Source of the DNA: Chiloscyllium plagiosum
Lineage: Eukaryota
Length of the DNA stretch: 64,000 bases
NCBI RefSeq assembly: GCF_004010195.1
Contig: NC_057753.1
Coordinates: forward strand, 1,576,023 to 1,640,022
Reading direction: 5' to 3'
Below the pieces are notes generated by a model. That model saw only the letters and a list, made by a program, of their open reading frames with translations, made no database searches and was not told where the DNA came from. A program made the position numbers and the translations under genes. Shown here one piece after another: positions 1 through 64,000 of this stretch. Numbering within the stretch: position 1 is the first letter of the stretch; every line of letters begins with the position of its first letter.

Positions 1-475
1 CTCTCTATCCGCAACTCCATCAATCATTGTATCATCTGCAAACCTACTAATGAGACAGTTACATTTTCCTTCAAATCATTGGTGTAGAACACGAACAGCA
101 GAGGTGCCAGCATTGATCCCTGTTGTACACCACTCGTCACAATCCTCCGTTCCGCAAAGCGTCCTTCCTTTGCTACCCACTGTGTCCAACGACAAAGCCA
201 ACTCTATATCCATCTTACCAGCTCACCCGTGATATCATGGAACTTCACCTTTTTGTACCAGGCTGCCACGAGGGAACTTGTGAAAGGCGTTGCTGAAGTC
301 CAGGTAGACAACATCAACTATTTCTCCATCATCAGCCATATTCGTTGCCTCCTCAAAAAACTCGCTGAATTCAGTGAGGCACGACCTTCCGTGCACGAAA
401 CCATTCTGTCTATCGCTAATACGCCCCTTTGCTTCTAAAAGCGTGTAGGTATTATTCATGAGAATCTTTTCCAAA
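1..475 (-). mobile_element. CR1-clade LINE, degenerate reverse-transcriptase fragment
   Basis: ORF 235-474 reads QNGFVHGRSCLTEFSEFFEE...VDVVYLDFSNAFHKFPRGSLVQK, the typical CR1 ORF2 'GF..GRSCLTNL..FFE...D.VYLDF.KAFD' segment. Confidence 0.85.
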
Positions 476-479
476 TCAG

Positions 480-897
480 ATCTCTACCATTGGGATAATC
501 TGGGACGTTTTTCCCTGAAATGTAGGTGCTTGAGGCATGACCTTGTAGACGTGTATAAAATCATGAGGTGCGTAGGTAAGGTAAACAATAGAGCTCTTTT
601 CCTGAATATGAGGGAGTTCAAAGCTGGGGAGGTTGTTTTTATTGCGAGATGAGAAAGATTTTAAAAGGACATGAGCGGCAGTATTTTTACAGAGAGTGTG
701 TGGAATGAACTGCCAAAGGAAGTGGTGGATGCAGGTTCAGTTATAACTTCTACAACAATTGGATAGGTGCATAGGAAATGTTTGGACGGATTTGGGAATA
801 ACGCAGGCAGGTGGAATTAGCTTAGTTTGGGAACATGATCAGTGTGGCCTAGTTGAACTGAAGGGCTTGTTTCCATGCTGTATGATTCTTTGTGACA
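480..897 (+). mobile_element. CR1/HER1-type LINE 3' end, degenerate
   Basis: LGRFSLKCRCLRHDLVDVYKIMR motif, and a 3' UTR shared with the other CR1 3' ends in the window. Confidence 0.8.
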
Positions 898-2159
898 AAG
901 GGCAAACGTTTGCACGTACCAGCATCCGTACTTCCAGTTGGTAGAAATCAGTTTGGTTAAGACAGAAATTCTCCAGTGTGTTTGTAAATTCGGAGAGGAG
1001 CAAAAAGGCTGTTAGTCTGAAGCAAACATTGACTGAGCTTTAAGTTTTGCATGTCTTTTTGGAAGTGCAGTATACATACTGTATGAAAGACCGAATTGAC
1101 AACGTTTATGACATTCCCCGTGAAAGAAACTCTTACATTCCACTATCACGCTGAAATTCCACCACAATTAACTAGATGAGAAAGAATGTGGTACCTGAGT
1201 CACTTCCATTTCTTTTGTTGTTGAATTAAGGAGAAAGAAGGTGTTTCACCAGAGCCGCATATGCCTCACTTTATTAGCCTCCCTGTTTAGATTTTCCTGC
1301 TGGTCTATTATAGAAAGAAACAAAAAGGATTCAAAGTGATTTAGTAGCTTTTCTGTCATTTTCACAGTTTCAGTTAAAGTTTCGCTTAAGTCTATCTTTT
1401 GGAGCACACATCAATTTCAGTGACTCCATAAGAGACCTAAACACTCGGTTGATCTGCTTTGTAAATCTGTTCAATCCTGTTTTTGACTGGATGAGCTACT
1501 AATGGGTCCGGCCGCTTTAAAACGCAAATGTATTGCATTTGAAGATGAATGCAGCTCCATTTCAAATCATTGTTTAAAGTGAGCAACTAAATTTGAGGAA
1601 AGATGTACAGTTCAAGCTTTTTTTTTTAGTATACTTTAACTGAATGTACTTTCATACAGACGCATGGCATTTGTTTCTCATTGTGTGTCAAAAGGCATTC
1701 AGGTGATCTATTTTTGGCTTTTTGATCTGTTGGGAAAATTAATGTTGGGCGTGGAGATCCCCAATCACTAAATTATATGTTGAATAAGATCGAAGGTCTA
1801 TTGCTTACTCATGAGGTCTATTGCTGCGCCTTGTCTCATGCTATACTGTTGTATCAATGCCCGTGGCAGCCATCATTTATTAGACTTATTTTATTAGTTC
1901 ACAGGACGGTCCCGGGCTCAGTCAGGTTTTGTAGCCCATTTAAAAGCAATTGCTGTGCGTTTGGAGTCACTTGTAGAACAGACCAAGTAAAAACAGCAGT
2001 TAACGTCCCAGAAGGATATGAATGAATAGGCTTTCCCCCCCCGACAAATATTTCATGGTTATCTTCAACTCTTAATTCCAGGTTTGTTATGAAATTGAAA
2101 TACCAACAACCGCCATGGGAGGACTTGAACGAGGAACCCGAGAACATCGTCTGGGTCTC

Positions 2160-2567
2160 TGCAAATTGCAACACTACTTTGGAATGTTTTCACTCGTAGG
2201 CTGTAACAACGATGTCTCCCAGAGTTTAAGGCGATGGACGTCTAATCTCGTATGCTATGCACGCGTTGGCTGAAGTCACACTCTCATCGCCATTTCAGTA
2301 AATGTTAAATTCCATATACTTGCGGTCAGCTTGTTGGAATTTTGTAAGATTTGGAAGCGTCTTTGCAAATTGCAACACTACTTTGGAATGTTTTCACTCG
2401 TAGGCTGTAACAACGATGTCTCCCAGAGTTTAAGGCGATGGACGTCTAATCTAGTATGCTATGCACGCGTTGGTTGAAGTCACACTCTCATCGCCATTTC
2501 AGTAAATGTTAAATTCCATATACTTGTGGTCAGCTTGTTGGAATTTTGTAAGATTTGGAAGCGTCTT
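2160..2567. repeat. 204-bp direct tandem duplication (2160-2363 / 2364-2567)
   Basis: Both copies start TGCAAATTGCAACACTACTTTGG and end GGAAGCGTCTT; I see 3 substitutions between them. Confidence 0.95.
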
Positions 2568-2799
2568 ATTGCCAATTTATCACAAAGGAGCGCGTATAGT
2601 TCGGTGAAAAATAAAATGTGGAATGTGGATTCAATTACAATAATGGAAAGGAACGAGAAATTCCCTCTTTCCCTTCCTTCTATCATTACCTACTGTGTTA
2701 TTGAATGCAATGCAAAATAAACAAGCACGACAAGGAACGAGAGAGCAGAAGCATGCATTTATCATATGTTTTTTTTTTGCCTTTTTATCATGGTCGAGA

Positions 2800-3100
2800 T
2801 GAGTGAGTAATTCGATTTCTGCAGTGTCGGGACTACTGTGTGGAATCAGGGCCATACTAGCGCTTCAAGGAGCATCCCACCCAGATCATCTCTCTGACTC
2901 AATCCTGTTACCATGCATTTTCCATGATCAATCCAGTTAATCTGCACTTATTCTGACTGTGGGAGGAAGCCGGAACACCCGGATGAACTCCATACGGACA
3001 TGGGGTGAACATGAAAACTTCGTGTAGACAATCTGCTGAAGTAAAAATCGAGCCCAGACCCCTGGCACTGTGAGGCAGCAGTGCTCATTTCTGTGTCCCT
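2800..3100 (-). mobile_element. HE1-like tRNA-derived SINE, degenerate
   Basis: Reverse-complement similarity to the SINEs at 3848 and 30623 (GGGAGGAAGCCGGAACACCCGGA...CCTGGCACTGTGAGGCAGCAGTGCT). Confidence 0.7.
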
Positions 3101-3847
3101 CCTCTGAGGTTTCAATCATTCTGCTGAGAAGCCAGTGAAATCAGAAGAATGACAGTGATTAGCTTTCACTGTTAATCACATTCAGAACTGAATAACATTC
3201 ATCCCGTCGGTTGGGATTGATTTTAACTTATAACTGGGATAGAATATAATATTTTGGCAATTGTTTTTTTGCATTTTATAATCGACCTACAAATGAAGTG
3301 TCTTCCTTCAGGTTTCTCAAGCTTTTATGAGATGAAAATAAACAATGATTCCTTTGTATTTTCTGCATTTTAATTACTGATAATGGTTTCGATTCTACTT
3401 TTAGAATTGGAAACACAGGTTGGGTGATAACTTGGTGGAACAATATAAGATTCAGTGTGCAAAATGGATTCTGGGATTCTGGTCATTGATCTTTTTAATT
3501 TTTTGCCTCAATCCCACTCTGATCGTGGCCTCCTGCAATGCTCCAAGCAAACCGAAAGGGAACTGAATGAGCAGCTTTCAATTTCAGCACATTCCAAACT
3601 CCAGACTGACCATGAAATGCAGAACTTCCTGCACCACTGGCTGTTGTCGGGACTTAGAACACTTACACCGAAGAGCTGCTTGAATCTGATTGAGTGTTGA
3701 GATTGTGTCTGCTCATCATTCATTTCCCGCTCAGTAAAAATAGTGCCTGTCGCACTCTCCTATCGGTTACCAATCAATCTCAAAATCCTTGATCAAAATC
3801 ACCACTTAATTTTTGAATTTTGCAGAATGCCACCATTAGAGCATAAA

Positions 3848-4203
3848 GGGGCGGCACAGGGTCTCAGTGGTTAGCAGGGCTGCTGCACAGCGCCAGGGAA
3901 CATGGTTAGCTTCAAGTCTCAGCTGACTGTATGGAGTTTGTACGTTCTCCTGAGTCTGCATGCATTTCCTCCAGGCGCTCCAGTTATTTCCCACATTCCA
4001 AAGAAGTGTAGGTTAGGTGAGTTGGCCATGTTAAATTGCCCATAGTGAGGAGGGATGTGAATGGAAATACATTAGTTAGGGGAAATGCAGGGAAATAGAG
4101 TAGGATAATGGGACTTGGTGGGGTCAGCTTCGGAGGGTCAGTGTGCAGTTTTTGGGCCAAATGGCCTCCTTCCACATTGTAGGGATTCTATGATTCTATG
4201 ACT
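3848..4203 (+). mobile_element. HE1-like shark SINE
   Basis: tRNA-like head GGGCGGCACAGGGTCTCAGTGGTTAGC (A-box-like), GGAGTTTGTACGTTCTCC body, and a CR1-like tail ending in TTCTATGA-type repeats. Confidence 0.85.
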
Positions 4204-5977
4204 GGCATGGTGATGTATTTTAGCAGAATGGATAGAGAGATGTAACATTTCATTAGTGAGACAGCCACAAAGTGCACGAAGGGATTACATGACTTCCATT
4301 TCATGTGTCTTTGAAGGTAGTGGGATATATTCATATTCAGCAAAGCAAATTGGATCTCAAGCTTTATAAATATTGATATTGACAACAAAACGGCAGCAAG
4401 AAATGTTGCACAATTATAAAGTTCTAATTAGGGTACAATGCTAGCTCTGTGTGCTCTTCTGTGCACCAGTGTTTAGAAAGATAGTGAAGGCTGTTGGGAA
4501 CATGCAGAGGTGATTTATCTAAATTAATTCAGCAAAGCAGGTTAAGAAAAGATTTGAATGATTTACAAGATTTACAAAAGGTTTAAATTAGATAGAAAAA
4601 AACTATGCATTCCCATTAGTTTATTGCACAGAGACTAGCGACAGGTTGACGTTTCTGAGCAAGAAGTAGAGGGCAATGTAAGAAGAGCGTTTTCACACAA
4701 TTGATGGCGATATTCTGGAACCTGGTGCCTCTGATGGTGCCCGGAAAGGAACACAGTGATTGATTTCAAAACGACATTGAATCAGCATTTGCGAGAATGA
4801 CTTTGCAAGCATAGAACTTTGGAATGGGTGTGACTGGAGTGTTGAAGACAGCAAGCATGGAGTCAATAAGCTATTGCTTAAGGACTCTGACTCTTTGGTG
4901 TAATCTCCCACTGTATTCTAAGCTTTGGAATTCAGTTGTCACTCATTCCAAGACTATTGGATCATTCATGTGGGTGCAGTCCAGAATTAAATGCAACTCT
5001 GTAAGCTTAATGTAATCACAGTTTGGTTACCTGGGTGCACTGCTACTCTCATTGATAGCTAAAGTCTTCTCCCACCAAAAGAACAGACGAACATTAACCC
5101 TTCCACATTTGGATTCTCATCTTATTCAGGCCCCAGTGAATCGAATGCCTGTTTCAGATCTCGATGTAATTTGATTTGAGCTTGCTGTCTATCAATCCTT
5201 TGCTTTCACTGCCCTATAATTTAAAAAAAATCCACAACTCACGGTTCGGCACAGAACTCAGAAGAGAAAAAAATATTTGTGTTGACATGAGTTTGCTGAG
5301 TATAAATCCTCGCCATCTGACCTTTTGACAAAGGGAGGTCACGCACGTGCCCTGCTGTACCTTTCCCCGCATTATGTTCATATATCTCGCGGGATATTAT
5401 TCCGCGTAACGATGACGGCAGTAAACTGAGTGCTACTGAAGAGAAAGAATCAGTGATTATGGGCCGTTCGCTGGAAGAATGGGATCTGTAATTTCGAACT
5501 CGGATGTGATGGTGCTCTCGGTCTTTATGAAGATTCCCTGCTCACTTTGCTGATTTCCCGCCCACTCAGTTTCTCACTACCTTACTCATTAAACTTTTCA
5601 TGATACTAACATGAGTACATGGTGACAATAATGCTAATTCTAATTCATGAGTAAGCTTCCTTGCTCAGGAAGGACATTGGCACAGCTGTGAGTAGGTATT
5701 TCAGGGAATTTGGAGGCACTGTGGAAGTTCAATGTGGAGGGCTTGGTTTTTAAGCTCATAGCTTACAAAGTTTCTAAACGGAATAAATTGACGCCTCAGA
5801 GTCTCAGCATAAAAGAGTGACGTCAATGCTAACTCATCATTTCACTGTCTGTTGACGGCTACTAATTTGATTATGTAGTAAAAGTTATTTTCAGATTGAA
5901 GGTATGTCACTGAAATATTTGAGGATCTGTATGAAATCTCCAAAAATGAATATAAGGAATAAATAATTAAAAGAGAA

Positions 5978-6500
5978 ATGCCAGGTCGGGTGATATGTTG
6001 CAACTGCATGACATTGGAACCAATGGATACCATCTAGTTAATAGTGACCATTGCTGATACAAGTAAAACCAAAACAATGACGTTGCGGTTAATGAGACAA
6101 AAAATGCTGGAAAAGCTCATCAGGTCTGGCAGCATTTGATGTTAATGAGACAAAAACAAATTGCTGGAAAAGCTCACCAGGTCTGGCAGCATTTGTGGAG
6201 GGTTAATGTTTCCTTGGGGAGACGGTCACTGGACCGAAATGTTTAGTTTGATTTCTCTGCACAGCTGCTGCCAGATGTGCTGGATTCTGTACCAAGTCTT
6301 GATTGCTTGTGTCATTCTGTCTCAGAATTGATGAGCTGGAGTCGAAGCACTGAACACTGTGACGTATCAACGGCATGGAGAGTTTTCTGGTTACTGAGCT
6401 TCATGTGGTCGTCATACTCCTGAGATTAATTACCTTGAACTTAATCAGGGTATGTTTATCAACGAGGCAGGTAGAGGGATCCGGGGGTGGTGCTGAAAGA
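5978..6500 (+). mobile_element. CR1 ORF1 5' remnant, interrupted by a Penelope-type short repeat (~6088-6290)
   Basis: ATGCCAGGTCGGGTGATATGTTGCAACTGCATG encodes MPGRVICCNCM, a CxxC N-terminus like CR1 ORF1. Paralogous copies lie at ~33208, ~41286 and ~50113. Confidence 0.55.
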
Positions 6501-7044
6501 AAGAAAACCCATGTGTTTCTCCATTAGTATGGGGCCTAAAATTCCTCTTGTGACGAGCTCCACATTTTCAACACTCTCAGGCGAATAAACACAGGTGCTG
6601 TCAAACTGATATAAACCATGCTGGAAAATTCAGTCAATTTCTGTGTAGAAACATACTGGATATTATGTCAACCTGATAAAAAAAATTCTGGAGCATACAT
6701 CCAACTTGTGTAGAAGGAGAAACATATTTTACATGAATTGAGACCACCTTTTCAGTACACAGAACTGAAACGTTTACTCTGTATCTCATTCACAGATATT
6801 GTGAGTCGTATTTGCCAGTGTAAATGCTGAAAAGATGCTTACAGAGACCCCAGAACTCTGAAGACACTGTTTAAATATAAGGAGATTCCCTCTTAATTTA
6901 TGGACGAAAGAAATAAAGTGGAGGGAGAATCATTGAATAGTTGCTTATGGTACAGTTTGATATTTTCCTGATTAACAAGGGAGTCAATAATTGTTGTGAC
7001 AGTATGAATATGAAGTCAATGTTCTAGTCAGGTCAGTCGTGATC

Positions 7045-7930
7045 TTAGAGTCATAGAGTAGTATAGAACCGAGTCAGATCTTCAGGTCCAACTCGTCCAT
7101 GCTTATCAGATATCCTAAATTAATTTAATCCCAATTACTGCCATTTGGCCTATGTCTATCGAAAAACTGTACCCATTCAGATATCTCTTAAATGTTGTAA
7201 TTGTACCAGTCTACATAATTTCCTTTTGCAGCTTGGTCCACACAAACGCCATGGCCTGCGTGAAATAGTTTTAGATTAGATTACTTACAATGTGGAAACA
7301 GGCCCTTCGGCCCAATAAGTCCACATCAACCCGCCGAAGCGCAACCCACCCAGACCCATTCCCCTGCATTTTACCCCTTCACCTAACACTACGGGCAATT
7401 TAGCATGGCCAATTCACCTAACCTGCACATTTTTTGGATTGTAGGAGGAAACCGGAGCACCCGGAGGAAACCCACGCAGACACAGGGAGAATGTGCAAAC
7501 TCCACACAGAGAGTCGCCTGAGGTGGGAATTGAACCCGGGTCTCTGGCGCTGTGAGGCAACAGTGCTAACCACTGTGCCACCATGCCAGCCTTAAGTTGC
7601 TCTTAAGTCCCTTTTAAATCTTTCCCCCTCACTTTAAATCCATGCCTTCTAATTTTTCTCTCGCCGACCCAGGGAAAAGGACCTGAGCTATTTATACTCT
7701 CTATGCTTCTCAAGATATGATACCTCTTTATAAGATTACCAGTCAGGGTCCAATGCTCCAGGGAAAATAGCTACAGCCTATTCAACCTCTCCAGATAAGC
7801 TTAAACCCTTCAAACTCAGCAACATCCTTGCAAATCTTTTGTGAACTCTTCCTAGTATCCTTCTGAAAGCAGACAGACCAGAAATGAGCACAGTATTCGA
7901 AAACTAGCCAAGCCAATCTTGTTGAATACC
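7045..7930 (-). mobile_element. CR1/HER1 LINE 3' end with a nested SINE
   Basis: Begins with the TAGAGTCATAGAG tail in reverse and resumes after the SINE at ~7592. Confidence 0.8.
7272..7590 (-). mobile_element. HE1-like SINE, young and near full length
   Basis: Near-identical reverse complement of 30623-30903, with TAGATTAGATT tail and head CAGTGCTAACCACTGTGCCACC. Confidence 0.9.
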
Positions 7931-7974
7931 TGAACACCCTCAAAAAGCAGAGTGGTTGGAGTTCTTGATCTCTG

Positions 7975-8390
7975 AGTTGCTGAGTTGCTTCATTTTTTGC
8001 AAGCATTTCGTCCCCTCTACTGGGTGATGTCTTCAGTGCTGTGTAGCCTCCAGATGGAGCACTGCTGTTGTGATCTGTCATATAGTGTTCCGTCTGTCAT
8101 GGCGGTGGTTCTATCTTCGGTTTTATACTGTATTGGGGAGTGGTCTGTAGATGCGATCTATTTCAACATGTTTGTTTATTATGCCAGTAGATGAATACAT
8201 GGTTTTCCAGGAATTCCCGAACTTATTTTTTTCCCCTCTGTCCCAAGGTCGTAACATTGGCCCAGCTGAATTGGTGTCACTCTGTCTTAACATGAGGAAG
8301 CCCGTTTGTCCTGTGAAATGTGTCTTGCACTTGCTCTGTGGTATTTTGTTGATACATGAGCACCATTCAAACAATGCTTGTATATGGTGG
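7975..8390 (-). mobile_element. Penelope-like element, GIY-YIG endonuclease C-terminus and 3' region, degenerate
   Basis: Minus frame INKIPQSKCKTHFTGQTG...INKHVEIDRIYRPL resembles the Penelope 'YKIPC..C...YIGQTGR ... INKH.DLDPIY.PL' segment. It is followed by a CTGAAGA...GAAA hammerhead-like remnant at ~8005-8040. Confidence 0.75.
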
Positions 8391-11274
8391 ATGGTGGTCC
8401 AGAGATAGGCATATTAAATCCTTCATTCTGCCTCTCTCACCACTCAATTTTCTTTATTCCCTTCTTTGCAAGCGCTGACTGGTTCCCTCTCCGAAATCAC
8501 ATTAGTGAAATAGTTTGCTTTTTAATGACAATCCAGCGGCTTTTATAGTCATTTTGATCCTTATATTATCACACATTACCAGATTCATTACTACGATTTC
8601 ACAATTAGACTGCGTTTGAGTGGATTCTCTGACATTGATTGTTTTCTTCTGTAATAATTCAGATTCAGAGCAAACCAGGGGGGTGGGTTTGCTGTCAGGA
8701 AACTGGTCATAATCGCTGTGGCAGAATCACTGGCATACTCTTACTTTCTTGCAAGATAATGTTAGAATGAACTGAAGGAAGCAGTGCAGGACCAGCACGA
8801 CCTGCAACCTCAATGTTGTATTTGGCGATAATACAGATCATCGTCGTGACATTTTGTGTCACTAAGAACGTTTGGAATCCTCCTAATGACTGATTTTATA
8901 CAAATCCCAGATCACTGATCATCATATTCTTTAAACGTGAGATTATATGCAAGATTGAGATGGCGAGACCAGACAAGCTTTGTTTGCGTCACATTTGACG
9001 GCTTGAACAGCTCTTGACCTTTTAATTCCATGTTCTTTTACGAGCAAGAGCTGGTACATTTCCAGGGACTGCTGAGCAAATTTCAGACGGGAAAGCAGAA
9101 GAATTCAAGAGCACAGCCCAATCAAGATGACGTGTGAATGAATGAACAAGTAATGGATAGACAATAAAGTTGAACTCAATTGCATTTTACTGTGAATTAT
9201 GTGATTTGAATGCGATCACTGTAAAATAGTTTAAACACGAGCATCGGGGGAAAATTTTTATCACTTTCTTGAACTGTTCCCTGAATTTAATCTAGGTCCC
9301 TGCACAAATAAATGGATCTATCAGGAATTGAAAAGCACAAGCTTAGATCAGGTTTCCTCACAAATAAGATTTGATTTGTTATAATTTGAAACTGTGAAAT
9401 AAATGATATTTGCAATTTGATCACAGAGGAACATCAACAGAACAAATAGACTTGACTGGAGGAAACTGCCCGAGATGGACAATGGACTGCCTCCGTTTTT
9501 CCACCTGTGGATCACTCTAGTTCTCTCCATTTCTTGATAGTGAGGAGATTGAGCAGCAAAATCGGAATGAATGGAAAACAAGAGTTGAAAATTACTATTA
9601 TCCAGTCAAATGCTGCGCAATAGGGTAAAGTTCCATATACTGATTTGAGGTTGCAATACCAAGGTACATTGTAAGCTATAAAGGAAGGCTCACAGGCGAA
9701 GTACAAGGCGATGATTCTAATAGAACTCAGGCAATTGGTATAACAATAGTTGCTGCTTTCTCAGTATAACAGTCCATTTTCAGATTCTGGCAACAAATGG
9801 CAATGAATCGATCAAAGTTGAAGGTGACATTTACCCAGGCAGAAGAATCCCTGACTTCATCAATTAACACAAGGCTCAAACTACAGCCTTGGGCGATGGA
9901 CAGGAATGCCACTGGGAAATAAATACGCACAACCCGGTTCAACATCACAGCTGTGACAATGACGAGGACATCTGTCACCACCATGGATACCTTGTAATAC
10001 ATGATGCATTTGTAAAGACCGAACCTTTCCCTTGACAGAATAATAATCATTAAATGGTTGGGTATAAAAAAAGACACAAAAGAGTGAACATGTGATATTG
10101 CCAGAGGTATATGTAGTCATAGAAAGACAAAATAAAAACAGACATTTGGTAATTCTGAAGTTTCTGGAAGATATTGCAAATGGCGAAAGAATCCCCACTT
10201 TGCACTATATTTCTTTTCACATGCAGAGAAAACTCTCTAATTGGAATCGAACTCTTAGTATTGTATATTAGTGGCAGTAGGGAAATATTCTCAATTTTAC
10301 AGACAGCGTTGACAGTGTTTGTTTTTGATTCCCTTGCAGGAAACCCATTCTTTTCTGCCCTTGGGCAATTTTTTCAGAGGAACAGAAACAAAAGTAGCCT
10401 GAAACATAGAAATTTATGAAGGAATATTTTTTTTTATCGATCAAGGAAATGTTCATAAAGGCATAGTCGAGATTGAATGTAAAGACATCCTAAGAATTTC
10501 ACATTAAAGCAGACATCCAGGAAGAGATCACTTAAAGAGAAATGAAAATTCACCTCTAAACTGAAAGCGTTCTGCGATCTGATAATGATTTTAAGCTAAA
10601 GCGTTTTGTGACATGCATCAAAGCAATAGAACAGATGAAGCCCGGGTATAGCTCCATTGGCAATGCCCTCTCTTTTGAATGCAATGACTCTGGCTTCAAT
10701 TCCTACTGCAAGGTTTCAGAATTGACCGAGTATTGCACTGCATAGGGTGTTGTATTTGTGCCAAATAGAAGATGTGAGGACTAATAGTTGAATAATAAAT
10801 CTACCTGAACTATCAAGAAGCTGCTGTTAAAATTCTGTCACAAGCAATAAGTCGTACCACATGGCAAAACTGAAGAAGTTGTGCAAATCATAAAAAATTG
10901 TAGATTTGGAGCGTAACAATTAATTGACCATTCTGGTGATCAAAACGCAATCGAAGTACAATTAAATAGTAATCACAATGAGATGATTTACGTGCAGTAA
11001 TAGAAAAAATATAACAGAACAGTATTTTTTGATTTCTCCCGAAAACAATAAACCAGAAAAAGGGGAGAAAATGATATAATTCAAGAAAAAAAACGGTGTA
11101 ATAACAATGTAAACAAACCATGCAAATGAGAAAGTACAATGGCAGCGTTGAAGTGGAGAAAATAAGATATAAATTCATTGACAACCTTTTGTTGGCAAAA
11201 TGGAACATTAATATATTTAAAAGGATCGTGAGAATTTTAATCCAGCGAAGGTGCAGTTGTTGTACTTTGACTGG

Positions 11275-11450
11275 ACAAAAGGGATGCTCTCTCGTTAGAG
11301 AGAAACCTTTTTTGATAGTTTAACCTGACGGTAACTATGCTTCAGGTGCGGTGAAACTTGAAAAGGACAGCACTTCATGGTAATCTCAGCCAGTGCAATG
11401 ATTGAACCAAACAAAACCTGCCATTCAGCCAACTGAGCTAACTGACCCCT
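11275..11450 (-). mobile_element. Old tRNA-derived SINE in the GPCR intron, predating the duplications
   Basis: Minus strand reads GGGGTCAGTTAGCTCAGTTGGCTG (A-box) ... GGTTCAATC (B-box-like). Decayed copies occur in the other introns at ~27160-27325 and ~56660-56830. Confidence 0.55.
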
Positions 11451-11654
11451 TAAACTGACACTGTGTATCCCAAAGAGACAATCCCATTGTGTGACTGAAT
11501 CTAAAAAAGGCTATGGGCACATTGGGACTGCAGTATTGGCAACTGAGAGAAGGGATAAACTGAGATAAAAAATTAAACGTATTAAAATCTCTCATAATTA
11601 AAAGCTACTGAATATCCTTTACGTTGAACAACGACAGCTGCTAGGATTGGAAGG

Positions 11655-12356
11655 TGTTACGTCACGGGGTAAACACTCCTGCTGAATTTAAAACCAGCAA
11701 CACAGAAAAGACTTATTCTGTGCAGTAATCTGTAAAAATCCGAGTGGCCAACAACTACTTAAAGAAAAAAATCACAACTTTATTCCTTAAAGTATAACGG
11801 AGAATAATTAACTAACCACTATTTACAATTTCTTTGTCTAACATATCGTTTAGATTCCCTTCTATAATTTTAGTCCAATAAAACTCCCAATTAAAATTTA
11901 CAAATCAACACTTCTTATTTCAAAACCAGGCAGCTGTCGGTTCTTGTCTTTGGATCTTCCTGTGTCTTTCTTTCCTCTTGTTAGGAAGTTCTACGTTACA
12001 GGTTACTGATCGAAAAGGTACTTTTAAGAGAGATGTTTTTGCAAGCAGTCTTCATGCTAGGTTCGGCAGTTCTCCACTCAACTGTTCAATTCTCCACCGG
12101 TCTTATACCCTAGATCATCAGATTGTGTCATTGGGTTTTAACATTATCAATATACTCAATTCAATCCTGATTGGAGTTTGATTTGTTTCAGGTATAATTT
12201 AAATTGATTGGCCGAATTTGAATTTGTTTCTGTCTCCAAGCCACTCAGCGAGTGCGATTTGTTCTTCAACAAAATGTAATTTTGTACATTCTCCAGCACT
12301 CAGTGTACTTGCCAAGTCTTTCGCTCTTGTAAAGGTACACCAACATCTTCATAACA
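11655..12356 (-). mobile_element. Solo LTR (702 bp) of a Gypsy-type element inserted in GPCR exon 1
   Basis: TGTTA...TAACA termini. Its reverse complement starts TGTTATGAAG and ends GTGTTTACCCCGTGACGTAACA, resembling the LTR at 19628-20352. Confidence 0.85.
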
Positions 12357-12722
12357 ATAATATGTAGCAGGCATGACCCCGTTTGTTAATCTATGCACTT
12401 CAGTCTCAAACTGCGATTGGGTTTGGTACAACATTTGGATGGCGCTCACATTTGTACCTGATGGCAGGTTACAGGTACAGAATCCGATACTATGGGCTTT
12501 TCCAATTATTACGCTAACTGAAGTAATTAATTTAGAAATGCTTCTTCCAGGCTTTTCACCTTTGCACGGCGTAGAACTTTATTCCTGGGCACTGGCAGTG
12601 CTCCAAATTGAAGTACTTTCAGGGTGTGGTCTGCTTGTTTAAAAAAAAAGACACAGGCAGTTGCAAATGTGCATAGAGTTGTTTTGCATGAAGTATCCTT
12701 GCCTGTGACGAAATATCTCTGA

Positions 12723-15700
12723 TGATATGGACCAGACCAGACCACCTCAAATCACTTCAAGAAAATAGTCCGTACTAAGGTTTGCTAGTTGTCTTAAGCA
12801 GGTGCATGGTGGATATTCCAGGAGTGATATAACTGGCTCTACTACTTTGACTATGTCGTCTTCGAGCATGCATTCAGTTTCCTTTTGAACCTGTGCCAAC
12901 TTTAGAGTGTAATGCCTATCAGGATGTTGCTAAATCGGAATATCATCTCCTTCATGCACAATTAGGATAGTACTTGTCAGCTTACTACAACAAAGCTCCC
13001 CATGTGATGATAATAACTCTTATTTCGATTTTCCTCTGGAGGATAACTCAATAGCTCATCCCAAATTATTGACAACTTCTTCATTGTCCAAATTAAGCTG
13101 AGGAATGCCCAGTTCAGAATCCTCTGAACTTGGTTCTTTACTATGTGTTGTAATCAATAACATAGTCTCCTTTCGGCTTTTCTTCCCTGTCAAAATACGT
13201 TTTGAGCATATTGACATGGCACACTTTGAGAAGTTTCTTTCTGTCTGGAGTCCTTATCAAATGGTTCACCTCAGTCAATTTCCTTTCGACTCGATAAGAT
13301 CCACTAAACCTTACTTTTAAAGGTTCACCTATCACTTGAAATAACGCTATCAACTTACCTCCATTCGTGAAATTGCGGGGTTTGACTTCTTTTCTGCTCC
13401 CTGTTTCATTGTATGCCTTGATTCTTTGAAATTTGTTTAGCCAACTCCCCGAGTCTATTTAATTGTTGCCAAAGATTTGGCAAATAGTCCAAATATTTGG
13501 CCTCTGAATTACGACTTACCAATTTCTCCTTAATCAATTTTAGTGGTCCTCTCACTTCAAGGCCAAAATGTAAATGAAATGGATTGGATTCGGGTCGATT
13601 CATTTGGTGCATCTCTGATTGCAAAAAATGCAAACGAAATTCCTTTATCCCAATCCTCTGGATGGTCTTGACTATAAGACCTCAACATTATCTTCAATGT
13701 CCAATGCCACCTTTCTGGCTCTTCCAGTGACTCTGGATGGTACAGAGTAGAATTAAATTGTTTTATTCTTAAGGATTGCATAACTTCCTTAAATAATTTC
13801 GATGTGAAATTTGACTCCAGATCAAATTGTATCTTTGTGGGTGATTCGTAGCTGGTGAAATAGTTGAGAAACTCCTCAACACTCCTTTAAGCTGTGATAT
13901 TGCCTAATGTGATATAGTCTAATGAATACATCCATTGCTGTTCACAAATACTGATTCCCACTTTTTCTTTTTGGTAGGAGTCGTACACAATCATTTAAGA
14001 CTCTTGTGAAAGGTTCATCAAATGCAGGAATTGCTTTTAAACGTGTGGGTTTCATTATTACCTGTAGTTTTCCAATTACCGGACATCACTGACATGTCTG
14101 GCAAAATTCATGTGCATTCTTGTGATGCTCAGGCCAGGAGAAATGCTTTTATATTTTGGCTGAGGGTTTTCTTACCCCTAAATGATCCCCTACTTTTAGT
14201 ATATGCGCCACCTGCAACACCTCCTTTCAAAACCCACTGACAATACGACTTGATGAACTTCTGCTCATTGCTCATCTATCTGACTGTGTGATGGTCAGTA
14301 GTTCCTAATTCAGACATCATTTTTAAGGTAGTAGCGTTAAGGGATACATTCAGATTCTCATTCTGTGTATGCCCTTTGATGCAATCGCTTTAAATTTTCA
14401 TTTTCCTCCTGTAGCTGAGTTAATTTATGTGAGCTAAAGATATCTGTTTTGTCATCCATCTGCGCTTGGTGTGCGTCAAAAAATTTGATCAAACAGGGTC
14501 TATGCGAATTCCACTTCTTCTCTCTAATGCTTGATCTCTCTTCTTTCAATTGGTGACTTTGTGAACTCGTTACCAGACAATCCTGAAAATTCCCAGGATA
14601 TATGTCCTGCTATAGTTCAGTTCCCTGAATTTCTACTGGTTTTTCAACCACGGTAGACTGCACTCCCACCTGTTATTCAGTTATATCGTTAGCAAGGACA
14701 AATTGTATTTCTGGAACTGAGAGTTTGTCCACTACTACGACTTCTCCACTCTTCACTGGCCATTCTACCCTCACTCGACATAACTGAATGCTGCTTGTCT
14801 TATCGTGAATTCCCGTTACTTCTACCTTTTCTGTCAATAGTCTTTCAGAGGTATAAATCTTCTCATCTTTCAAAATCAAATATTGGGAGGATCCAGTCTC
14901 TCTTAGTATTGTAACCTCTTTACCTGCTGCGCCTGGTCTATGTGAGTAAACTTTACCTTCACTAGCAAATGGTTTACGAAGATCTGGCACTTCGTCCTTA
15001 ACCAACCTCCGAGGAGGTTGTCCATTCTGGTTCAGCTTTCCAGTCTCCACTGTGCTTTCTTTTTCCATCCCAGAAAAACTCACTGGTTTACCCTACTTTC
15101 TTGCATCTGAATTCCCAGTGCTTTTCCTAATCTACCAAGACTGTGATTTAATGTGGTCTACTTCACCGAGATCTACATTTGCATTTTTACGTGAAAATTT
15201 CTCTTTTGCCCAATTTCTGTCCCTCACAGATTGAAATTAATTTTGAAAGCCAAACTTTGATTTATGGACCAACGCATAATCGTCAACCATTTCACTTGCT
15301 AATCTTGCCGTTTTTACTCGCTGCTATTACAAATCAATTCTCACTAGTTTAGGAAGTGAAGATTTGAAGTCCTTCAAAATAATCGTCTCTCTAAGAGTGG
15401 CATAGGATTGCTCTAATTTAATGCCCTTATCCCCCTATCAAAATTACTTTGTCTAATACTTTCAAACTCAATGTAGGTTTGACCAGGGTCCCTCCTTAGG
15501 TTCATGAAACGTTATCAGGGCTTCTGGTCCAAGCTCATATTCACTTAATATATCCTTCTTCACCTCCTCAGACACCATAGATACCTCCTCTGATATGGAT
15601 GCGAATACCTCATTTGCTGTACCTCCTGGTTCTGTTTGGATCACTAGAACCTACATGGTCACTGCCCACCGCATTTGTTTAGTCACCTTTTCAAATGTGA

Positions 15701-16003
15701 TGAAAAAGGCTTCCACATCCGTCTCATCAAATTTAGGCAATGCTTGAATATATTTCTTACTAGGCCTTTGGGTACCTTGGGTTTCCCCATACTCTGTGTC
15801 TTCCTCACAAAGCTTACCTTCAGCCTTTTAAGCTGTCTTTACTGCCTAAATGCTGTAATTATCTCTCATTTTCTCACAGAAGAAGGCAACCTCAACTCCA
15901 AATTGTCCACTAATTCTGGCAGATTGACATTATTCACCTTTTGCAAAGCTCTCGCATTTACTTCTTCCACCTCCAGAAAACTCTTGGTGACCAAAAGAGC
16001 CAT
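12723..16003 (-). mobile_element. Degenerate Gmr1-like Gypsy LTR retrotransposon (gag-PR-INT-start of RT)
   Basis: Gag ATG at ~16003 with a SCAN-like capsid segment (~15750-15350). Protease VTILRETGSSQ (~14900); integrase core (~14020-13550; YHPESL..ERWHWTLK.ML..Y....PEDWD); GEPLKVRFSGSY (~13300); RT N-terminus QVQKETECMLEDDIV (~12890). Many stops and frameshifts. A short LTR-terminus remnant lies at 12723. Confidence 0.85.
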
Positions 16004-16020
16004 TGATAACCCAAGCATAG

Positions 16021-16697
16021 TAAGGTCTGAGCGAGTGTTCTGAACAAAGAGACCTTGAAGTGCAGGTTCGTAGCTCCTTGAAAATAGAGTCGCAGGTAGA
16101 TAGGATAGTGAAGAAGGCGTTTGGTATGCATTCCTTTAGTGGTCCGAGTATTGAGTATAGGAGTTGGGAAGTCATGTTGCAACTGTATGGCACTATGTTT
16201 AGGTCACTTTTAGAATATGGTGTGCAGCTGTGGTCTCCTTCCTATCGGAAGGATGTTGTGAAACTTGAAAGGGTTCTGAAAAGATTTACAAGGATCTTGC
16301 CAGTGTTTGAGGATTTGAACTATAGCGACAGGTTGAATAGGCTGGGGCTGTTTTCACTGCAGCGTCAGAGGTTGATAGGATAAATAGAGAAGGTCTTTTC
16401 ACTGGGGTGTGGGAGTCCAGAACTAGAAAGCATAGGTTTAGGGTGAGAGAGGAAAAGTATAAAGGAGATACGCACCCAGTGTGTAGTGCGTGTATGGATG
16501 AACTGCCAGAGCACGTGGTGGAGGTTGGGACAATTAAAACATTGAAAAGGCATCTGGATGGGTATATGAATCGGAAAGTTTAGGAGGGATATGGCCAAGT
16601 GGGAATAGGTTAGGTTGAGATATTTGGTCAGCATGGACAAGTTGGACTGAAGATTCCGTTTCCGTGCTGTACATCTCTGTGATTCTATGACTCTATA
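16021..16697 (+). mobile_element. CR1/HER1 LINE 3' end
   Basis: ORF 16060-16383 (LEYGVQLWSPSYRKDVVKLERVLKRFTR) and a TCTATGAC tail. Confidence 0.9.
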
Positions 16698-17544
16698 AGT
16701 GTAGACAGGGTCATTCAGTACTCTCCGATTACAAAAGAACAGATACAGATCCTCCTGAGGGTGCGTTTACTCAAGTTAGAAACGTACAGACGAGCACAAT
16801 TCATCTCACCATCAGGAGATTTGGATCAATACGTTAATGTCGTTGTGAAGCTGTACAAGTAAATTTGGTTATTAGTACAGTGAAGTCAACTCGTTGTGAA
16901 CATTAGCAGTCAGTGTTGAAAATACCCATTCGATTCATCGCAGTTACGTCCTGTGACACAGGATCAATTTAGGGCAACTGCGTTCTTTGTGCCAGGTCCA
17001 CGTCAAAATTTTACCTTCGGTTTTTGATCAAGACTGCAACAAGTTTTGGAACACGTGAGCACACAGACTTTCAAATGGTGAGGTGGAATGAGATAACGTG
17101 GCAAAGGTTGCATTTTCAACATTTGCAAGATATCATCGGAAAGGAAACTGCTGTTTCAGGTGAGTGCATGAAATGTAGCAGAATAAAGATCTGAGGAGAG
17201 AGTACCGAGGAAGGATTGAAATAGTCAGCATTTCACATAGAAGCCCATTAATTGCTCCACTGTTCAATGAGACAATGGCTGATCTGAGAATCCTTAATTC
17301 CATTTTCCAGCCTTTTGCCTCGAACCCATGACTCTCTTACTGATTAAAATCTCCCCATTTCCTCGATGGATATACTTACCGACAGACCTGGTGCAGCTGT
17401 CTGTGGTAATGAACACCACAAATTGCTTTGAGATTATACCTTGTAGTCAAAGAAATGAGCACAAAGACAATCACTCTCTGAGCATCTACCCTGTCAAGCC
17501 GTCTATGAATATATGTGAAAATAAGGTAGTTTCTCATTCTTCAA

Positions 17545-17680
17545 AGCTTTGACAAAGGGTCAGTTAGACTCGAAACGTCAGCTCTTTTCTCTCCTTACAG
17601 GTGCTTCCAGACCTGCTGAGATTTTCCAGCATTTTCTCTTTTGGTTTCAGATTCCAGCATCCGCAGTAATTTGCTTTTAT
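17545..17680 (+). mobile_element. Short Penelope-type repeat with a type I hammerhead-like motif (17545-17583)
   Basis: AGCT-TTGACAA-A-GGGTC-AGTTA-GACTC-GAAA-CG-TC-AGCT followed by ...CAGATTCCAGCATCCGCAG. It is absent from the paralogous positions (~29320, ~59220). Confidence 0.6.
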
Positions 17681-18599
17681 ACTTCACTGCAGATGTTTTG
17701 TGCCATCCTTGTCTCTTAGCTTACCACTTCTTTTGTTCGCACACTCATTTGACTCTAATACGTCACAAATATGTGTTGTAAATAATTTTAGTCACAGCAC
17801 TACTCCCTACGGTACTGCACTGTTTGCTGATTGACGTCTGGAAGATGTCCTTCTTATCCTAACTATGTCTTCAATTGACTAGCTTATTCTCCATCCACGC
17901 AAATTTACGACTGATACACAATGGGCTTTTATCAAGTAGCCTTATGTGCAGTAGTTTATCGGACACCATTTGGAAATTCAGATGTGTGACATCTATTGGT
18001 TCTATTTATTGTGCTTTTTGCTACCTCCTCAAAGAAGTGTACTAAACTTGTCGGGCATGGTTTCCATTTTGATGAAGCTATGTTTACTCAACTTCATTCG
18101 ATTGTGTGTTTTTAAATATTATGCAATTACATCATTTACAACAGATTCCAACACTTTCTTGCTAACAGATTTAAAGTCAGCTGACATTTTCCTGCCCCCT
18201 TTTTGTTTTGCAATCCGTTGGGAATTTTTCAGCAGCGAAGGATTCTGGTTTCTACCACGCATTCATTGCCTGTTTAGCTAATTCCTTTGAAAGACTGGGA
18301 TACTACCAATCGGTTCCAGGCAGCATATTGGGTTTCGGCCCAATACTTTTCCTCAGTAATGCTTCTGTATTGATATTTATTGTACTTATTTTCTCCCTCT
18401 ACTAATGTCTTTTCTCTACTAAGTATTTTAGCAATTCTGTTTGTAGCTGTTTACAGGGAAGGATCAATTTACAGTCCTTCTCCCCCTCCAGGCCTCTTTT
18501 TGAGATTTTCTAGGGGTCTTCTTCTCGGTTTTCAGAAAACCCTTTTGTATTCTCACCACTCCTTCACGAGGTGACACAGTTTTGTAGTAATAATAATGG

Positions 18600-18935
18600 A
18601 GAATCGGAGACAGAGGGGTGACTTATAGAAGTTTATCAAAGCATGACAGGCATGGAGGTGGTGAATGGACAAGATATTTTCCCAAGGGGAAGTGAATCCA
18701 AAACTAGAGGGAATAGATTTAAACGGAAAAGATTTGAAAGGAAAATAAGAGGTAATATTTTCATGTAGTGGGTGATGCGTGGATAGAGTTAACTGGCAGA
18801 GGAACTGGTGGAGCTGATACAATGATGAAATGTAAATATCTTCTCGAACATGACCACGAAGACTTTAGAGAGAAATAGGCCAAAGTTATCAAATAGGACT
18901 AGATCACTTTAGGGTATCTGGTCAGCAAGGTTGGT
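18600..18935 (+). mobile_element. CR1 LINE 3' fragment, degenerate
   Basis: AGGGGTGACTTATAGAAGTTTATCAAAGCATG...AACTAGAGGGAATAGATTTAA, as in the other CR1 3' ends. Confidence 0.7.
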
Positions 18936-19627
18936 CAGCTTCCGGTCGTTTATCATTTTAATATTCTGCACCTCTCCCACTCTGACCTTCGCCTCCAGCA
19001 TTGCTCTAAGCAAACTGAATGGGAGCTCGAGGAACAACAACTTGTCTTTCAATTCAGCAGTTTCTAAGCTTCCATACTCAACGTGAATTTCTGCAGGGTT
19101 CTGCACCATAGGACAGATGCCAGGATCTGGAATATTTATCCTGAAACGGTGCTGGAATCTGATGCTAAGTTTAGATTCGACCTGCTTATCCTTCATTTCA
19201 CACCAGAAGGAAATAGTTCGCGTCTCCCTTCCCTATCAGGCAATCACAATTTCCTTAATCAAAACCACCGCTTATTTTTTGAATTCCAGCGAATGTATCC
19301 CTCATAGTATGGTGATATATTGTAGCAGAAGGGATAGAGAGAAGGAATATATAATCAATGGTACAATGGAAAGTGTATGCAGGAATCAAGGAATTTCTGT
19401 TTCACGTGCACACATCTTTTAAGGTTGTGGGATATATTTGTCATCAGCAAAGAAAGTTTCATCTCAAGCTTCACAAATGTTGTATTTGTTAATAAAATGA
19501 GACAAATAATATTGTACGGTTATAAATCTCTTGTTAGGCAGCAATTCGAGTTTTCTATCTACTTCTATAAGCTTTTATAACAGTTGTGCGGGTCCTCGGG
19601 ACTGTTCAGAAGAGATTCATTAGAATG

Positions 19628-20352
19628 TGTTATGAAGGCGAAGGTGTGTACTGACCTTTAAAAGACAGTGGAGGCTAGTTTGCACTGACAGCTTGCAGAC
19701 AGATATCATGTGACTGAGTAGCATTCTTAGAGTGTACTGGAAAATAGAAAATACGTAGAATTTAGCTGTGAAACAAATACCTGACGTTTTGTTGCTATGT
19801 TTTCACAACAGTGCGAATTTAAGCAATCAGTTTAAATTATGCCCCAGGATACAAAAACCTAATCGAATTTGAATTTTACTGTTTTGACAACACCAAACCA
19901 GATTAAGCAACCAACTGCCATTGTCAGAGTTACTGCGAGCCAACCAATCTCTGTCAAAGGTACCTTTTTCATATGAAACCATTTTGCTGTAAAAAACAGA
20001 AGTTGACCCAGGGAAATCAGCAGCCGAAGAAGACCGACACCAGTGATGACAACTGCCGTCTGGTTTTGAAAATTTTGTTGATGTAGTTTTAATAGGGGCT
20101 TTCATTGGATCATTATATTGTCATATAGTAACTGGTAGATAACAAGCAATTGAGGGAAAGGAGGTTTTCAGTTGTAAGTAGTTGTTGAATGCTTACTTTT
20201 AGAGTTAAAGAATAATATTGATATTTTTACTTTAAATAGTGGAATTTGGGGAGTTCGCTGGAGCACTCATAGTCTAACAGATTACGAGGCGAAGTGAGCT
20301 TTTTTATGTGTTTGGTTTAATTATCAGAAGTGTTTACCGCTGAGTCATAACA
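19628..20352 (+). mobile_element. 5' LTR (725 bp) of Gypsy element 2
   Basis: TGTTATG...CATAACA 7-bp inverted termini, immediately followed by a PBS-like sequence. Confidence 0.9.
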
Positions 20353-20355
20353 GTT

Positions 20356-20375
20356 TGGGGGCTCGGTTTCGTGAT
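20356..20375 (+). promoter_or_regulatory. Primer-binding site, tRNA-Pro-like
   Basis: TGGGGGCTCG 3 nt after the LTR matches the first 10 nt of the tRNA-Pro PBS TGGGGGCTCGTCCGGGAT; the remainder is degenerate. Confidence 0.7.
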
Positions 20376-22830
20376 TTGGACAGGTCTAAACAGATCCAAT
20401 CTGACATTTGGACAGATTTGATTAGATTTGAGATACAAAAGATCACAACAGATTTAAACACTTGCTGATTAGTGTCCTAGATCTTTAAATAACACATAGG
20501 TGAGTCAATTTGTTTAATTTCTGTTAGTTGTGGTTGGTTAAAAGCAAGTGAGAGAAATGGTTCTTAAGATTGCTAAAGAGGTTCTGGGGTTTGAAGATAA
20601 TTCCCAAATTTGCCGAGAAAGTTTAGAAGGACAGCAAAAGACCATATTTTTAGCAAAGAGGCTAGAATTGGGTTTAACCAAGGAGAAAAGGAAAGCTGAA
20701 ATTGTCAGAGAAACAAGTACAGTAGAGTTAGAAAAACTTAAATTACAATTGAGGAAAATGGCGTTAGAGAATAAACAAAGGGAGAAAGAAAGAGAAACAC
20801 AGAGAGAAGAAAGAGATATGAAGGATAATGAAGAGAAAGAGGGAAAGAGGTAGAGGGAGGAAAAAAGAAAGAGAAGGTTCTTAGCTGAGCAAAGAGAGAG
20901 AGAGAGAGAATAAAGTGTAAGAGAAAGAAAGGGACAGAGAAGAAAGGGAGAGTGAAAAGAGAGAAAGGAACGAGAAAAGGAGAGAAAATTTGAACTTCAG
21001 AAGTTGCAACTTAGTCAGGAAAGTCAAGTTAACAGGATGAAGATGAAGAGCGAAGGTAGTGATTTCTGTAAGTATGTTAAAACACTGCCACATTTTGATG
21101 AGAAAGAAGTCAAAGCTTTCTTTATTTCATGTGAAGAAAAGGCTAGGCAGATGGAGTTGTCAGAGGACTTATGGGTAATGCTAGTTCACACCAAACTGGT
21201 TGGCAGAGCTCATGAGGTATTTGCAGTGCTGTCAGCTGAGGGGTCAAGAGATTATGCAGATGTTAAACAGGGTATTTTGAATGCTAATGAATTGGTACCA
21301 GAAACATAAAGACAGCAGTTCAGAAGCAAAAATAAGGAACCGGGTCATACTTATGTTGAGTTCTAAAGAAATAAACTTAGTAATTTTGGCTGATAGGTGC
21401 CAGCCTTAAAAATAAATAAAACATATGAGGGTCTAAGAGAGATTATTTGCCGGCAGAGTTTACAAATTCATTTCCAGAGATGATGAGAATTCATGTAGAC
21501 AAACAGAAAGTTCAAGAAGTGAAAAGAACAGCGAAGATGGCAGTTGAATATGTATTGGTTGCATAAGGCAAAGTTTAGTTTCTGGCAAGAATTTCATCTT
21601 GTTAAGGATGGAAATTGGGAGAAGGGGAGGTTCTACACTACAAAACAAGGAGTAGAGGACACTGGTAATTGTTTACCACGTTAAAAAAGAAGCCCACAAG
21701 GGTGGAAAGGAGATGAAAGGCATCAGGTCGTTAAAAAAAGGCACTATGGGAAAAGATGTAGTAAAGCAAGCTGAGCCAGTGACATTAGTGGAAGTAGGAA
21801 AGGAAACCCCAAGAAAAGTCAAAGAACTGCAGCAGAGTGCACAACCTAGGCAGGGGTTGGGTATGAATTTAATGCCTGATATCTATAATGGTTTCACCTC
21901 TGTGGGTAAAGTTTACTCAGGAAGAACGGGGAAGAAGGGAAAGAGGTTATAAATTTGAGAGATACAGGTTCTAACCTGCCTCGAATAGTAAGAGATGAAC
22001 TTATTTGCACTCTTTCTGACCTGCCACTCGAGAGATTGGTAATCTGTGGGAGAGATGGGATAGTGGGATAGAAACTTAGAGTTCCCCTTTGGAGTGTTAA
22101 CTTAAAACTGGGAAGGACACAGTGGGAGTGATTGACATAGTGTCAGTTCCAGGAATGCAGTTTGATTTTGGGAACGATTTAGTAGGATCCGCAGTGAGAG
22201 TGGCACCCCTCGTTGTGGAGAAGCCCAAAGACGACCTGGGAACGGAGGAGTTAAAAGAAAATTACTCGGAATTCTCACAGACTGTGTAGTAACAAGATTC
22301 CACTATCATAAGCCACTGCACGAAGCAAAAACTAAAGAGAAGGACGATGGAGTTGAGGTCCAATTAGTGGACACCATGTTCGATGTAATGGTGCAGGAAA
22401 AAATCTGAACAGGCAGAGGGTTAGGCAGAAGTACTTCGTTCGAAAAAACTAATGGGCTGACAAAAGGAAGACGAGACAATAAAAGATATATATGTTGATG
22501 CATACACAGAAGATGAAGCAGAGAATATTCCTGAGGGTTATTATCTTAAAGGTAGAATCCTAAGACTCAAATGGAGACCATGGCAGGTTAGTGCAGAGGA
22601 GAAATGGGTAGAACTGCACCCGATTGTTTTGCCAATAGCAATCAGACGGGAAATGTTACGGGTAGCACATGAGCCACCAACAGGAGTTTACTTAGGTGTA
22701 GAGAAGACTTAGGGGAAGGTACAAAAGCAATTGTATTGGCCTGGAATACACAAGGGTGTGCTCAACTTCTGCTATACATTTCATGTGCCAATTGGTAGGT
22801 AAGCTACAGGCAGTAATAAAACCATCACCT

Positions 22831-23823
22831 CCCCGCCCGGATCGAATTTCACATTGCCCCAGGATCCAGTACCTCTCGCAGGAGCATGTGCCCCACAATC
22901 TTAGCCGCCTCTGGAATTTTAGTTTTGTCCTCTTCGGGGACGTAAAATGGTGGCCGTGTACTGATTGCTGCCGCACACCGTCCATCTCTTCTCCTTTACC
23001 CACTGCCTTGGCATGCCCATTTATCACAGGGTGGTGCAGAAACACAGCAGAGGGGTCTGCATGCAGGAGTCCGCCTCCTTTCCCTTGGGGTTCTGGGGTG
23101 GCGGGTGTTGCACGCTGCAGTGTCCAGCAACTTCAGATTGCAGTGATTCATGGACTCCTAGCCCAACCTTTGTTCCTTGGTGCTGTGGAGTCCGCGACCA
23201 AGTATTTATTGACTTGGACGTCTGCATGTGCATTTTGATCTTCTTTAAGACCTTTTCTAATGGTTTTGGTTGCACTTCAGCCCCACACTCTTGATTTTTG
23301 GTTACCCTGCGTGGGGGGTGGGGGGGGCGGGAGGGTAGTTCAGATGATCACTTCGTGGTCTGCTTCGGGGCCTGGACAAGCGGATCGTGGAGGAGGTCGT
23401 TATGGCCGATTGTCTGCCCCGTTTTCACAGCCACGTTCGGACCCGGATGTCTCTGAAGAAGGAGCACACGGTGTCGACCAACATCCTCGAGCATTTCAGA
23501 GAGAGGTGGGCACTGTGAGGTACGGAGTGTTTTATTTCCCCCTCTGGTTCTATTTTGATTTAATTCCTGCCCCCTTTCCATTTCTGATCCCTTTGCATCG
23601 GTCTTTGAGAAGAACACTGCTTGTCACTGGCCACGCAGGTGTTTTGTTTTTTTATCCCAGTGGCGGATTATGAATAGAACTTTGAGCATTCGTTGTTCTC
23701 CACTGTCTCCTACACTTGCACACACACAACATGGGTGCTGGGGAAAAGTAATCCGAACTGCTGCTTCATTTAAGCGTTTTTAATTTAAAAAAGCAGCCAG
23801 GAGATTTATAAAAAAAGAAAAAA
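22831..23823 (+). mobile_element. Tx1/L1-clade non-LTR retrotransposon, 5'-truncated 3' fragment, nested in the Gypsy integrase
   Basis: Broken + frames read LGVLGWRVLHAAVSSN, WFWLHFSPTLLIFG and RMSLKKEHTVSTNILEHFRERWA (Tx1-type ORF2 C-terminus). It has an A-rich tail, and the integrase reading VIKP|APLFPIP resumes after it. Confidence 0.8.
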
Positions 23824-25027
23824 AGCACCTTTGTTTCCAATTCCCACCTTCGAAGAACCTTTCATGCGGGTTATGATTGATCGTGTAGGACCCCACCTGA
23901 AAACTAAAAGTGGGAACCAGCACTTGCTAACCATAATGGATGCGTCTACCAGATTCTGGGGGCAATTCCAATACGGAGAATTCAAGCAAAAAGGATGATA
24001 GAGGAGTTATTAGGTTTCTTCACGTAGTATGGGCTATCCAGAGCGATTCAGATGCAGTAAGGGTCTAATTTTACTGCTAGACTGTTTAAGGAAGCCATGG
24101 ATAGATTAAGCAATTTTAAGTCAAGTGTGTATCAGCCTGAAGATCATGTTGCCAGCATACTGCCTGGATTACCTGAACGATTGAATCAGAGAATAGAATA
24201 GTATCATAGAATCCCTACAGTATTGAAACAGACCCTCCAGCATTTTGAGCGTTAGCCAGAGAGAGTGAACAACTGCCATCGTCAGAGCTATTGGTAAGCA
24301 AACGCTCTATCAAAGGTAACTTTTTAAAATGAATCATCTTTTCCGCAAAAGACTGAAGATGACCCATGGAGATCTTCAGCAGAAGAAGACCAGCAACGAT
24401 GACAGCCGCTGTCTTGTTTTGAAAATTTAGTTGATGTCGTTTTCAAAGGGGCTTTTATTGGATCAGTATAAGCGAAACTGAATTGTTGAAAAGACCAACC
24501 ATGAGTTTATTACATTTTGGAGCAGGCTCAGTGGGCCAGAAGGCCAACTCCTGCTCTTATTTCTTATGTCTTTGAGGGAGCAGGGCAGAAACAATATGGC
24601 CTGCAACATAGGAATTGCATTGGGGGATAGAAAGAACTGTCATGCTTTTCAACATCACTGAGAAGTTAGGGAATCGTCATAACATCCTGTTTTATACAAT
24701 TCTCATTTCCCAGATCATGATAATTTTTGGACGTGAATTTATATGCAAGATTGAAATGATCAGACCAGACATATCTTGCAATGTACCACATTTTACTTCT
24801 TGAATTGCCTCTTCTCCTTTTCATTCCATGAGTTTGACTGAACAAGTACTAGTGTATCTCTTGAGACTGGCAATCAGAATACAGAAGATAAAGCAGGATA
24901 ATTCAAGAGCACAGCTTAATCACGGTGACATGTGTAAATGTACATAAAAAGTAATGGACAGACTGTAATGTTGAACTCATTGCATTTTACTGTGATTTAT
25001 GTGATTTTACTGTGATCACTATTTCAT

Positions 25028-25926
25028 TCACTTTGATAGCAGTATCAGGGGAAACTTTACCAATTTCTTTACCTGCTCTCTAAATTTACTCTGGGTCCCT
25101 GCATAAATAAATGGATTGATGCAGGAACTCAAAAGCTGAAGCATAAAACCGCCTTCCTCAAGAATAAAATTTGATTCGTTGTAATTTGAACCTGAGAAAT
25201 AACTGACATTTGCAATTTGAACACAGAGGAATGTCAGGAGAACTAATAAATACGACAGGAGGAAACTGCCCGAGATGGCGAAGAGTAAAACTATGGATTT
25301 TCTCCGTTTTTCCATTTCTGGGTCACTCTTGTTCTCTCCATTCTTCCTGGTCAGGATTCTCCTGCGGGCTCTACTGGCCAATACAATGTCCCTGACAGTG
25401 AGGGCATTGAGCAGCAAAATCAGAATGAATGGAAGACAAGGGTTTAAAATTACTATTATCCAGTCGAATGCAATCCAAAAGGGTGAGGTATAGTATATTG
25501 ATTTGAGACTGCAATACCAAGGTACATTGTTAATGATAAAGGAAGACTCATAAATAAAGTACAAGGGTATGTTTCTGAGAAGGCTTAGAATGCCGGCCAT
25601 TGATATAACCACAGCTGCTACTTTCTCCGTGCAATATTTCATTTTTAGCTTCTGGCAGCAAATGGCAATGAATCGATCCAAGGTGAAAGCGACAGTTACC
25701 CAAACAGAAGAATCCCTGACTCCATAAAGTAACATAAGATTGGTGCTACAGACTGGAGTGATTGACAGGAACGTCATTGTGAAATAAATACCCACAATCC
25801 GGTTTAATATCACAGCTGTGATAATGACCAGGGCATCCGTTATCGCCATTGATACCAGGTAATATGCAATACATTTCGAAAGACCACACCTTTCCCGTGT
25901 CAAGATAACAATCACTGAAAGGTTAG
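25028..25926 (-). CDS. GPR139-like orphan class A GPCR copy A, exon 2 (of 2); 322 aa spliced protein
   Basis: Open 7TM frame with TM3 DRF, TM3 (PVC) and ECL2 (WYC) cysteines and TM7 NPFIY. Acceptor TTTCATAG| at 25927-25928; TGA at 25028. Confidence 0.93.
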
Positions 25927-27497
25927 CTATGAAAATGAGACATAATGAGCGAATAAACGTCATTTATAAATGAGGATGCAGCTAAAGAAAGACAAAAACA
26001 GATATTTGTTACTGCTCAACTTTCTGGAAGCAATTGCAAAGTGAGAAAAAGTTCACATTTTGAACTGAAGTTATTTTTATTCAACTGTGGAATAAATCTC
26101 TAATCAGCAGCAAACTCTCAGCATTATGTAATAGTCGAAATAGGAATATATTTCGACTTTGACATTCTTTCTCGATAATTCAGTTGCAGGAAATTCATTG
26201 TATTCTGCTCTCAGGCATTTTTGTTATTGAAGAACAAATGCACTGAATTCTGAAACATTCATAAATTGAAGAAGCAATAATATTATTTCGAACAAGGAAA
26301 TGGCTATAAAGAAGTAGATGACATTGAATTTAAAGAAACCCTAGAGGTTTTACATTGACACAGTTATCCAGGAAGAGGTCGCTTAAAGGCAAATGAAAAC
26401 TCACGCATGAAAGTAATGAAACCTGGGATTGCACCTGATAATGACATGAAGCTAAAGCAACATTGTTTTATGACCGAGAATAAAGCAACAAAATAGATGA
26501 AGTCCAGATATAGCCATGTTGGCAGTCCTCTCTGTTTTGAGTCCGATGACTTTTGTTTCAAATTTACTGCAAAATATCAGTACTGACTGAGCATTGCACT
26601 GCTTAGAGTGTTGCATTTATGCCAAACCAACACACGGAAGATGTGAGGAATAAGATTCGAATAGAAAATCTGACTGAACTTTCAAGAAGTTACTGTTAAT
26701 ATTCCATCACTAAACAACAAGAAATACACCATGGTAAAATTGATGGACATCACTAGCTGTGCAGTTAAAAAAGTGATGCATTTGCAACGTGATAATTAAT
26801 TGACAGGTATAGTGTACAAAACATAATCTAGGTGCAATTACGTAACCATTCCACTGAGGCAATTCACATGCAGTAATGACGTTAGGAACGCAACAGACCA
26901 ACATTTCTGACTTCTGATGATATTAATTAACTAGAAGAACGGGGAGGAAATGATACTGCTCAAGGAAAAACCGTATCCTAACCACGTAAAGAAGCTATGC
27001 AATTGAAACGATGAAATGACAGTGTTAATGTGGAGAAAAAGACAGAAATTCGCTGAAAACGTTTTATTGCTAAAAAATGGAAAAATTAATTACTTTAAAA
27101 GAAAGTGATATGTTCTAACTCAACAAAAGTAAATTTTCTTATACTCTCACTGAAACTTTGGCTGCTCTCTCGTGTGAGAGAGATAATTCACGAACGCTTC
27201 ACCTGAAGGTCACTGCGCCTCAGGTGAGGGGACAGACTGAGGAGAGCCCTTTATGCCAAAATTATCCAGTGCAGGAACTGAAAAACAAAACCTGCCATCC
27301 AGTTAAATGAACTAAATGACTCCCTCAAAATTGCATCGCCGGAATAGACAATCCTATTGAATCTGACCACTAAATACCAGAAAGTCAATCAGTTCCATAG
27401 ACAGCAGTATTGATAGATGAGAGAAAGGGCAAACTGAGAATAGAAAATTAAAGAAGCCATTAAAAATCCTATTTAACAACTAACGAATATCCTTCAC

Positions 27498-27567
27498 CTG
27501 GAATCCCAATAGTTGCTATGATTGGATAGTAAATAGCAAATACGAGCCCTTTTGGTACTCCATGCAT
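27498..27567 (-). CDS. GPR139-like GPCR copy A, exon 1 (70 nt, MHGVPKGLVFAIYYPIIATIGIP+G)
   Basis: ATG at 27567 and donor G|GTGAAG at 27496-27497. The phase-1 join gives GIP-A-NL; 70+899=969 nt, in frame. The same exon is found before copy B. Confidence 0.9.
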
Positions 27568-27618
27568 TTCTGTCTCTAGCTCCGATTGCGTTTGGCACTA
27601 CGGTGGATGATAGTCACA

Positions 27619-27688
27619 TTTATACCTGATGCCAGTCACCAGGGACACCACTGGATGTCTCGGGCTTTTGCAATTATTGCTCTAATTG
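27619..27688 (-). promoter_or_regulatory. Putative core promoter of copy A (TATAAA; O/E-like; two TAATTG)
   Basis: TATAAA (minus) at 27619-27624, 52 nt upstream of the ATG, with identical spacing in copy B. TCACCAGGGA at 27636-27645, CAATTA at 27671 and TAATTG at 27683. Confidence 0.5.
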
Positions 27689-29849
27689 GAGTGAATGTAT
27701 TACAGATGCTTGTTTTTGGCTTGTCATCAATTTTGCTGTATTAGAGATTTTATTCGGGGCACCAATGTGTAGTCTTCACAGGATGTGGTCTCCCTCATAA
27801 AAAAAGTGAAATGCTAAACAGACTCTTGTAAATGTACACAAGGTTGCTTTGCATGACATATCATTGTATGTGAATAAGATATGTCTGACCTGAGATACCT
27901 TATTTTATTGGAATATGTGCAATGTTTCTTCTCCTCTCATTATTCTGTCAGTTCGTTGGCTGATTACATTCAACTCTCTCTGAAACTGTATAACCACTTT
28001 AAAGCAGCAGACTGGTATACAGATTATGGGCATGTTCATTATATTTTATGTTGGCATTTCACAGCGCCATTTTGTCTTTATGATTACTTCCAGTGCAGAT
28101 AGGATCACGTTATTTTATATATTGACACGCCAAGTACATCTTAATCAGACTCAACTCAACATGCACAGGTCCAATTCAGCAGTTACACCAGAATTGACAT
28201 TTGCTGTTTTTTTGCCTATGCATTTAAAGTGGATAAAGCGTGTTCACTATGTTTGCATTCAGTGTAAACTGGTCCAGTGCATGCTATCGCATTCCATTTG
28301 CACAGGACCATGTCACTGTGGTTGTCTTCACTACAGAGTTTCGTGAAGTAGGGAGTGGTTAAATTCATTCATTGAACAGGTGGGGATTGGTCCAGTTCGA
28401 TCAGGTTAACTCAAGTGAAGACAGGCTCATTCACTACTCTGATAACAAAAGGACAGAACCATGTTCTCCTTATCAGGCATTTAGTCCGGGCAGAAACGCA
28501 GAGAGCAACACATCAACAAGTTAATGTCATTGTGGAATTGTCCAAGTTAATTTAATAATTAGTACAGTAAAAACAATTAGTTGTAATATTTATATCCTGT
28601 GTTGAAAATTCCCATTCTGCTCCAAGCAGTTACATTCAGTGTATGTCTGTTTAGCAGTTACTTTCAGAATAGACAGACTCAGCTGTATCTAGGATCAATT
28701 GAGGACAGTTGCATTTATTTTGCAGTTCCAGGTCAGCAGCGTGACCTTCAGTTTTTGACCAAGACTGTAACACGTTCAGGAGTAGGTGAGTGCAATGAGT
28801 TTCGAATGGTGAGGCAGTACGAGGCAAAATAGCAAGCGTTGCATTTCCTGCATTTGTTAGATGTTCTCGTAGAGGAACCTGTTGTTTCAAGCGTGAAACG
28901 TAGAAGGAAAATATGTGAAGTGAGAGGTAAGGACTGAATTAAAGAATATTTCGCAGAGAAATGCATTGATGATTGCACGGGTCAGTGAAGTCATGGCTGA
29001 TATGATAATCCTCACTTTCATTTTCCTGCCCTTTGCGTCGAACCCATCACTCTCTTCCTGATTAAAAGGTCAATCTAGCCCAGCCTTAGATATACATAGT
29101 GACACAACCTGTGCAGCTCGCAATGGTAATACATTCCACAAATTCACAACTCTCTGAGCAATGAAATCCCACCTTGTTTCCATCTTAAATGTAAAACCGC
29201 TTACTCTGAGATTATATACTCTAGTCCTAGACGCTCTCACGAAGAGAAAAACACTCACAGCATCTATACTGTCAAGCCATCTGCGTAATATAAATGTTTT
29301 CCTAAATTCACTTCGCATTCTTCTCGACTGCATTGTTTACAGCCCAACCTACTTGATCACTCCCCATGAGAAAATTCCGTCATGACTGGGATCAGTGAAT
29401 CTGCTCGAGACTGCCTCCGGTGGCATTGTATCTTATCTTAGGTAAGGGGACCATAACCGTCCACATTTTCCTTGGTGAAGTATAAGCAGTGCCTTGTATA
29501 GTTTTCACAAGGCTCCCGTATTTCTGGAATGCATTCCCCGAGACACAATAATATTCCAGTTTCCTTTCATATTATATAATTTTTATAAGCGAATGTGTTA
29601 AGTGATATGGGCCCAAGTCAGGCATATGGAATTCGGCTACAGCTCAAACATGATCGCATTGAAGGGTGGAGCAGGTGCAAGGGACTGAATGACCTTCTCC
29701 TGTTCTGATACGTGTGTTTTTGTAACGGTTTGAAAGCTGCAGGAAATTAATGCTAGCTTTCTGTATTTCAATTAAGATCAAGGGAGCAATAATTATTCTG
29801 AATGAATTTATTTTTTTTCTAATCACGCTTCTGTGTGGGTCCAAATTGC

Positions 29850-30039
29850 CCACAGAAATGCAGGAACACTATTACTGTTGTACTGTACCATCAATGGTGC
29901 AATACCTTAGCAGGGATGACCGTGGAGGAACAATGGCGGATATTTCTGTGTATAATGCAGAAGTTGCAGGATCAGTTCATTCCTAAAAGGAAGAAAGATC
30001 CCAGGAGGAGGCATGGGCGGCCGTGGCTGACGAGGGAAG
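29850..30039 (+). mobile_element. CR1 ORF2 fragment abutting the gap
   Basis: LAGMTVEEQWRIF...QDQFIPKRKK...RPWLTRE is the typical CR1 linker between endonuclease and RT. Confidence 0.75.
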
Positions 30040-30622
30040 NNNNNNNNNNNNNNNNNNNNNNNNNNNNNNNNNNNNNNNNNNNNNNNNNNNNNNNNNNNNN
30101 NNNNNNNNNNNNNNNNNNNNNNNNNNNNNNNNNNNNNNNNNNNNNNNNNNNNNNNNNNNNNNNNNNNNNNNNNNNNNNNNNNNNNNNNNNNNNNNNNNNN
30201 NNNNNNNNNNNNNNNNNNNNNNNNNNNNNNNNNNNNNNNNNNNNNNNNNNNNNNNNNNNNNNNNNNNNNNNNNNNNNNNNNNNNNNNNNNNNNNNNNNNN
30301 NNNNNNNNNNNNNNNNNNNNNNNNNNNNNNNNNNNNNNNNNNNNNNNNNNNNNNNNNNNNNNNNNNNNNNNNNNNNNNNNNNNNNNNNNNNNNNNNNNNN
30401 NNNNNNNNNNNNNNNNNNNNNNNNNNNNNNNNNNNNNNNNNNNNNNNNNNNNNNNNNNNNNNNNNNNNNNNNNNNNNNNNNNNNNNNNNNNNNNNNNNNN
30501 NNNNNNNNNNNNNNNNNNNNNNNNNNNNNNNNNNNNNNNNNNNNNNNNNNNNNNNNNNNNNNNNNNNNNNNNNNNNNNNNNNNNNNNNNNNNNNNNNNNN
30601 NNNNNNNNNNNNNNNNNNNNNN
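30040..30622. other. Assembly gap (583 N)
   Basis: Run of n characters. Confidence 1.
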
Positions 30623-30903
30623 CTGCCTCACAGCGCCAGAGACCCGGGTTCAATTCCCACCTCAGGCGACTGACTGTGTGGAGTTTGCACGTTCTCCCCG
30701 TGTCTGCGTGGGTTTCCTCCGGGTGCTCCGGTTTCCTCCCACCATCCAAAAGATGTGCAGGATCAGGTGAATTGGCCATACTAAATTGCCCGTAGTGTTA
30801 GGTAAGGGGTAAATGTAGGGGTTTAGGTGGGTTTCGCTTCGGCGGGTCGGTGTGGACTTGTTGGGCCGAAGGGCCTGTTTCCACACTGTAATCTAATCTA
30901 ATC
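30623..30903 (+). mobile_element. HE1-like SINE (5' end in gap)
   Basis: B-box GGTTCAATTCC, GGAGTTTGCACGTTCTCCCCGTGTCTGCGTGGG body, and TAATC-repeat tail. Confidence 0.9.
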
Positions 30904-30958
30904 CCCGCTACAGCCTTTCCAAGCTAGTTGCTGGTGTACAGGTCCGTACACTGCTTGC

Positions 30959-31462
30959 TGTAGCAATGCTGTAGCTTTAAGAAGAATGTTTTGTACTGGT
31001 TTCTTTTAGAGAGAGATTAGGGGAAAGTAGCTGAGCAGTCCATGTGAAGCCTTTGGTGATTTTTTAAGTTGGAACAATAGATGCAGCCTGAATGAGTGTG
31101 GTCAAGCTCCCACCACAGAACCAGGATTTTGCGTTTCTTGGGTTTTCGGTTGCAGTTACTGCTGGGGTCTCAGCAGGATTGGAAGGCAATGAATCTCACT
31201 CGACTGCTACACTCTCTCTCTTTTCTCTGGATGTTTTTCCTCCAGGGCTAAATTCTGTTTTCTGAATTTGTCTTTTGCCAAGGGTGTTAATAGGATGTTA
31301 CTACATTGGAACAGTTACTGTTTAGTAGTAAAATAATCTATTGTTCTGTTAGGTTTTTCAATAGAGTTAAGTTATTCCAAGTTCCTCTTTCTTTTGTTGT
31401 ATTTTAACTATAGTGTTTGAATAAATTTTGTTTGCTTAATGTCGAGTAGTTTGACCAATTGA
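30959..31462 (+). mobile_element. Truncated LTR, same family as 42353-42977
   Basis: Starts TGTAGCAATGCTGTAG and shares TTGCCAAGGG, AATAAATTTTGTTTGCT and GAGTAGTTTGACCAATTG-like blocks with the 42.4-kb LTR. Confidence 0.65.
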
Positions 31463-32127
31463 TGGGGTTGGCAGATTCCAAATGTTCTTAGAGGAGGAGT
31501 GCGTGCATTTGGTGCCCATAGTTTGTGCCCTGGTCTTCAGTTTGGTCACAGTTCCGAAGTGTTGCCGGTTAAGATCCTGAAACTCTCTCCCTAACAGTAT
31601 TGATGGGCCTACCTACAGCACATGGACTGGAGTACTTCAAGCAGGCAGCTAACTACTACCTTCTCCTTTGTTCCCAGTGTTAAAACTTGCAACTTTTTCA
31701 GTAAGTTTCAATTTGAATTCCTTTCATTATCGGGATCAAGTCATAAAACTTGTCTCTAAGCAAATTTGATATGAGGTCAAATGTGGTTAACTCTGGGCAA
31801 ATTTTGTAGGAGGTCACATTCCCCATCACCAAACAATTTCATTTTAACTCGCTTTAAGGCAGACAACTTAGAACAGATCTATCTTGTATCAAGTACAATA
31901 TTCATAACAACAAAAGATGGAGCAGTGGAAATTAAGGATGCACAACAGAGAATGGAATTGGAAGAGTGTAGAGACTTTGGGGGTGGGAGGGAAATATTGC
32001 TGGCCTAGGAGCGGATCATTAAGGTTACTAGAACCAAGTCTACTACTATTGCAGGCAGTGCACTCCGTGCCCCTACTACACTCTGAGTAAAGAAACTACC
32101 TCTGACTTCTGTCCTATATCTATCACC

Positions 32128-32686
32128 CCTGGAGTACTGTGTGCAGTTCTGGTCTCCAAATTTGAGAAAAGACATTCTGCTATTGAGGGAGTGCAGCGTA
32201 GGTTCACGAGGTCAATTCCTGGAATGGTGGGATTACCTTACACTGAAGGACTGAAGCGAGTGGGCTTGTATACCCTTGAGTTTCGAAGACTGAGAGGGGA
32301 TCTGATTGAGACTTATAAGATTATTAAAGGATTGGACATTCTGGAGGCAGGAAACATGTTTCCGCTGATGGGTGAGTGCCGAACCAGAGGACACAGCTTA
32401 AAAATACGGGGTAGACCATTTAGGACAGAGCTCAGGAGAGACTTCTTCGCCCAGAGAGTGGTGGCTGTGTGGAATGCTCTGCCCCAGAGGGCAGTGGAGG
32501 CCCACTCTCTGGATTCTTTTAAGAAGGAGTTGGATAGAGCTCTCAAAGATAGTGGAATCAAGGGTTATGAAGATAAGGCAGGAACAGGATACTGATTAGG
32601 AATGATCAGCCATGATTATATTGAATTGCGGTGCAGGCTCGAAGGGCTGAATGGCCTACTCCTGCACATATTGTCTATTGTCTATT
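32128..32686 (+). mobile_element. CR1 LINE 3' end, relatively young
   Basis: Uninterrupted 134-aa ORF2 C-terminus (32191-32595) and a TATTGTC-repeat tail. Confidence 0.9.
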
Positions 32687-32698
32687 GAAGAGTGTTGC

Positions 32699-32959
32699 GA
32701 ATGAAAACAAACGGTCGTGTGAAAACCTAAAACGAGTCCACTGTGACCCCCAAAATCTCAAGGTGATATCTGCTTGGGGGAAAGTGTTGGGTCATGGTGT
32801 GGGAGTCCAGTGTAGAGAAGAAGAGGTTGAATGAAAACAAACGGTCGTGTGAAAACCTAAAACGAGTCCACTGTGACCCCCAAAATCTCAAGGTGATATC
32901 TGCTTGGGGGAAAGTGTTGGGTCATGGTGTGGGAGTCCAGTGTAGAGAGAGAAGAGGTT
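32699..32959. repeat. 130-bp direct tandem duplication
   Basis: GAATGAAAACAAACGGTCGTGTG starts at both 32699 and 32829; the copies are essentially identical apart from the end. Confidence 0.95.
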
Positions 32960-33624
32960 ATTTCATGTTTGCTTTTTTTTGGTTCATATTTTGTGAAGTT
33001 GCTGAACAGAATAATTTGAAGCACAAATCAGGGTCTCAGCATTAAAGAGTGACACCATGCTAACTCATAATTTTATTGTAAGTGTCATCAATAAATTCGA
33101 TTATATAGTATAAGGTGCTTTCAGGTTGAAGGTAAGTCAGAGAAATACTTACAGACTGGAATAAAATGTCTGAAAATCGAAAGAAGGACTAAGTTCTTGA
33201 AAGAGAGATGCCAGGCCGGGTGATATGTCGTAACTGTATGATGTTGCGAAATGATAGGCACCATTCTGCTTCATCGTGAGTAAGCAAAAACTGAAAGAAA
33301 GGTCATACCGCAAATCAGACACTAAAACAGAAGCTACTGGAAAAGCTCAGAAGATCTGGCAGCATCTACGCAGACAAATCAGAATTATCTTTTCAAGTTG
33401 AATGAACCTTTCTCCGAGGAAACATCAACTCTCACATCCCCGATGTGTCCCAGTGTTCGGAGTTCGGACGCTAGATCATCATCTCTGTGCAGTATTACCT
33501 CATGGAACCGACACTAGCGATGTAAACGCAGCACGTCTGGCAACATCTGAGAAGTGGGAAATGAGAGTTAATGTTTCGGGTATAATGACCCTTTCTCTGA
33601 GGAAACATTAACTGAGTGTGGATG

Positions 33625-34205
33625 TCATAGAGTCATACAGACGTACAGTAAAGAAACAAGCGCTTCATTCCTACTCGTCCATACTGACCAGACATCCTAA
33701 ATTAATCTCCCCCCATTTTTCAGCACTTGGCGCACATCTTGCTAAACCTGTCCAATTCATTTACCCATATATATTTGCCTTTTAAATGTTATAGTTGTAC
33801 CAGCCTACACCACTTCCTCTGGCAGTTCATTTCATATACGCAGCATTCTCTGCTTGGAAAAGTTGCCTCTTAAGTCTCTTAAATTTTTCTACTCTCGCTC
33901 TCAACCTATGCCCTCTAGTTCCAGACTCCCCCATCCCGGGAAAAAAGACATTGTCTATTTATCCTGTCCTTGTTCCTCACGATTTTAAAAACCATGACAC
34001 AGTCATCCCTCATCCTGGTTCACTCCAGGAAAAACAACCCCAACCCCAGCCGCAATCCATTCAGCCTCTCTCTCCAGTTCAAACACCACAACCCTGGTAA
34101 CATCCTTTTAACTGTTTTCTGAAGCCTTGCAAGTTTCACAACAACCTTAATATAAGAGTGAGACCAGAATTGCACACAATATTCCAAAACCAATATCCTG
34201 TACAA
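33625..34205 (-). mobile_element. CR1/HER1 LINE 3' end
   Basis: Minus frame LEYCVQFWSHSY...KRMLPGL; reverse TCATAGAGTCATA tail. Confidence 0.8.
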
Positions 34206-34544
34206 CCAGAACACGTGCTGGACCAAAGTGTATGTTTCCATACTGTACACCTATGACTCTGTTTCTGCAGTTGTGTTACCAAACGGGCAATTTGGACACA
34301 CACAAAAGCATGATCAGACAAACTGATCAAAATCCTTGATAGTCATCACTGCTCTAATGACCTAAATCGAAAATACAGAAAGTGTGCATTTATTCGGTGT
34401 GTCATTTAAATTGGCAAAAGAGAACAGGCGTAGGAATGGAATAGGTGATTCAGCCCATCGAGCCTATTCCCTTATTCAATAATATAAACCTTGGTCTATG
34501 ACCTAAATCCTTGTGTATTTCTTGGGCCCGTATCCCCGTATACT

Positions 34545-35170
34545 CTATTGAGTGCAGGAGTTGGGTGGTCATGTTGCGGCTGTACAGGACATTGGTTAGG
34601 CCACTGTTGGAATATTGCGTGCAATTCTGGTCTCCTTCCCATCGGAAAGATGTTGTGAACTTGAAAGGATTCAGAAAAGATTTACAAGGATGTTGCCAGG
34701 ATTGGAGGATTTGAGCTACAGGGAGAGGTTGAACAGGCTTGGGCTGTTTACCCTGGAGCGTCGGAGGCTGAGGGGTGGCCTTAAGAGGTTTACAAAATTA
34801 TGAGGGGCATGGCAAGGATAAATAGACAAAGCCTATTCCCTGGAGTGGGGGAGTCCAGAACTAGAGGGTATTGATTTAGGGTGAGAGGGGAAAGATATAA
34901 AAGAGACCTAAGGGACAACCTTTTCACGCAGAGGGTGGTACGTGTATGGATTGAGCTGCCAGAGGATGTGGTGGAAGCCGGTAAAATTGCAACTTTTAAG
35001 AGGCATTTGGATTGGTATATGAATAGGAAGCGTTTGGAGGGATATGGGCTGGGTGCTGGCAGGTGGGACTAGATTGGGTTGGGATATCTGGTCGGCATGG
35101 ACAGGTTGGACCGAAGGGTCTGTTTCCGTTCTGGACATCTCTCTGACTCTATGACTCTATGACTCTATAA
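34545..35170 (+). mobile_element. CR1/HER1 LINE 3' end
   Basis: RLYRTLVRPLLEYCVQFWSP...GAGRWD and a GACTCTAT x3 tail. Absent from the paralogous site near 60830. Confidence 0.9.
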
Positions 35171-37784
35171 ATAAAAAAAAGCATTGTCTGTCTCTGATTT
35201 AAATTTCACAATTGAATTAGCATCGACCATCGTCTGAGGAAGAGCGACCCATGCCTCCACGTGGTTTCTGACAATTGTTCAGGACGGCCTGTCTCTAATT
35301 GTCACTACATGTCACTTAGTTCTAGAATCTTCAACCAGTGGAAATACATTATCTTCATCTACCTTGTTGTTCTCTCTTAATAATTTTCGAACCTTGATTA
35401 GATTTCCCTTTACCTTTTACATTGTTGGAATTAAGGCCTAATTTGTCCAATCTGTCCCCATAACTTTATTTCCAAATCGTGTTATCAGCCTTGTAAACCC
35501 GAATTGAACGCTGTCCATGGCCAAAACATCATCCCGGGGTGTAGTGCCCATATCTGATCAACGTTATCCAATTGGAGTCAAACCAGGGTTTTGTGTAACT
35601 GCAGCATTACATTTATGTCCTTACACTGCAGCCGATTAGATTTGAACTCTCGCATTCCATTGGCCTCATTCACTGTTTTCTGCACCTATCCATGGAATTT
35701 TGAAGGGCTATGCAGTTGAACCCCCAAATCTGATTGGCCATCCACTTCATCCAATTCTCTGTCTTCGTAAAAATATAAATGCTTTTTTAAAAAATGAAAT
35801 GAACGCTCACCTCTATCGACAAAAGTTTATCACCCTAAGCAGTTTCCGTGAACGGTTTAATCTATTTCATGTTTGTCTCGAATAGCCATTACATCAGAAG
35901 TGATAGATACGATGAACGTTGCTTTGAGATGTAATAACATAGTAATTGAAACCTTCATGAAATAAAAGTTCAATATTAAGTTATCCAGTTAACGCAACAT
36001 TCATTACAATACCAGCCACTACATTTTGTTCCGTCTATCTCCTTTAGACTTAGGCTGAAGACATTACATTCATATACAAGGAATTATTCCCTGAGTTTTT
36101 TTGGTTGTCATTTTTCTTTGAGGAGTATGAAAATACTCTCTCTTTCTAGCAATCCGTCTTCAGCTTTACAGGCTATTCTGCCCATCTTCGCTCCTTTGTA
36201 ACTCCTGCCTCCCTTTGCATCCACTTGTCCAATGCTGTGGCTTCCATCCTCCTGGTCTCCAACCCTGTTTCATATCCCACGGCAGCTACTTCTGGATCTT
36301 GACTGCCCCACTACCTCAAGCCTTACTGAATGATGTTCCTTATCTTGCCACGGCTATTTCAATTGCAGGCTGCTTCATTCACTTGTTTGCTGCTCATCGG
36401 CTAGTCAACGATTCTGTCCACTCTACTGCTTTTCTGTGATTGGTTGTCACTATGACTGAACTTTAATGAAAGTTTTACTGGCTTTCAGAGATGAATTTAC
36501 TGAACTCTGCCATGCGTTTGACTGTTCCATACCAGAAAATTGGGCGAATTCTTAAATCCTGCTGGTTTTTCTTTGGTCACCATGATTGTCACATTGATAT
36601 AATCTATTACCTCCTGCACCTTTTGAGGCTTTCAGCATTGCTACTACATTAAAACGTGAGTGAAGGCGCAGCAATAAGTCTTTGGTCTTGTTACCCCTTT
36701 TAATTTGATGGTAGGGCATCTCCATCGCCAAGGTCATTTTCCACAAGATCCCAAAATCCAAAACAAAGATGGTATACTCATGCAATGTGAGACAAGGTGA
36801 GCAAAAAAAATAATACATGCATCGGTGACAAAGTACATTCGTTGATAGTTAGTAAAGAAAGCATGAACTGCACACGTTTTCTCAAATGTAGCTGCTCTCT
36901 TTAAATAATGATTCAAAACAGAGTAATTTGAACTTCAAATGAACACGTTTGCATTTTGGAGCTGACGGACCCATGAGCAGCTCATCCAGTCAACAACAGG
37001 ATTGAACCAATTTGCAAACACAGATGAATTGACTGTCTTGATCTCTCATAAAGTCACTAATATTGACGTGAAAGACGGAGTCAGGTGCTCCTGCAACTGA
37101 ATCTGAGAAAACTTAATCACTTTGTATCTTTCTTTCCCTAAAATAGGGGAACAGGAATACCTAAACAGGGATGCCAAGAAACCGGAGGCACGTGCAGCTC
37201 TGTTGAAATGCCTTTCTCTTTCAGTCAGCAACAAGAGACATGAAGGTGATTCAGGAACCAAATTCTTTCTCAGATACTTTATGGAGCTGGTTGTTTCCAG
37301 GAATTACAGTGTGACAGAGAAATCTAAGAGCTTCTTCCGCGGGAGTGCACTGCTGGGATCGATAGGATTATGTTATTCAGATTGGACCAACTTGAAATAT
37401 TGAACCAAGGTGAAAGATTTAGCTCAGAGTGCAATTTCACTGCATTAGAGATAATTTTCAAGACCTTAAAGGATAATTCGAACCTTTCTTTATGTCTGTA
37501 TTTTCCAACTGTCGATCTTCGAAACAACATGGAAACAGCTTCTGTGGGATTCTGATTAGGAAGTGATCGAGCAATACCGAAACAAGAATCACCACCATCA
37601 TTTTTCACCAAGAAAGGAGATGAATACAGAGGTCGAACGCACTGAACACATGTCTAGGAACGTTTGCCTCAAGAGGCTCAGATTTTCTTGTAAGTTTGTG
37701 CTGAAATCTGCTGTGACCCGAAGGAAGACATCCTGATCAATTGGCCACGTTGTGGTTAAGATCACAACAGTTCTGCATTTCATT

Positions 37785-37923
37785 GCTCTTGCCTCCTTTC
37801 AGGGCGCTGCAGATGTCTCCTGCAAGATTTCATTTGCTGCCTTTCAGGGATTTGCAAGTGTCTCCTGTAAGATTGCACTTGCCGCCTTTCAGTGACATGC
37901 AGGTAGCTCATGTAAGATTACAT
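37785..37923. repeat. 45-bp minisatellite, 3 diverged copies
   Basis: CCTTTCAG recurs at 37795, 37840 and 37885. Confidence 0.85.
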
Positions 37924-38794
37924 AATCTGCTGTGTATATGGATCTTTCTCAAAGGAGCGATGCCAGGTGTTTTGTGGAAGCTAGTTATGTTCGATACATT
38001 AGATTTATTTTGTTAACTCACAGGATGTGGAGCTATTATCTCGGTCAGGCGTTGTTGCTCATTTTAGAGTCATTGCTGTGTGTCTCGTCTCTCATTTAGA
38101 ACGTATAGATCAGTCGAGATATAGGCAGCAGTTTACTTCCTTAAATGGCACTGGTGAATCAGAATTTCTCCCCTGAAAATATTTCATGGTCATTTTAGAC
38201 ATATCAGATTTGTTGTTAAATTGAAATCACACCAACCACCATGGCGGGACTTGAACCAGGAAACCCAGATCATCACCTGCGTCTCTGTAAATTGCAACAT
38301 CATTTTAGGAAGTTTTCATTCTTAGGCTGGTGCAACGGGATATCCCAGAGGTTAAGGTGATGACTGCATACCCCTTTGTACCCCTTTTGATCGAATCAAA
38401 ATCGTACTCCCGTCACCAGTTCAATGAGTGTTTCACTGAATGTTCGTGTAGTATGCTTGCCGAGCGTTTGTAAGAGCTACACGCTTCTTATTGTGAATTT
38501 ATCAGACGACAGAGCATGGAATTGTCAGTTTACCAGTGAAAAATAGAACAAGATCTTGAAACCATAGGGTAAACTTTACCGGAATTTGGATTGATTTGTA
38601 TTAATGAGAAGGGGCAAGCATTTCCCTCGTTTCCTTCCTTCTATCATCGCGCTCTGTGTATTTGAATCCAATGCAAGATGAACAAGAAAGTCCAGGAACA
38701 AGAGAGCAGAAGCATAGGTTTATCATGTGGAATATATTTATTTGTTAATTTTGCCATAGAGTCAGTGAATAAGAAATAGAATCCCTGCAGTTTG

Positions 38795-39075
38795 GTCATG
38801 ATAGTGTGGAAATAGGCCATTCGGTCCATCGAGTCCAAACTGACTCTCGAAAAACATCCCATCCACACCTACACCCTACCCTAATCAATAGCCCTACGCT
38901 TCCAAGGGCCCATCTATTTAATCTGAACATCTTTGGGCTGTGGGTGGAAGCTGGAGTACCTGGAGGACTCCAGCACAGAGACGGGGAGAACATGCAACCT
39001 CCACATGGCCAATCTACTGAGGTTGGAATCAATACCTGATGTTTCCTGGCACTGTCAGATAGCAGTGAAAACCAC
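38795..39075 (-). mobile_element. HE1-like SINE, degenerate
   Basis: GGGTGGAAGCTGGAGTACCTGGAGG...GGGGAGAACATGCAACCTCCACA, similar to 7272-7590. Confidence 0.75.
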
Positions 39076-41524
39076 TAGACTCCTTATCATAGGTTTCATC
39101 CACCCTGCTGAGAAACCAGTGAGATCAAAGGAACTACAGTGATTGGATTTTGATGTTAATCACATCTAGAACTAAGTTGTATTCATTCTGACAGTTGGGA
39201 CTGATTATAATCTACAGATGGGATAGGATTTAATATTGTGACAACCAGTTTGTTGCATTGAACAATATAAAATTCAGTCTATAAACTGAACCTTGAATTT
39301 CCGATCATTGATCATTTTATTTTTCATCCCCACCCCCACTCTGACCTTGGCCTCCTGCAATGCTCCTAGAAAACTGAATGGGAGCTCGATGAACCTTTCA
39401 ATTCAGCACTTTCCAAACTTTCAGATACAACATGGAGTTCACGAATTTCTCCTCCACGGGATAGTTTTCAACATCTGGACCACTTGCCCTGAAAAGACGC
39501 TGGAACCTAATGCTTTGTTTATAGATTGTGCTTGCTTATCCTTCATTTCACACTCAAAAGAAACGGCTCATGTCTCACTCCCCAATGAATCATCAATCTC
39601 TTTCAAATGGTTTGATCCAAGCCTCCACTTAAATTTTGAATTCCAGAGAATATCTTTCTCATAGTATGGTGATGCATTTTAGCAAAGGGGATTGAGACAG
39701 GGAATATATAATTAATTCTATAATACTCAACAATATGCGGGGATTAAGGGATTTCTGTTTCATCTGCATACATCTTTGAAGATAGTGGGATATATTCATA
39801 GTCAGCAAAGCAAATTGGATCTCGAAATTCAAAAATACTGGTATTGAGAGCAAAAAGGAAGCAAGTAATATTGTACGTTAATAAAGCTTTCATTAGGTCA
39901 CATTTCAAGTTCTGTGTCCACTTTTGGTCATCACGTTTTGTCAAGGTTGAGGGTCCACGGGAGCACTCAGAGGAAATTTATCAGAATGACAAACAGGTTG
40001 GAAAGAGATTTGATAGAGTCACAAAATTTATAATATGGTTAAATAAGGTAGAGAATGGCAATACATTCCCTTCAATTGACCGTACACCGATTAGGGATAG
40101 ATCAAAGTTTCTGAGAAAGACAGATGGGGGAAATTATAAGAACATTTTTACACAATTGATGTTGATGTTCTGGGTCTTGCTGCATCTGATGACGTTAGTA
40201 AAAGGACACAGTGATTGATTAAAAATGGAAGTGAAATAGCATTTGAGAGGACGTTCATGCAAGTATAAAATTGTCGACTGAGTGTGATGAATTTTTGCAG
40301 ACAGCAAGTATGAAGTGAATGGGCTGAATGGGCTGCTGCGTTGCTTAAGTTCTCTGATTCCCTGGTATCATCTTCCCTTGTATTCTATAGCTTGAAATAA
40401 GGTGTCACTTGTTCCAAGACTTTTGGGTCATTCATATAAGTGCAGCCCCGAATTGAATACCGCTCTCTCAGCACAGTTTGGTTATCCTAGTGCATTGCCA
40501 ATCTCACAGATTGCTGAAATCTTCTCCCATCGAAAGAACAGACAAACCTAATCCTTACAAATTTAGATGCTCATCTTATTCTGGCCCTGATAAATCGAGC
40601 GCCTCGCTCAGATCTTGATGCAGTGTTTGGTTTGAGCTTCCTGACTGTCATTCCTCTGCTTTCACTATCTTACAGTATGGAAAATCCATCATTATCAGTC
40701 CGGAGCAGAAATTCATAGGAGGCAAACATTTGTACTGATATGAGTTTGCTGAATATAAATCCTCCCCAAGTGACACTTTGAGAAATCAAGGATGGACATG
40801 ATGTGTATGTGTCCCATGGGACCTTGCCTCAAATAAGGCTTTTCGAATTTGGTGTCTGCGGTTCCTCTTTATTAATAATCTGTGACGCTTCCTAGCCTAC
40901 TTTGTAGACTTCCCACTCAGTTTTTCATTATCTGAGTCATTAATCTTTTCACTGTACTAATTTGAGTATCTGTGGCAATAACGGAATCCTAATTTTAATT
41001 AATTAGTAAGCTTTGCATTGTGCGGAAGGAGAGAGACACAGTCTGAATGAAAGAAACAGTTTGGTGAACTTGGAAGCAGTATGTGAATTATTTTGGGACA
41101 TTGTTGGTAAGGTCCTTTAGTTGAAACCCAGTGTCAGTAGAAAAAAATGACATTGACACGACCGCGTACGTTCAATGATGACATATCATAGGTTGCTTGA
41201 CGATTGAAGGTAAATAGGGGAAATATTTGCAGACTGCTATGAAATTTATAAAAATCAAAATATGGACTAAATAATTAAAAGAAATATGACAGGGTGGGCG
41301 ATATGTGGTAACCACATGTTGTGGCAAGTGGTGCACCACATTCTGGTTCATAGTGACCTCATCTGTGGCAAGTGTTAGTCTTTTGAGGCCTTGCGGCTGG
41401 ACGAGCTGGAGTTTGAGCTTCAAACACTGTGACGCATCAGGGATGTGGCGAGTTACTTGGATGTTGACTTTCAGGAGGCAGTCATACCCCTTGGATTAGT
41501 GACCTTGAATTTGGTCAGGGGTTT

Positions 41525-41925
41525 TCTCTGGAGGTATGGAGGTTAACAGGTGACCTTATTACGTTTATAAAATCATGAGGGTATAGATAGCGTTAATAGT
41601 ATTTTTCCTTTCCTCAGCATGGAGTGATTTTAAGACAACTGGTGATATCTGCAAGTTTAGAGAAGAGAGATTTAGAAAAGGTACGAGGAGCAATCTTTTT
41701 AATGAAGAGCGTGGTTCTTGTGTACATAAACTTACAGAGGACGCGATGGATGTGAAAGCAATTAGAATGTTTAAAAGACACTCAGATATGTACACAAGTA
41801 AGAATGGTTTGGAAAGATATGGGTCAGGGGAAGGCCGGTGGAAGTGGTTTAGTTTGGGATTGTGTTCGGCGTGGAATAGTTCAACCAAAAGGTCTGTTTC
41901 CATGCTGTATGACTCGATGACATTA
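41525..41925 (+). mobile_element. CR1 LINE 3' fragment
   Basis: GGTGACCTTATTACGTTTATAAAATCATGAGG...TCTGTTTCCATGCTGTATGACTCGATGAC. Confidence 0.75.
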
Positions 41926-42352
41926 TGTTAGAATTGAGTGACTATTAATGAGGCAGGAGGAGAGATCCGGGAGTGATTGCTGTCGGGAAGAAAACACATT
42001 TGTTTCCAGTTTAGTCTAGGGTCTCAAACTCTTCTTGTGATGAATTCCATATTTTCAGCCCTCCCTGGTTAACACATGCAGGTGCTGTCAAACTGCTGGA
42101 ATATGCAACCAACGTTTTGGAGTGAGGTGCATTTTACATTACATGACGTTGCCGTTTCAGTACCCAGATCTGAAACGTTGGCTTCGTTTCTCATCTATAG
42201 ACATAAGCATTCACATTTGCTAGGATGGATGCCGAAACGATGCTTGCAGACAGACGAGAACTCTGAGAGACCATTTAGATATGAGGATGCTCCTATTTCA
42301 GTTGAGGTTGAAAGAAATAAATGGCGATAAGATCATTGAATATTTGTTATCT

Positions 42353-42977
42353 TGTGACAGTGCTGTGGATTTGAAAGGTTATTTTGTCCTTTTCTTTTAA
42401 GAAAGTTTGAATGAGAGGTGGAGAGCGGTGTGTAAGAAAGTAAACAGCATTTTTGCGTTTTTTTGGAGTTTGAACAATGGAAGCAGCCTGGCTGGGTGGG
42501 CCAGAAATCCAGACAAGGTTTTTTTCCTTTTTAGTTTTTAGTTTTAGCTATAAGGAGTGGATGCTGTGGGCTTGTAGAGCTAGAGTCTATCTTTTCCCTC
42601 TCTATTACCGCTGGAAGGTGGAGTTTCTGTCTGCTTCTGGTTTACCTGTGAGACAAATCTATTTTCCTGAATTTTCCTTTCTGCCAAGGGATGTGTTTAT
42701 GGGGTCTTCCTATAATGGAATAGTTAATTCGTAATAATTGCTGCATCTATTATTGTGGTACGTTTTCCAACAGAGTTCTTATTCTAAGTTCTCCTTTCTT
42801 TCGTTTGTGTTCTAACACTAGTGTTTAAACAAACTATGTTTTGCTCAAGGTCAAGTAGTTTGATCAATTGCATTGCATCTGGAATACAGCACTTCACATT
42901 TGCCTTAAAATAAAATAAAAACGATCGAGGCGACCTTCTTAAATATTTTTTTAGAATGTCTGGTGTCGTCCATAACA
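42353..42977 (+). mobile_element. Solo LTR (625 bp)
   Basis: TGTGACA...CATAACA termini; the empty site is visible in the paralogous units (~6945, ~50945). Confidence 0.8.
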
Positions 42978-43046
42978 ATGGTGCAACCAAGGTAAGTTTC
43001 TGGTTAACAAGGGAGTTAACAATTGTTGTGTAGGCTTGAATGGATA

Positions 43047-43620
43047 TTCACATGAGCCATAACCTTAGAGTCATAAAGTCAGAGTCTTCAAGCACAGAAG
43101 CAGACAGTTCAGTCATGCACGTTCATAGCGACCAGACATCCTAAATTAATCTAGTCCCATTTCTGATGCTCCAAACTCTTCCTATTCATGGACCTATCCT
43201 GCTGTCATTTAAATGCTGTAATTATACCAGCCTGTACCTCATCCTCTGCCAGCTCACTTCATACACACAGCGATTTTTTCATGAATAAGTAGCCTCACAG
43301 TTCCCTTAAAATGTTATTCCTTTCCCCTTAATCGACATCTTCTTGTTTTGGACTCCACTGCCCGCGGGAAGAAAAAAGATCTTAGCTTTTCACACTAATT
43401 ATTCTCCTAATGATTTTATAAACCTCTCTCAGCTTACTCCTCAACCTCCGACGCTCCAGTGAAAATAGCCCCAGGTATTCACTCTCTCCCGAGCTCAAAC
43501 ATACCAACTCTGTCAACATCCTTGTAAATCTTTCCTGCTTTCAAGTTTAGCAACGTATTTTGTCCCGCAGGGAGACCAGAACTGAACACAGTGTTCCAAA
43601 AGTAGCCTGACCAGTCTTGT
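43047..43620 (-). mobile_element. CR1/HER1 LINE 3' end, paralogous to 7045-7930 and 51050-51690
   Basis: Same reverse tail and body at the same unit position. Confidence 0.75.
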
Positions 43621-45369
43621 TGAACAGCACATTCCAGATCTGTATTCTAATGTTTATATTCATGGTAATATTGGAGCTAGTCACTCGGGTGTGAGCAGAT
43701 AAATTAGACGTTGAAATGAAACATTACACTTTGGACTGAAGTCAGTGAGGTCTTCGATGTGTGCTTGAGAAAACGTTACCAAATTGCTCCTTGTAAGCAA
43801 CTCAGTGCCAGGAAGAGAGCCAGAGAATATGCGAGAAAAGTGATTGAGTTCAAGTTAGTTCAGGGGTGGGAGAAAGAAGTCTTGCAGGTATAGAGAAACT
43901 GGAGGTGGGATTTGAAGATGTGTTAATATTGGTTTAAGCTGAAAACCCCAAATAAATCCGCCCTGGACCTATGTTTCTTGTCCAGGATTATTTCTTCCTG
44001 GCATTCCTCAAGCTCCTAATGCTGCTGTTAATTTTTCGTTGACAGTTAATGAAGATTTAATATTATTTGCTAGGAACTCAGATGAAAATGACTGAAGTGA
44101 TTAAATTGAAATTACAATTAAATTCCAACAGATAAAGAACTTGATAATTAATGACATTTCTGAAAACACGAATGCCTGATCACAAATGGAAATCCATAAG
44201 TGAATTAAGAATGAATATCAGTCAGTCTGTTGGGATTGCAAAACTAAAAAAAAGCATGGATATTTAAAAATTGAAATACTTGCAGTAAATGCTGGAGACG
44301 CTCAATGTCATCGATGGAATTAGCTGAGAAAGAAATTGGTTGACGATTCAGGGCTGTGAGCATGTGAAAGGGGGTAGGTGGTGGGTGTGGGCTAGAGGTG
44401 TGAAGGTGAGCAAAAGGGAAAGTCTGAGGTAGGGTGGATTGTCGGAGAAATCAAGTGACGGAAGGTTTCACGTTGTGAAACCAATGGGAGCAGTAAAGGC
44501 ACAAAAGGTGTGTCTGCATGAGGTGTGAATAGACACTTCAATGTGAAGAAAATCACAGAAAAACGAGAACAGAAAACAAAGTCAGAGAAAAGCACTAGAT
44601 AAAATGAGACAGAAATCAAATCACACAATTCTTGAGCTTAGAAATCTCAAGGCTGAAAAGTGCCTCTCGTTACTCCCTATTTCAGATGAAAGTCACACAC
44701 CCACCAACTTTATTTATTCCCTCTGCAAGACGATAGCTTGGCTCAGAAAGAGACTTCTTCCCACTCGCCTCCCTGGCGAGACAGATTGACTTTGGACTGT
44801 TCCAACTCTGTGCAGCGCTGGGTGAAGAGTCTGGAAGCTGTTAGCTGTTAGTCTGTATGTTTCTACAAATTCATTACTGGATGACAGTCAAATCAGAGTG
44901 TCATGTGACTTGGAACTTTTGTCATTCGCATACACCTGCTATGCTTGTCCTTCTACATGGTAGGGGTGCAGGGTGTTGGGGGTGTGAATTTCGGGATTCT
45001 GTCCAACTCTGGTCCAGGTATAGACCATTCTTGCCTCTCCCAACTCACCATCTCATCCCATTGTTTGCAAGTGCTGACTGGTTCCCTCCTTGAAATACAT
45101 TCTTGAATTAGTTTCTTACGTAATGACAATCCAGCAGCTTGTCCTCTCGTGGCTTCCCCAAACACAACCAGATTCATTCCCCTCGATTTAGCAGCTAGCT
45201 TGTATTTTAATGGGTTCTCTATCACTGATTTTGTTTCCTTCTACAAGATGTCAGGTTCACAGAAAATTCGAGAGGGTGGACTTTCAGTCTGGAAATTCGT
45301 TGCAAACGTTGTGTCACAGCAGAATCACTTGTAGGTTCTCTCTTTATTGGAGTAAAATGTTGTAATGTA

Positions 45370-45900
45370 AGGGAATCAGCAAAAATAATGCCACTGTTCA
45401 AGAAAAGCGGTAGAGTAAAGGCAAGTTAATGCAGGCCTGTTAGCCTAATTGATGGGAAGGACCCTGTGAAACTTAGAAGTGTTCAGAAAGGTTTGCAAAA
45501 ATCTTGCCAGGGTTGGAGGATTTGAGCTTCAAAGAGAGGCTGAATAGGTTGGGGCTGTACTTAAAAGGCATCTGCATGAGAACATGAATAAAAAAATGTT
45601 CAGACGGATTATAGGCCAAATCCTCACAAGTGGGACAAGAGTAATTTGCGATATCTTGTTGGCATTAACGTGTGTTTTCATGCTGTCCATCTCTACTGAG
45701 ATATCTGGATAGAAGTTGTTCCATTGGGCAGATGCAGCATTGGTTCATGAAAGTTGGGCCATGTTTAACTAATATAATGGAATTCTTTCAGGATATTACA
45801 AGCGCGATGGACAACGGGGAACCGGTGGTTGTGGTGTAAATGGATGTCGAGAAGGCATTCAACAAAGTACTGAAGAAAAGGCTGATTCGTAATATAAAGA
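45370..45900 (+). mobile_element. Patchwork of CR1 fragments replacing the GPCR gene in this unit
   Basis: PLFKKSGRVKAS..RPVSL-like RT piece, then a 3'-end piece (45465-45700), then a further RT piece (FFQDITSAMDNGEPV). Confidence 0.7.
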
Positions 45901-46721
45901 TTTGTAAAGCGAAAACAACTAGTTGTGAATATTTACATTCAGTGTTGAAAGTTCCCATTGAGTCCAGAGCACAACTGCATTCAGTGCACACAGTTTCAAT
46001 TCTGTGCCATAACTTTCATCATAAATGGCATCGATCGAGAACACATATCTTCATTTTGCCAGGTCCATCTCCAGGTCAGCAGCATAACCTTAGGCTGTTG
46101 TCTAAGACTGTAACACGTTGAAGAGCAGGTGAGGCAGAAAGTGGTAAAGTGGCAAGGGTTGCATTTTCTGCATTTGCAAAATGTCCTCGAGTAGGAAGCT
46201 GTTGGTTTAGGTGAGTGCATGAAATGTACTGGAAAAGATCTGAGGACAGAGCTTGGGAAGTACTGAAATAAATGACATTCCAAAATGTAGGGGTGACCTG
46301 TGCCTTCTTATAACAAAATTATCCATGTTTACTGACAGAAAATGACCGACAAACAAAGAAAGGCAGCCTGCCCGAGCATTGAAACACAAGATGGAACTCT
46401 TAGGAGCAAAAAAAAGTGATAGCTGCCAAAGAGGTAGATAGGAGTTTGAAAATTCTCGAAGAAAAAGAAAAACAATGAATAGAAGCAGCAGACACAGTCG
46501 GGAGAATAACAGAAAAGAACTTGGGAAATGGACGTTGGAATTCAGACCTGTTCATTCTGCAGATTGCCTGTTTTTTAAAAAAGAAACAAGACAAGCTGCA
46601 ATGTTGTAAAGTATGTGCGTGTGTGTGTGAGAGAGAGACAGAGCGAGAGGAAAACCGACTGTATGCTTGTTCCCTGAACCTTGAGGAAGGGTTAACTCTT
46701 TGTGGTCTTATGTGACTGGAG

Positions 46722-47140
46722 TGTATTTTCCTGGAATGTTGGAGGGTGAGGGCTGACATTACAGAGGTTTATAAAATCATGAGGGGCATGGATGGGATGA
46801 ACAGACAAAGTCTCTTCCCTGCAACGGGAGAGTCCAGAACTAGATGGCATAGGTTTTGGGAGAGAAGGGAAAGATATAAAAGAGACCTATGGGGCAACTT
46901 TTTCACGCAGAGGGTTGTGTGCGTATGGAATAAGCTGCCAGAGGAAGTGGTGGAGACAAGTACGATTGCAACATTTAAAAGGCATCTGGATGGGTATATG
47001 AATAGGAAATATTTGGAGGGATTTGGGGCGGGTGCTGGCAGGTGGGACTAAATTTGGTTGGAATATCTGATCGGCATGGACGACTTGGACCGAAGGGTCT
47101 GTCTCTGTGCTGTACACTTGTATGACTCTATGACTGTCTA
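46722..47140 (+). mobile_element. CR1/HER1 LINE 3' end
   Basis: ORF 46746-47051 (ADITEVYKIMRGMD...GAGRWD) with its tail. Confidence 0.88.
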
Positions 47141-49490
47141 TAGAGAGTTCTATTCGGGAAGAGGCTAAACCCAACCTACTCTTGGTAAATAAGGCAGGAT
47201 AGGTGACTGAGGTGACATTGGGGCAGCACTTTGGAACCAGTTCTATTAATTTTGAAACAGTTATGCAGAAAGACAACAGTGATCAACAGGTTCAAGTTCT
47301 AAATTGGGGCAAGGCAAATTTTTGATGAAATTATACAGGAGCTTGCAGCAGTTGATAAGAGTAGCTTCTTGCATGGAAAGTGGGAGATCTTTTAAAGTGA
47401 AACTTCTGGAGATCAAGATCTATATGTTTCAGTGAAGAGTACGTTTGTCAGGAATAGAGATCCATGGATGACACGTAATATTGAGGCTTTGACCAGAACA
47501 AAAAAGGAGGTGTGGCTCAAATGTAGTCTGCTGGGATTAGGGAATTTATATAGGGGATGTGGGAGTTTACTGAAGAAGGAGATCAATAGGGAGAAAAGGG
47601 GCACGAGATAACATTAACTGAAAAGATTTTGGTGAATCCAAAGAGGTTCTTTAAGTATTTTAATGGATAAAGAATAACTATAGAGAGAATAGGACCCGTC
47701 AAATACCCAGTGGGCACGTTTGTGCCGAACCACAGGAGATAGGCAAGAATATTGGATATTCCTCAATGAATATATCTCATCTGACTTTAACGTGGAGAAT
47801 GACTTGAAGATTTGAAGACTTGGGAAGTTAGTGATGACACCTTGGTGACAGTCCATATTACATTAGAGGAGGTGCAGGATGTATTAGAATATATGAAGTT
47901 GGATAAATTTCTGGCTCCTCACTAAATAAATCCAAAACCCCTGCATCAGGTTAGAAATAAAAGTGCGGTTCCCCTGGCTGATATTTTTGCGTCATCATTA
48001 ACCACAACTGAGGTCCTGGAAGACTGGAGGTTAGCGAATGTTCTGCCCTTATCCAAGAACGGTTGCAAAGTAAAACCTCAGAACGACAGACTAGTAGGGG
48101 TAACATCTGTGGTAGGTAAGTTACTTGACAACATTCTGAGAGAAAAGAAACATATCCATTTGGAAAGAGATGGATTGATTAAAAGTCATCAGCTTGGCTT
48201 TGTGCATGAAAGATCATGTCTCACAAATTTCTTAAACTTCTTTGATGGAATGATGAAAGGGCCGTGAGGTGGATGTAGTCTATATGTATTTCAGTAAGGC
48301 CTTTGAAGATTTTCGACATGGTAGGTTGCTCTGGAAGATTAGATCTCATGGAATCCAGGGCAAGGTGAATAATTAGTTCCACAATTGTCTTGATGGTAGG
48401 AAGTAGGTAGTAATAGTGGAAAGACGCTTGTCAGACTGGAGGCCTGTGGGTAGTGGAGTGCCTCAGGGGTTCGGTGCTGGGCCCATTGCTATTTACTACA
48501 TATATCAATGATTTGGATGAGAATGTAGAAGACATGATTAGTAAGTTTGCAGCTGACACTAAAATAGGTGATCTCTTGGACAGTGAGCAAGATTATGAGA
48601 CATTATAGCAGGACTTTGATCAGCTGGGGAAGTTTGCCGAGAAATGGTAATTATCGTTTAACACAGGTAAGAATGAGGTATTACATATTGGAAAGTCAAA
48701 TCAACGTAGGAGATTCGTGGTGAATGAGACGGCCTTTAGGAGTGTAGTGGAGCATATGGACTTTGGAGTTCATGTGCAGAGTTATCTGAAAGTGGAATCA
48801 CAGTTTGACAGGGCAGTGAAGAAGGCTTTTGGCACGGTGACCTTCACCAGCCAGGACATTGAGTATCAGAGTTGAGAAGTTATGTTGCAGTTGCATAGGA
48901 CGTTTGTGAGGCCGCACTTGGAGCATTGTGTTCAGTTTTGGTCACCTTGCTATCGGAAGGAAGTTCTTAAATTGTAAAGATTGCAGAAGAAATCTATAAG
49001 GATAATTCCAGGCTGAAGGGTCTGAGTTATTGCGAGATGTTAGACAACCTAGGAGTTTGTCATTTAGTGTGTAGAAGACTGAGGGGGTGTTATCGAAGTT
49101 TATAACATCATGAGACACATGGATAGGGTAAATGCATCAACCTGTTTTCGCAGTGTTGGATAATTGAGGAGAAGAGGGCATCAGTTTAAGATTAGAGTGG
49201 AAAGAATGAAAGGGAACCTGATTGGCAACTTTTTTGCATGAAGAGTGGTATGCATATTGAATGAATTGCCCTCGGATGTGGTTGAGGTAGGTCCGTTTAC
49301 AAGATTTAAAAAGTATTTGGACAAATACATGGTTAGGAAAGGTGTAGAAGGATGGGGACCAAGTGCAGGGAAATGCAATTGGTGCGTGTTACAACGTTTT
49401 GGGCATTTTGGTCGGCATGGACCAGTTTGGGACGAACGGTCTATCTTTGTTCTGCAGGACTCTATGACTCTATAATTCTATAATTCTAAG
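47141..49490 (+). mobile_element. Long degenerate CR1 LINE ORF2 (end of endonuclease, RT, 3' end)
   Basis: PEDWRLANV, GFVHERSCLTN, SGVPQG, FAADTKIG and LEHCVQFWSP motifs with many stops; tail at ~49460-49490. Confidence 0.9.
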
Positions 49491-49744
49491 CTTGCATGGT
49501 CAGGAAAGACGGCAACACAGCCATAAGTTAAAAAGTGCAGGGAATTTGGAAAAAATGTGGAAACTGAATGTAGAACAGAAGAGGTACATTTTGCTCTTAT
49601 TTTTAAAGCTCATAGTTTGTAAGATCTTTCCAACAAAATAAATTGAAACCCAGGATCAGGGTTACAACACAAAAGAGTAACATCAAAACCAATTCATAAT
49701 TTCATTGGTTGGTGACAACTCCTAATTTGATTATCTCTTATCAT

Positions 49745-50015
49745 CCTGTAGAATCCATAGAATCACTACAGTGTGAACAGGCCCTTCAGCCCAAAAAGCC
49801 CACACCGATACTCCACAGAATTACCCACCCAAACCTATTGTCCTGCACCATTGATGTACATTTATCTCTGACCTTTGCACCTCACCTACACATCCCTGAA
49901 CATTACGAGCCAATTCACTAATCTGGATTGTGGGTGGAAACTTCAGAACCCAGAGGAAGCCCTCTCAAACATGGGGACAATATGGAAACTCCACACAGAC
50001 AGTCGCCTGAGGCTG
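49745..50015 (-). mobile_element. HE1-like SINE, degenerate
   Basis: CAGGCCCTTCAGCCC...AAACTCCACACAGACAGTCGCCTGAGG. Confidence 0.75.
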
Positions 50016-51049
50016 GAAGTTACTTTCAGATTGAATATAAGTAAGGGAAATAGTTGCATGGGGATACGAAATTGCTAAACATCGAGGTAAGAACAGTATA
50101 CTTAAATGGAGTGATGACAGGCAGACGGATATGGGATAACTGCATAATGTGGGAACTGATGAAGTCCATTTTTGTTCATAGTGTCAATCTGTAGTAAGCC
50201 AAAACCGAACGAATGTAACTCAGAGACAAAATAGAAATTACTGCAAATATTCAGCAGATCTGAAAGCAACTGTGGAGAGAAATCAGGGATTTTATTCCAG
50301 ATTGAGCTACCCATCTCAGAACTGATAGCTTTGAATAATCTCCACAGTACTGCGAAAGCTGCTCAGCTGCAGCAGCAAATATTTGAGGTACTCCCACTCA
50401 TATCTGATGAGCTCCACTCTGAACCCTGAACACTGCAACGTATCAGGGACGTGGAGAGTTACCTGGACATCGAATTTTATGAGGTGGTCATACCCTCTAG
50501 ATTAACCACGTTGAATTCGATTAGGGACAGGAGGGTATGACTATGAGCGTGGTCGGTAGAGGGATCCAGGAAGCAGTGTGCTGAAGGAAAGAAAAGCCAC
50601 GTATTTCTAACGTAATTTTAATTCTGATAAATTGTGATACGTTCCACACTTTTAACAACTCTTCAATTAAAAAAGCAAGTGCTATCAATCTGAAAAAAAT
50701 AAATGCCAGACTATTAAGCAAGCTTCTGTGGGGGGAGAATTATAGTTTACATTGTGTGACATCTTTCTGTACACAGAGTTATGTCTCATCCAGAAACATT
50801 AGCAATCATACTTGCCAATGTGGATGCTGAAAATATGATTGACAGAAGACGAGAACCCGGAGATACTGCTTAAATATAAGGGGGCTCCCATTTAATAGGG
50901 TGATGAAGGACATAAAGCGGATGCATGTTCATTGAATAGTTGTTCATGGTACAGCTAAATAATTTCCTGGTGAGCAGGGGAGTGAACAATTGTTGGAATA
51001 GGCATGAATGTGGTGTTGATGTTCTCCTCAGATCAGTCGTGACCTCAGC

Positions 51050-51690
51050 GTCATTGAGTTGTACAGCACGGGAAACAGAACCTCAGTCTAACTCGTCCAT
51101 GCCGATCAGATATCCTAAATTAACCTACTCCCATTTTCCAACATTTTGCCCATATCCCTCTAAATCATTCTCATTTAGGTATCCATACAAATGCCTTTTA
51201 AATATTGTAACTCTACCAGCCTCCATGACTTTGTCTTGCAGTTCATTTCGCACATGCATCACTCTCTGTGAAATAAGTGCCCGTTAGGTCCCTTACATAT
51301 CTTGCCCTCTACCTACGCCTTTAGTTTTGGACTCCCCTACCCTGGTCAAAAACTACCTTGGCTATTTATCCTATCTATGACCTTCATGATTGTATAAACC
51401 ACTATAAGGTCACCTCTGAGACTCCGACGCTCCGGGGAAATAACTCCAGCCTGTTCACCCTCTCCCTTTAACTCAAACCCTCCAGCCTTGGCAACATTCA
51501 TGTAAATCATTTCTACAAGCTACGGGGAGAATGCGGATAAGTGGAGTTGAAATGCCCATCAGCCATGATTGAATGGCGGAGTGGACTCGATGGGCCGAAT
51601 GGCCTTACTTCCGCTCCTATGTCTTATGGTCTTAAGTTTAATAACGTTTTACCTAGTGAAAAGAGGTTCCAACACACTGCTCCAAAAGTG
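51050..51690 (-). mobile_element. CR1/HER1 LINE 3' end with a nested short + strand CR1 tail (~51518-51633)
   Basis: Reverse CR1 body, with inserted ...GATGGGCCGAATGGCCTTACTTCCGCTCCTATGTCTTATGGTCTT. Confidence 0.75.
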
Positions 51691-54397
51691 GCATGCTCAA
51701 TTGTGTTGAATGGCTGAGCGGGCTCACAGAACTGATTGGCATATTCGAGTTCCTTTTCATGTGTCTGTATGCATGGTCATAAATATCTTATCCACTTGGG
51801 TGCAAGCATAAAAAGTAGACCTTGAAATAGAGTGTTAAGCTTTTCATTGAATTCAATAAGGACCTTTAGTTTTGCTTGCTAAAAAAAAACCTAAATCAAT
51901 CCTTGTAATGGACTTAGCTACAACAAGAGGGCCAGAGGATAAGCAGGAGAAGCGATGAGTTCAGCTTATGCCAGAAAGGGAGAGAAATAAAGAATTAAAC
52001 CTTGGGAGATCTGGAGAAGTTGGAGATGTGTGGGGAGGATGTGGTAACAGTGGACTATACTGCAAACCGCCTTTAAATTCTCCCTGGACCTCTGTTTTAG
52101 CTGGAAGCTATTTTTCCTTGCGATCTCTCCAGAATTACAGCTGCCATCTTTGCTCCATAAGAATGAAAGCGCATGACCAACCTTCTCCGTGACTGGTCTA
52201 TTTCTTGGTGTCCACATCATAATTTGCAAAAAGCATCTGGAAATGTTGGCATGATGCCTTGGTTATCGATGTCAAAGTCGTTAGTGTACACAGTGTGGAT
52301 CAGGAATGAATCATGAACTCTTATGGAATTCCAGTAGTAACCTTCCTCTTGTTCAAAAGATAGTTTTTATTGACGTCTACTTCATGACAATCAGACAATT
52401 TCATGCCAATGTTGTCACTGTCAACTTTATTTCATTACCTGCAGTGATTTTCTTATCAGACTTTTATGGAACAATTTATTAAATCACTGTCACTATGTTC
52501 ATCTCATCAATTACATTACCCTCATAAAAGTTCTGTTACCTGAATAAGAAATGACAGTCGAAGTCCTGGGAGATGATTTTCACTCAACAAATCTCTACAA
52601 GCTTTCCTGAATTAATAACCATTTATCCGAATGACGTTAACTGTGTAGCAAATTGCTACTACCGAGTGTAAATGATGTGGCCTCCAACGGGCTGTTAACC
52701 TTTCATTGATGGTGGATGAAGGTTTAATATTATTTGCCTGAAACACTTCACTTGTGCTCTAGTGAAGTGATTAATTTGCAATTACAATTAAATGATAAAG
52801 TATTCGATAAATGATCAAATTTCACAGGACATAAACTATCAATGACAAATGGAGATCTATAAATGAATTACTAATATAGATCAGTCAGTTCTGTAGGTAC
52901 TGTAGGACCGAAAATCACCGTAAAGTTTTAAATTTGGAATATGAGCAGGGAATACTGGAGACATTCAATATCTTCGATAGTTCATTGCAAACAGACATTG
53001 GTTCACATTTCAGTTCTATGAGCAAGTGGAGAGGAGCGGAGGTGGGAAGATGAACAAGAGAAAGTTCTGGAATCAATGAGAACAGTCAAGATGTGTGAAC
53101 AGGTGAATAGAAGCCTTGAATGTAAAGGAAATAGAAGAGCGAGAATGGAAAAGAAAGTCAGGGAGAAACACCAATTAAAATGGGATAGAAATCCAATCAT
53201 AGAGCTCTGGCACTTTCACACCTGAATATTGATTTCAATTCCTGTTCAGGTCACATGCAAAGTCACAGACCTGCTCAGTTTTATTATTCTCGCTGCAGTC
53301 TACACGTCAGATCAGGAGGTTACTTGCCCCCAACTCCATCTCTCTCTGAGTCCACAGAAACTGCAGAATTGTTACAATTCTGGGGCGCACTGGGTAAAAA
53401 CATAGCAAACTGCCAGCTGGTAGCTTGTAGGTTTCTACTCATTCAGTCCTGGATGATAGACAAATCAGCGTGACATGTGACTTAGAAACGTTGACATTCC
53501 CATATACCTGTAATGCTTGTCCTTCAACATGGTGGGGGTGAACATTTGGGGAATCTCGTCGATTCTGCTCCAGTAATGGATAGATTGAATCCTTCATCTC
53601 TGCTTCTCTTGCCTCTCCATATCCTTCTACAGCTTGCAAATGCTGACCAATTCCCTTCCATGAAGGACATCAGTGCAATAGTTTGGTTTACAATGAAAGT
53701 CCAGTAGCTTTCATGGTCATTTTGTTCCTCGCAGTATCAACTGCACACATTACCAGAGTCGCGACCTCGATTTCAAAACTAATCTGTGTTTTAATGGATT
53801 TCCATCTCATTTTTATTTTCTTCTGCGAGAGATCAGGTCCACAGGGAATTAGAAGGAGTTGATTTGCAATGAGGAACCTCAATGGAAACATTGTGCCACA
53901 GCAGGATCACTGGCATACTCTCTCTTCCTTGCAGGAAAATGTTGGAATGAACTTAAAGGAACAGCGCTGAACCAGTGTGGCCTGCAAACTAAGAGTGTAT
54001 TGAAGGATAGTAGAAACCAGTTTCATGACATTCAGCGTTACTGAGAATTTTGGGAATCGCCACAATGTCCTGTGTATACAATTCTCAGATCCTAGATCAT
54101 CATCATATTTTGATGTGAGATCTTATGAAATATTGAGATGGTGAGAACAGTCTCATCTTCGTTTTCACCACATTATTCCTTTTGAATCAGTTCTTGCCCT
54201 TTTAATTCAATGTGCTTGTACGAACAAGAACTGCTGTATATCTCCCAAGACTGCCGATTGCAAGACAGAGATAAAGCAAAATAACTCAACAGCACAGACG
54301 AATCAGGATGACATATAAATGAACATAAATGCAGAGTATGGACTCTAATATTGGTGTGAAATTGCATTTTGCTATTATTTATGTGAATTTTACATGA

Positions 54398-55308
54398 TCA
54401 CGACTTAAATAATTTAAAGAACAATATCAGTGGAAATGTAATCAATTTCTTTAACTGCTCTCTGAACTTCCTCTGGGTCCCTGCATAAATAAAAGGGTTG
54501 ACGCAGGAACTCAAAAGCTGAAGCATATACCCGCCTTCATTAAGAATAAAGTTTGATTGACTGTAATTTGAACCTGAGAAATAACTGGCATTCGCAATTT
54601 GAACATAGAGGAATGTCAGGAGAGCCAACAAATACGACAGAAGGAAGCTGCCCGAGATGGCGAAAAGTAAAACAATGGACCTCCTCCGTTTTTCCAACTC
54701 TGGGTCACTCTGATTCTCTCCATTGCCCCTGGTTCGGAGTCTCCTGCGAGCTCTACTGGTCAATACAATGTGCTTGACAGTGAGGGTATTGAGCAGTACA
54801 ATCAGAATGAATGGAAGACAAGGGTTTAAAATTACTGTTATCCAATCGAATGCAACCCAATAGAGTGAGGTATAATATATTGCTTTGAGGCTGCAATACC
54901 AAGGTACATTGTTAGTGATAAAGGAAGGTTCATACGCGAAGTACAAGGGAATGTGTCTGATACAGCTCAGAGTGCAGGCTGCTGATATGACCACAGTCGC
55001 TACTTTCTCGGTGCAGTATTTCATTTTCAGCTTCTGGCAACAAATAGCAATGAATCGATCAAAGGTGAAAGTGACAGTTACCCAGACTGAACAATCTCGG
55101 AAGCCATTAATTAACATAAGTTTGGCACTACAGATTGGGGTGATAGACAAGAATGCCATTGGGAAATAAATAGGTATAATTCGATTTAATACCACAGCTG
55201 TGATAATGACTAAGGCATCCGTTACAGCCATCGATACCAGGTAATGCACGACACATTTGGAAAGTCCACACCTTTCCCATGACAGGACACCAATCACCAA
55301 AAGGTTAG
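54398..55308 (-). CDS. GPR139-like orphan class A GPCR copy B, exon 2 (of 2); 326 aa spliced protein
   Basis: Open 7TM frame (DRF, WYC, NPFIY), roughly 80% identical to copy A by eye. Acceptor TTTTCAAAG| at 55309-55310; TGA at 54398. Confidence 0.93.
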
Positions 55309-56462
55309 CTTTGAAAAAGAAATATGTTGCAGTGAATACATGATATCGACAAATGTAGATGTACCAAAGGAAATACAAAACAGAAATCTGGACATGCTGA
55401 ACTTTCTGGAAGCAATTGCAAAGAGAGAAAAGAGTCCCAACTGTGCACTAAAAATGTTTTATTCAACAGCAGAAAATATCTCTAACTGGTTGCCGACTCT
55501 CATTATTGTGGCATGTGACAATATTCGCTGTTTTTCATTCAACACTGATGTTCTTCATTTATGATATAGTTGCACGAAATGTATTTAATTCTGCTCTTGA
55601 GCGATTGTAATAAGGGAACAGCAGCAAAGCTAGACTGAAATATTGGCAAATGGAAGAAGCAGTAGTATTATATCGACCAATGAAGCATACATGATAAAAT
55701 GTAAAGAAATCCTGAGAGGTTCATATTAAATCAGATATCCAGGAAGAGGTCGCTGAAACAGAAAAGAAACCTTATCTCTGAATTGAAAGAGATCTGAAAT
55801 TACATCGCATAACGATATTAAGCTAAGGCAGCAACGTTTTGTGACAGAAAATAAAGCAACATGATAGGTATATCTCATTTGCCAACGTCCTCTCTATTGA
55901 GTCCAATGATTTAGCCTTAAAATCCTACTGCAAGACTTCAATATTGATTGAGTATTGCATTACACAGGGTGTTTCATTTGTGTAAAACGAACAAATGGAA
56001 GATGTGGGAAACAATAGTAGAATATAAAATCTAACAGAACTATCAATAAGCGGCTGTTTATGTTCCATCAGAAGCAAAAAGTGGTATACCATGGAAATGT
56101 TGATTTCCCTCAGTAGCTGTGCAGATAGAAAGAAAAAGATACATTTGCAGTGTGATAATTAATTGACAGTTAATCTGCTCAATACAATCGACATGCAATC
56201 AAATAAAAATCCCAGTTAAATAATTCATCTGCACTATTGGCGTTAGAAACACAACAGAACAACATTTCCCACTTCTGAAGCTAACAATACACCAGACGAA
56301 AGGAGGAAAATGGTACTACTCAATGAAAAGAAAACAGCGTATTAAAAATGTAAGCAAGCAATGCAATTGAAAAGGAGAATTGACAATTTTAAAGTGGGGA
56401 AGGTAAGATACAAATAAATTGAAATCATATTGTTCATAAATTTAACGTTAATGCCTTAAAAG

Positions 56463-56607
56463 AATTGGAAGCAGTAGCTTTCGGAGCGCCGTTCTCTCAT
56501 CAGGTGATGAAGGAGCGGCGCTCCAAAAGTGACCACTTCCAATTAAACCTGTTGGACTATAACCTGGCGTTGTGTGATTGCCAGTCCAACACCGGCATCT
56601 CCAAATC
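56463..56607 (+). mobile_element. Short Penelope-type hairpin element in the copy B intron, with 12-bp TSD
   Basis: ATGCCTTAAAAG at 56451-56462 and 56608-56619; internal inverted repeat AATTGGAAG...GGAGCGCCG / CGGCGCTCC...CTTCCAATT. Confidence 0.8.
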
Positions 56608-57015
56608 ATGCCTTAAAAGTAATGTGAGACGTTCTAGCCCAAGTAAGGTAAAGATGCCGTGTTCTTACTGGACCAGAGAGCTGCTCTCTGATTAGACAGA
56701 AAGGACCAGAAGACCACTACACCTCAGGCTCGGTGAGAGGTTGAGAAGGAGAGTCGTTCGTGGTAACCTCAGATAGTGCTGGAATTGAACCAAAAAATTG
56801 CTATCCATCCAACTGAGTAAATGATTCCTTCAAAAATACGCACCCCAAGTCGGAAATCCTATTGAAAATGACCAAATTGCCGAACTGAATGTCAAAAAAC
56901 CTATGAATTTATTGGAGTACAGTACTGATCGCCTCGACAACAGATAAACTCAGATGAGAAAATTAATGAAGTTGCTAAAAATTATTCCTATTTAGTACTG
57001 ATGAAAATTCTTTAC

Positions 57016-57085
57016 CTGGAATGCCTATAGTTGCTAGGATTGGATAGTAAATAGCAAACACGAGCCCTTTTGGTGTTCCATGCAT
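57016..57085 (-). CDS. GPR139-like GPCR copy B, exon 1 (70 nt, MHGTPKGLVFAIYYPILATIGIP+G)
   Basis: ATG at 57085 and donor G|GTAAAG at 57014-57015; 70+911=981 nt, in frame. Confidence 0.9.
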
Positions 57086-57136
57086 TTTCGTCTCAAGCTG
57101 CAGCTATGTTTGGCATGACAGTGGATGATAATTACA

Positions 57137-57207
57137 TTTATACTTGCTGTCACGCACCAGGGACAGAATTGAATGCACTGTTCCTTTGCACTAATTAATC
57201 TAATTAG
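57137..57207 (-). promoter_or_regulatory. Putative core promoter of copy B
   Basis: TATAAA (minus) at 57137-57142, 52 nt upstream of the ATG. GCACCAGGGA at 57154-57163; TAATTA at 57192 and 57201. Confidence 0.5.
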
Positions 57208-58120
57208 TGCAACCATGCTCGGTTGGTCTTCAATTTTGATGGATTAGCAATTTATTCGTGGGCGATGTCATTGCTCCAAAATGAAGTACTTACAGAGTGT
57301 GGATTAATGATTTTAAAAAGGTGAAATACGAATCAGGCCATTGAAACTATGCACATAGCTGAACCCGCATGAGGTACTCATGTCAATGAATATGATATCT
57401 CTGACCTGAGATATTCTGTTGTATTGGAAGGTGCAGGCCCTTTTCCTCTCCTGATCATTATTCCATCTGTATGATAACTGATGAGGACCAAGTCTCTCCA
57501 AAACTGTATAATCCCTTCAAAGCAAAAATCTGTGCATAGTTTATGGGCATGTCTATTTTCTTTCATGTTGCGTTCTCAGGGTCACTTTATTTTTACATTA
57601 TTTGCAGTACAGACTGGAGCAGGTATGAGCCATTGTATGGCGGTCCGACATGTAAAAGGCATCTTGATCAGACTGACTTCAACATGCACAGGTCCAATTC
57701 AGCAGGTATATAAGAATTGATATTGGCTGCTTTCTGGCAATGCATGTAATGCGGGGAAAGTCTATTCAGTGTGATTACATTTAGCATGATGTGGAAGTGC
57801 CAGTATTGGACTGGGAGAACAAAGTCAGATGTCTTCACATTACGAAGGTGATGCTCTCTGAACGCTTGTCATTCGAAATAAACCTGTTAGACTGTAATCT
57901 GGTGTCACGTGACTTCTGACAACATTCAGCATAAACTGGTCCAGTGCATATTGTTCAATTCTGTCCACATAGAACCATATCACTGTGGTCGTCTTCATGA
58001 CGGAGTTGCGTGGGACAGGCTGGGGTTACATCGATTCATTGAACAGACAGGGACGAGTCCAGTTTCACAAGGCTAAATCACGTGTAGAGCGTCTCAATCA
58101 ATACTCTGCAATTACAAAAG

Positions 58121-58341
58121 GAGAAAATGAAGACTGCAGATGTTGGAGATCCGAGTCGAGAGTGTGGTGCTGCAAAAGCACAGCCGGTCAAGCCGTTTCT
58201 GTGGAGCAGGAGAATCACCCATAAGTCCTTCATCAGGAAGAAGCCTCTTTCCTGATGAAGAGGTCATGCCCGAAACGTCGATTCTCCTGCTCCTCGGATG
58301 TTCCTGATTTGCTGCACTTTTTGAGCACCACTTTCTCGACT
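58121..58341. mobile_element. Palindromic Penelope-derived short element with hammerhead-like core
   Basis: Arms AGTCGAGAGTGTGGTGCT...CTTCATCAGGAA / TTCCTGATGAAG...AGCACCACTTTCTCGACT; CTGATGA...GAAACGTC at 58252-58279. Confidence 0.7.
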
Positions 58342-61300
58342 GCAATTTCGGAAGGTTCGACCTGTAATCCCTGAGGTTGCGTTCAGTCAGGCAGAAACGA
58401 GCAGCTGAGCACAATTCATCTGAAATGATGGAGAATGGTCTCAACAAGTTAATGACCCTGTGGAACTGTCCAACTGCATTTGGTTATTCTTACAGTGAAA
58501 GGAACTAGATGTGATTGTTTATATTCAGTGTTGAAAATTCCCATCCAGTTCTGAGCACACAAAATTATTTCTGCACAGTTGCATTCATCATGCACAGGAT
58601 CAATTCAGGACAGTTGCCTTGATTGTACCTGACCCAGGTTATCAGCTTGACATTCGGCTTTTGACCAAGACTGTAACACGCAGATGAGCGCACTGAGTTG
58701 TGAATAATGACGTGCAATGTAGTAAAATAGGCCAGATTGCATTTCCTGTGTTTGAAAGATATCTTCCTAAAGGAAGCTGTTGTTTCAGGTGAGTGCATGA
58801 AATATACTAGAAAATGTCTGAGGAAGGAGCACCTGGGGAGAACAGAAATAAATAATATTGCATTGAGAAAAATACTGCCTGCTCCAGTATTCAATTAGAT
58901 GATGGATGATCTCATCATCCTCAACTTTATTTTCCTGCCTGTTACCTAGAGTCCTTACTGTCTTACTTATTTAAAAAAATCTCAGTTTTGAATGTACTTC
59001 ATGACACAGCATCTTCTAACCACTGTGGTAATGAATTGCACAAATTCACAACCCTCTGACAGAAGAACTTCCTCCTTGTTCCTCTTTTAAGTGTGCAACG
59101 TCCTACTCTGAGATTACACTCTCTAGTCTGAGATTTACCCACAACGAGAAACAAACCTCGCAGCACCCAACCTGTCAAACCCTCTACCAAACACACATGT
59201 GTCAATAGGGTAGCTTTTCATTCTGCTAACCCCTTTGTTTACAATCCAACCTACTTGATCTCTCTTCGTGAGAAAAATCCCTCCATGCCTGCATCAGTGA
59301 GTGTGTTCCAGACACCCTCCAATGGCATTATATCAAACGTGAGATAAGGGGATAAAAAATTCCCAGTATTCGAGGTGGCATCTATGTACGTTGTGTAGTT
59401 TTCAGAAGACTTCCCTAATTCTATACTACATTCCCTGAGATAGACTAATAAGCCAGTTACCTACCTTATGATCTGGTGAACCTGTATGGTAGTTGTTTTG
59501 TATCTTATGCACTAGGATACCCAAATGCCCTTGTGATGCAGTTTTCTGCAGTCTACTGAAATAATAATATTTCATTCTTCTGCAAAACCGAATTTTTCAC
59601 GTTATATTCCATCTACGAAATCTTGGATCACTAACTTAGTGTGTGTATAATTATCTGGCGATGTTTTGCATCATCCTTGCCACGCACCTTCCAACCAGTT
59701 TGTCTGCGACCACACATACTTGCCTTATTAATTTGTTAAATACATATTCAAATAATTTTAATTTCAGCAAGCTTCCCTGTGCTACTCCGCAAGTTGCATA
59801 TTCCCATCTGGAAAATTACCCTCTTTTCCGAACTCTGTCTTCTATTAACTCAACAATTCTCTGTCGATGCAAGTGTACGACCAATCCATAAATAACTCTT
59901 ATTAGGTAGCCTTCTGTACTGCACCTTATCGGACATAGAAATTTAGATGTTTCACATCGGTTGGTTTTCCTTTATAATCCTGCCTGCTCCCTCCTCAAAG
60001 AATTAATATATATTTGTGGGGCATGGATTCCACTGTGATGAAGCCATGCTGAATCAAGTTGATTCGATTGTGCATTTCTCAGTAGTGCGTTCTGCAACTA
60101 TATTATTTATAATAAATTCTCACATTTCTCTCATGACAAATTTTCAGCTAACTGATCTGTTTTTATTAGTCTCGGCTATTGTTTTCCAATTCTTTGCAAA
60201 ATTTCCAAACTTAACAAATTCTTGAAATGTTCTGAACCATGCATCTCCTGCCTCTTTACATACTTCATTTAATATCCCAGGACCCAACCCATCATGTACA
60301 GGGGCCTTACCTGCTTTTAGGCCAAATAGTTTCACTAGTATTTTCTGTCTAGTGATAATAATATTCTTTATTTCCTCCCGCACAATGGCCCACTGATAAT
60401 TTAATACTTTAGGAATGCTGTTAGTGGTTATTTGCACTCCTCACCCACTCAAACTCCCAACCAGGTTTCTTTTTGAGACTTCCTGGAAGGTTACTTCTAA
60501 GTTTCCATCCTTTGTTAATTTTAGCCACACCTTCGTTACGTGATCAGTAGTGTAGTAATTATATTTCTACATTTCTATTACCAAATGGGCAAGTTGGTTC
60601 ACTTAAAAACATGATTGGAAAAATGCATCAAAATCCTCAATAATTATCACTGCTCCATTGACCTGAAATCTAAAATACAGAAGGCGAACATGAATTCATA
60701 GCGGCATTGAAATAGGCACAAGAATACAGGCATAGGATAAGGAGTACGCCACTCATCCCCTCACACCTGCTTCACCGTTCAATATGCTTGATCTGCAGTC
60801 TAATTCCATGTACTTGCCTTTGGCCCATATAACTCAGTACTTTTGTCTTTAAATATTGTCTCTCTGAGATTTATATTTTATAATTAAATTATCATCAACC
60901 ACCGTTTGAGGAAAGAGTTCCAACTCTCCATTAGTAGTTATTTCTAATGTCACTCGTGAATTGCGTTTTCTAATTTTCAGACTGTGGATCCATTTGAAGA
61001 CATCTTCAAACACTGAAAATAGTTTGGCTTTATCTAATCTAATATTTTGAAATCGCTGATTAGACCACCGCTTAGCCTTTTAAATTCTCCAGAATGAAGG
61101 CATAATTTATCTAAACTCTATATATAACTGAACTCCAGTTGTCATCCTTGTAGTTCTTCCAGAGCCAAAACGTCCTCCAAAAGCTATTTGCCCGGATCTG
61201 CTCACAACATTCTAAATGGTGTCTAACCAGGGTTTTGTGTAATTGCAGCCTAACATCTGCATCCTTACCCTACAGTCCTTTAGGTATGAAGGCCAACATT

Positions 61301-63908
61301 CCCTTAGCGTTCTTGACTATTTTCTGCATCTGTTCATTACATTTTAAAACGCTACGCACATCAGCGTCTAAATCCCTTTGGAAACGCACTGAATGTAAGT
61401 TTGTGTTTTATATAACATATACAGATTTTTGCAAAAATTAGGAATAAATACTTTTTGAGAAGAATACTACCGCTCACTTCAATCGTCAAAACGTCATCAC
61501 TCCAAGCACAGGTTTCCTCACAGGGTGAGTTCACTTAATTTGCTGCACGTTTGCTTCTAACAGTCATGACGTTTCAAATGATAGACATGATCTGTGATTC
61601 TTTGAAATGTAACTCTTTTAATGAAGTCAATGTGAAATAAAAGTGTTCACTATTATTTTCCAGTTGACACCGTGCATATTACGTTAGGATCCATTGCATT
61701 TCCCTCCAACTGATAGCTTCTGATCTCATGTCGTGTGAGGTGACAGATTTCGCATTCATATGGTCAAAATTCATTACTGACATGTTGCTGGTTCATATCT
61801 GCTTTTTGAGAAGTATGGAAAGTGCTCTCTCTCCTTACCAACCACTCTCTAGCTTTACAGTTGTGCTATCCTTTGTAGCCCATCTTGCTGCCTTGTGTAA
61901 CTCCTGTCCACGTTTTCATTCTGTTTTACAACGAATTGGCTGTCCATGCTTCTGGCCCGAGAGTACTGTTTTATATACCATATAAGCTAACTCTGGTTCT
62001 TGACTGCCCCGCTCCCTCTAGCCTTCCTATTGCATCTTATCATTTCACTGCTGCTCCAATTTCAGGCTGCTTCTGTCAAATGTTTGTTGCTACTTGGCTC
62101 AATAAAGATTCTGTTCATGCTACTACCGTTCTCTGATTGGTTAGCACCATGAATAAATATTCATCGTAATTTTTCTGGCTTTCAGGGTTAAATTTGCCAG
62201 CCCCTGGCATGTGTTATAACTGGTGCATACCGCTTTTATTATTGAGTGAATTCTTCAATCCTATTGTTTGATCTCTAGTCCCCTTGATTGTCGCACTGAC
62301 GTAATCTCTGACTCCCTGCACTTTTGGATTCAAATCTTGATAGTAAATCAAAAGTTCTCTTATTCTGATTTCATCAGTTGCAAATTGAACATAACTCGAT
62401 TCCCTACAAAACAGAGCATTGCCAATGTGGGAAACATCCATGTGGGCAATAGATTATGGAACCTTGCAGGAGACACCCGCAGATCTCTGAGAAGAGGCAG
62501 ACTCAAAGAAATGCAGCACTGTTGTTATCTTTACCACAAACCGGCCAGCTGAGCACACTGTCTGGTATCAGTTGACAGCAGGTTTCAACACAATGTTCAA
62601 GAAAGTCTGAGCGTCCTGTTGCATAGTTGCCGAGACATATCCAGAAAACTGATCCTCAGTCAGTGTACATTGTTTGGGGTGTATTACCTTCAGTGAGCTT
62701 GAGCTCTGCATTGATCTTTCTTCTTGGTGAATAATTATGGTTGTGATTTTGTTTTCGATACTGCTTAACTAGTTCCTCATCATAAGTCCACACTGTAGAT
62801 GCACATGATTGTCTCTTACTTTTGAGCTAGCCACCAGTCAGCAAGCACAGATCAAGTAAATAAAGTTGTGAATTGAACTTTGGTTCGATTTATCTCTGAA
62901 ACAATGATATAACAATGAGTAAGACCAATGAGCAATGCTTTTGGACTTGTTTCAATATACTAAAGTTTTCAAGCCTGAATTTTATTGCCCCATTGATCCC
63001 TACAGTGCATTCACCTTGGTGTCTCGAGTGCGTTCCAGTATCCTTCGAAATCCCCTTTGACGTAGAATAGAGTTTTATGGCTTTGTCACATCCTTATTCA
63101 AATCTGCTTATCTAACTGAGGCAGCAGGCCTTGAAATGTGCATCAGTTAATGCATGTATGTCAAAATATTGACATGCTGTATCTTTGCCTTCTTTACCTC
63201 CTGGCACCTATCGTTCTGTTGTCTGTTACACTAAATTATTGTATCCACAATTAAAATGGATTCTATTTTGTAAACTTGTTACACTCTTTTACATCGTTAA
63301 TTAAAACCAAACATACAGAACAGCTCACATCACCTCATCATCTGTTTAAATGTGAGTGAGCGTGAACTCCTAATTTCCACAATTCAAAGGAAAGTAACAA
63401 TTTATTTTCATAACTCTAACAAAAGCCCCTGTTATTAGAAGCAGGTAGAGTATGCAGCAGAGGGCGACTGAGAGGGAGCAGCATCCCTTCGGTGCATACA
63501 TTACAGTCTGAAAGCAATCACCTGTACTAAAGACAGAATCGTCTGACAATAGCACCCATGATTAGCAGCAGGAAGAGCATCCAATAGACAGTTGACGAGG
63601 GGGCATCATTTTTGCCAATACATTAAAGCCTGGAAGCTATCATGTGCACTGAAGAGCGGATTGTCGAGGGCCTGGTATCAAGGAGTCCTTTCAGCCTAAC
63701 TACAGCATCACAGTAGTGCTTCCCTTCTCCTCTAACCCAGAGGAAACAGCCTGTATAGACAGACTTGTTGTTGCTTTATTTGCTGGTAGCCAGGTAAGCA
63801 GTGAGGCTTTGGCTTGAAAGGCTGTGGAGAGTAGCAGGTCAGCAAAAAGTACAATTAAACTCAAATAAACACCTTTTAACTATCCTGTTTAGTCTTACAG
63901 CAGTTGAG

Positions 63909-64000
63909 ATGGCAGTTAGGTGCATTTGCATATTACTACTGCAGAATCTGGGAAGTGAGGGTGATTTCCAACTTCCGTGATGAGTCCACCTGTGGGAAGG
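63909..64000 (+). mobile_element. Start of a CR1 ORF1 (runs off the window)
   Basis: ATGGCAGTTAG... followed by YCRIWEVRVISNFRDESTCGK, resembling the CR1 ORF1 N-terminal 'C.MWEV......TC.KC' motif. Confidence 0.55.

Follow-up and report, generated by a model that had tools for sequence, protein, structure and literature searches.

The class A orphans GPR139 and GPR142 respond to L-Trp and L-Phe, and the GPR139 site comprises F109, H187, W241 and N271 (PMC5430874; here and below, published sources are cited for those portions of their text that were available). Further orphans, GPR210A/B, are known from coelacanth, gar and fishes and have been described as three gene sets adjoining GPR139/142 (Rinne et al. 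2019, PMC6504862), in a study that included no chondrichthyan (0 mentions) and reports no expansion. In cartilaginous fishes only 20–62 complete olfactory receptor (OR) genes are present (PMC10869828), and the paradox of large olfactory organs with few ORs has been explained as discrimination traded for sensitivity (PMC10116579, PMC10869828). The earlier surveys of shark chemoreceptors were confined to the four known families (PMC10116579, PMC10869828). Here we analyse a stretch of 64,000 nucleotides from the shark Chiloscyllium plagiosum (the window), which carries receptor genes of a lineage sister to GPR139/142.

The receptor array in the window

As stated in a preliminary description of the window, it contains four co-oriented units, two with intact receptor genes, one with a pseudogene and one lacking the gene; they lie on the minus strand (table 1). 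Genes A and B are intact two-exon GPCR genes whose products of 326 and 322 amino acids are identical at 257 of 326 aligned positions (79%, against ~80% as first estimated). The exon 1 layout of gene A recurs in 48 members of the clade to which the window genes belong, and a SINE-like repeat lies within the gene A intron (near 56450–56600). The pseudogene proves to be inactivated many times over: its exon 2, which agrees with that of gene B at 659 of 833 aligned bases, carries deletions of 7, 32, 15, 11 and 1 nt and a 2-nt insertion, which include frameshifting changes, together with stops and a lost acceptor, and its exon 1, starting with GTG, is interrupted by a ~700-bp repeat insertion at about 11655–12356. 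Unit 3 aligns with the downstream flank of gene A until 53949 and then with the upstream flank from 58491, so that 4.5 kb including the receptor gene is missing; tblastn at E<=1 found no receptor sequence in 28500–54000, where the 583-N gap at 30040–30622 is below the size of a whole hidden gene. The array extends beyond the window to roughly 20 copies on the minus strand (19 scored copies plus the window pseudogene, C44:1.52–2.10 Mb), with an intact main exon in 15 of the 19. It has evolved by tandem duplication of a 10–30 kb unit, followed by loss via stops, frameshifts, insertion and deletion.

Table 1. Features of the receptor array, in positions of the window.
Feature	Position	Strand	Basis or remarks
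Gene A putative promoter	57137..57206	-	motif match
Gene A putative homeodomain sites TAATTA	57201-57206, 57192-57197	-	motif match
Gene A putative O/E-like site TCCCTGGTG	57155-57163	-	one mismatch to published O/E pattern
Gene A TATAAA	57137-57142	-	motif match
Gene A exon 1	57016..57085	-	begins with ATG; 23 codons, up to the middle of TM1; donor in phase 1
Gene A intron	55309..57015	-	GT..AG, predicted splicing
Gene A exon 2	54398..55308	-	TM1b-TM7, helix 8, stop
Unit 3	43682..46282	-	both repeat-unit flanks present; gene and promoter deleted
Gene B putative promoter	27619..27688	-	motif match
Gene B putative homeodomain sites	27683-27688, 27671-27676	-	motif match
Gene B putative O/E-like site	27637-27645	-	motif match
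Gene B TATAAA	27619-27624	-	motif match
Gene B exon 1	27498..27567	-	first of two exons
Gene B exon 2	25028..25926	-	Pfam 7tm_1 match
Pseudogene exon 1	11623..12398, pieces 12398-12357 and 11654-11623	-	begins with GTG
Pseudogene exon 2	about 9226..10062	-	acceptor AG lost, five deletions, four in-register stops

Copy number of the family

The family of the window genes runs to well over a thousand copies of rhodopsin-type GPCRs. Exact matches to the TM3, TM7 and exon 1 motifs number 1,032, 1,085 and 1,155 genome-wide, with 0 matches to the reversed patterns used as controls; as the TM7 motif is present in 24 of 40 loci picked by the TM3 motif, the total comes to about 1,800 copies. Instead of one to three members genome-wide there are thus over 1,000 exact matches per motif, and the lineage-expanded birth-and-death family envisaged earlier exists on a far larger scale than proposed. 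The main exon is intact in 18 of 36 scorable sampled loci. With the same tool, class C yielded only 118 candidates in this genome and ORs only 3 strong matches, which argues against a general inflation of gene families by the assembly. Haplotype duplicates were considered and set aside, since identity above 99% within a set of 37 C8-type sequences was limited to three loci that had been entered twice; mobile-element capture was likewise rejected, with no sharp element-like boundary found around copies among the comparisons listed.

Copies are concentrated on the small chromosomes C37–C49 and on C8. The subfamily that we call the C8 type is dispersed and frequently located on unplaced contigs; it has a hypervariable, repeat-bearing N-terminus, and its exon 1 was found no farther than 27 kb from exon 2 in just 1/6 cases. 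The expansion is common to sharks, rays and a chimaera, and as a large clustered repertoire with birth and death it resembles those of olfactory receptors. We encountered no published description of the family in the literature searched, the coverage of which excluded subscription journals.

Class A receptors related to, but distinct from, GPR139

The window receptors are class A (rhodopsin-like) GPCRs. Genes A and B match Pfam 7tm_1 (PF00001) above the cut-off, the DRY-like (DRF) and NPxxY motifs are kept in the family, and the AlphaFold model of the whale-shark protein P0002 (79% identical; pLDDT 86.9) has only class A GPCRs as top Foldseek matches. GPR139 was considered as a fold match and ranks sixth among these near-equal hits, without being singled out. 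None of the OR, TAAR, V1R, V2R and T2R profiles fits the window genes, which match 7tm_1 and, below threshold, Srx; strong PF13853 matches include no family loci.

Most family members carry the RefSeq label ‘probable G-protein coupled receptor 139’. The initial view that they are not GPR139 orthologues is nevertheless right: GPR139 proper lies elsewhere, at locus L031 on C21, has 85% identity to a human record, and groups in a GPR139 plus GPR142 clade with support of 100/100, the family being about 21% identical to GPR139. The suspected kinship is also real. A phase-1 intron before the TM1 Asn is common to the family and GPR139/GPR142, and two trees place the family outside their clade, in the sister lineage; the second is a quick-search version, and the root rests on long-branch outgroups, with amphioxus and the family joined at 98/84 and 84. 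These trees show the family as an expansion of chondrichthyans whose sister is one amphibian gene, the single-copy Xenopus XP_031757816.1. Its lineage is probably ‘GPR210’: coelacanth and teleost genes fitting the GPR210 description come out in the trees as nearest relatives of the family, and the C. plagiosum genome has three single-copy members of the GPR210-like group. The aligned counterparts of F109, H187, W241 and N271 are N, T, Y and Y in gene A and Y, I, Y and F in gene B. With none of the four residues kept, the earlier suggestion of amino-acid sensing finds no support as far as the GPR139 mechanism is concerned.

Putative olfactory-type promoters

Homeodomain and O/E sites are characteristic of the promoters and enhancers of ORs and of the promoters of V1Rs (PMC5608512, PMC5638857, PMC3247230); in the mouse, the tight pair is a mark of enhancers rather than of OR promoters (PMC5608512). 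With the motif definitions of PMC5638857, an arrangement of putative homeodomain and O/E sites and a TATA box upstream of exon 1 is conserved in the window's clade. The homeodomain-N1-4-O/E pair was found in 8/18 local and 6/18 other promoters of the clade, as compared with 0–1 in each control window and 0.1 after shuffling. An enlarged set of non-local clade promoters has the pair in 9/29, O/E alone in 14/29 (shuffled 3.9) and the homeodomain motif in 23/29 (shuffled 11.1). Because the flanks farther upstream align in only 3/406 pairs, the motifs appear to be selectively kept. Genes A and B themselves carry a degenerate version of the pair, and where the shark site is inverted, its centre is nearer by one base than in the single mouse probe used for comparison.

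The tight pair is absent from two single-copy sister genes and from the promoters of other subfamilies (0/23), and none was seen in 15 C8-type exon-1 regions; the C8 type has a third promoter layout. A CARE-like plus O/E pattern occurs in 8/23 other-subfamily promoters, a post hoc lead only, as is an EBF-palindrome pattern. O/E-like sites before the TATA box recur across subfamilies. The V2R promoters of C. plagiosum have the pair in 0/7 and the O/E pattern within 200 bp in 5/7; V2Rs are expected to be olfactory in this species.

Diversifying selection on outer loops

In the young C8-type subfamily (mainly on C8 and unplaced contigs), the outer loops are strongly diversifying and the G-protein face is conserved. 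For 34 sequences, M2a exceeds M1a with 2ΔlnL of 570, and 18/18 selected sites are extracellular, with omega of about 7.5 at the outer loops; intracellular codons alone give 2ΔlnL of 4.3 (p 0.12). The signal persists when only 10 motif-picked sequences are used and when gapped columns are dropped, and tree-free dN/dS of the three loops is 1.38 (0.97–1.91), or 1.93 (1.33–2.69) with gene-wide dS. Recombination as its source was considered, and a simple (weak) incompatibility test found none (p 0.97). The window's array is under uniform purifying selection (dN/dS 0.29; M2a 2ΔlnL 9.2, no site over 0.9), so that diversified ligand-facing residues are strong in the C8 type and weak in the array; intracellular codons have a dN/dS of 0.28 in both subfamilies. 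With the promoter pair confined to the window's clade and the selection to the C8 type, the two signals come from different subfamilies.

Read data

Four read runs were compared with the window at 80% likeness. Run X1 covers the gene A intron and represents DNA. In run X5 (single-cell RNA, 2 in 100 sampled), about 11 paralogue-like reads lie over TM3, and the ratio of TM3 to intronic-SINE reads is about that in DNA (about 40 versus 34), hence compatible with genomic background. Run X7 yielded short paralogue contigs of uncertain nature, run X6 placed no reads on the window at this likeness, and the joints listed include no exon 1–exon 2 joint. The X5–X7 reads weigh neither for nor against expression, and none was counted.

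What the receptors may do

We lean, by a modest degree, towards reading the family as a chemoreceptor repertoire of olfactory-type sensory neurons. The chemosensory role suggested in the preliminary description is strengthened by the promoter motifs of the window's clade and by selection in the C8 type, yet is unproven. In sensory neurons of the nose, Lhx2-type and EBF factors would act on these compact promoters, and any one neuron would express few members. Ligands would be water-borne and would differ from receptor to receptor, with peptides or further large molecules gripped by the outer loops being likelier than free Trp or Phe; since DRF and NPxxY are kept, signalling would proceed through a G protein. 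Against this stand the purifying selection in the array, the degenerate pair of genes A and B, the origin of the promoter and selection signals in different subfamilies, the association of the tight pair with enhancers in the mouse, the V2R pair count and the neuron type of the catshark, whose olfactory neurons are all microvillous and Go- and TRPC2-positive, with ORs not expressed there (PMC10116579).

It is rather unlikely that these are instead recognition receptors on leukocytes, similar to formyl-peptide or chemoattractant receptors and diversified against pathogen or parasite molecules. Outer-loop selection is equally typical of immune receptors and chemoreceptors, and EBF, besides, acts in B cells and in neurons generally. 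The extreme omega and the hypervariable, repeat-bearing N-terminus of the C8 type would suit immune receptors, EBF sites would fit B-lineage expression, and the copies crowd C37–C49 and C8; a shark genome study reports enrichment of immune genes on fast-evolving chromosomes (PMC7677710), to which these may correspond. A homeodomain site beside O/E in the window's clade is, however, a signature of olfactory neurons, and the array lacks diversifying selection; a supplement on nurse shark spleen has no GPR139 entry in the 4,750 characters available, which is no real test.

We consider it unlikely that the family is mixed, with some clades chemosensory outside the nose (in barbels, taste buds, skin or gill cells and gut) and others concerned with neuronal identity or reproduction. 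Promoter type and selection regime do differ between subfamilies, as that would predict, but the O/E-like sites recurring before the TATA box suggest a common cell class. That segmental duplication or mobile elements amplified the family for the most part without adaptive cause, leaving most copies functionless, is already disfavoured and very improbable, for although half of the sampled main exons are broken and the C8 type is dispersed, with exon 1 seldom found near exon 2, intracellular codons are constrained in both subfamilies, no sharp element-like boundary was seen around copies, promoter motifs are kept where flanks are not, and the expansion spans sharks, rays and a chimaera.

Returning to the olfactory reading, cartilaginous fishes may smell mainly via an unrecognised, hundreds-strong receptor family, sister to GPR139/142 and under Lhx2/EBF control, a proposal to which we would give slightly less than an even chance on the sequence data. 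Vertebrates would then have a new family of olfactory receptors, tenfold larger than the repertoire known from sharks, and the notion that no other jawed vertebrates have so small a set of chemoreceptors as sharks would be overturned. Given several hundred intact GPCRs with putative olfactory-type promoters, RNA data that already exist can serve for a direct test of the shark smell paradox. An immune role would mean one of the largest vertebrate GPCR expansions and a new arm of shark immunity; on either reading, hundreds of RefSeq models are wrongly labelled GPR139, and the Xenopus gene is a tractable entry point.

Comparison with known receptor families

GPR139 and GPR142 share with the family the TM1 phase-1 intron and the neighbouring position in both trees, but their aligned rows lack the TM3–ECL2 cysteine pair that the family has, and one GPR139 gene was found as opposed to more than 1,000 family copies. 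GPR210A/B are likewise neighbours of GPR139/142, a likeness by description (Ensembl ids are unmatched to the tree proteins), but differ in having no reported expansion, and the expansion's true sister is the amphibian gene. Nematode Srw receptors, which have a chemosensory role, belong to the same superfamily as the family, and its Atlas look-alikes include clusters with Srw Pfam matches. The same superfamily includes the protostome W/Y/F-amide peptide receptors (MIP/sex-peptide, FMRFamide, proctolin, myosuppressin), but their expansion (PMC8557429) is independent of the vertebrate one; our trees held no named protostome receptor. The odorant, TAAR, V1R, V2R and FPR families have a different ancestry and no shared sequence membership, but resemble the shark family in being huge, clustered and subject to birth and death, and in their compact genes and promoters with homeodomain and O/E sites, putative ones in the shark.

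The window's receptors and their ancestry

All four units that the preliminary description had recognized as a GPR139-like tandem cluster are present: two intact receptors (genes A and B), one pseudogene and one unit without its gene. Its estimate of about 80% identity between the intact receptors also agrees with our alignment, their proteins being identical at 257 of 326 aligned positions, and both match the Pfam profile PF00001. Splicing was predicted from GT..AG ends and the same layout in full-length RefSeq homologues, not from reads, and places a phase 1 intron immediately N-terminal to the TM1 Asn. In the pseudogene, acceptor and start codon are gone, the sequence shows five deletions and four in-register stops, and exon 1 is interrupted by a 700-bp repeat that also occurs in six other retrieved loci; the gene-less unit retains both flanks, 4.5 kb with the gene and promoter being absent. 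The surrounding array on contig C44 comprises 20 co-oriented copies over about 580 kb (19 scored copies and the pseudogene), with the main exon (exon 2) intact in 15 of the 19. One ORF piece of the window's Gypsy-type fragments matches Pfam Integrase_p58_C.

Table. Features of the window and of related loci in the same genome.
Feature	Position	Strand	Remarks
Gene A exon 1	window 57085-57016	-	predicted splicing
Gene A exon 2	window 55308-54398	-	predicted splicing; protein 326 aa
Gene B exon 1	window 27567-27498	-	predicted splicing
Gene B exon 2	window 25926-25028	-	predicted splicing; protein 322 aa
700-bp repeat in pseudogene exon 1	window 11655-12356		TG...CA-like ends; possibly a solo LTR
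Gypsy-type LTR retrotransposon fragment	window 13144-15092	-	decayed
Gypsy-type LTR retrotransposon fragment	window 20542-21949	+	decayed
Assembly gap	window 30040-30622		583 N, flanked by LINE fragments
GPR210-like gene L114	C98156		intact, single-copy
GPR210-like gene L115	C27:2.29 Mb		intact, single-copy
GPR210-like gene L116	C26:36.6 Mb		intact, single-copy
Exon-1-rich region	G000:C8:0.3-15 Mb		79 exon-1 versus ~20 main-exon motif hits
V2R/OlfC cluster	G000:C13:63.7-65.9 Mb		~35 intact 7TM exons
C/EBP-ATF-like motif	160-40 bases before ATG		L165, L176, L178, L179, L214, L231 and others

The true GPR139 is a single locus on contig C21 (94% identical to a shark record, 85% to a human one), whose intron lies at the same phase 1 position as in the window genes; 130 kb from it, a class C-type hit fits GPRC5B, the neighbour of GPR139 in mammals. 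The window genes were thus rightly held not to be the GPR139 orthologue, which sits apart and, in a 65-protein tree, falls with GPR142 in a distinct clade (100/100). The 34 elasmobranch rows of that tree group together (91/79), their sister being salamander proteins (100/100), and coelacanth and teleost proteins join both in a vertebrate clade (100/98). All of the best 120 of 1,229 gene A homologues are elasmobranch, most of them labelled 'probable GPR139'. In a second, quick tree a Callorhinchus protein falls within the expansion, and the single-copy genes L114-L116 group with bony-fish genes, whose teleost and coelacanth members are also mislabelled GPR139. In the best 120 of 226 hits, each amphibian or teleost species is represented by about one row; recent duplicates would be hidden, as rows are 90% clusters. 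From this and the position of Callorhinchus, the expansion likely started with a single paralogue within a small 'GPR210'-like family, before sharks and chimaeras diverged; the 'GPR210' orphans fit this parent family by their description in PMC6504862. L114-L116 and the expanded lineage may be the four members of a set that arose in the vertebrate genome duplications. On the deuterostome side, GPR139/142 themselves are described as sister to the W/Y/F-amide peptide receptors of protostomes (PMC8557429, PMC7270403).

Family size

When the same genome was searched at the protein level, 129 of 8,202 candidates were scored, the weakest of these still being 55-57% identical. Degenerate patterns gave 1,032 (TM3), 1,085 (TM7/helix 8) and 1,155 (exon-1 end) exact hits genome-wide, versus 0 for each reversed-pattern control; set against one GPR139 locus, these numbers bear out the proposed lineage-expanded family. 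The TM7 pattern occurs in only 24 of 40 loci chosen by the TM3 pattern, from which the total comes to about 1,800 copies. The main exon is intact in 18 of these 40, broken in 18 and cut by assembly gaps in four, a sample biased to one subfamily because it was drawn from the first 100 listed TM3 hits (C2-C8). We roughly estimate 500-900 intact main exons; the number of genes intact throughout may be lower. Exon 1 could be located within 9 kb of the main exon at 72 of 82 loci outside the C8 type, a separate young subfamily, and within 27 kb at only one of six C8-type loci. On C8, exon-1 and main-exon hits stand at about 4:1, tens of kb apart, which might mean that introns are very long, that the assembly is fragmented, that first exons have been orphaned or, possibly, that each main exon has several alternative first exons. 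Family copies occur on at least 25 large contigs, with C8 and C37-C49 the most densely populated, and many unplaced contigs carry copies as well. The same tool recovered 118 class C candidates and three strong OR matches in this genome, in agreement with published small repertoires.

Selection and promoter motifs

The 15 intact members of the window's array have a dN/dS of 0.29, the same inside and outside, and site models are marginal (2dlnL 9.2, no site over 0.9). In the C8 type (34 sequences, 37 minus three duplicate fetches), dN/dS is 0.28 for intracellular codons and above 1 in extracellular loops; an in-house M2a/M1a test gave a 2dlnL of 570, and all 18 sites under selection are extracellular. 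Intracellular C8-type codons tested alone showed no significant positive selection, and the signal persists when gapped columns are removed and in the 10 sequences whose choice did not depend on similarity. The N-terminus encoded by C8-type exon 1 is longer, varies in its number of short repeats and contains a hypervariable aromatic stretch; at L268-L282 (C8, C7) the repeats are in tandem, contain Trp and precede the aromatic segment.

Promoters of the window's clade, the subfamily including its array, share a layout about 50-80 bases before the ATG: TAATT(A/G) and, after two bases, a TCCCTGGAG-like site, with a TATA box about 12 bases further on. These putative sites match the homeodomain TAATKR and O/E (Olf/EBF) YYYCARRRR patterns as defined by PMC5638857, which mark OR enhancers and promoters; adjacent Lhx2/Ebf sites lie two bases apart in a gel-shift probe (PMC5608512), and O/E-like sites occur in 39 of 39 V1R promoters examined (PMC3247230). 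The pair is found in eight of 19 promoters of the array and nine of 29 elsewhere in the clade (0.2 in shuffles, 0-2 for each control window), the latter having alignable upstream flanks in only three of 406 pairs. A strict pattern from the clade consensus has 14 hits genome-wide, all immediately 5' of a family exon 1, which shows it to be no repeat without establishing a function. The pair was not found at two single-copy sister genes or in 23 promoters of other subfamilies, seven of which have O/E alone (2.9 when shuffled).

Just upstream of the O/E site, eight of these 23 carry TGATG(C/T)AA or TGTTG(C/T)AA, a pattern picked post hoc, after the sequences had been seen. V2R genes are under ATF5/C-EBP control. 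In the C13 V2R/OlfC cluster, the TATA box of the promoters lies some 50 bases ahead of the ATG, and an O/E-like element 100-150 bases upstream is common to them.

Possible function

To the observed duplication, loss, selection and motifs, the reading towards which we lean adds a cell type, sparse expression, a ligand class and a G protein, all inferred: the family would be a chemoreceptor repertoire of Lhx2/EBF-expressing olfactory-type neurons, diversified on the outer receptor face, which expands through tandem and segmental duplication and contracts through pseudogenisation. Counting against it are the degenerate pair in the gene A and B promoters, the absence of the pair from seven V2R promoters of this genome and the different layout of the C8-type promoter region. 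Immune recognition would account for the loop selection equally well but leaves the homeodomain sites unexplained, and we think it unlikely. A family of mixed function is plausible because the promoter and selection signals stem from different subfamilies, although we rate it slightly lower still; neutral amplification is at odds with the purifying selection and highly improbable. According to a catshark tissue atlas (PMC11979771), the 50 top genes in a library of mixed brain and olfactory tissue include no GPCR, which does not discriminate between these readings.

The genes of the family are already in public annotation, under wrong names. Our literature search found no paper on the expansion, which goes unmentioned in the relevant sections of PMC10869828, PMC10116579, PMC7677710 and PMC10620051; PMC12208981 makes no mention of sharks. 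The present analysis contributes the promoter motifs, the map of selection and the sister relation to an amphibian gene.

A structure model of the whale-shark homologue P0002 is a confident seven-helix receptor. The earlier suggestion of amino-acid sensing finds no support in the pocket, since gene A and gene B, as aligned, conserve none of the four residues on which activation of GPR139 by Trp/Phe depends (PMC5430874). The TM3-ECL2 cysteine pair, which GPR139 lacks, is nearly invariant in the family.
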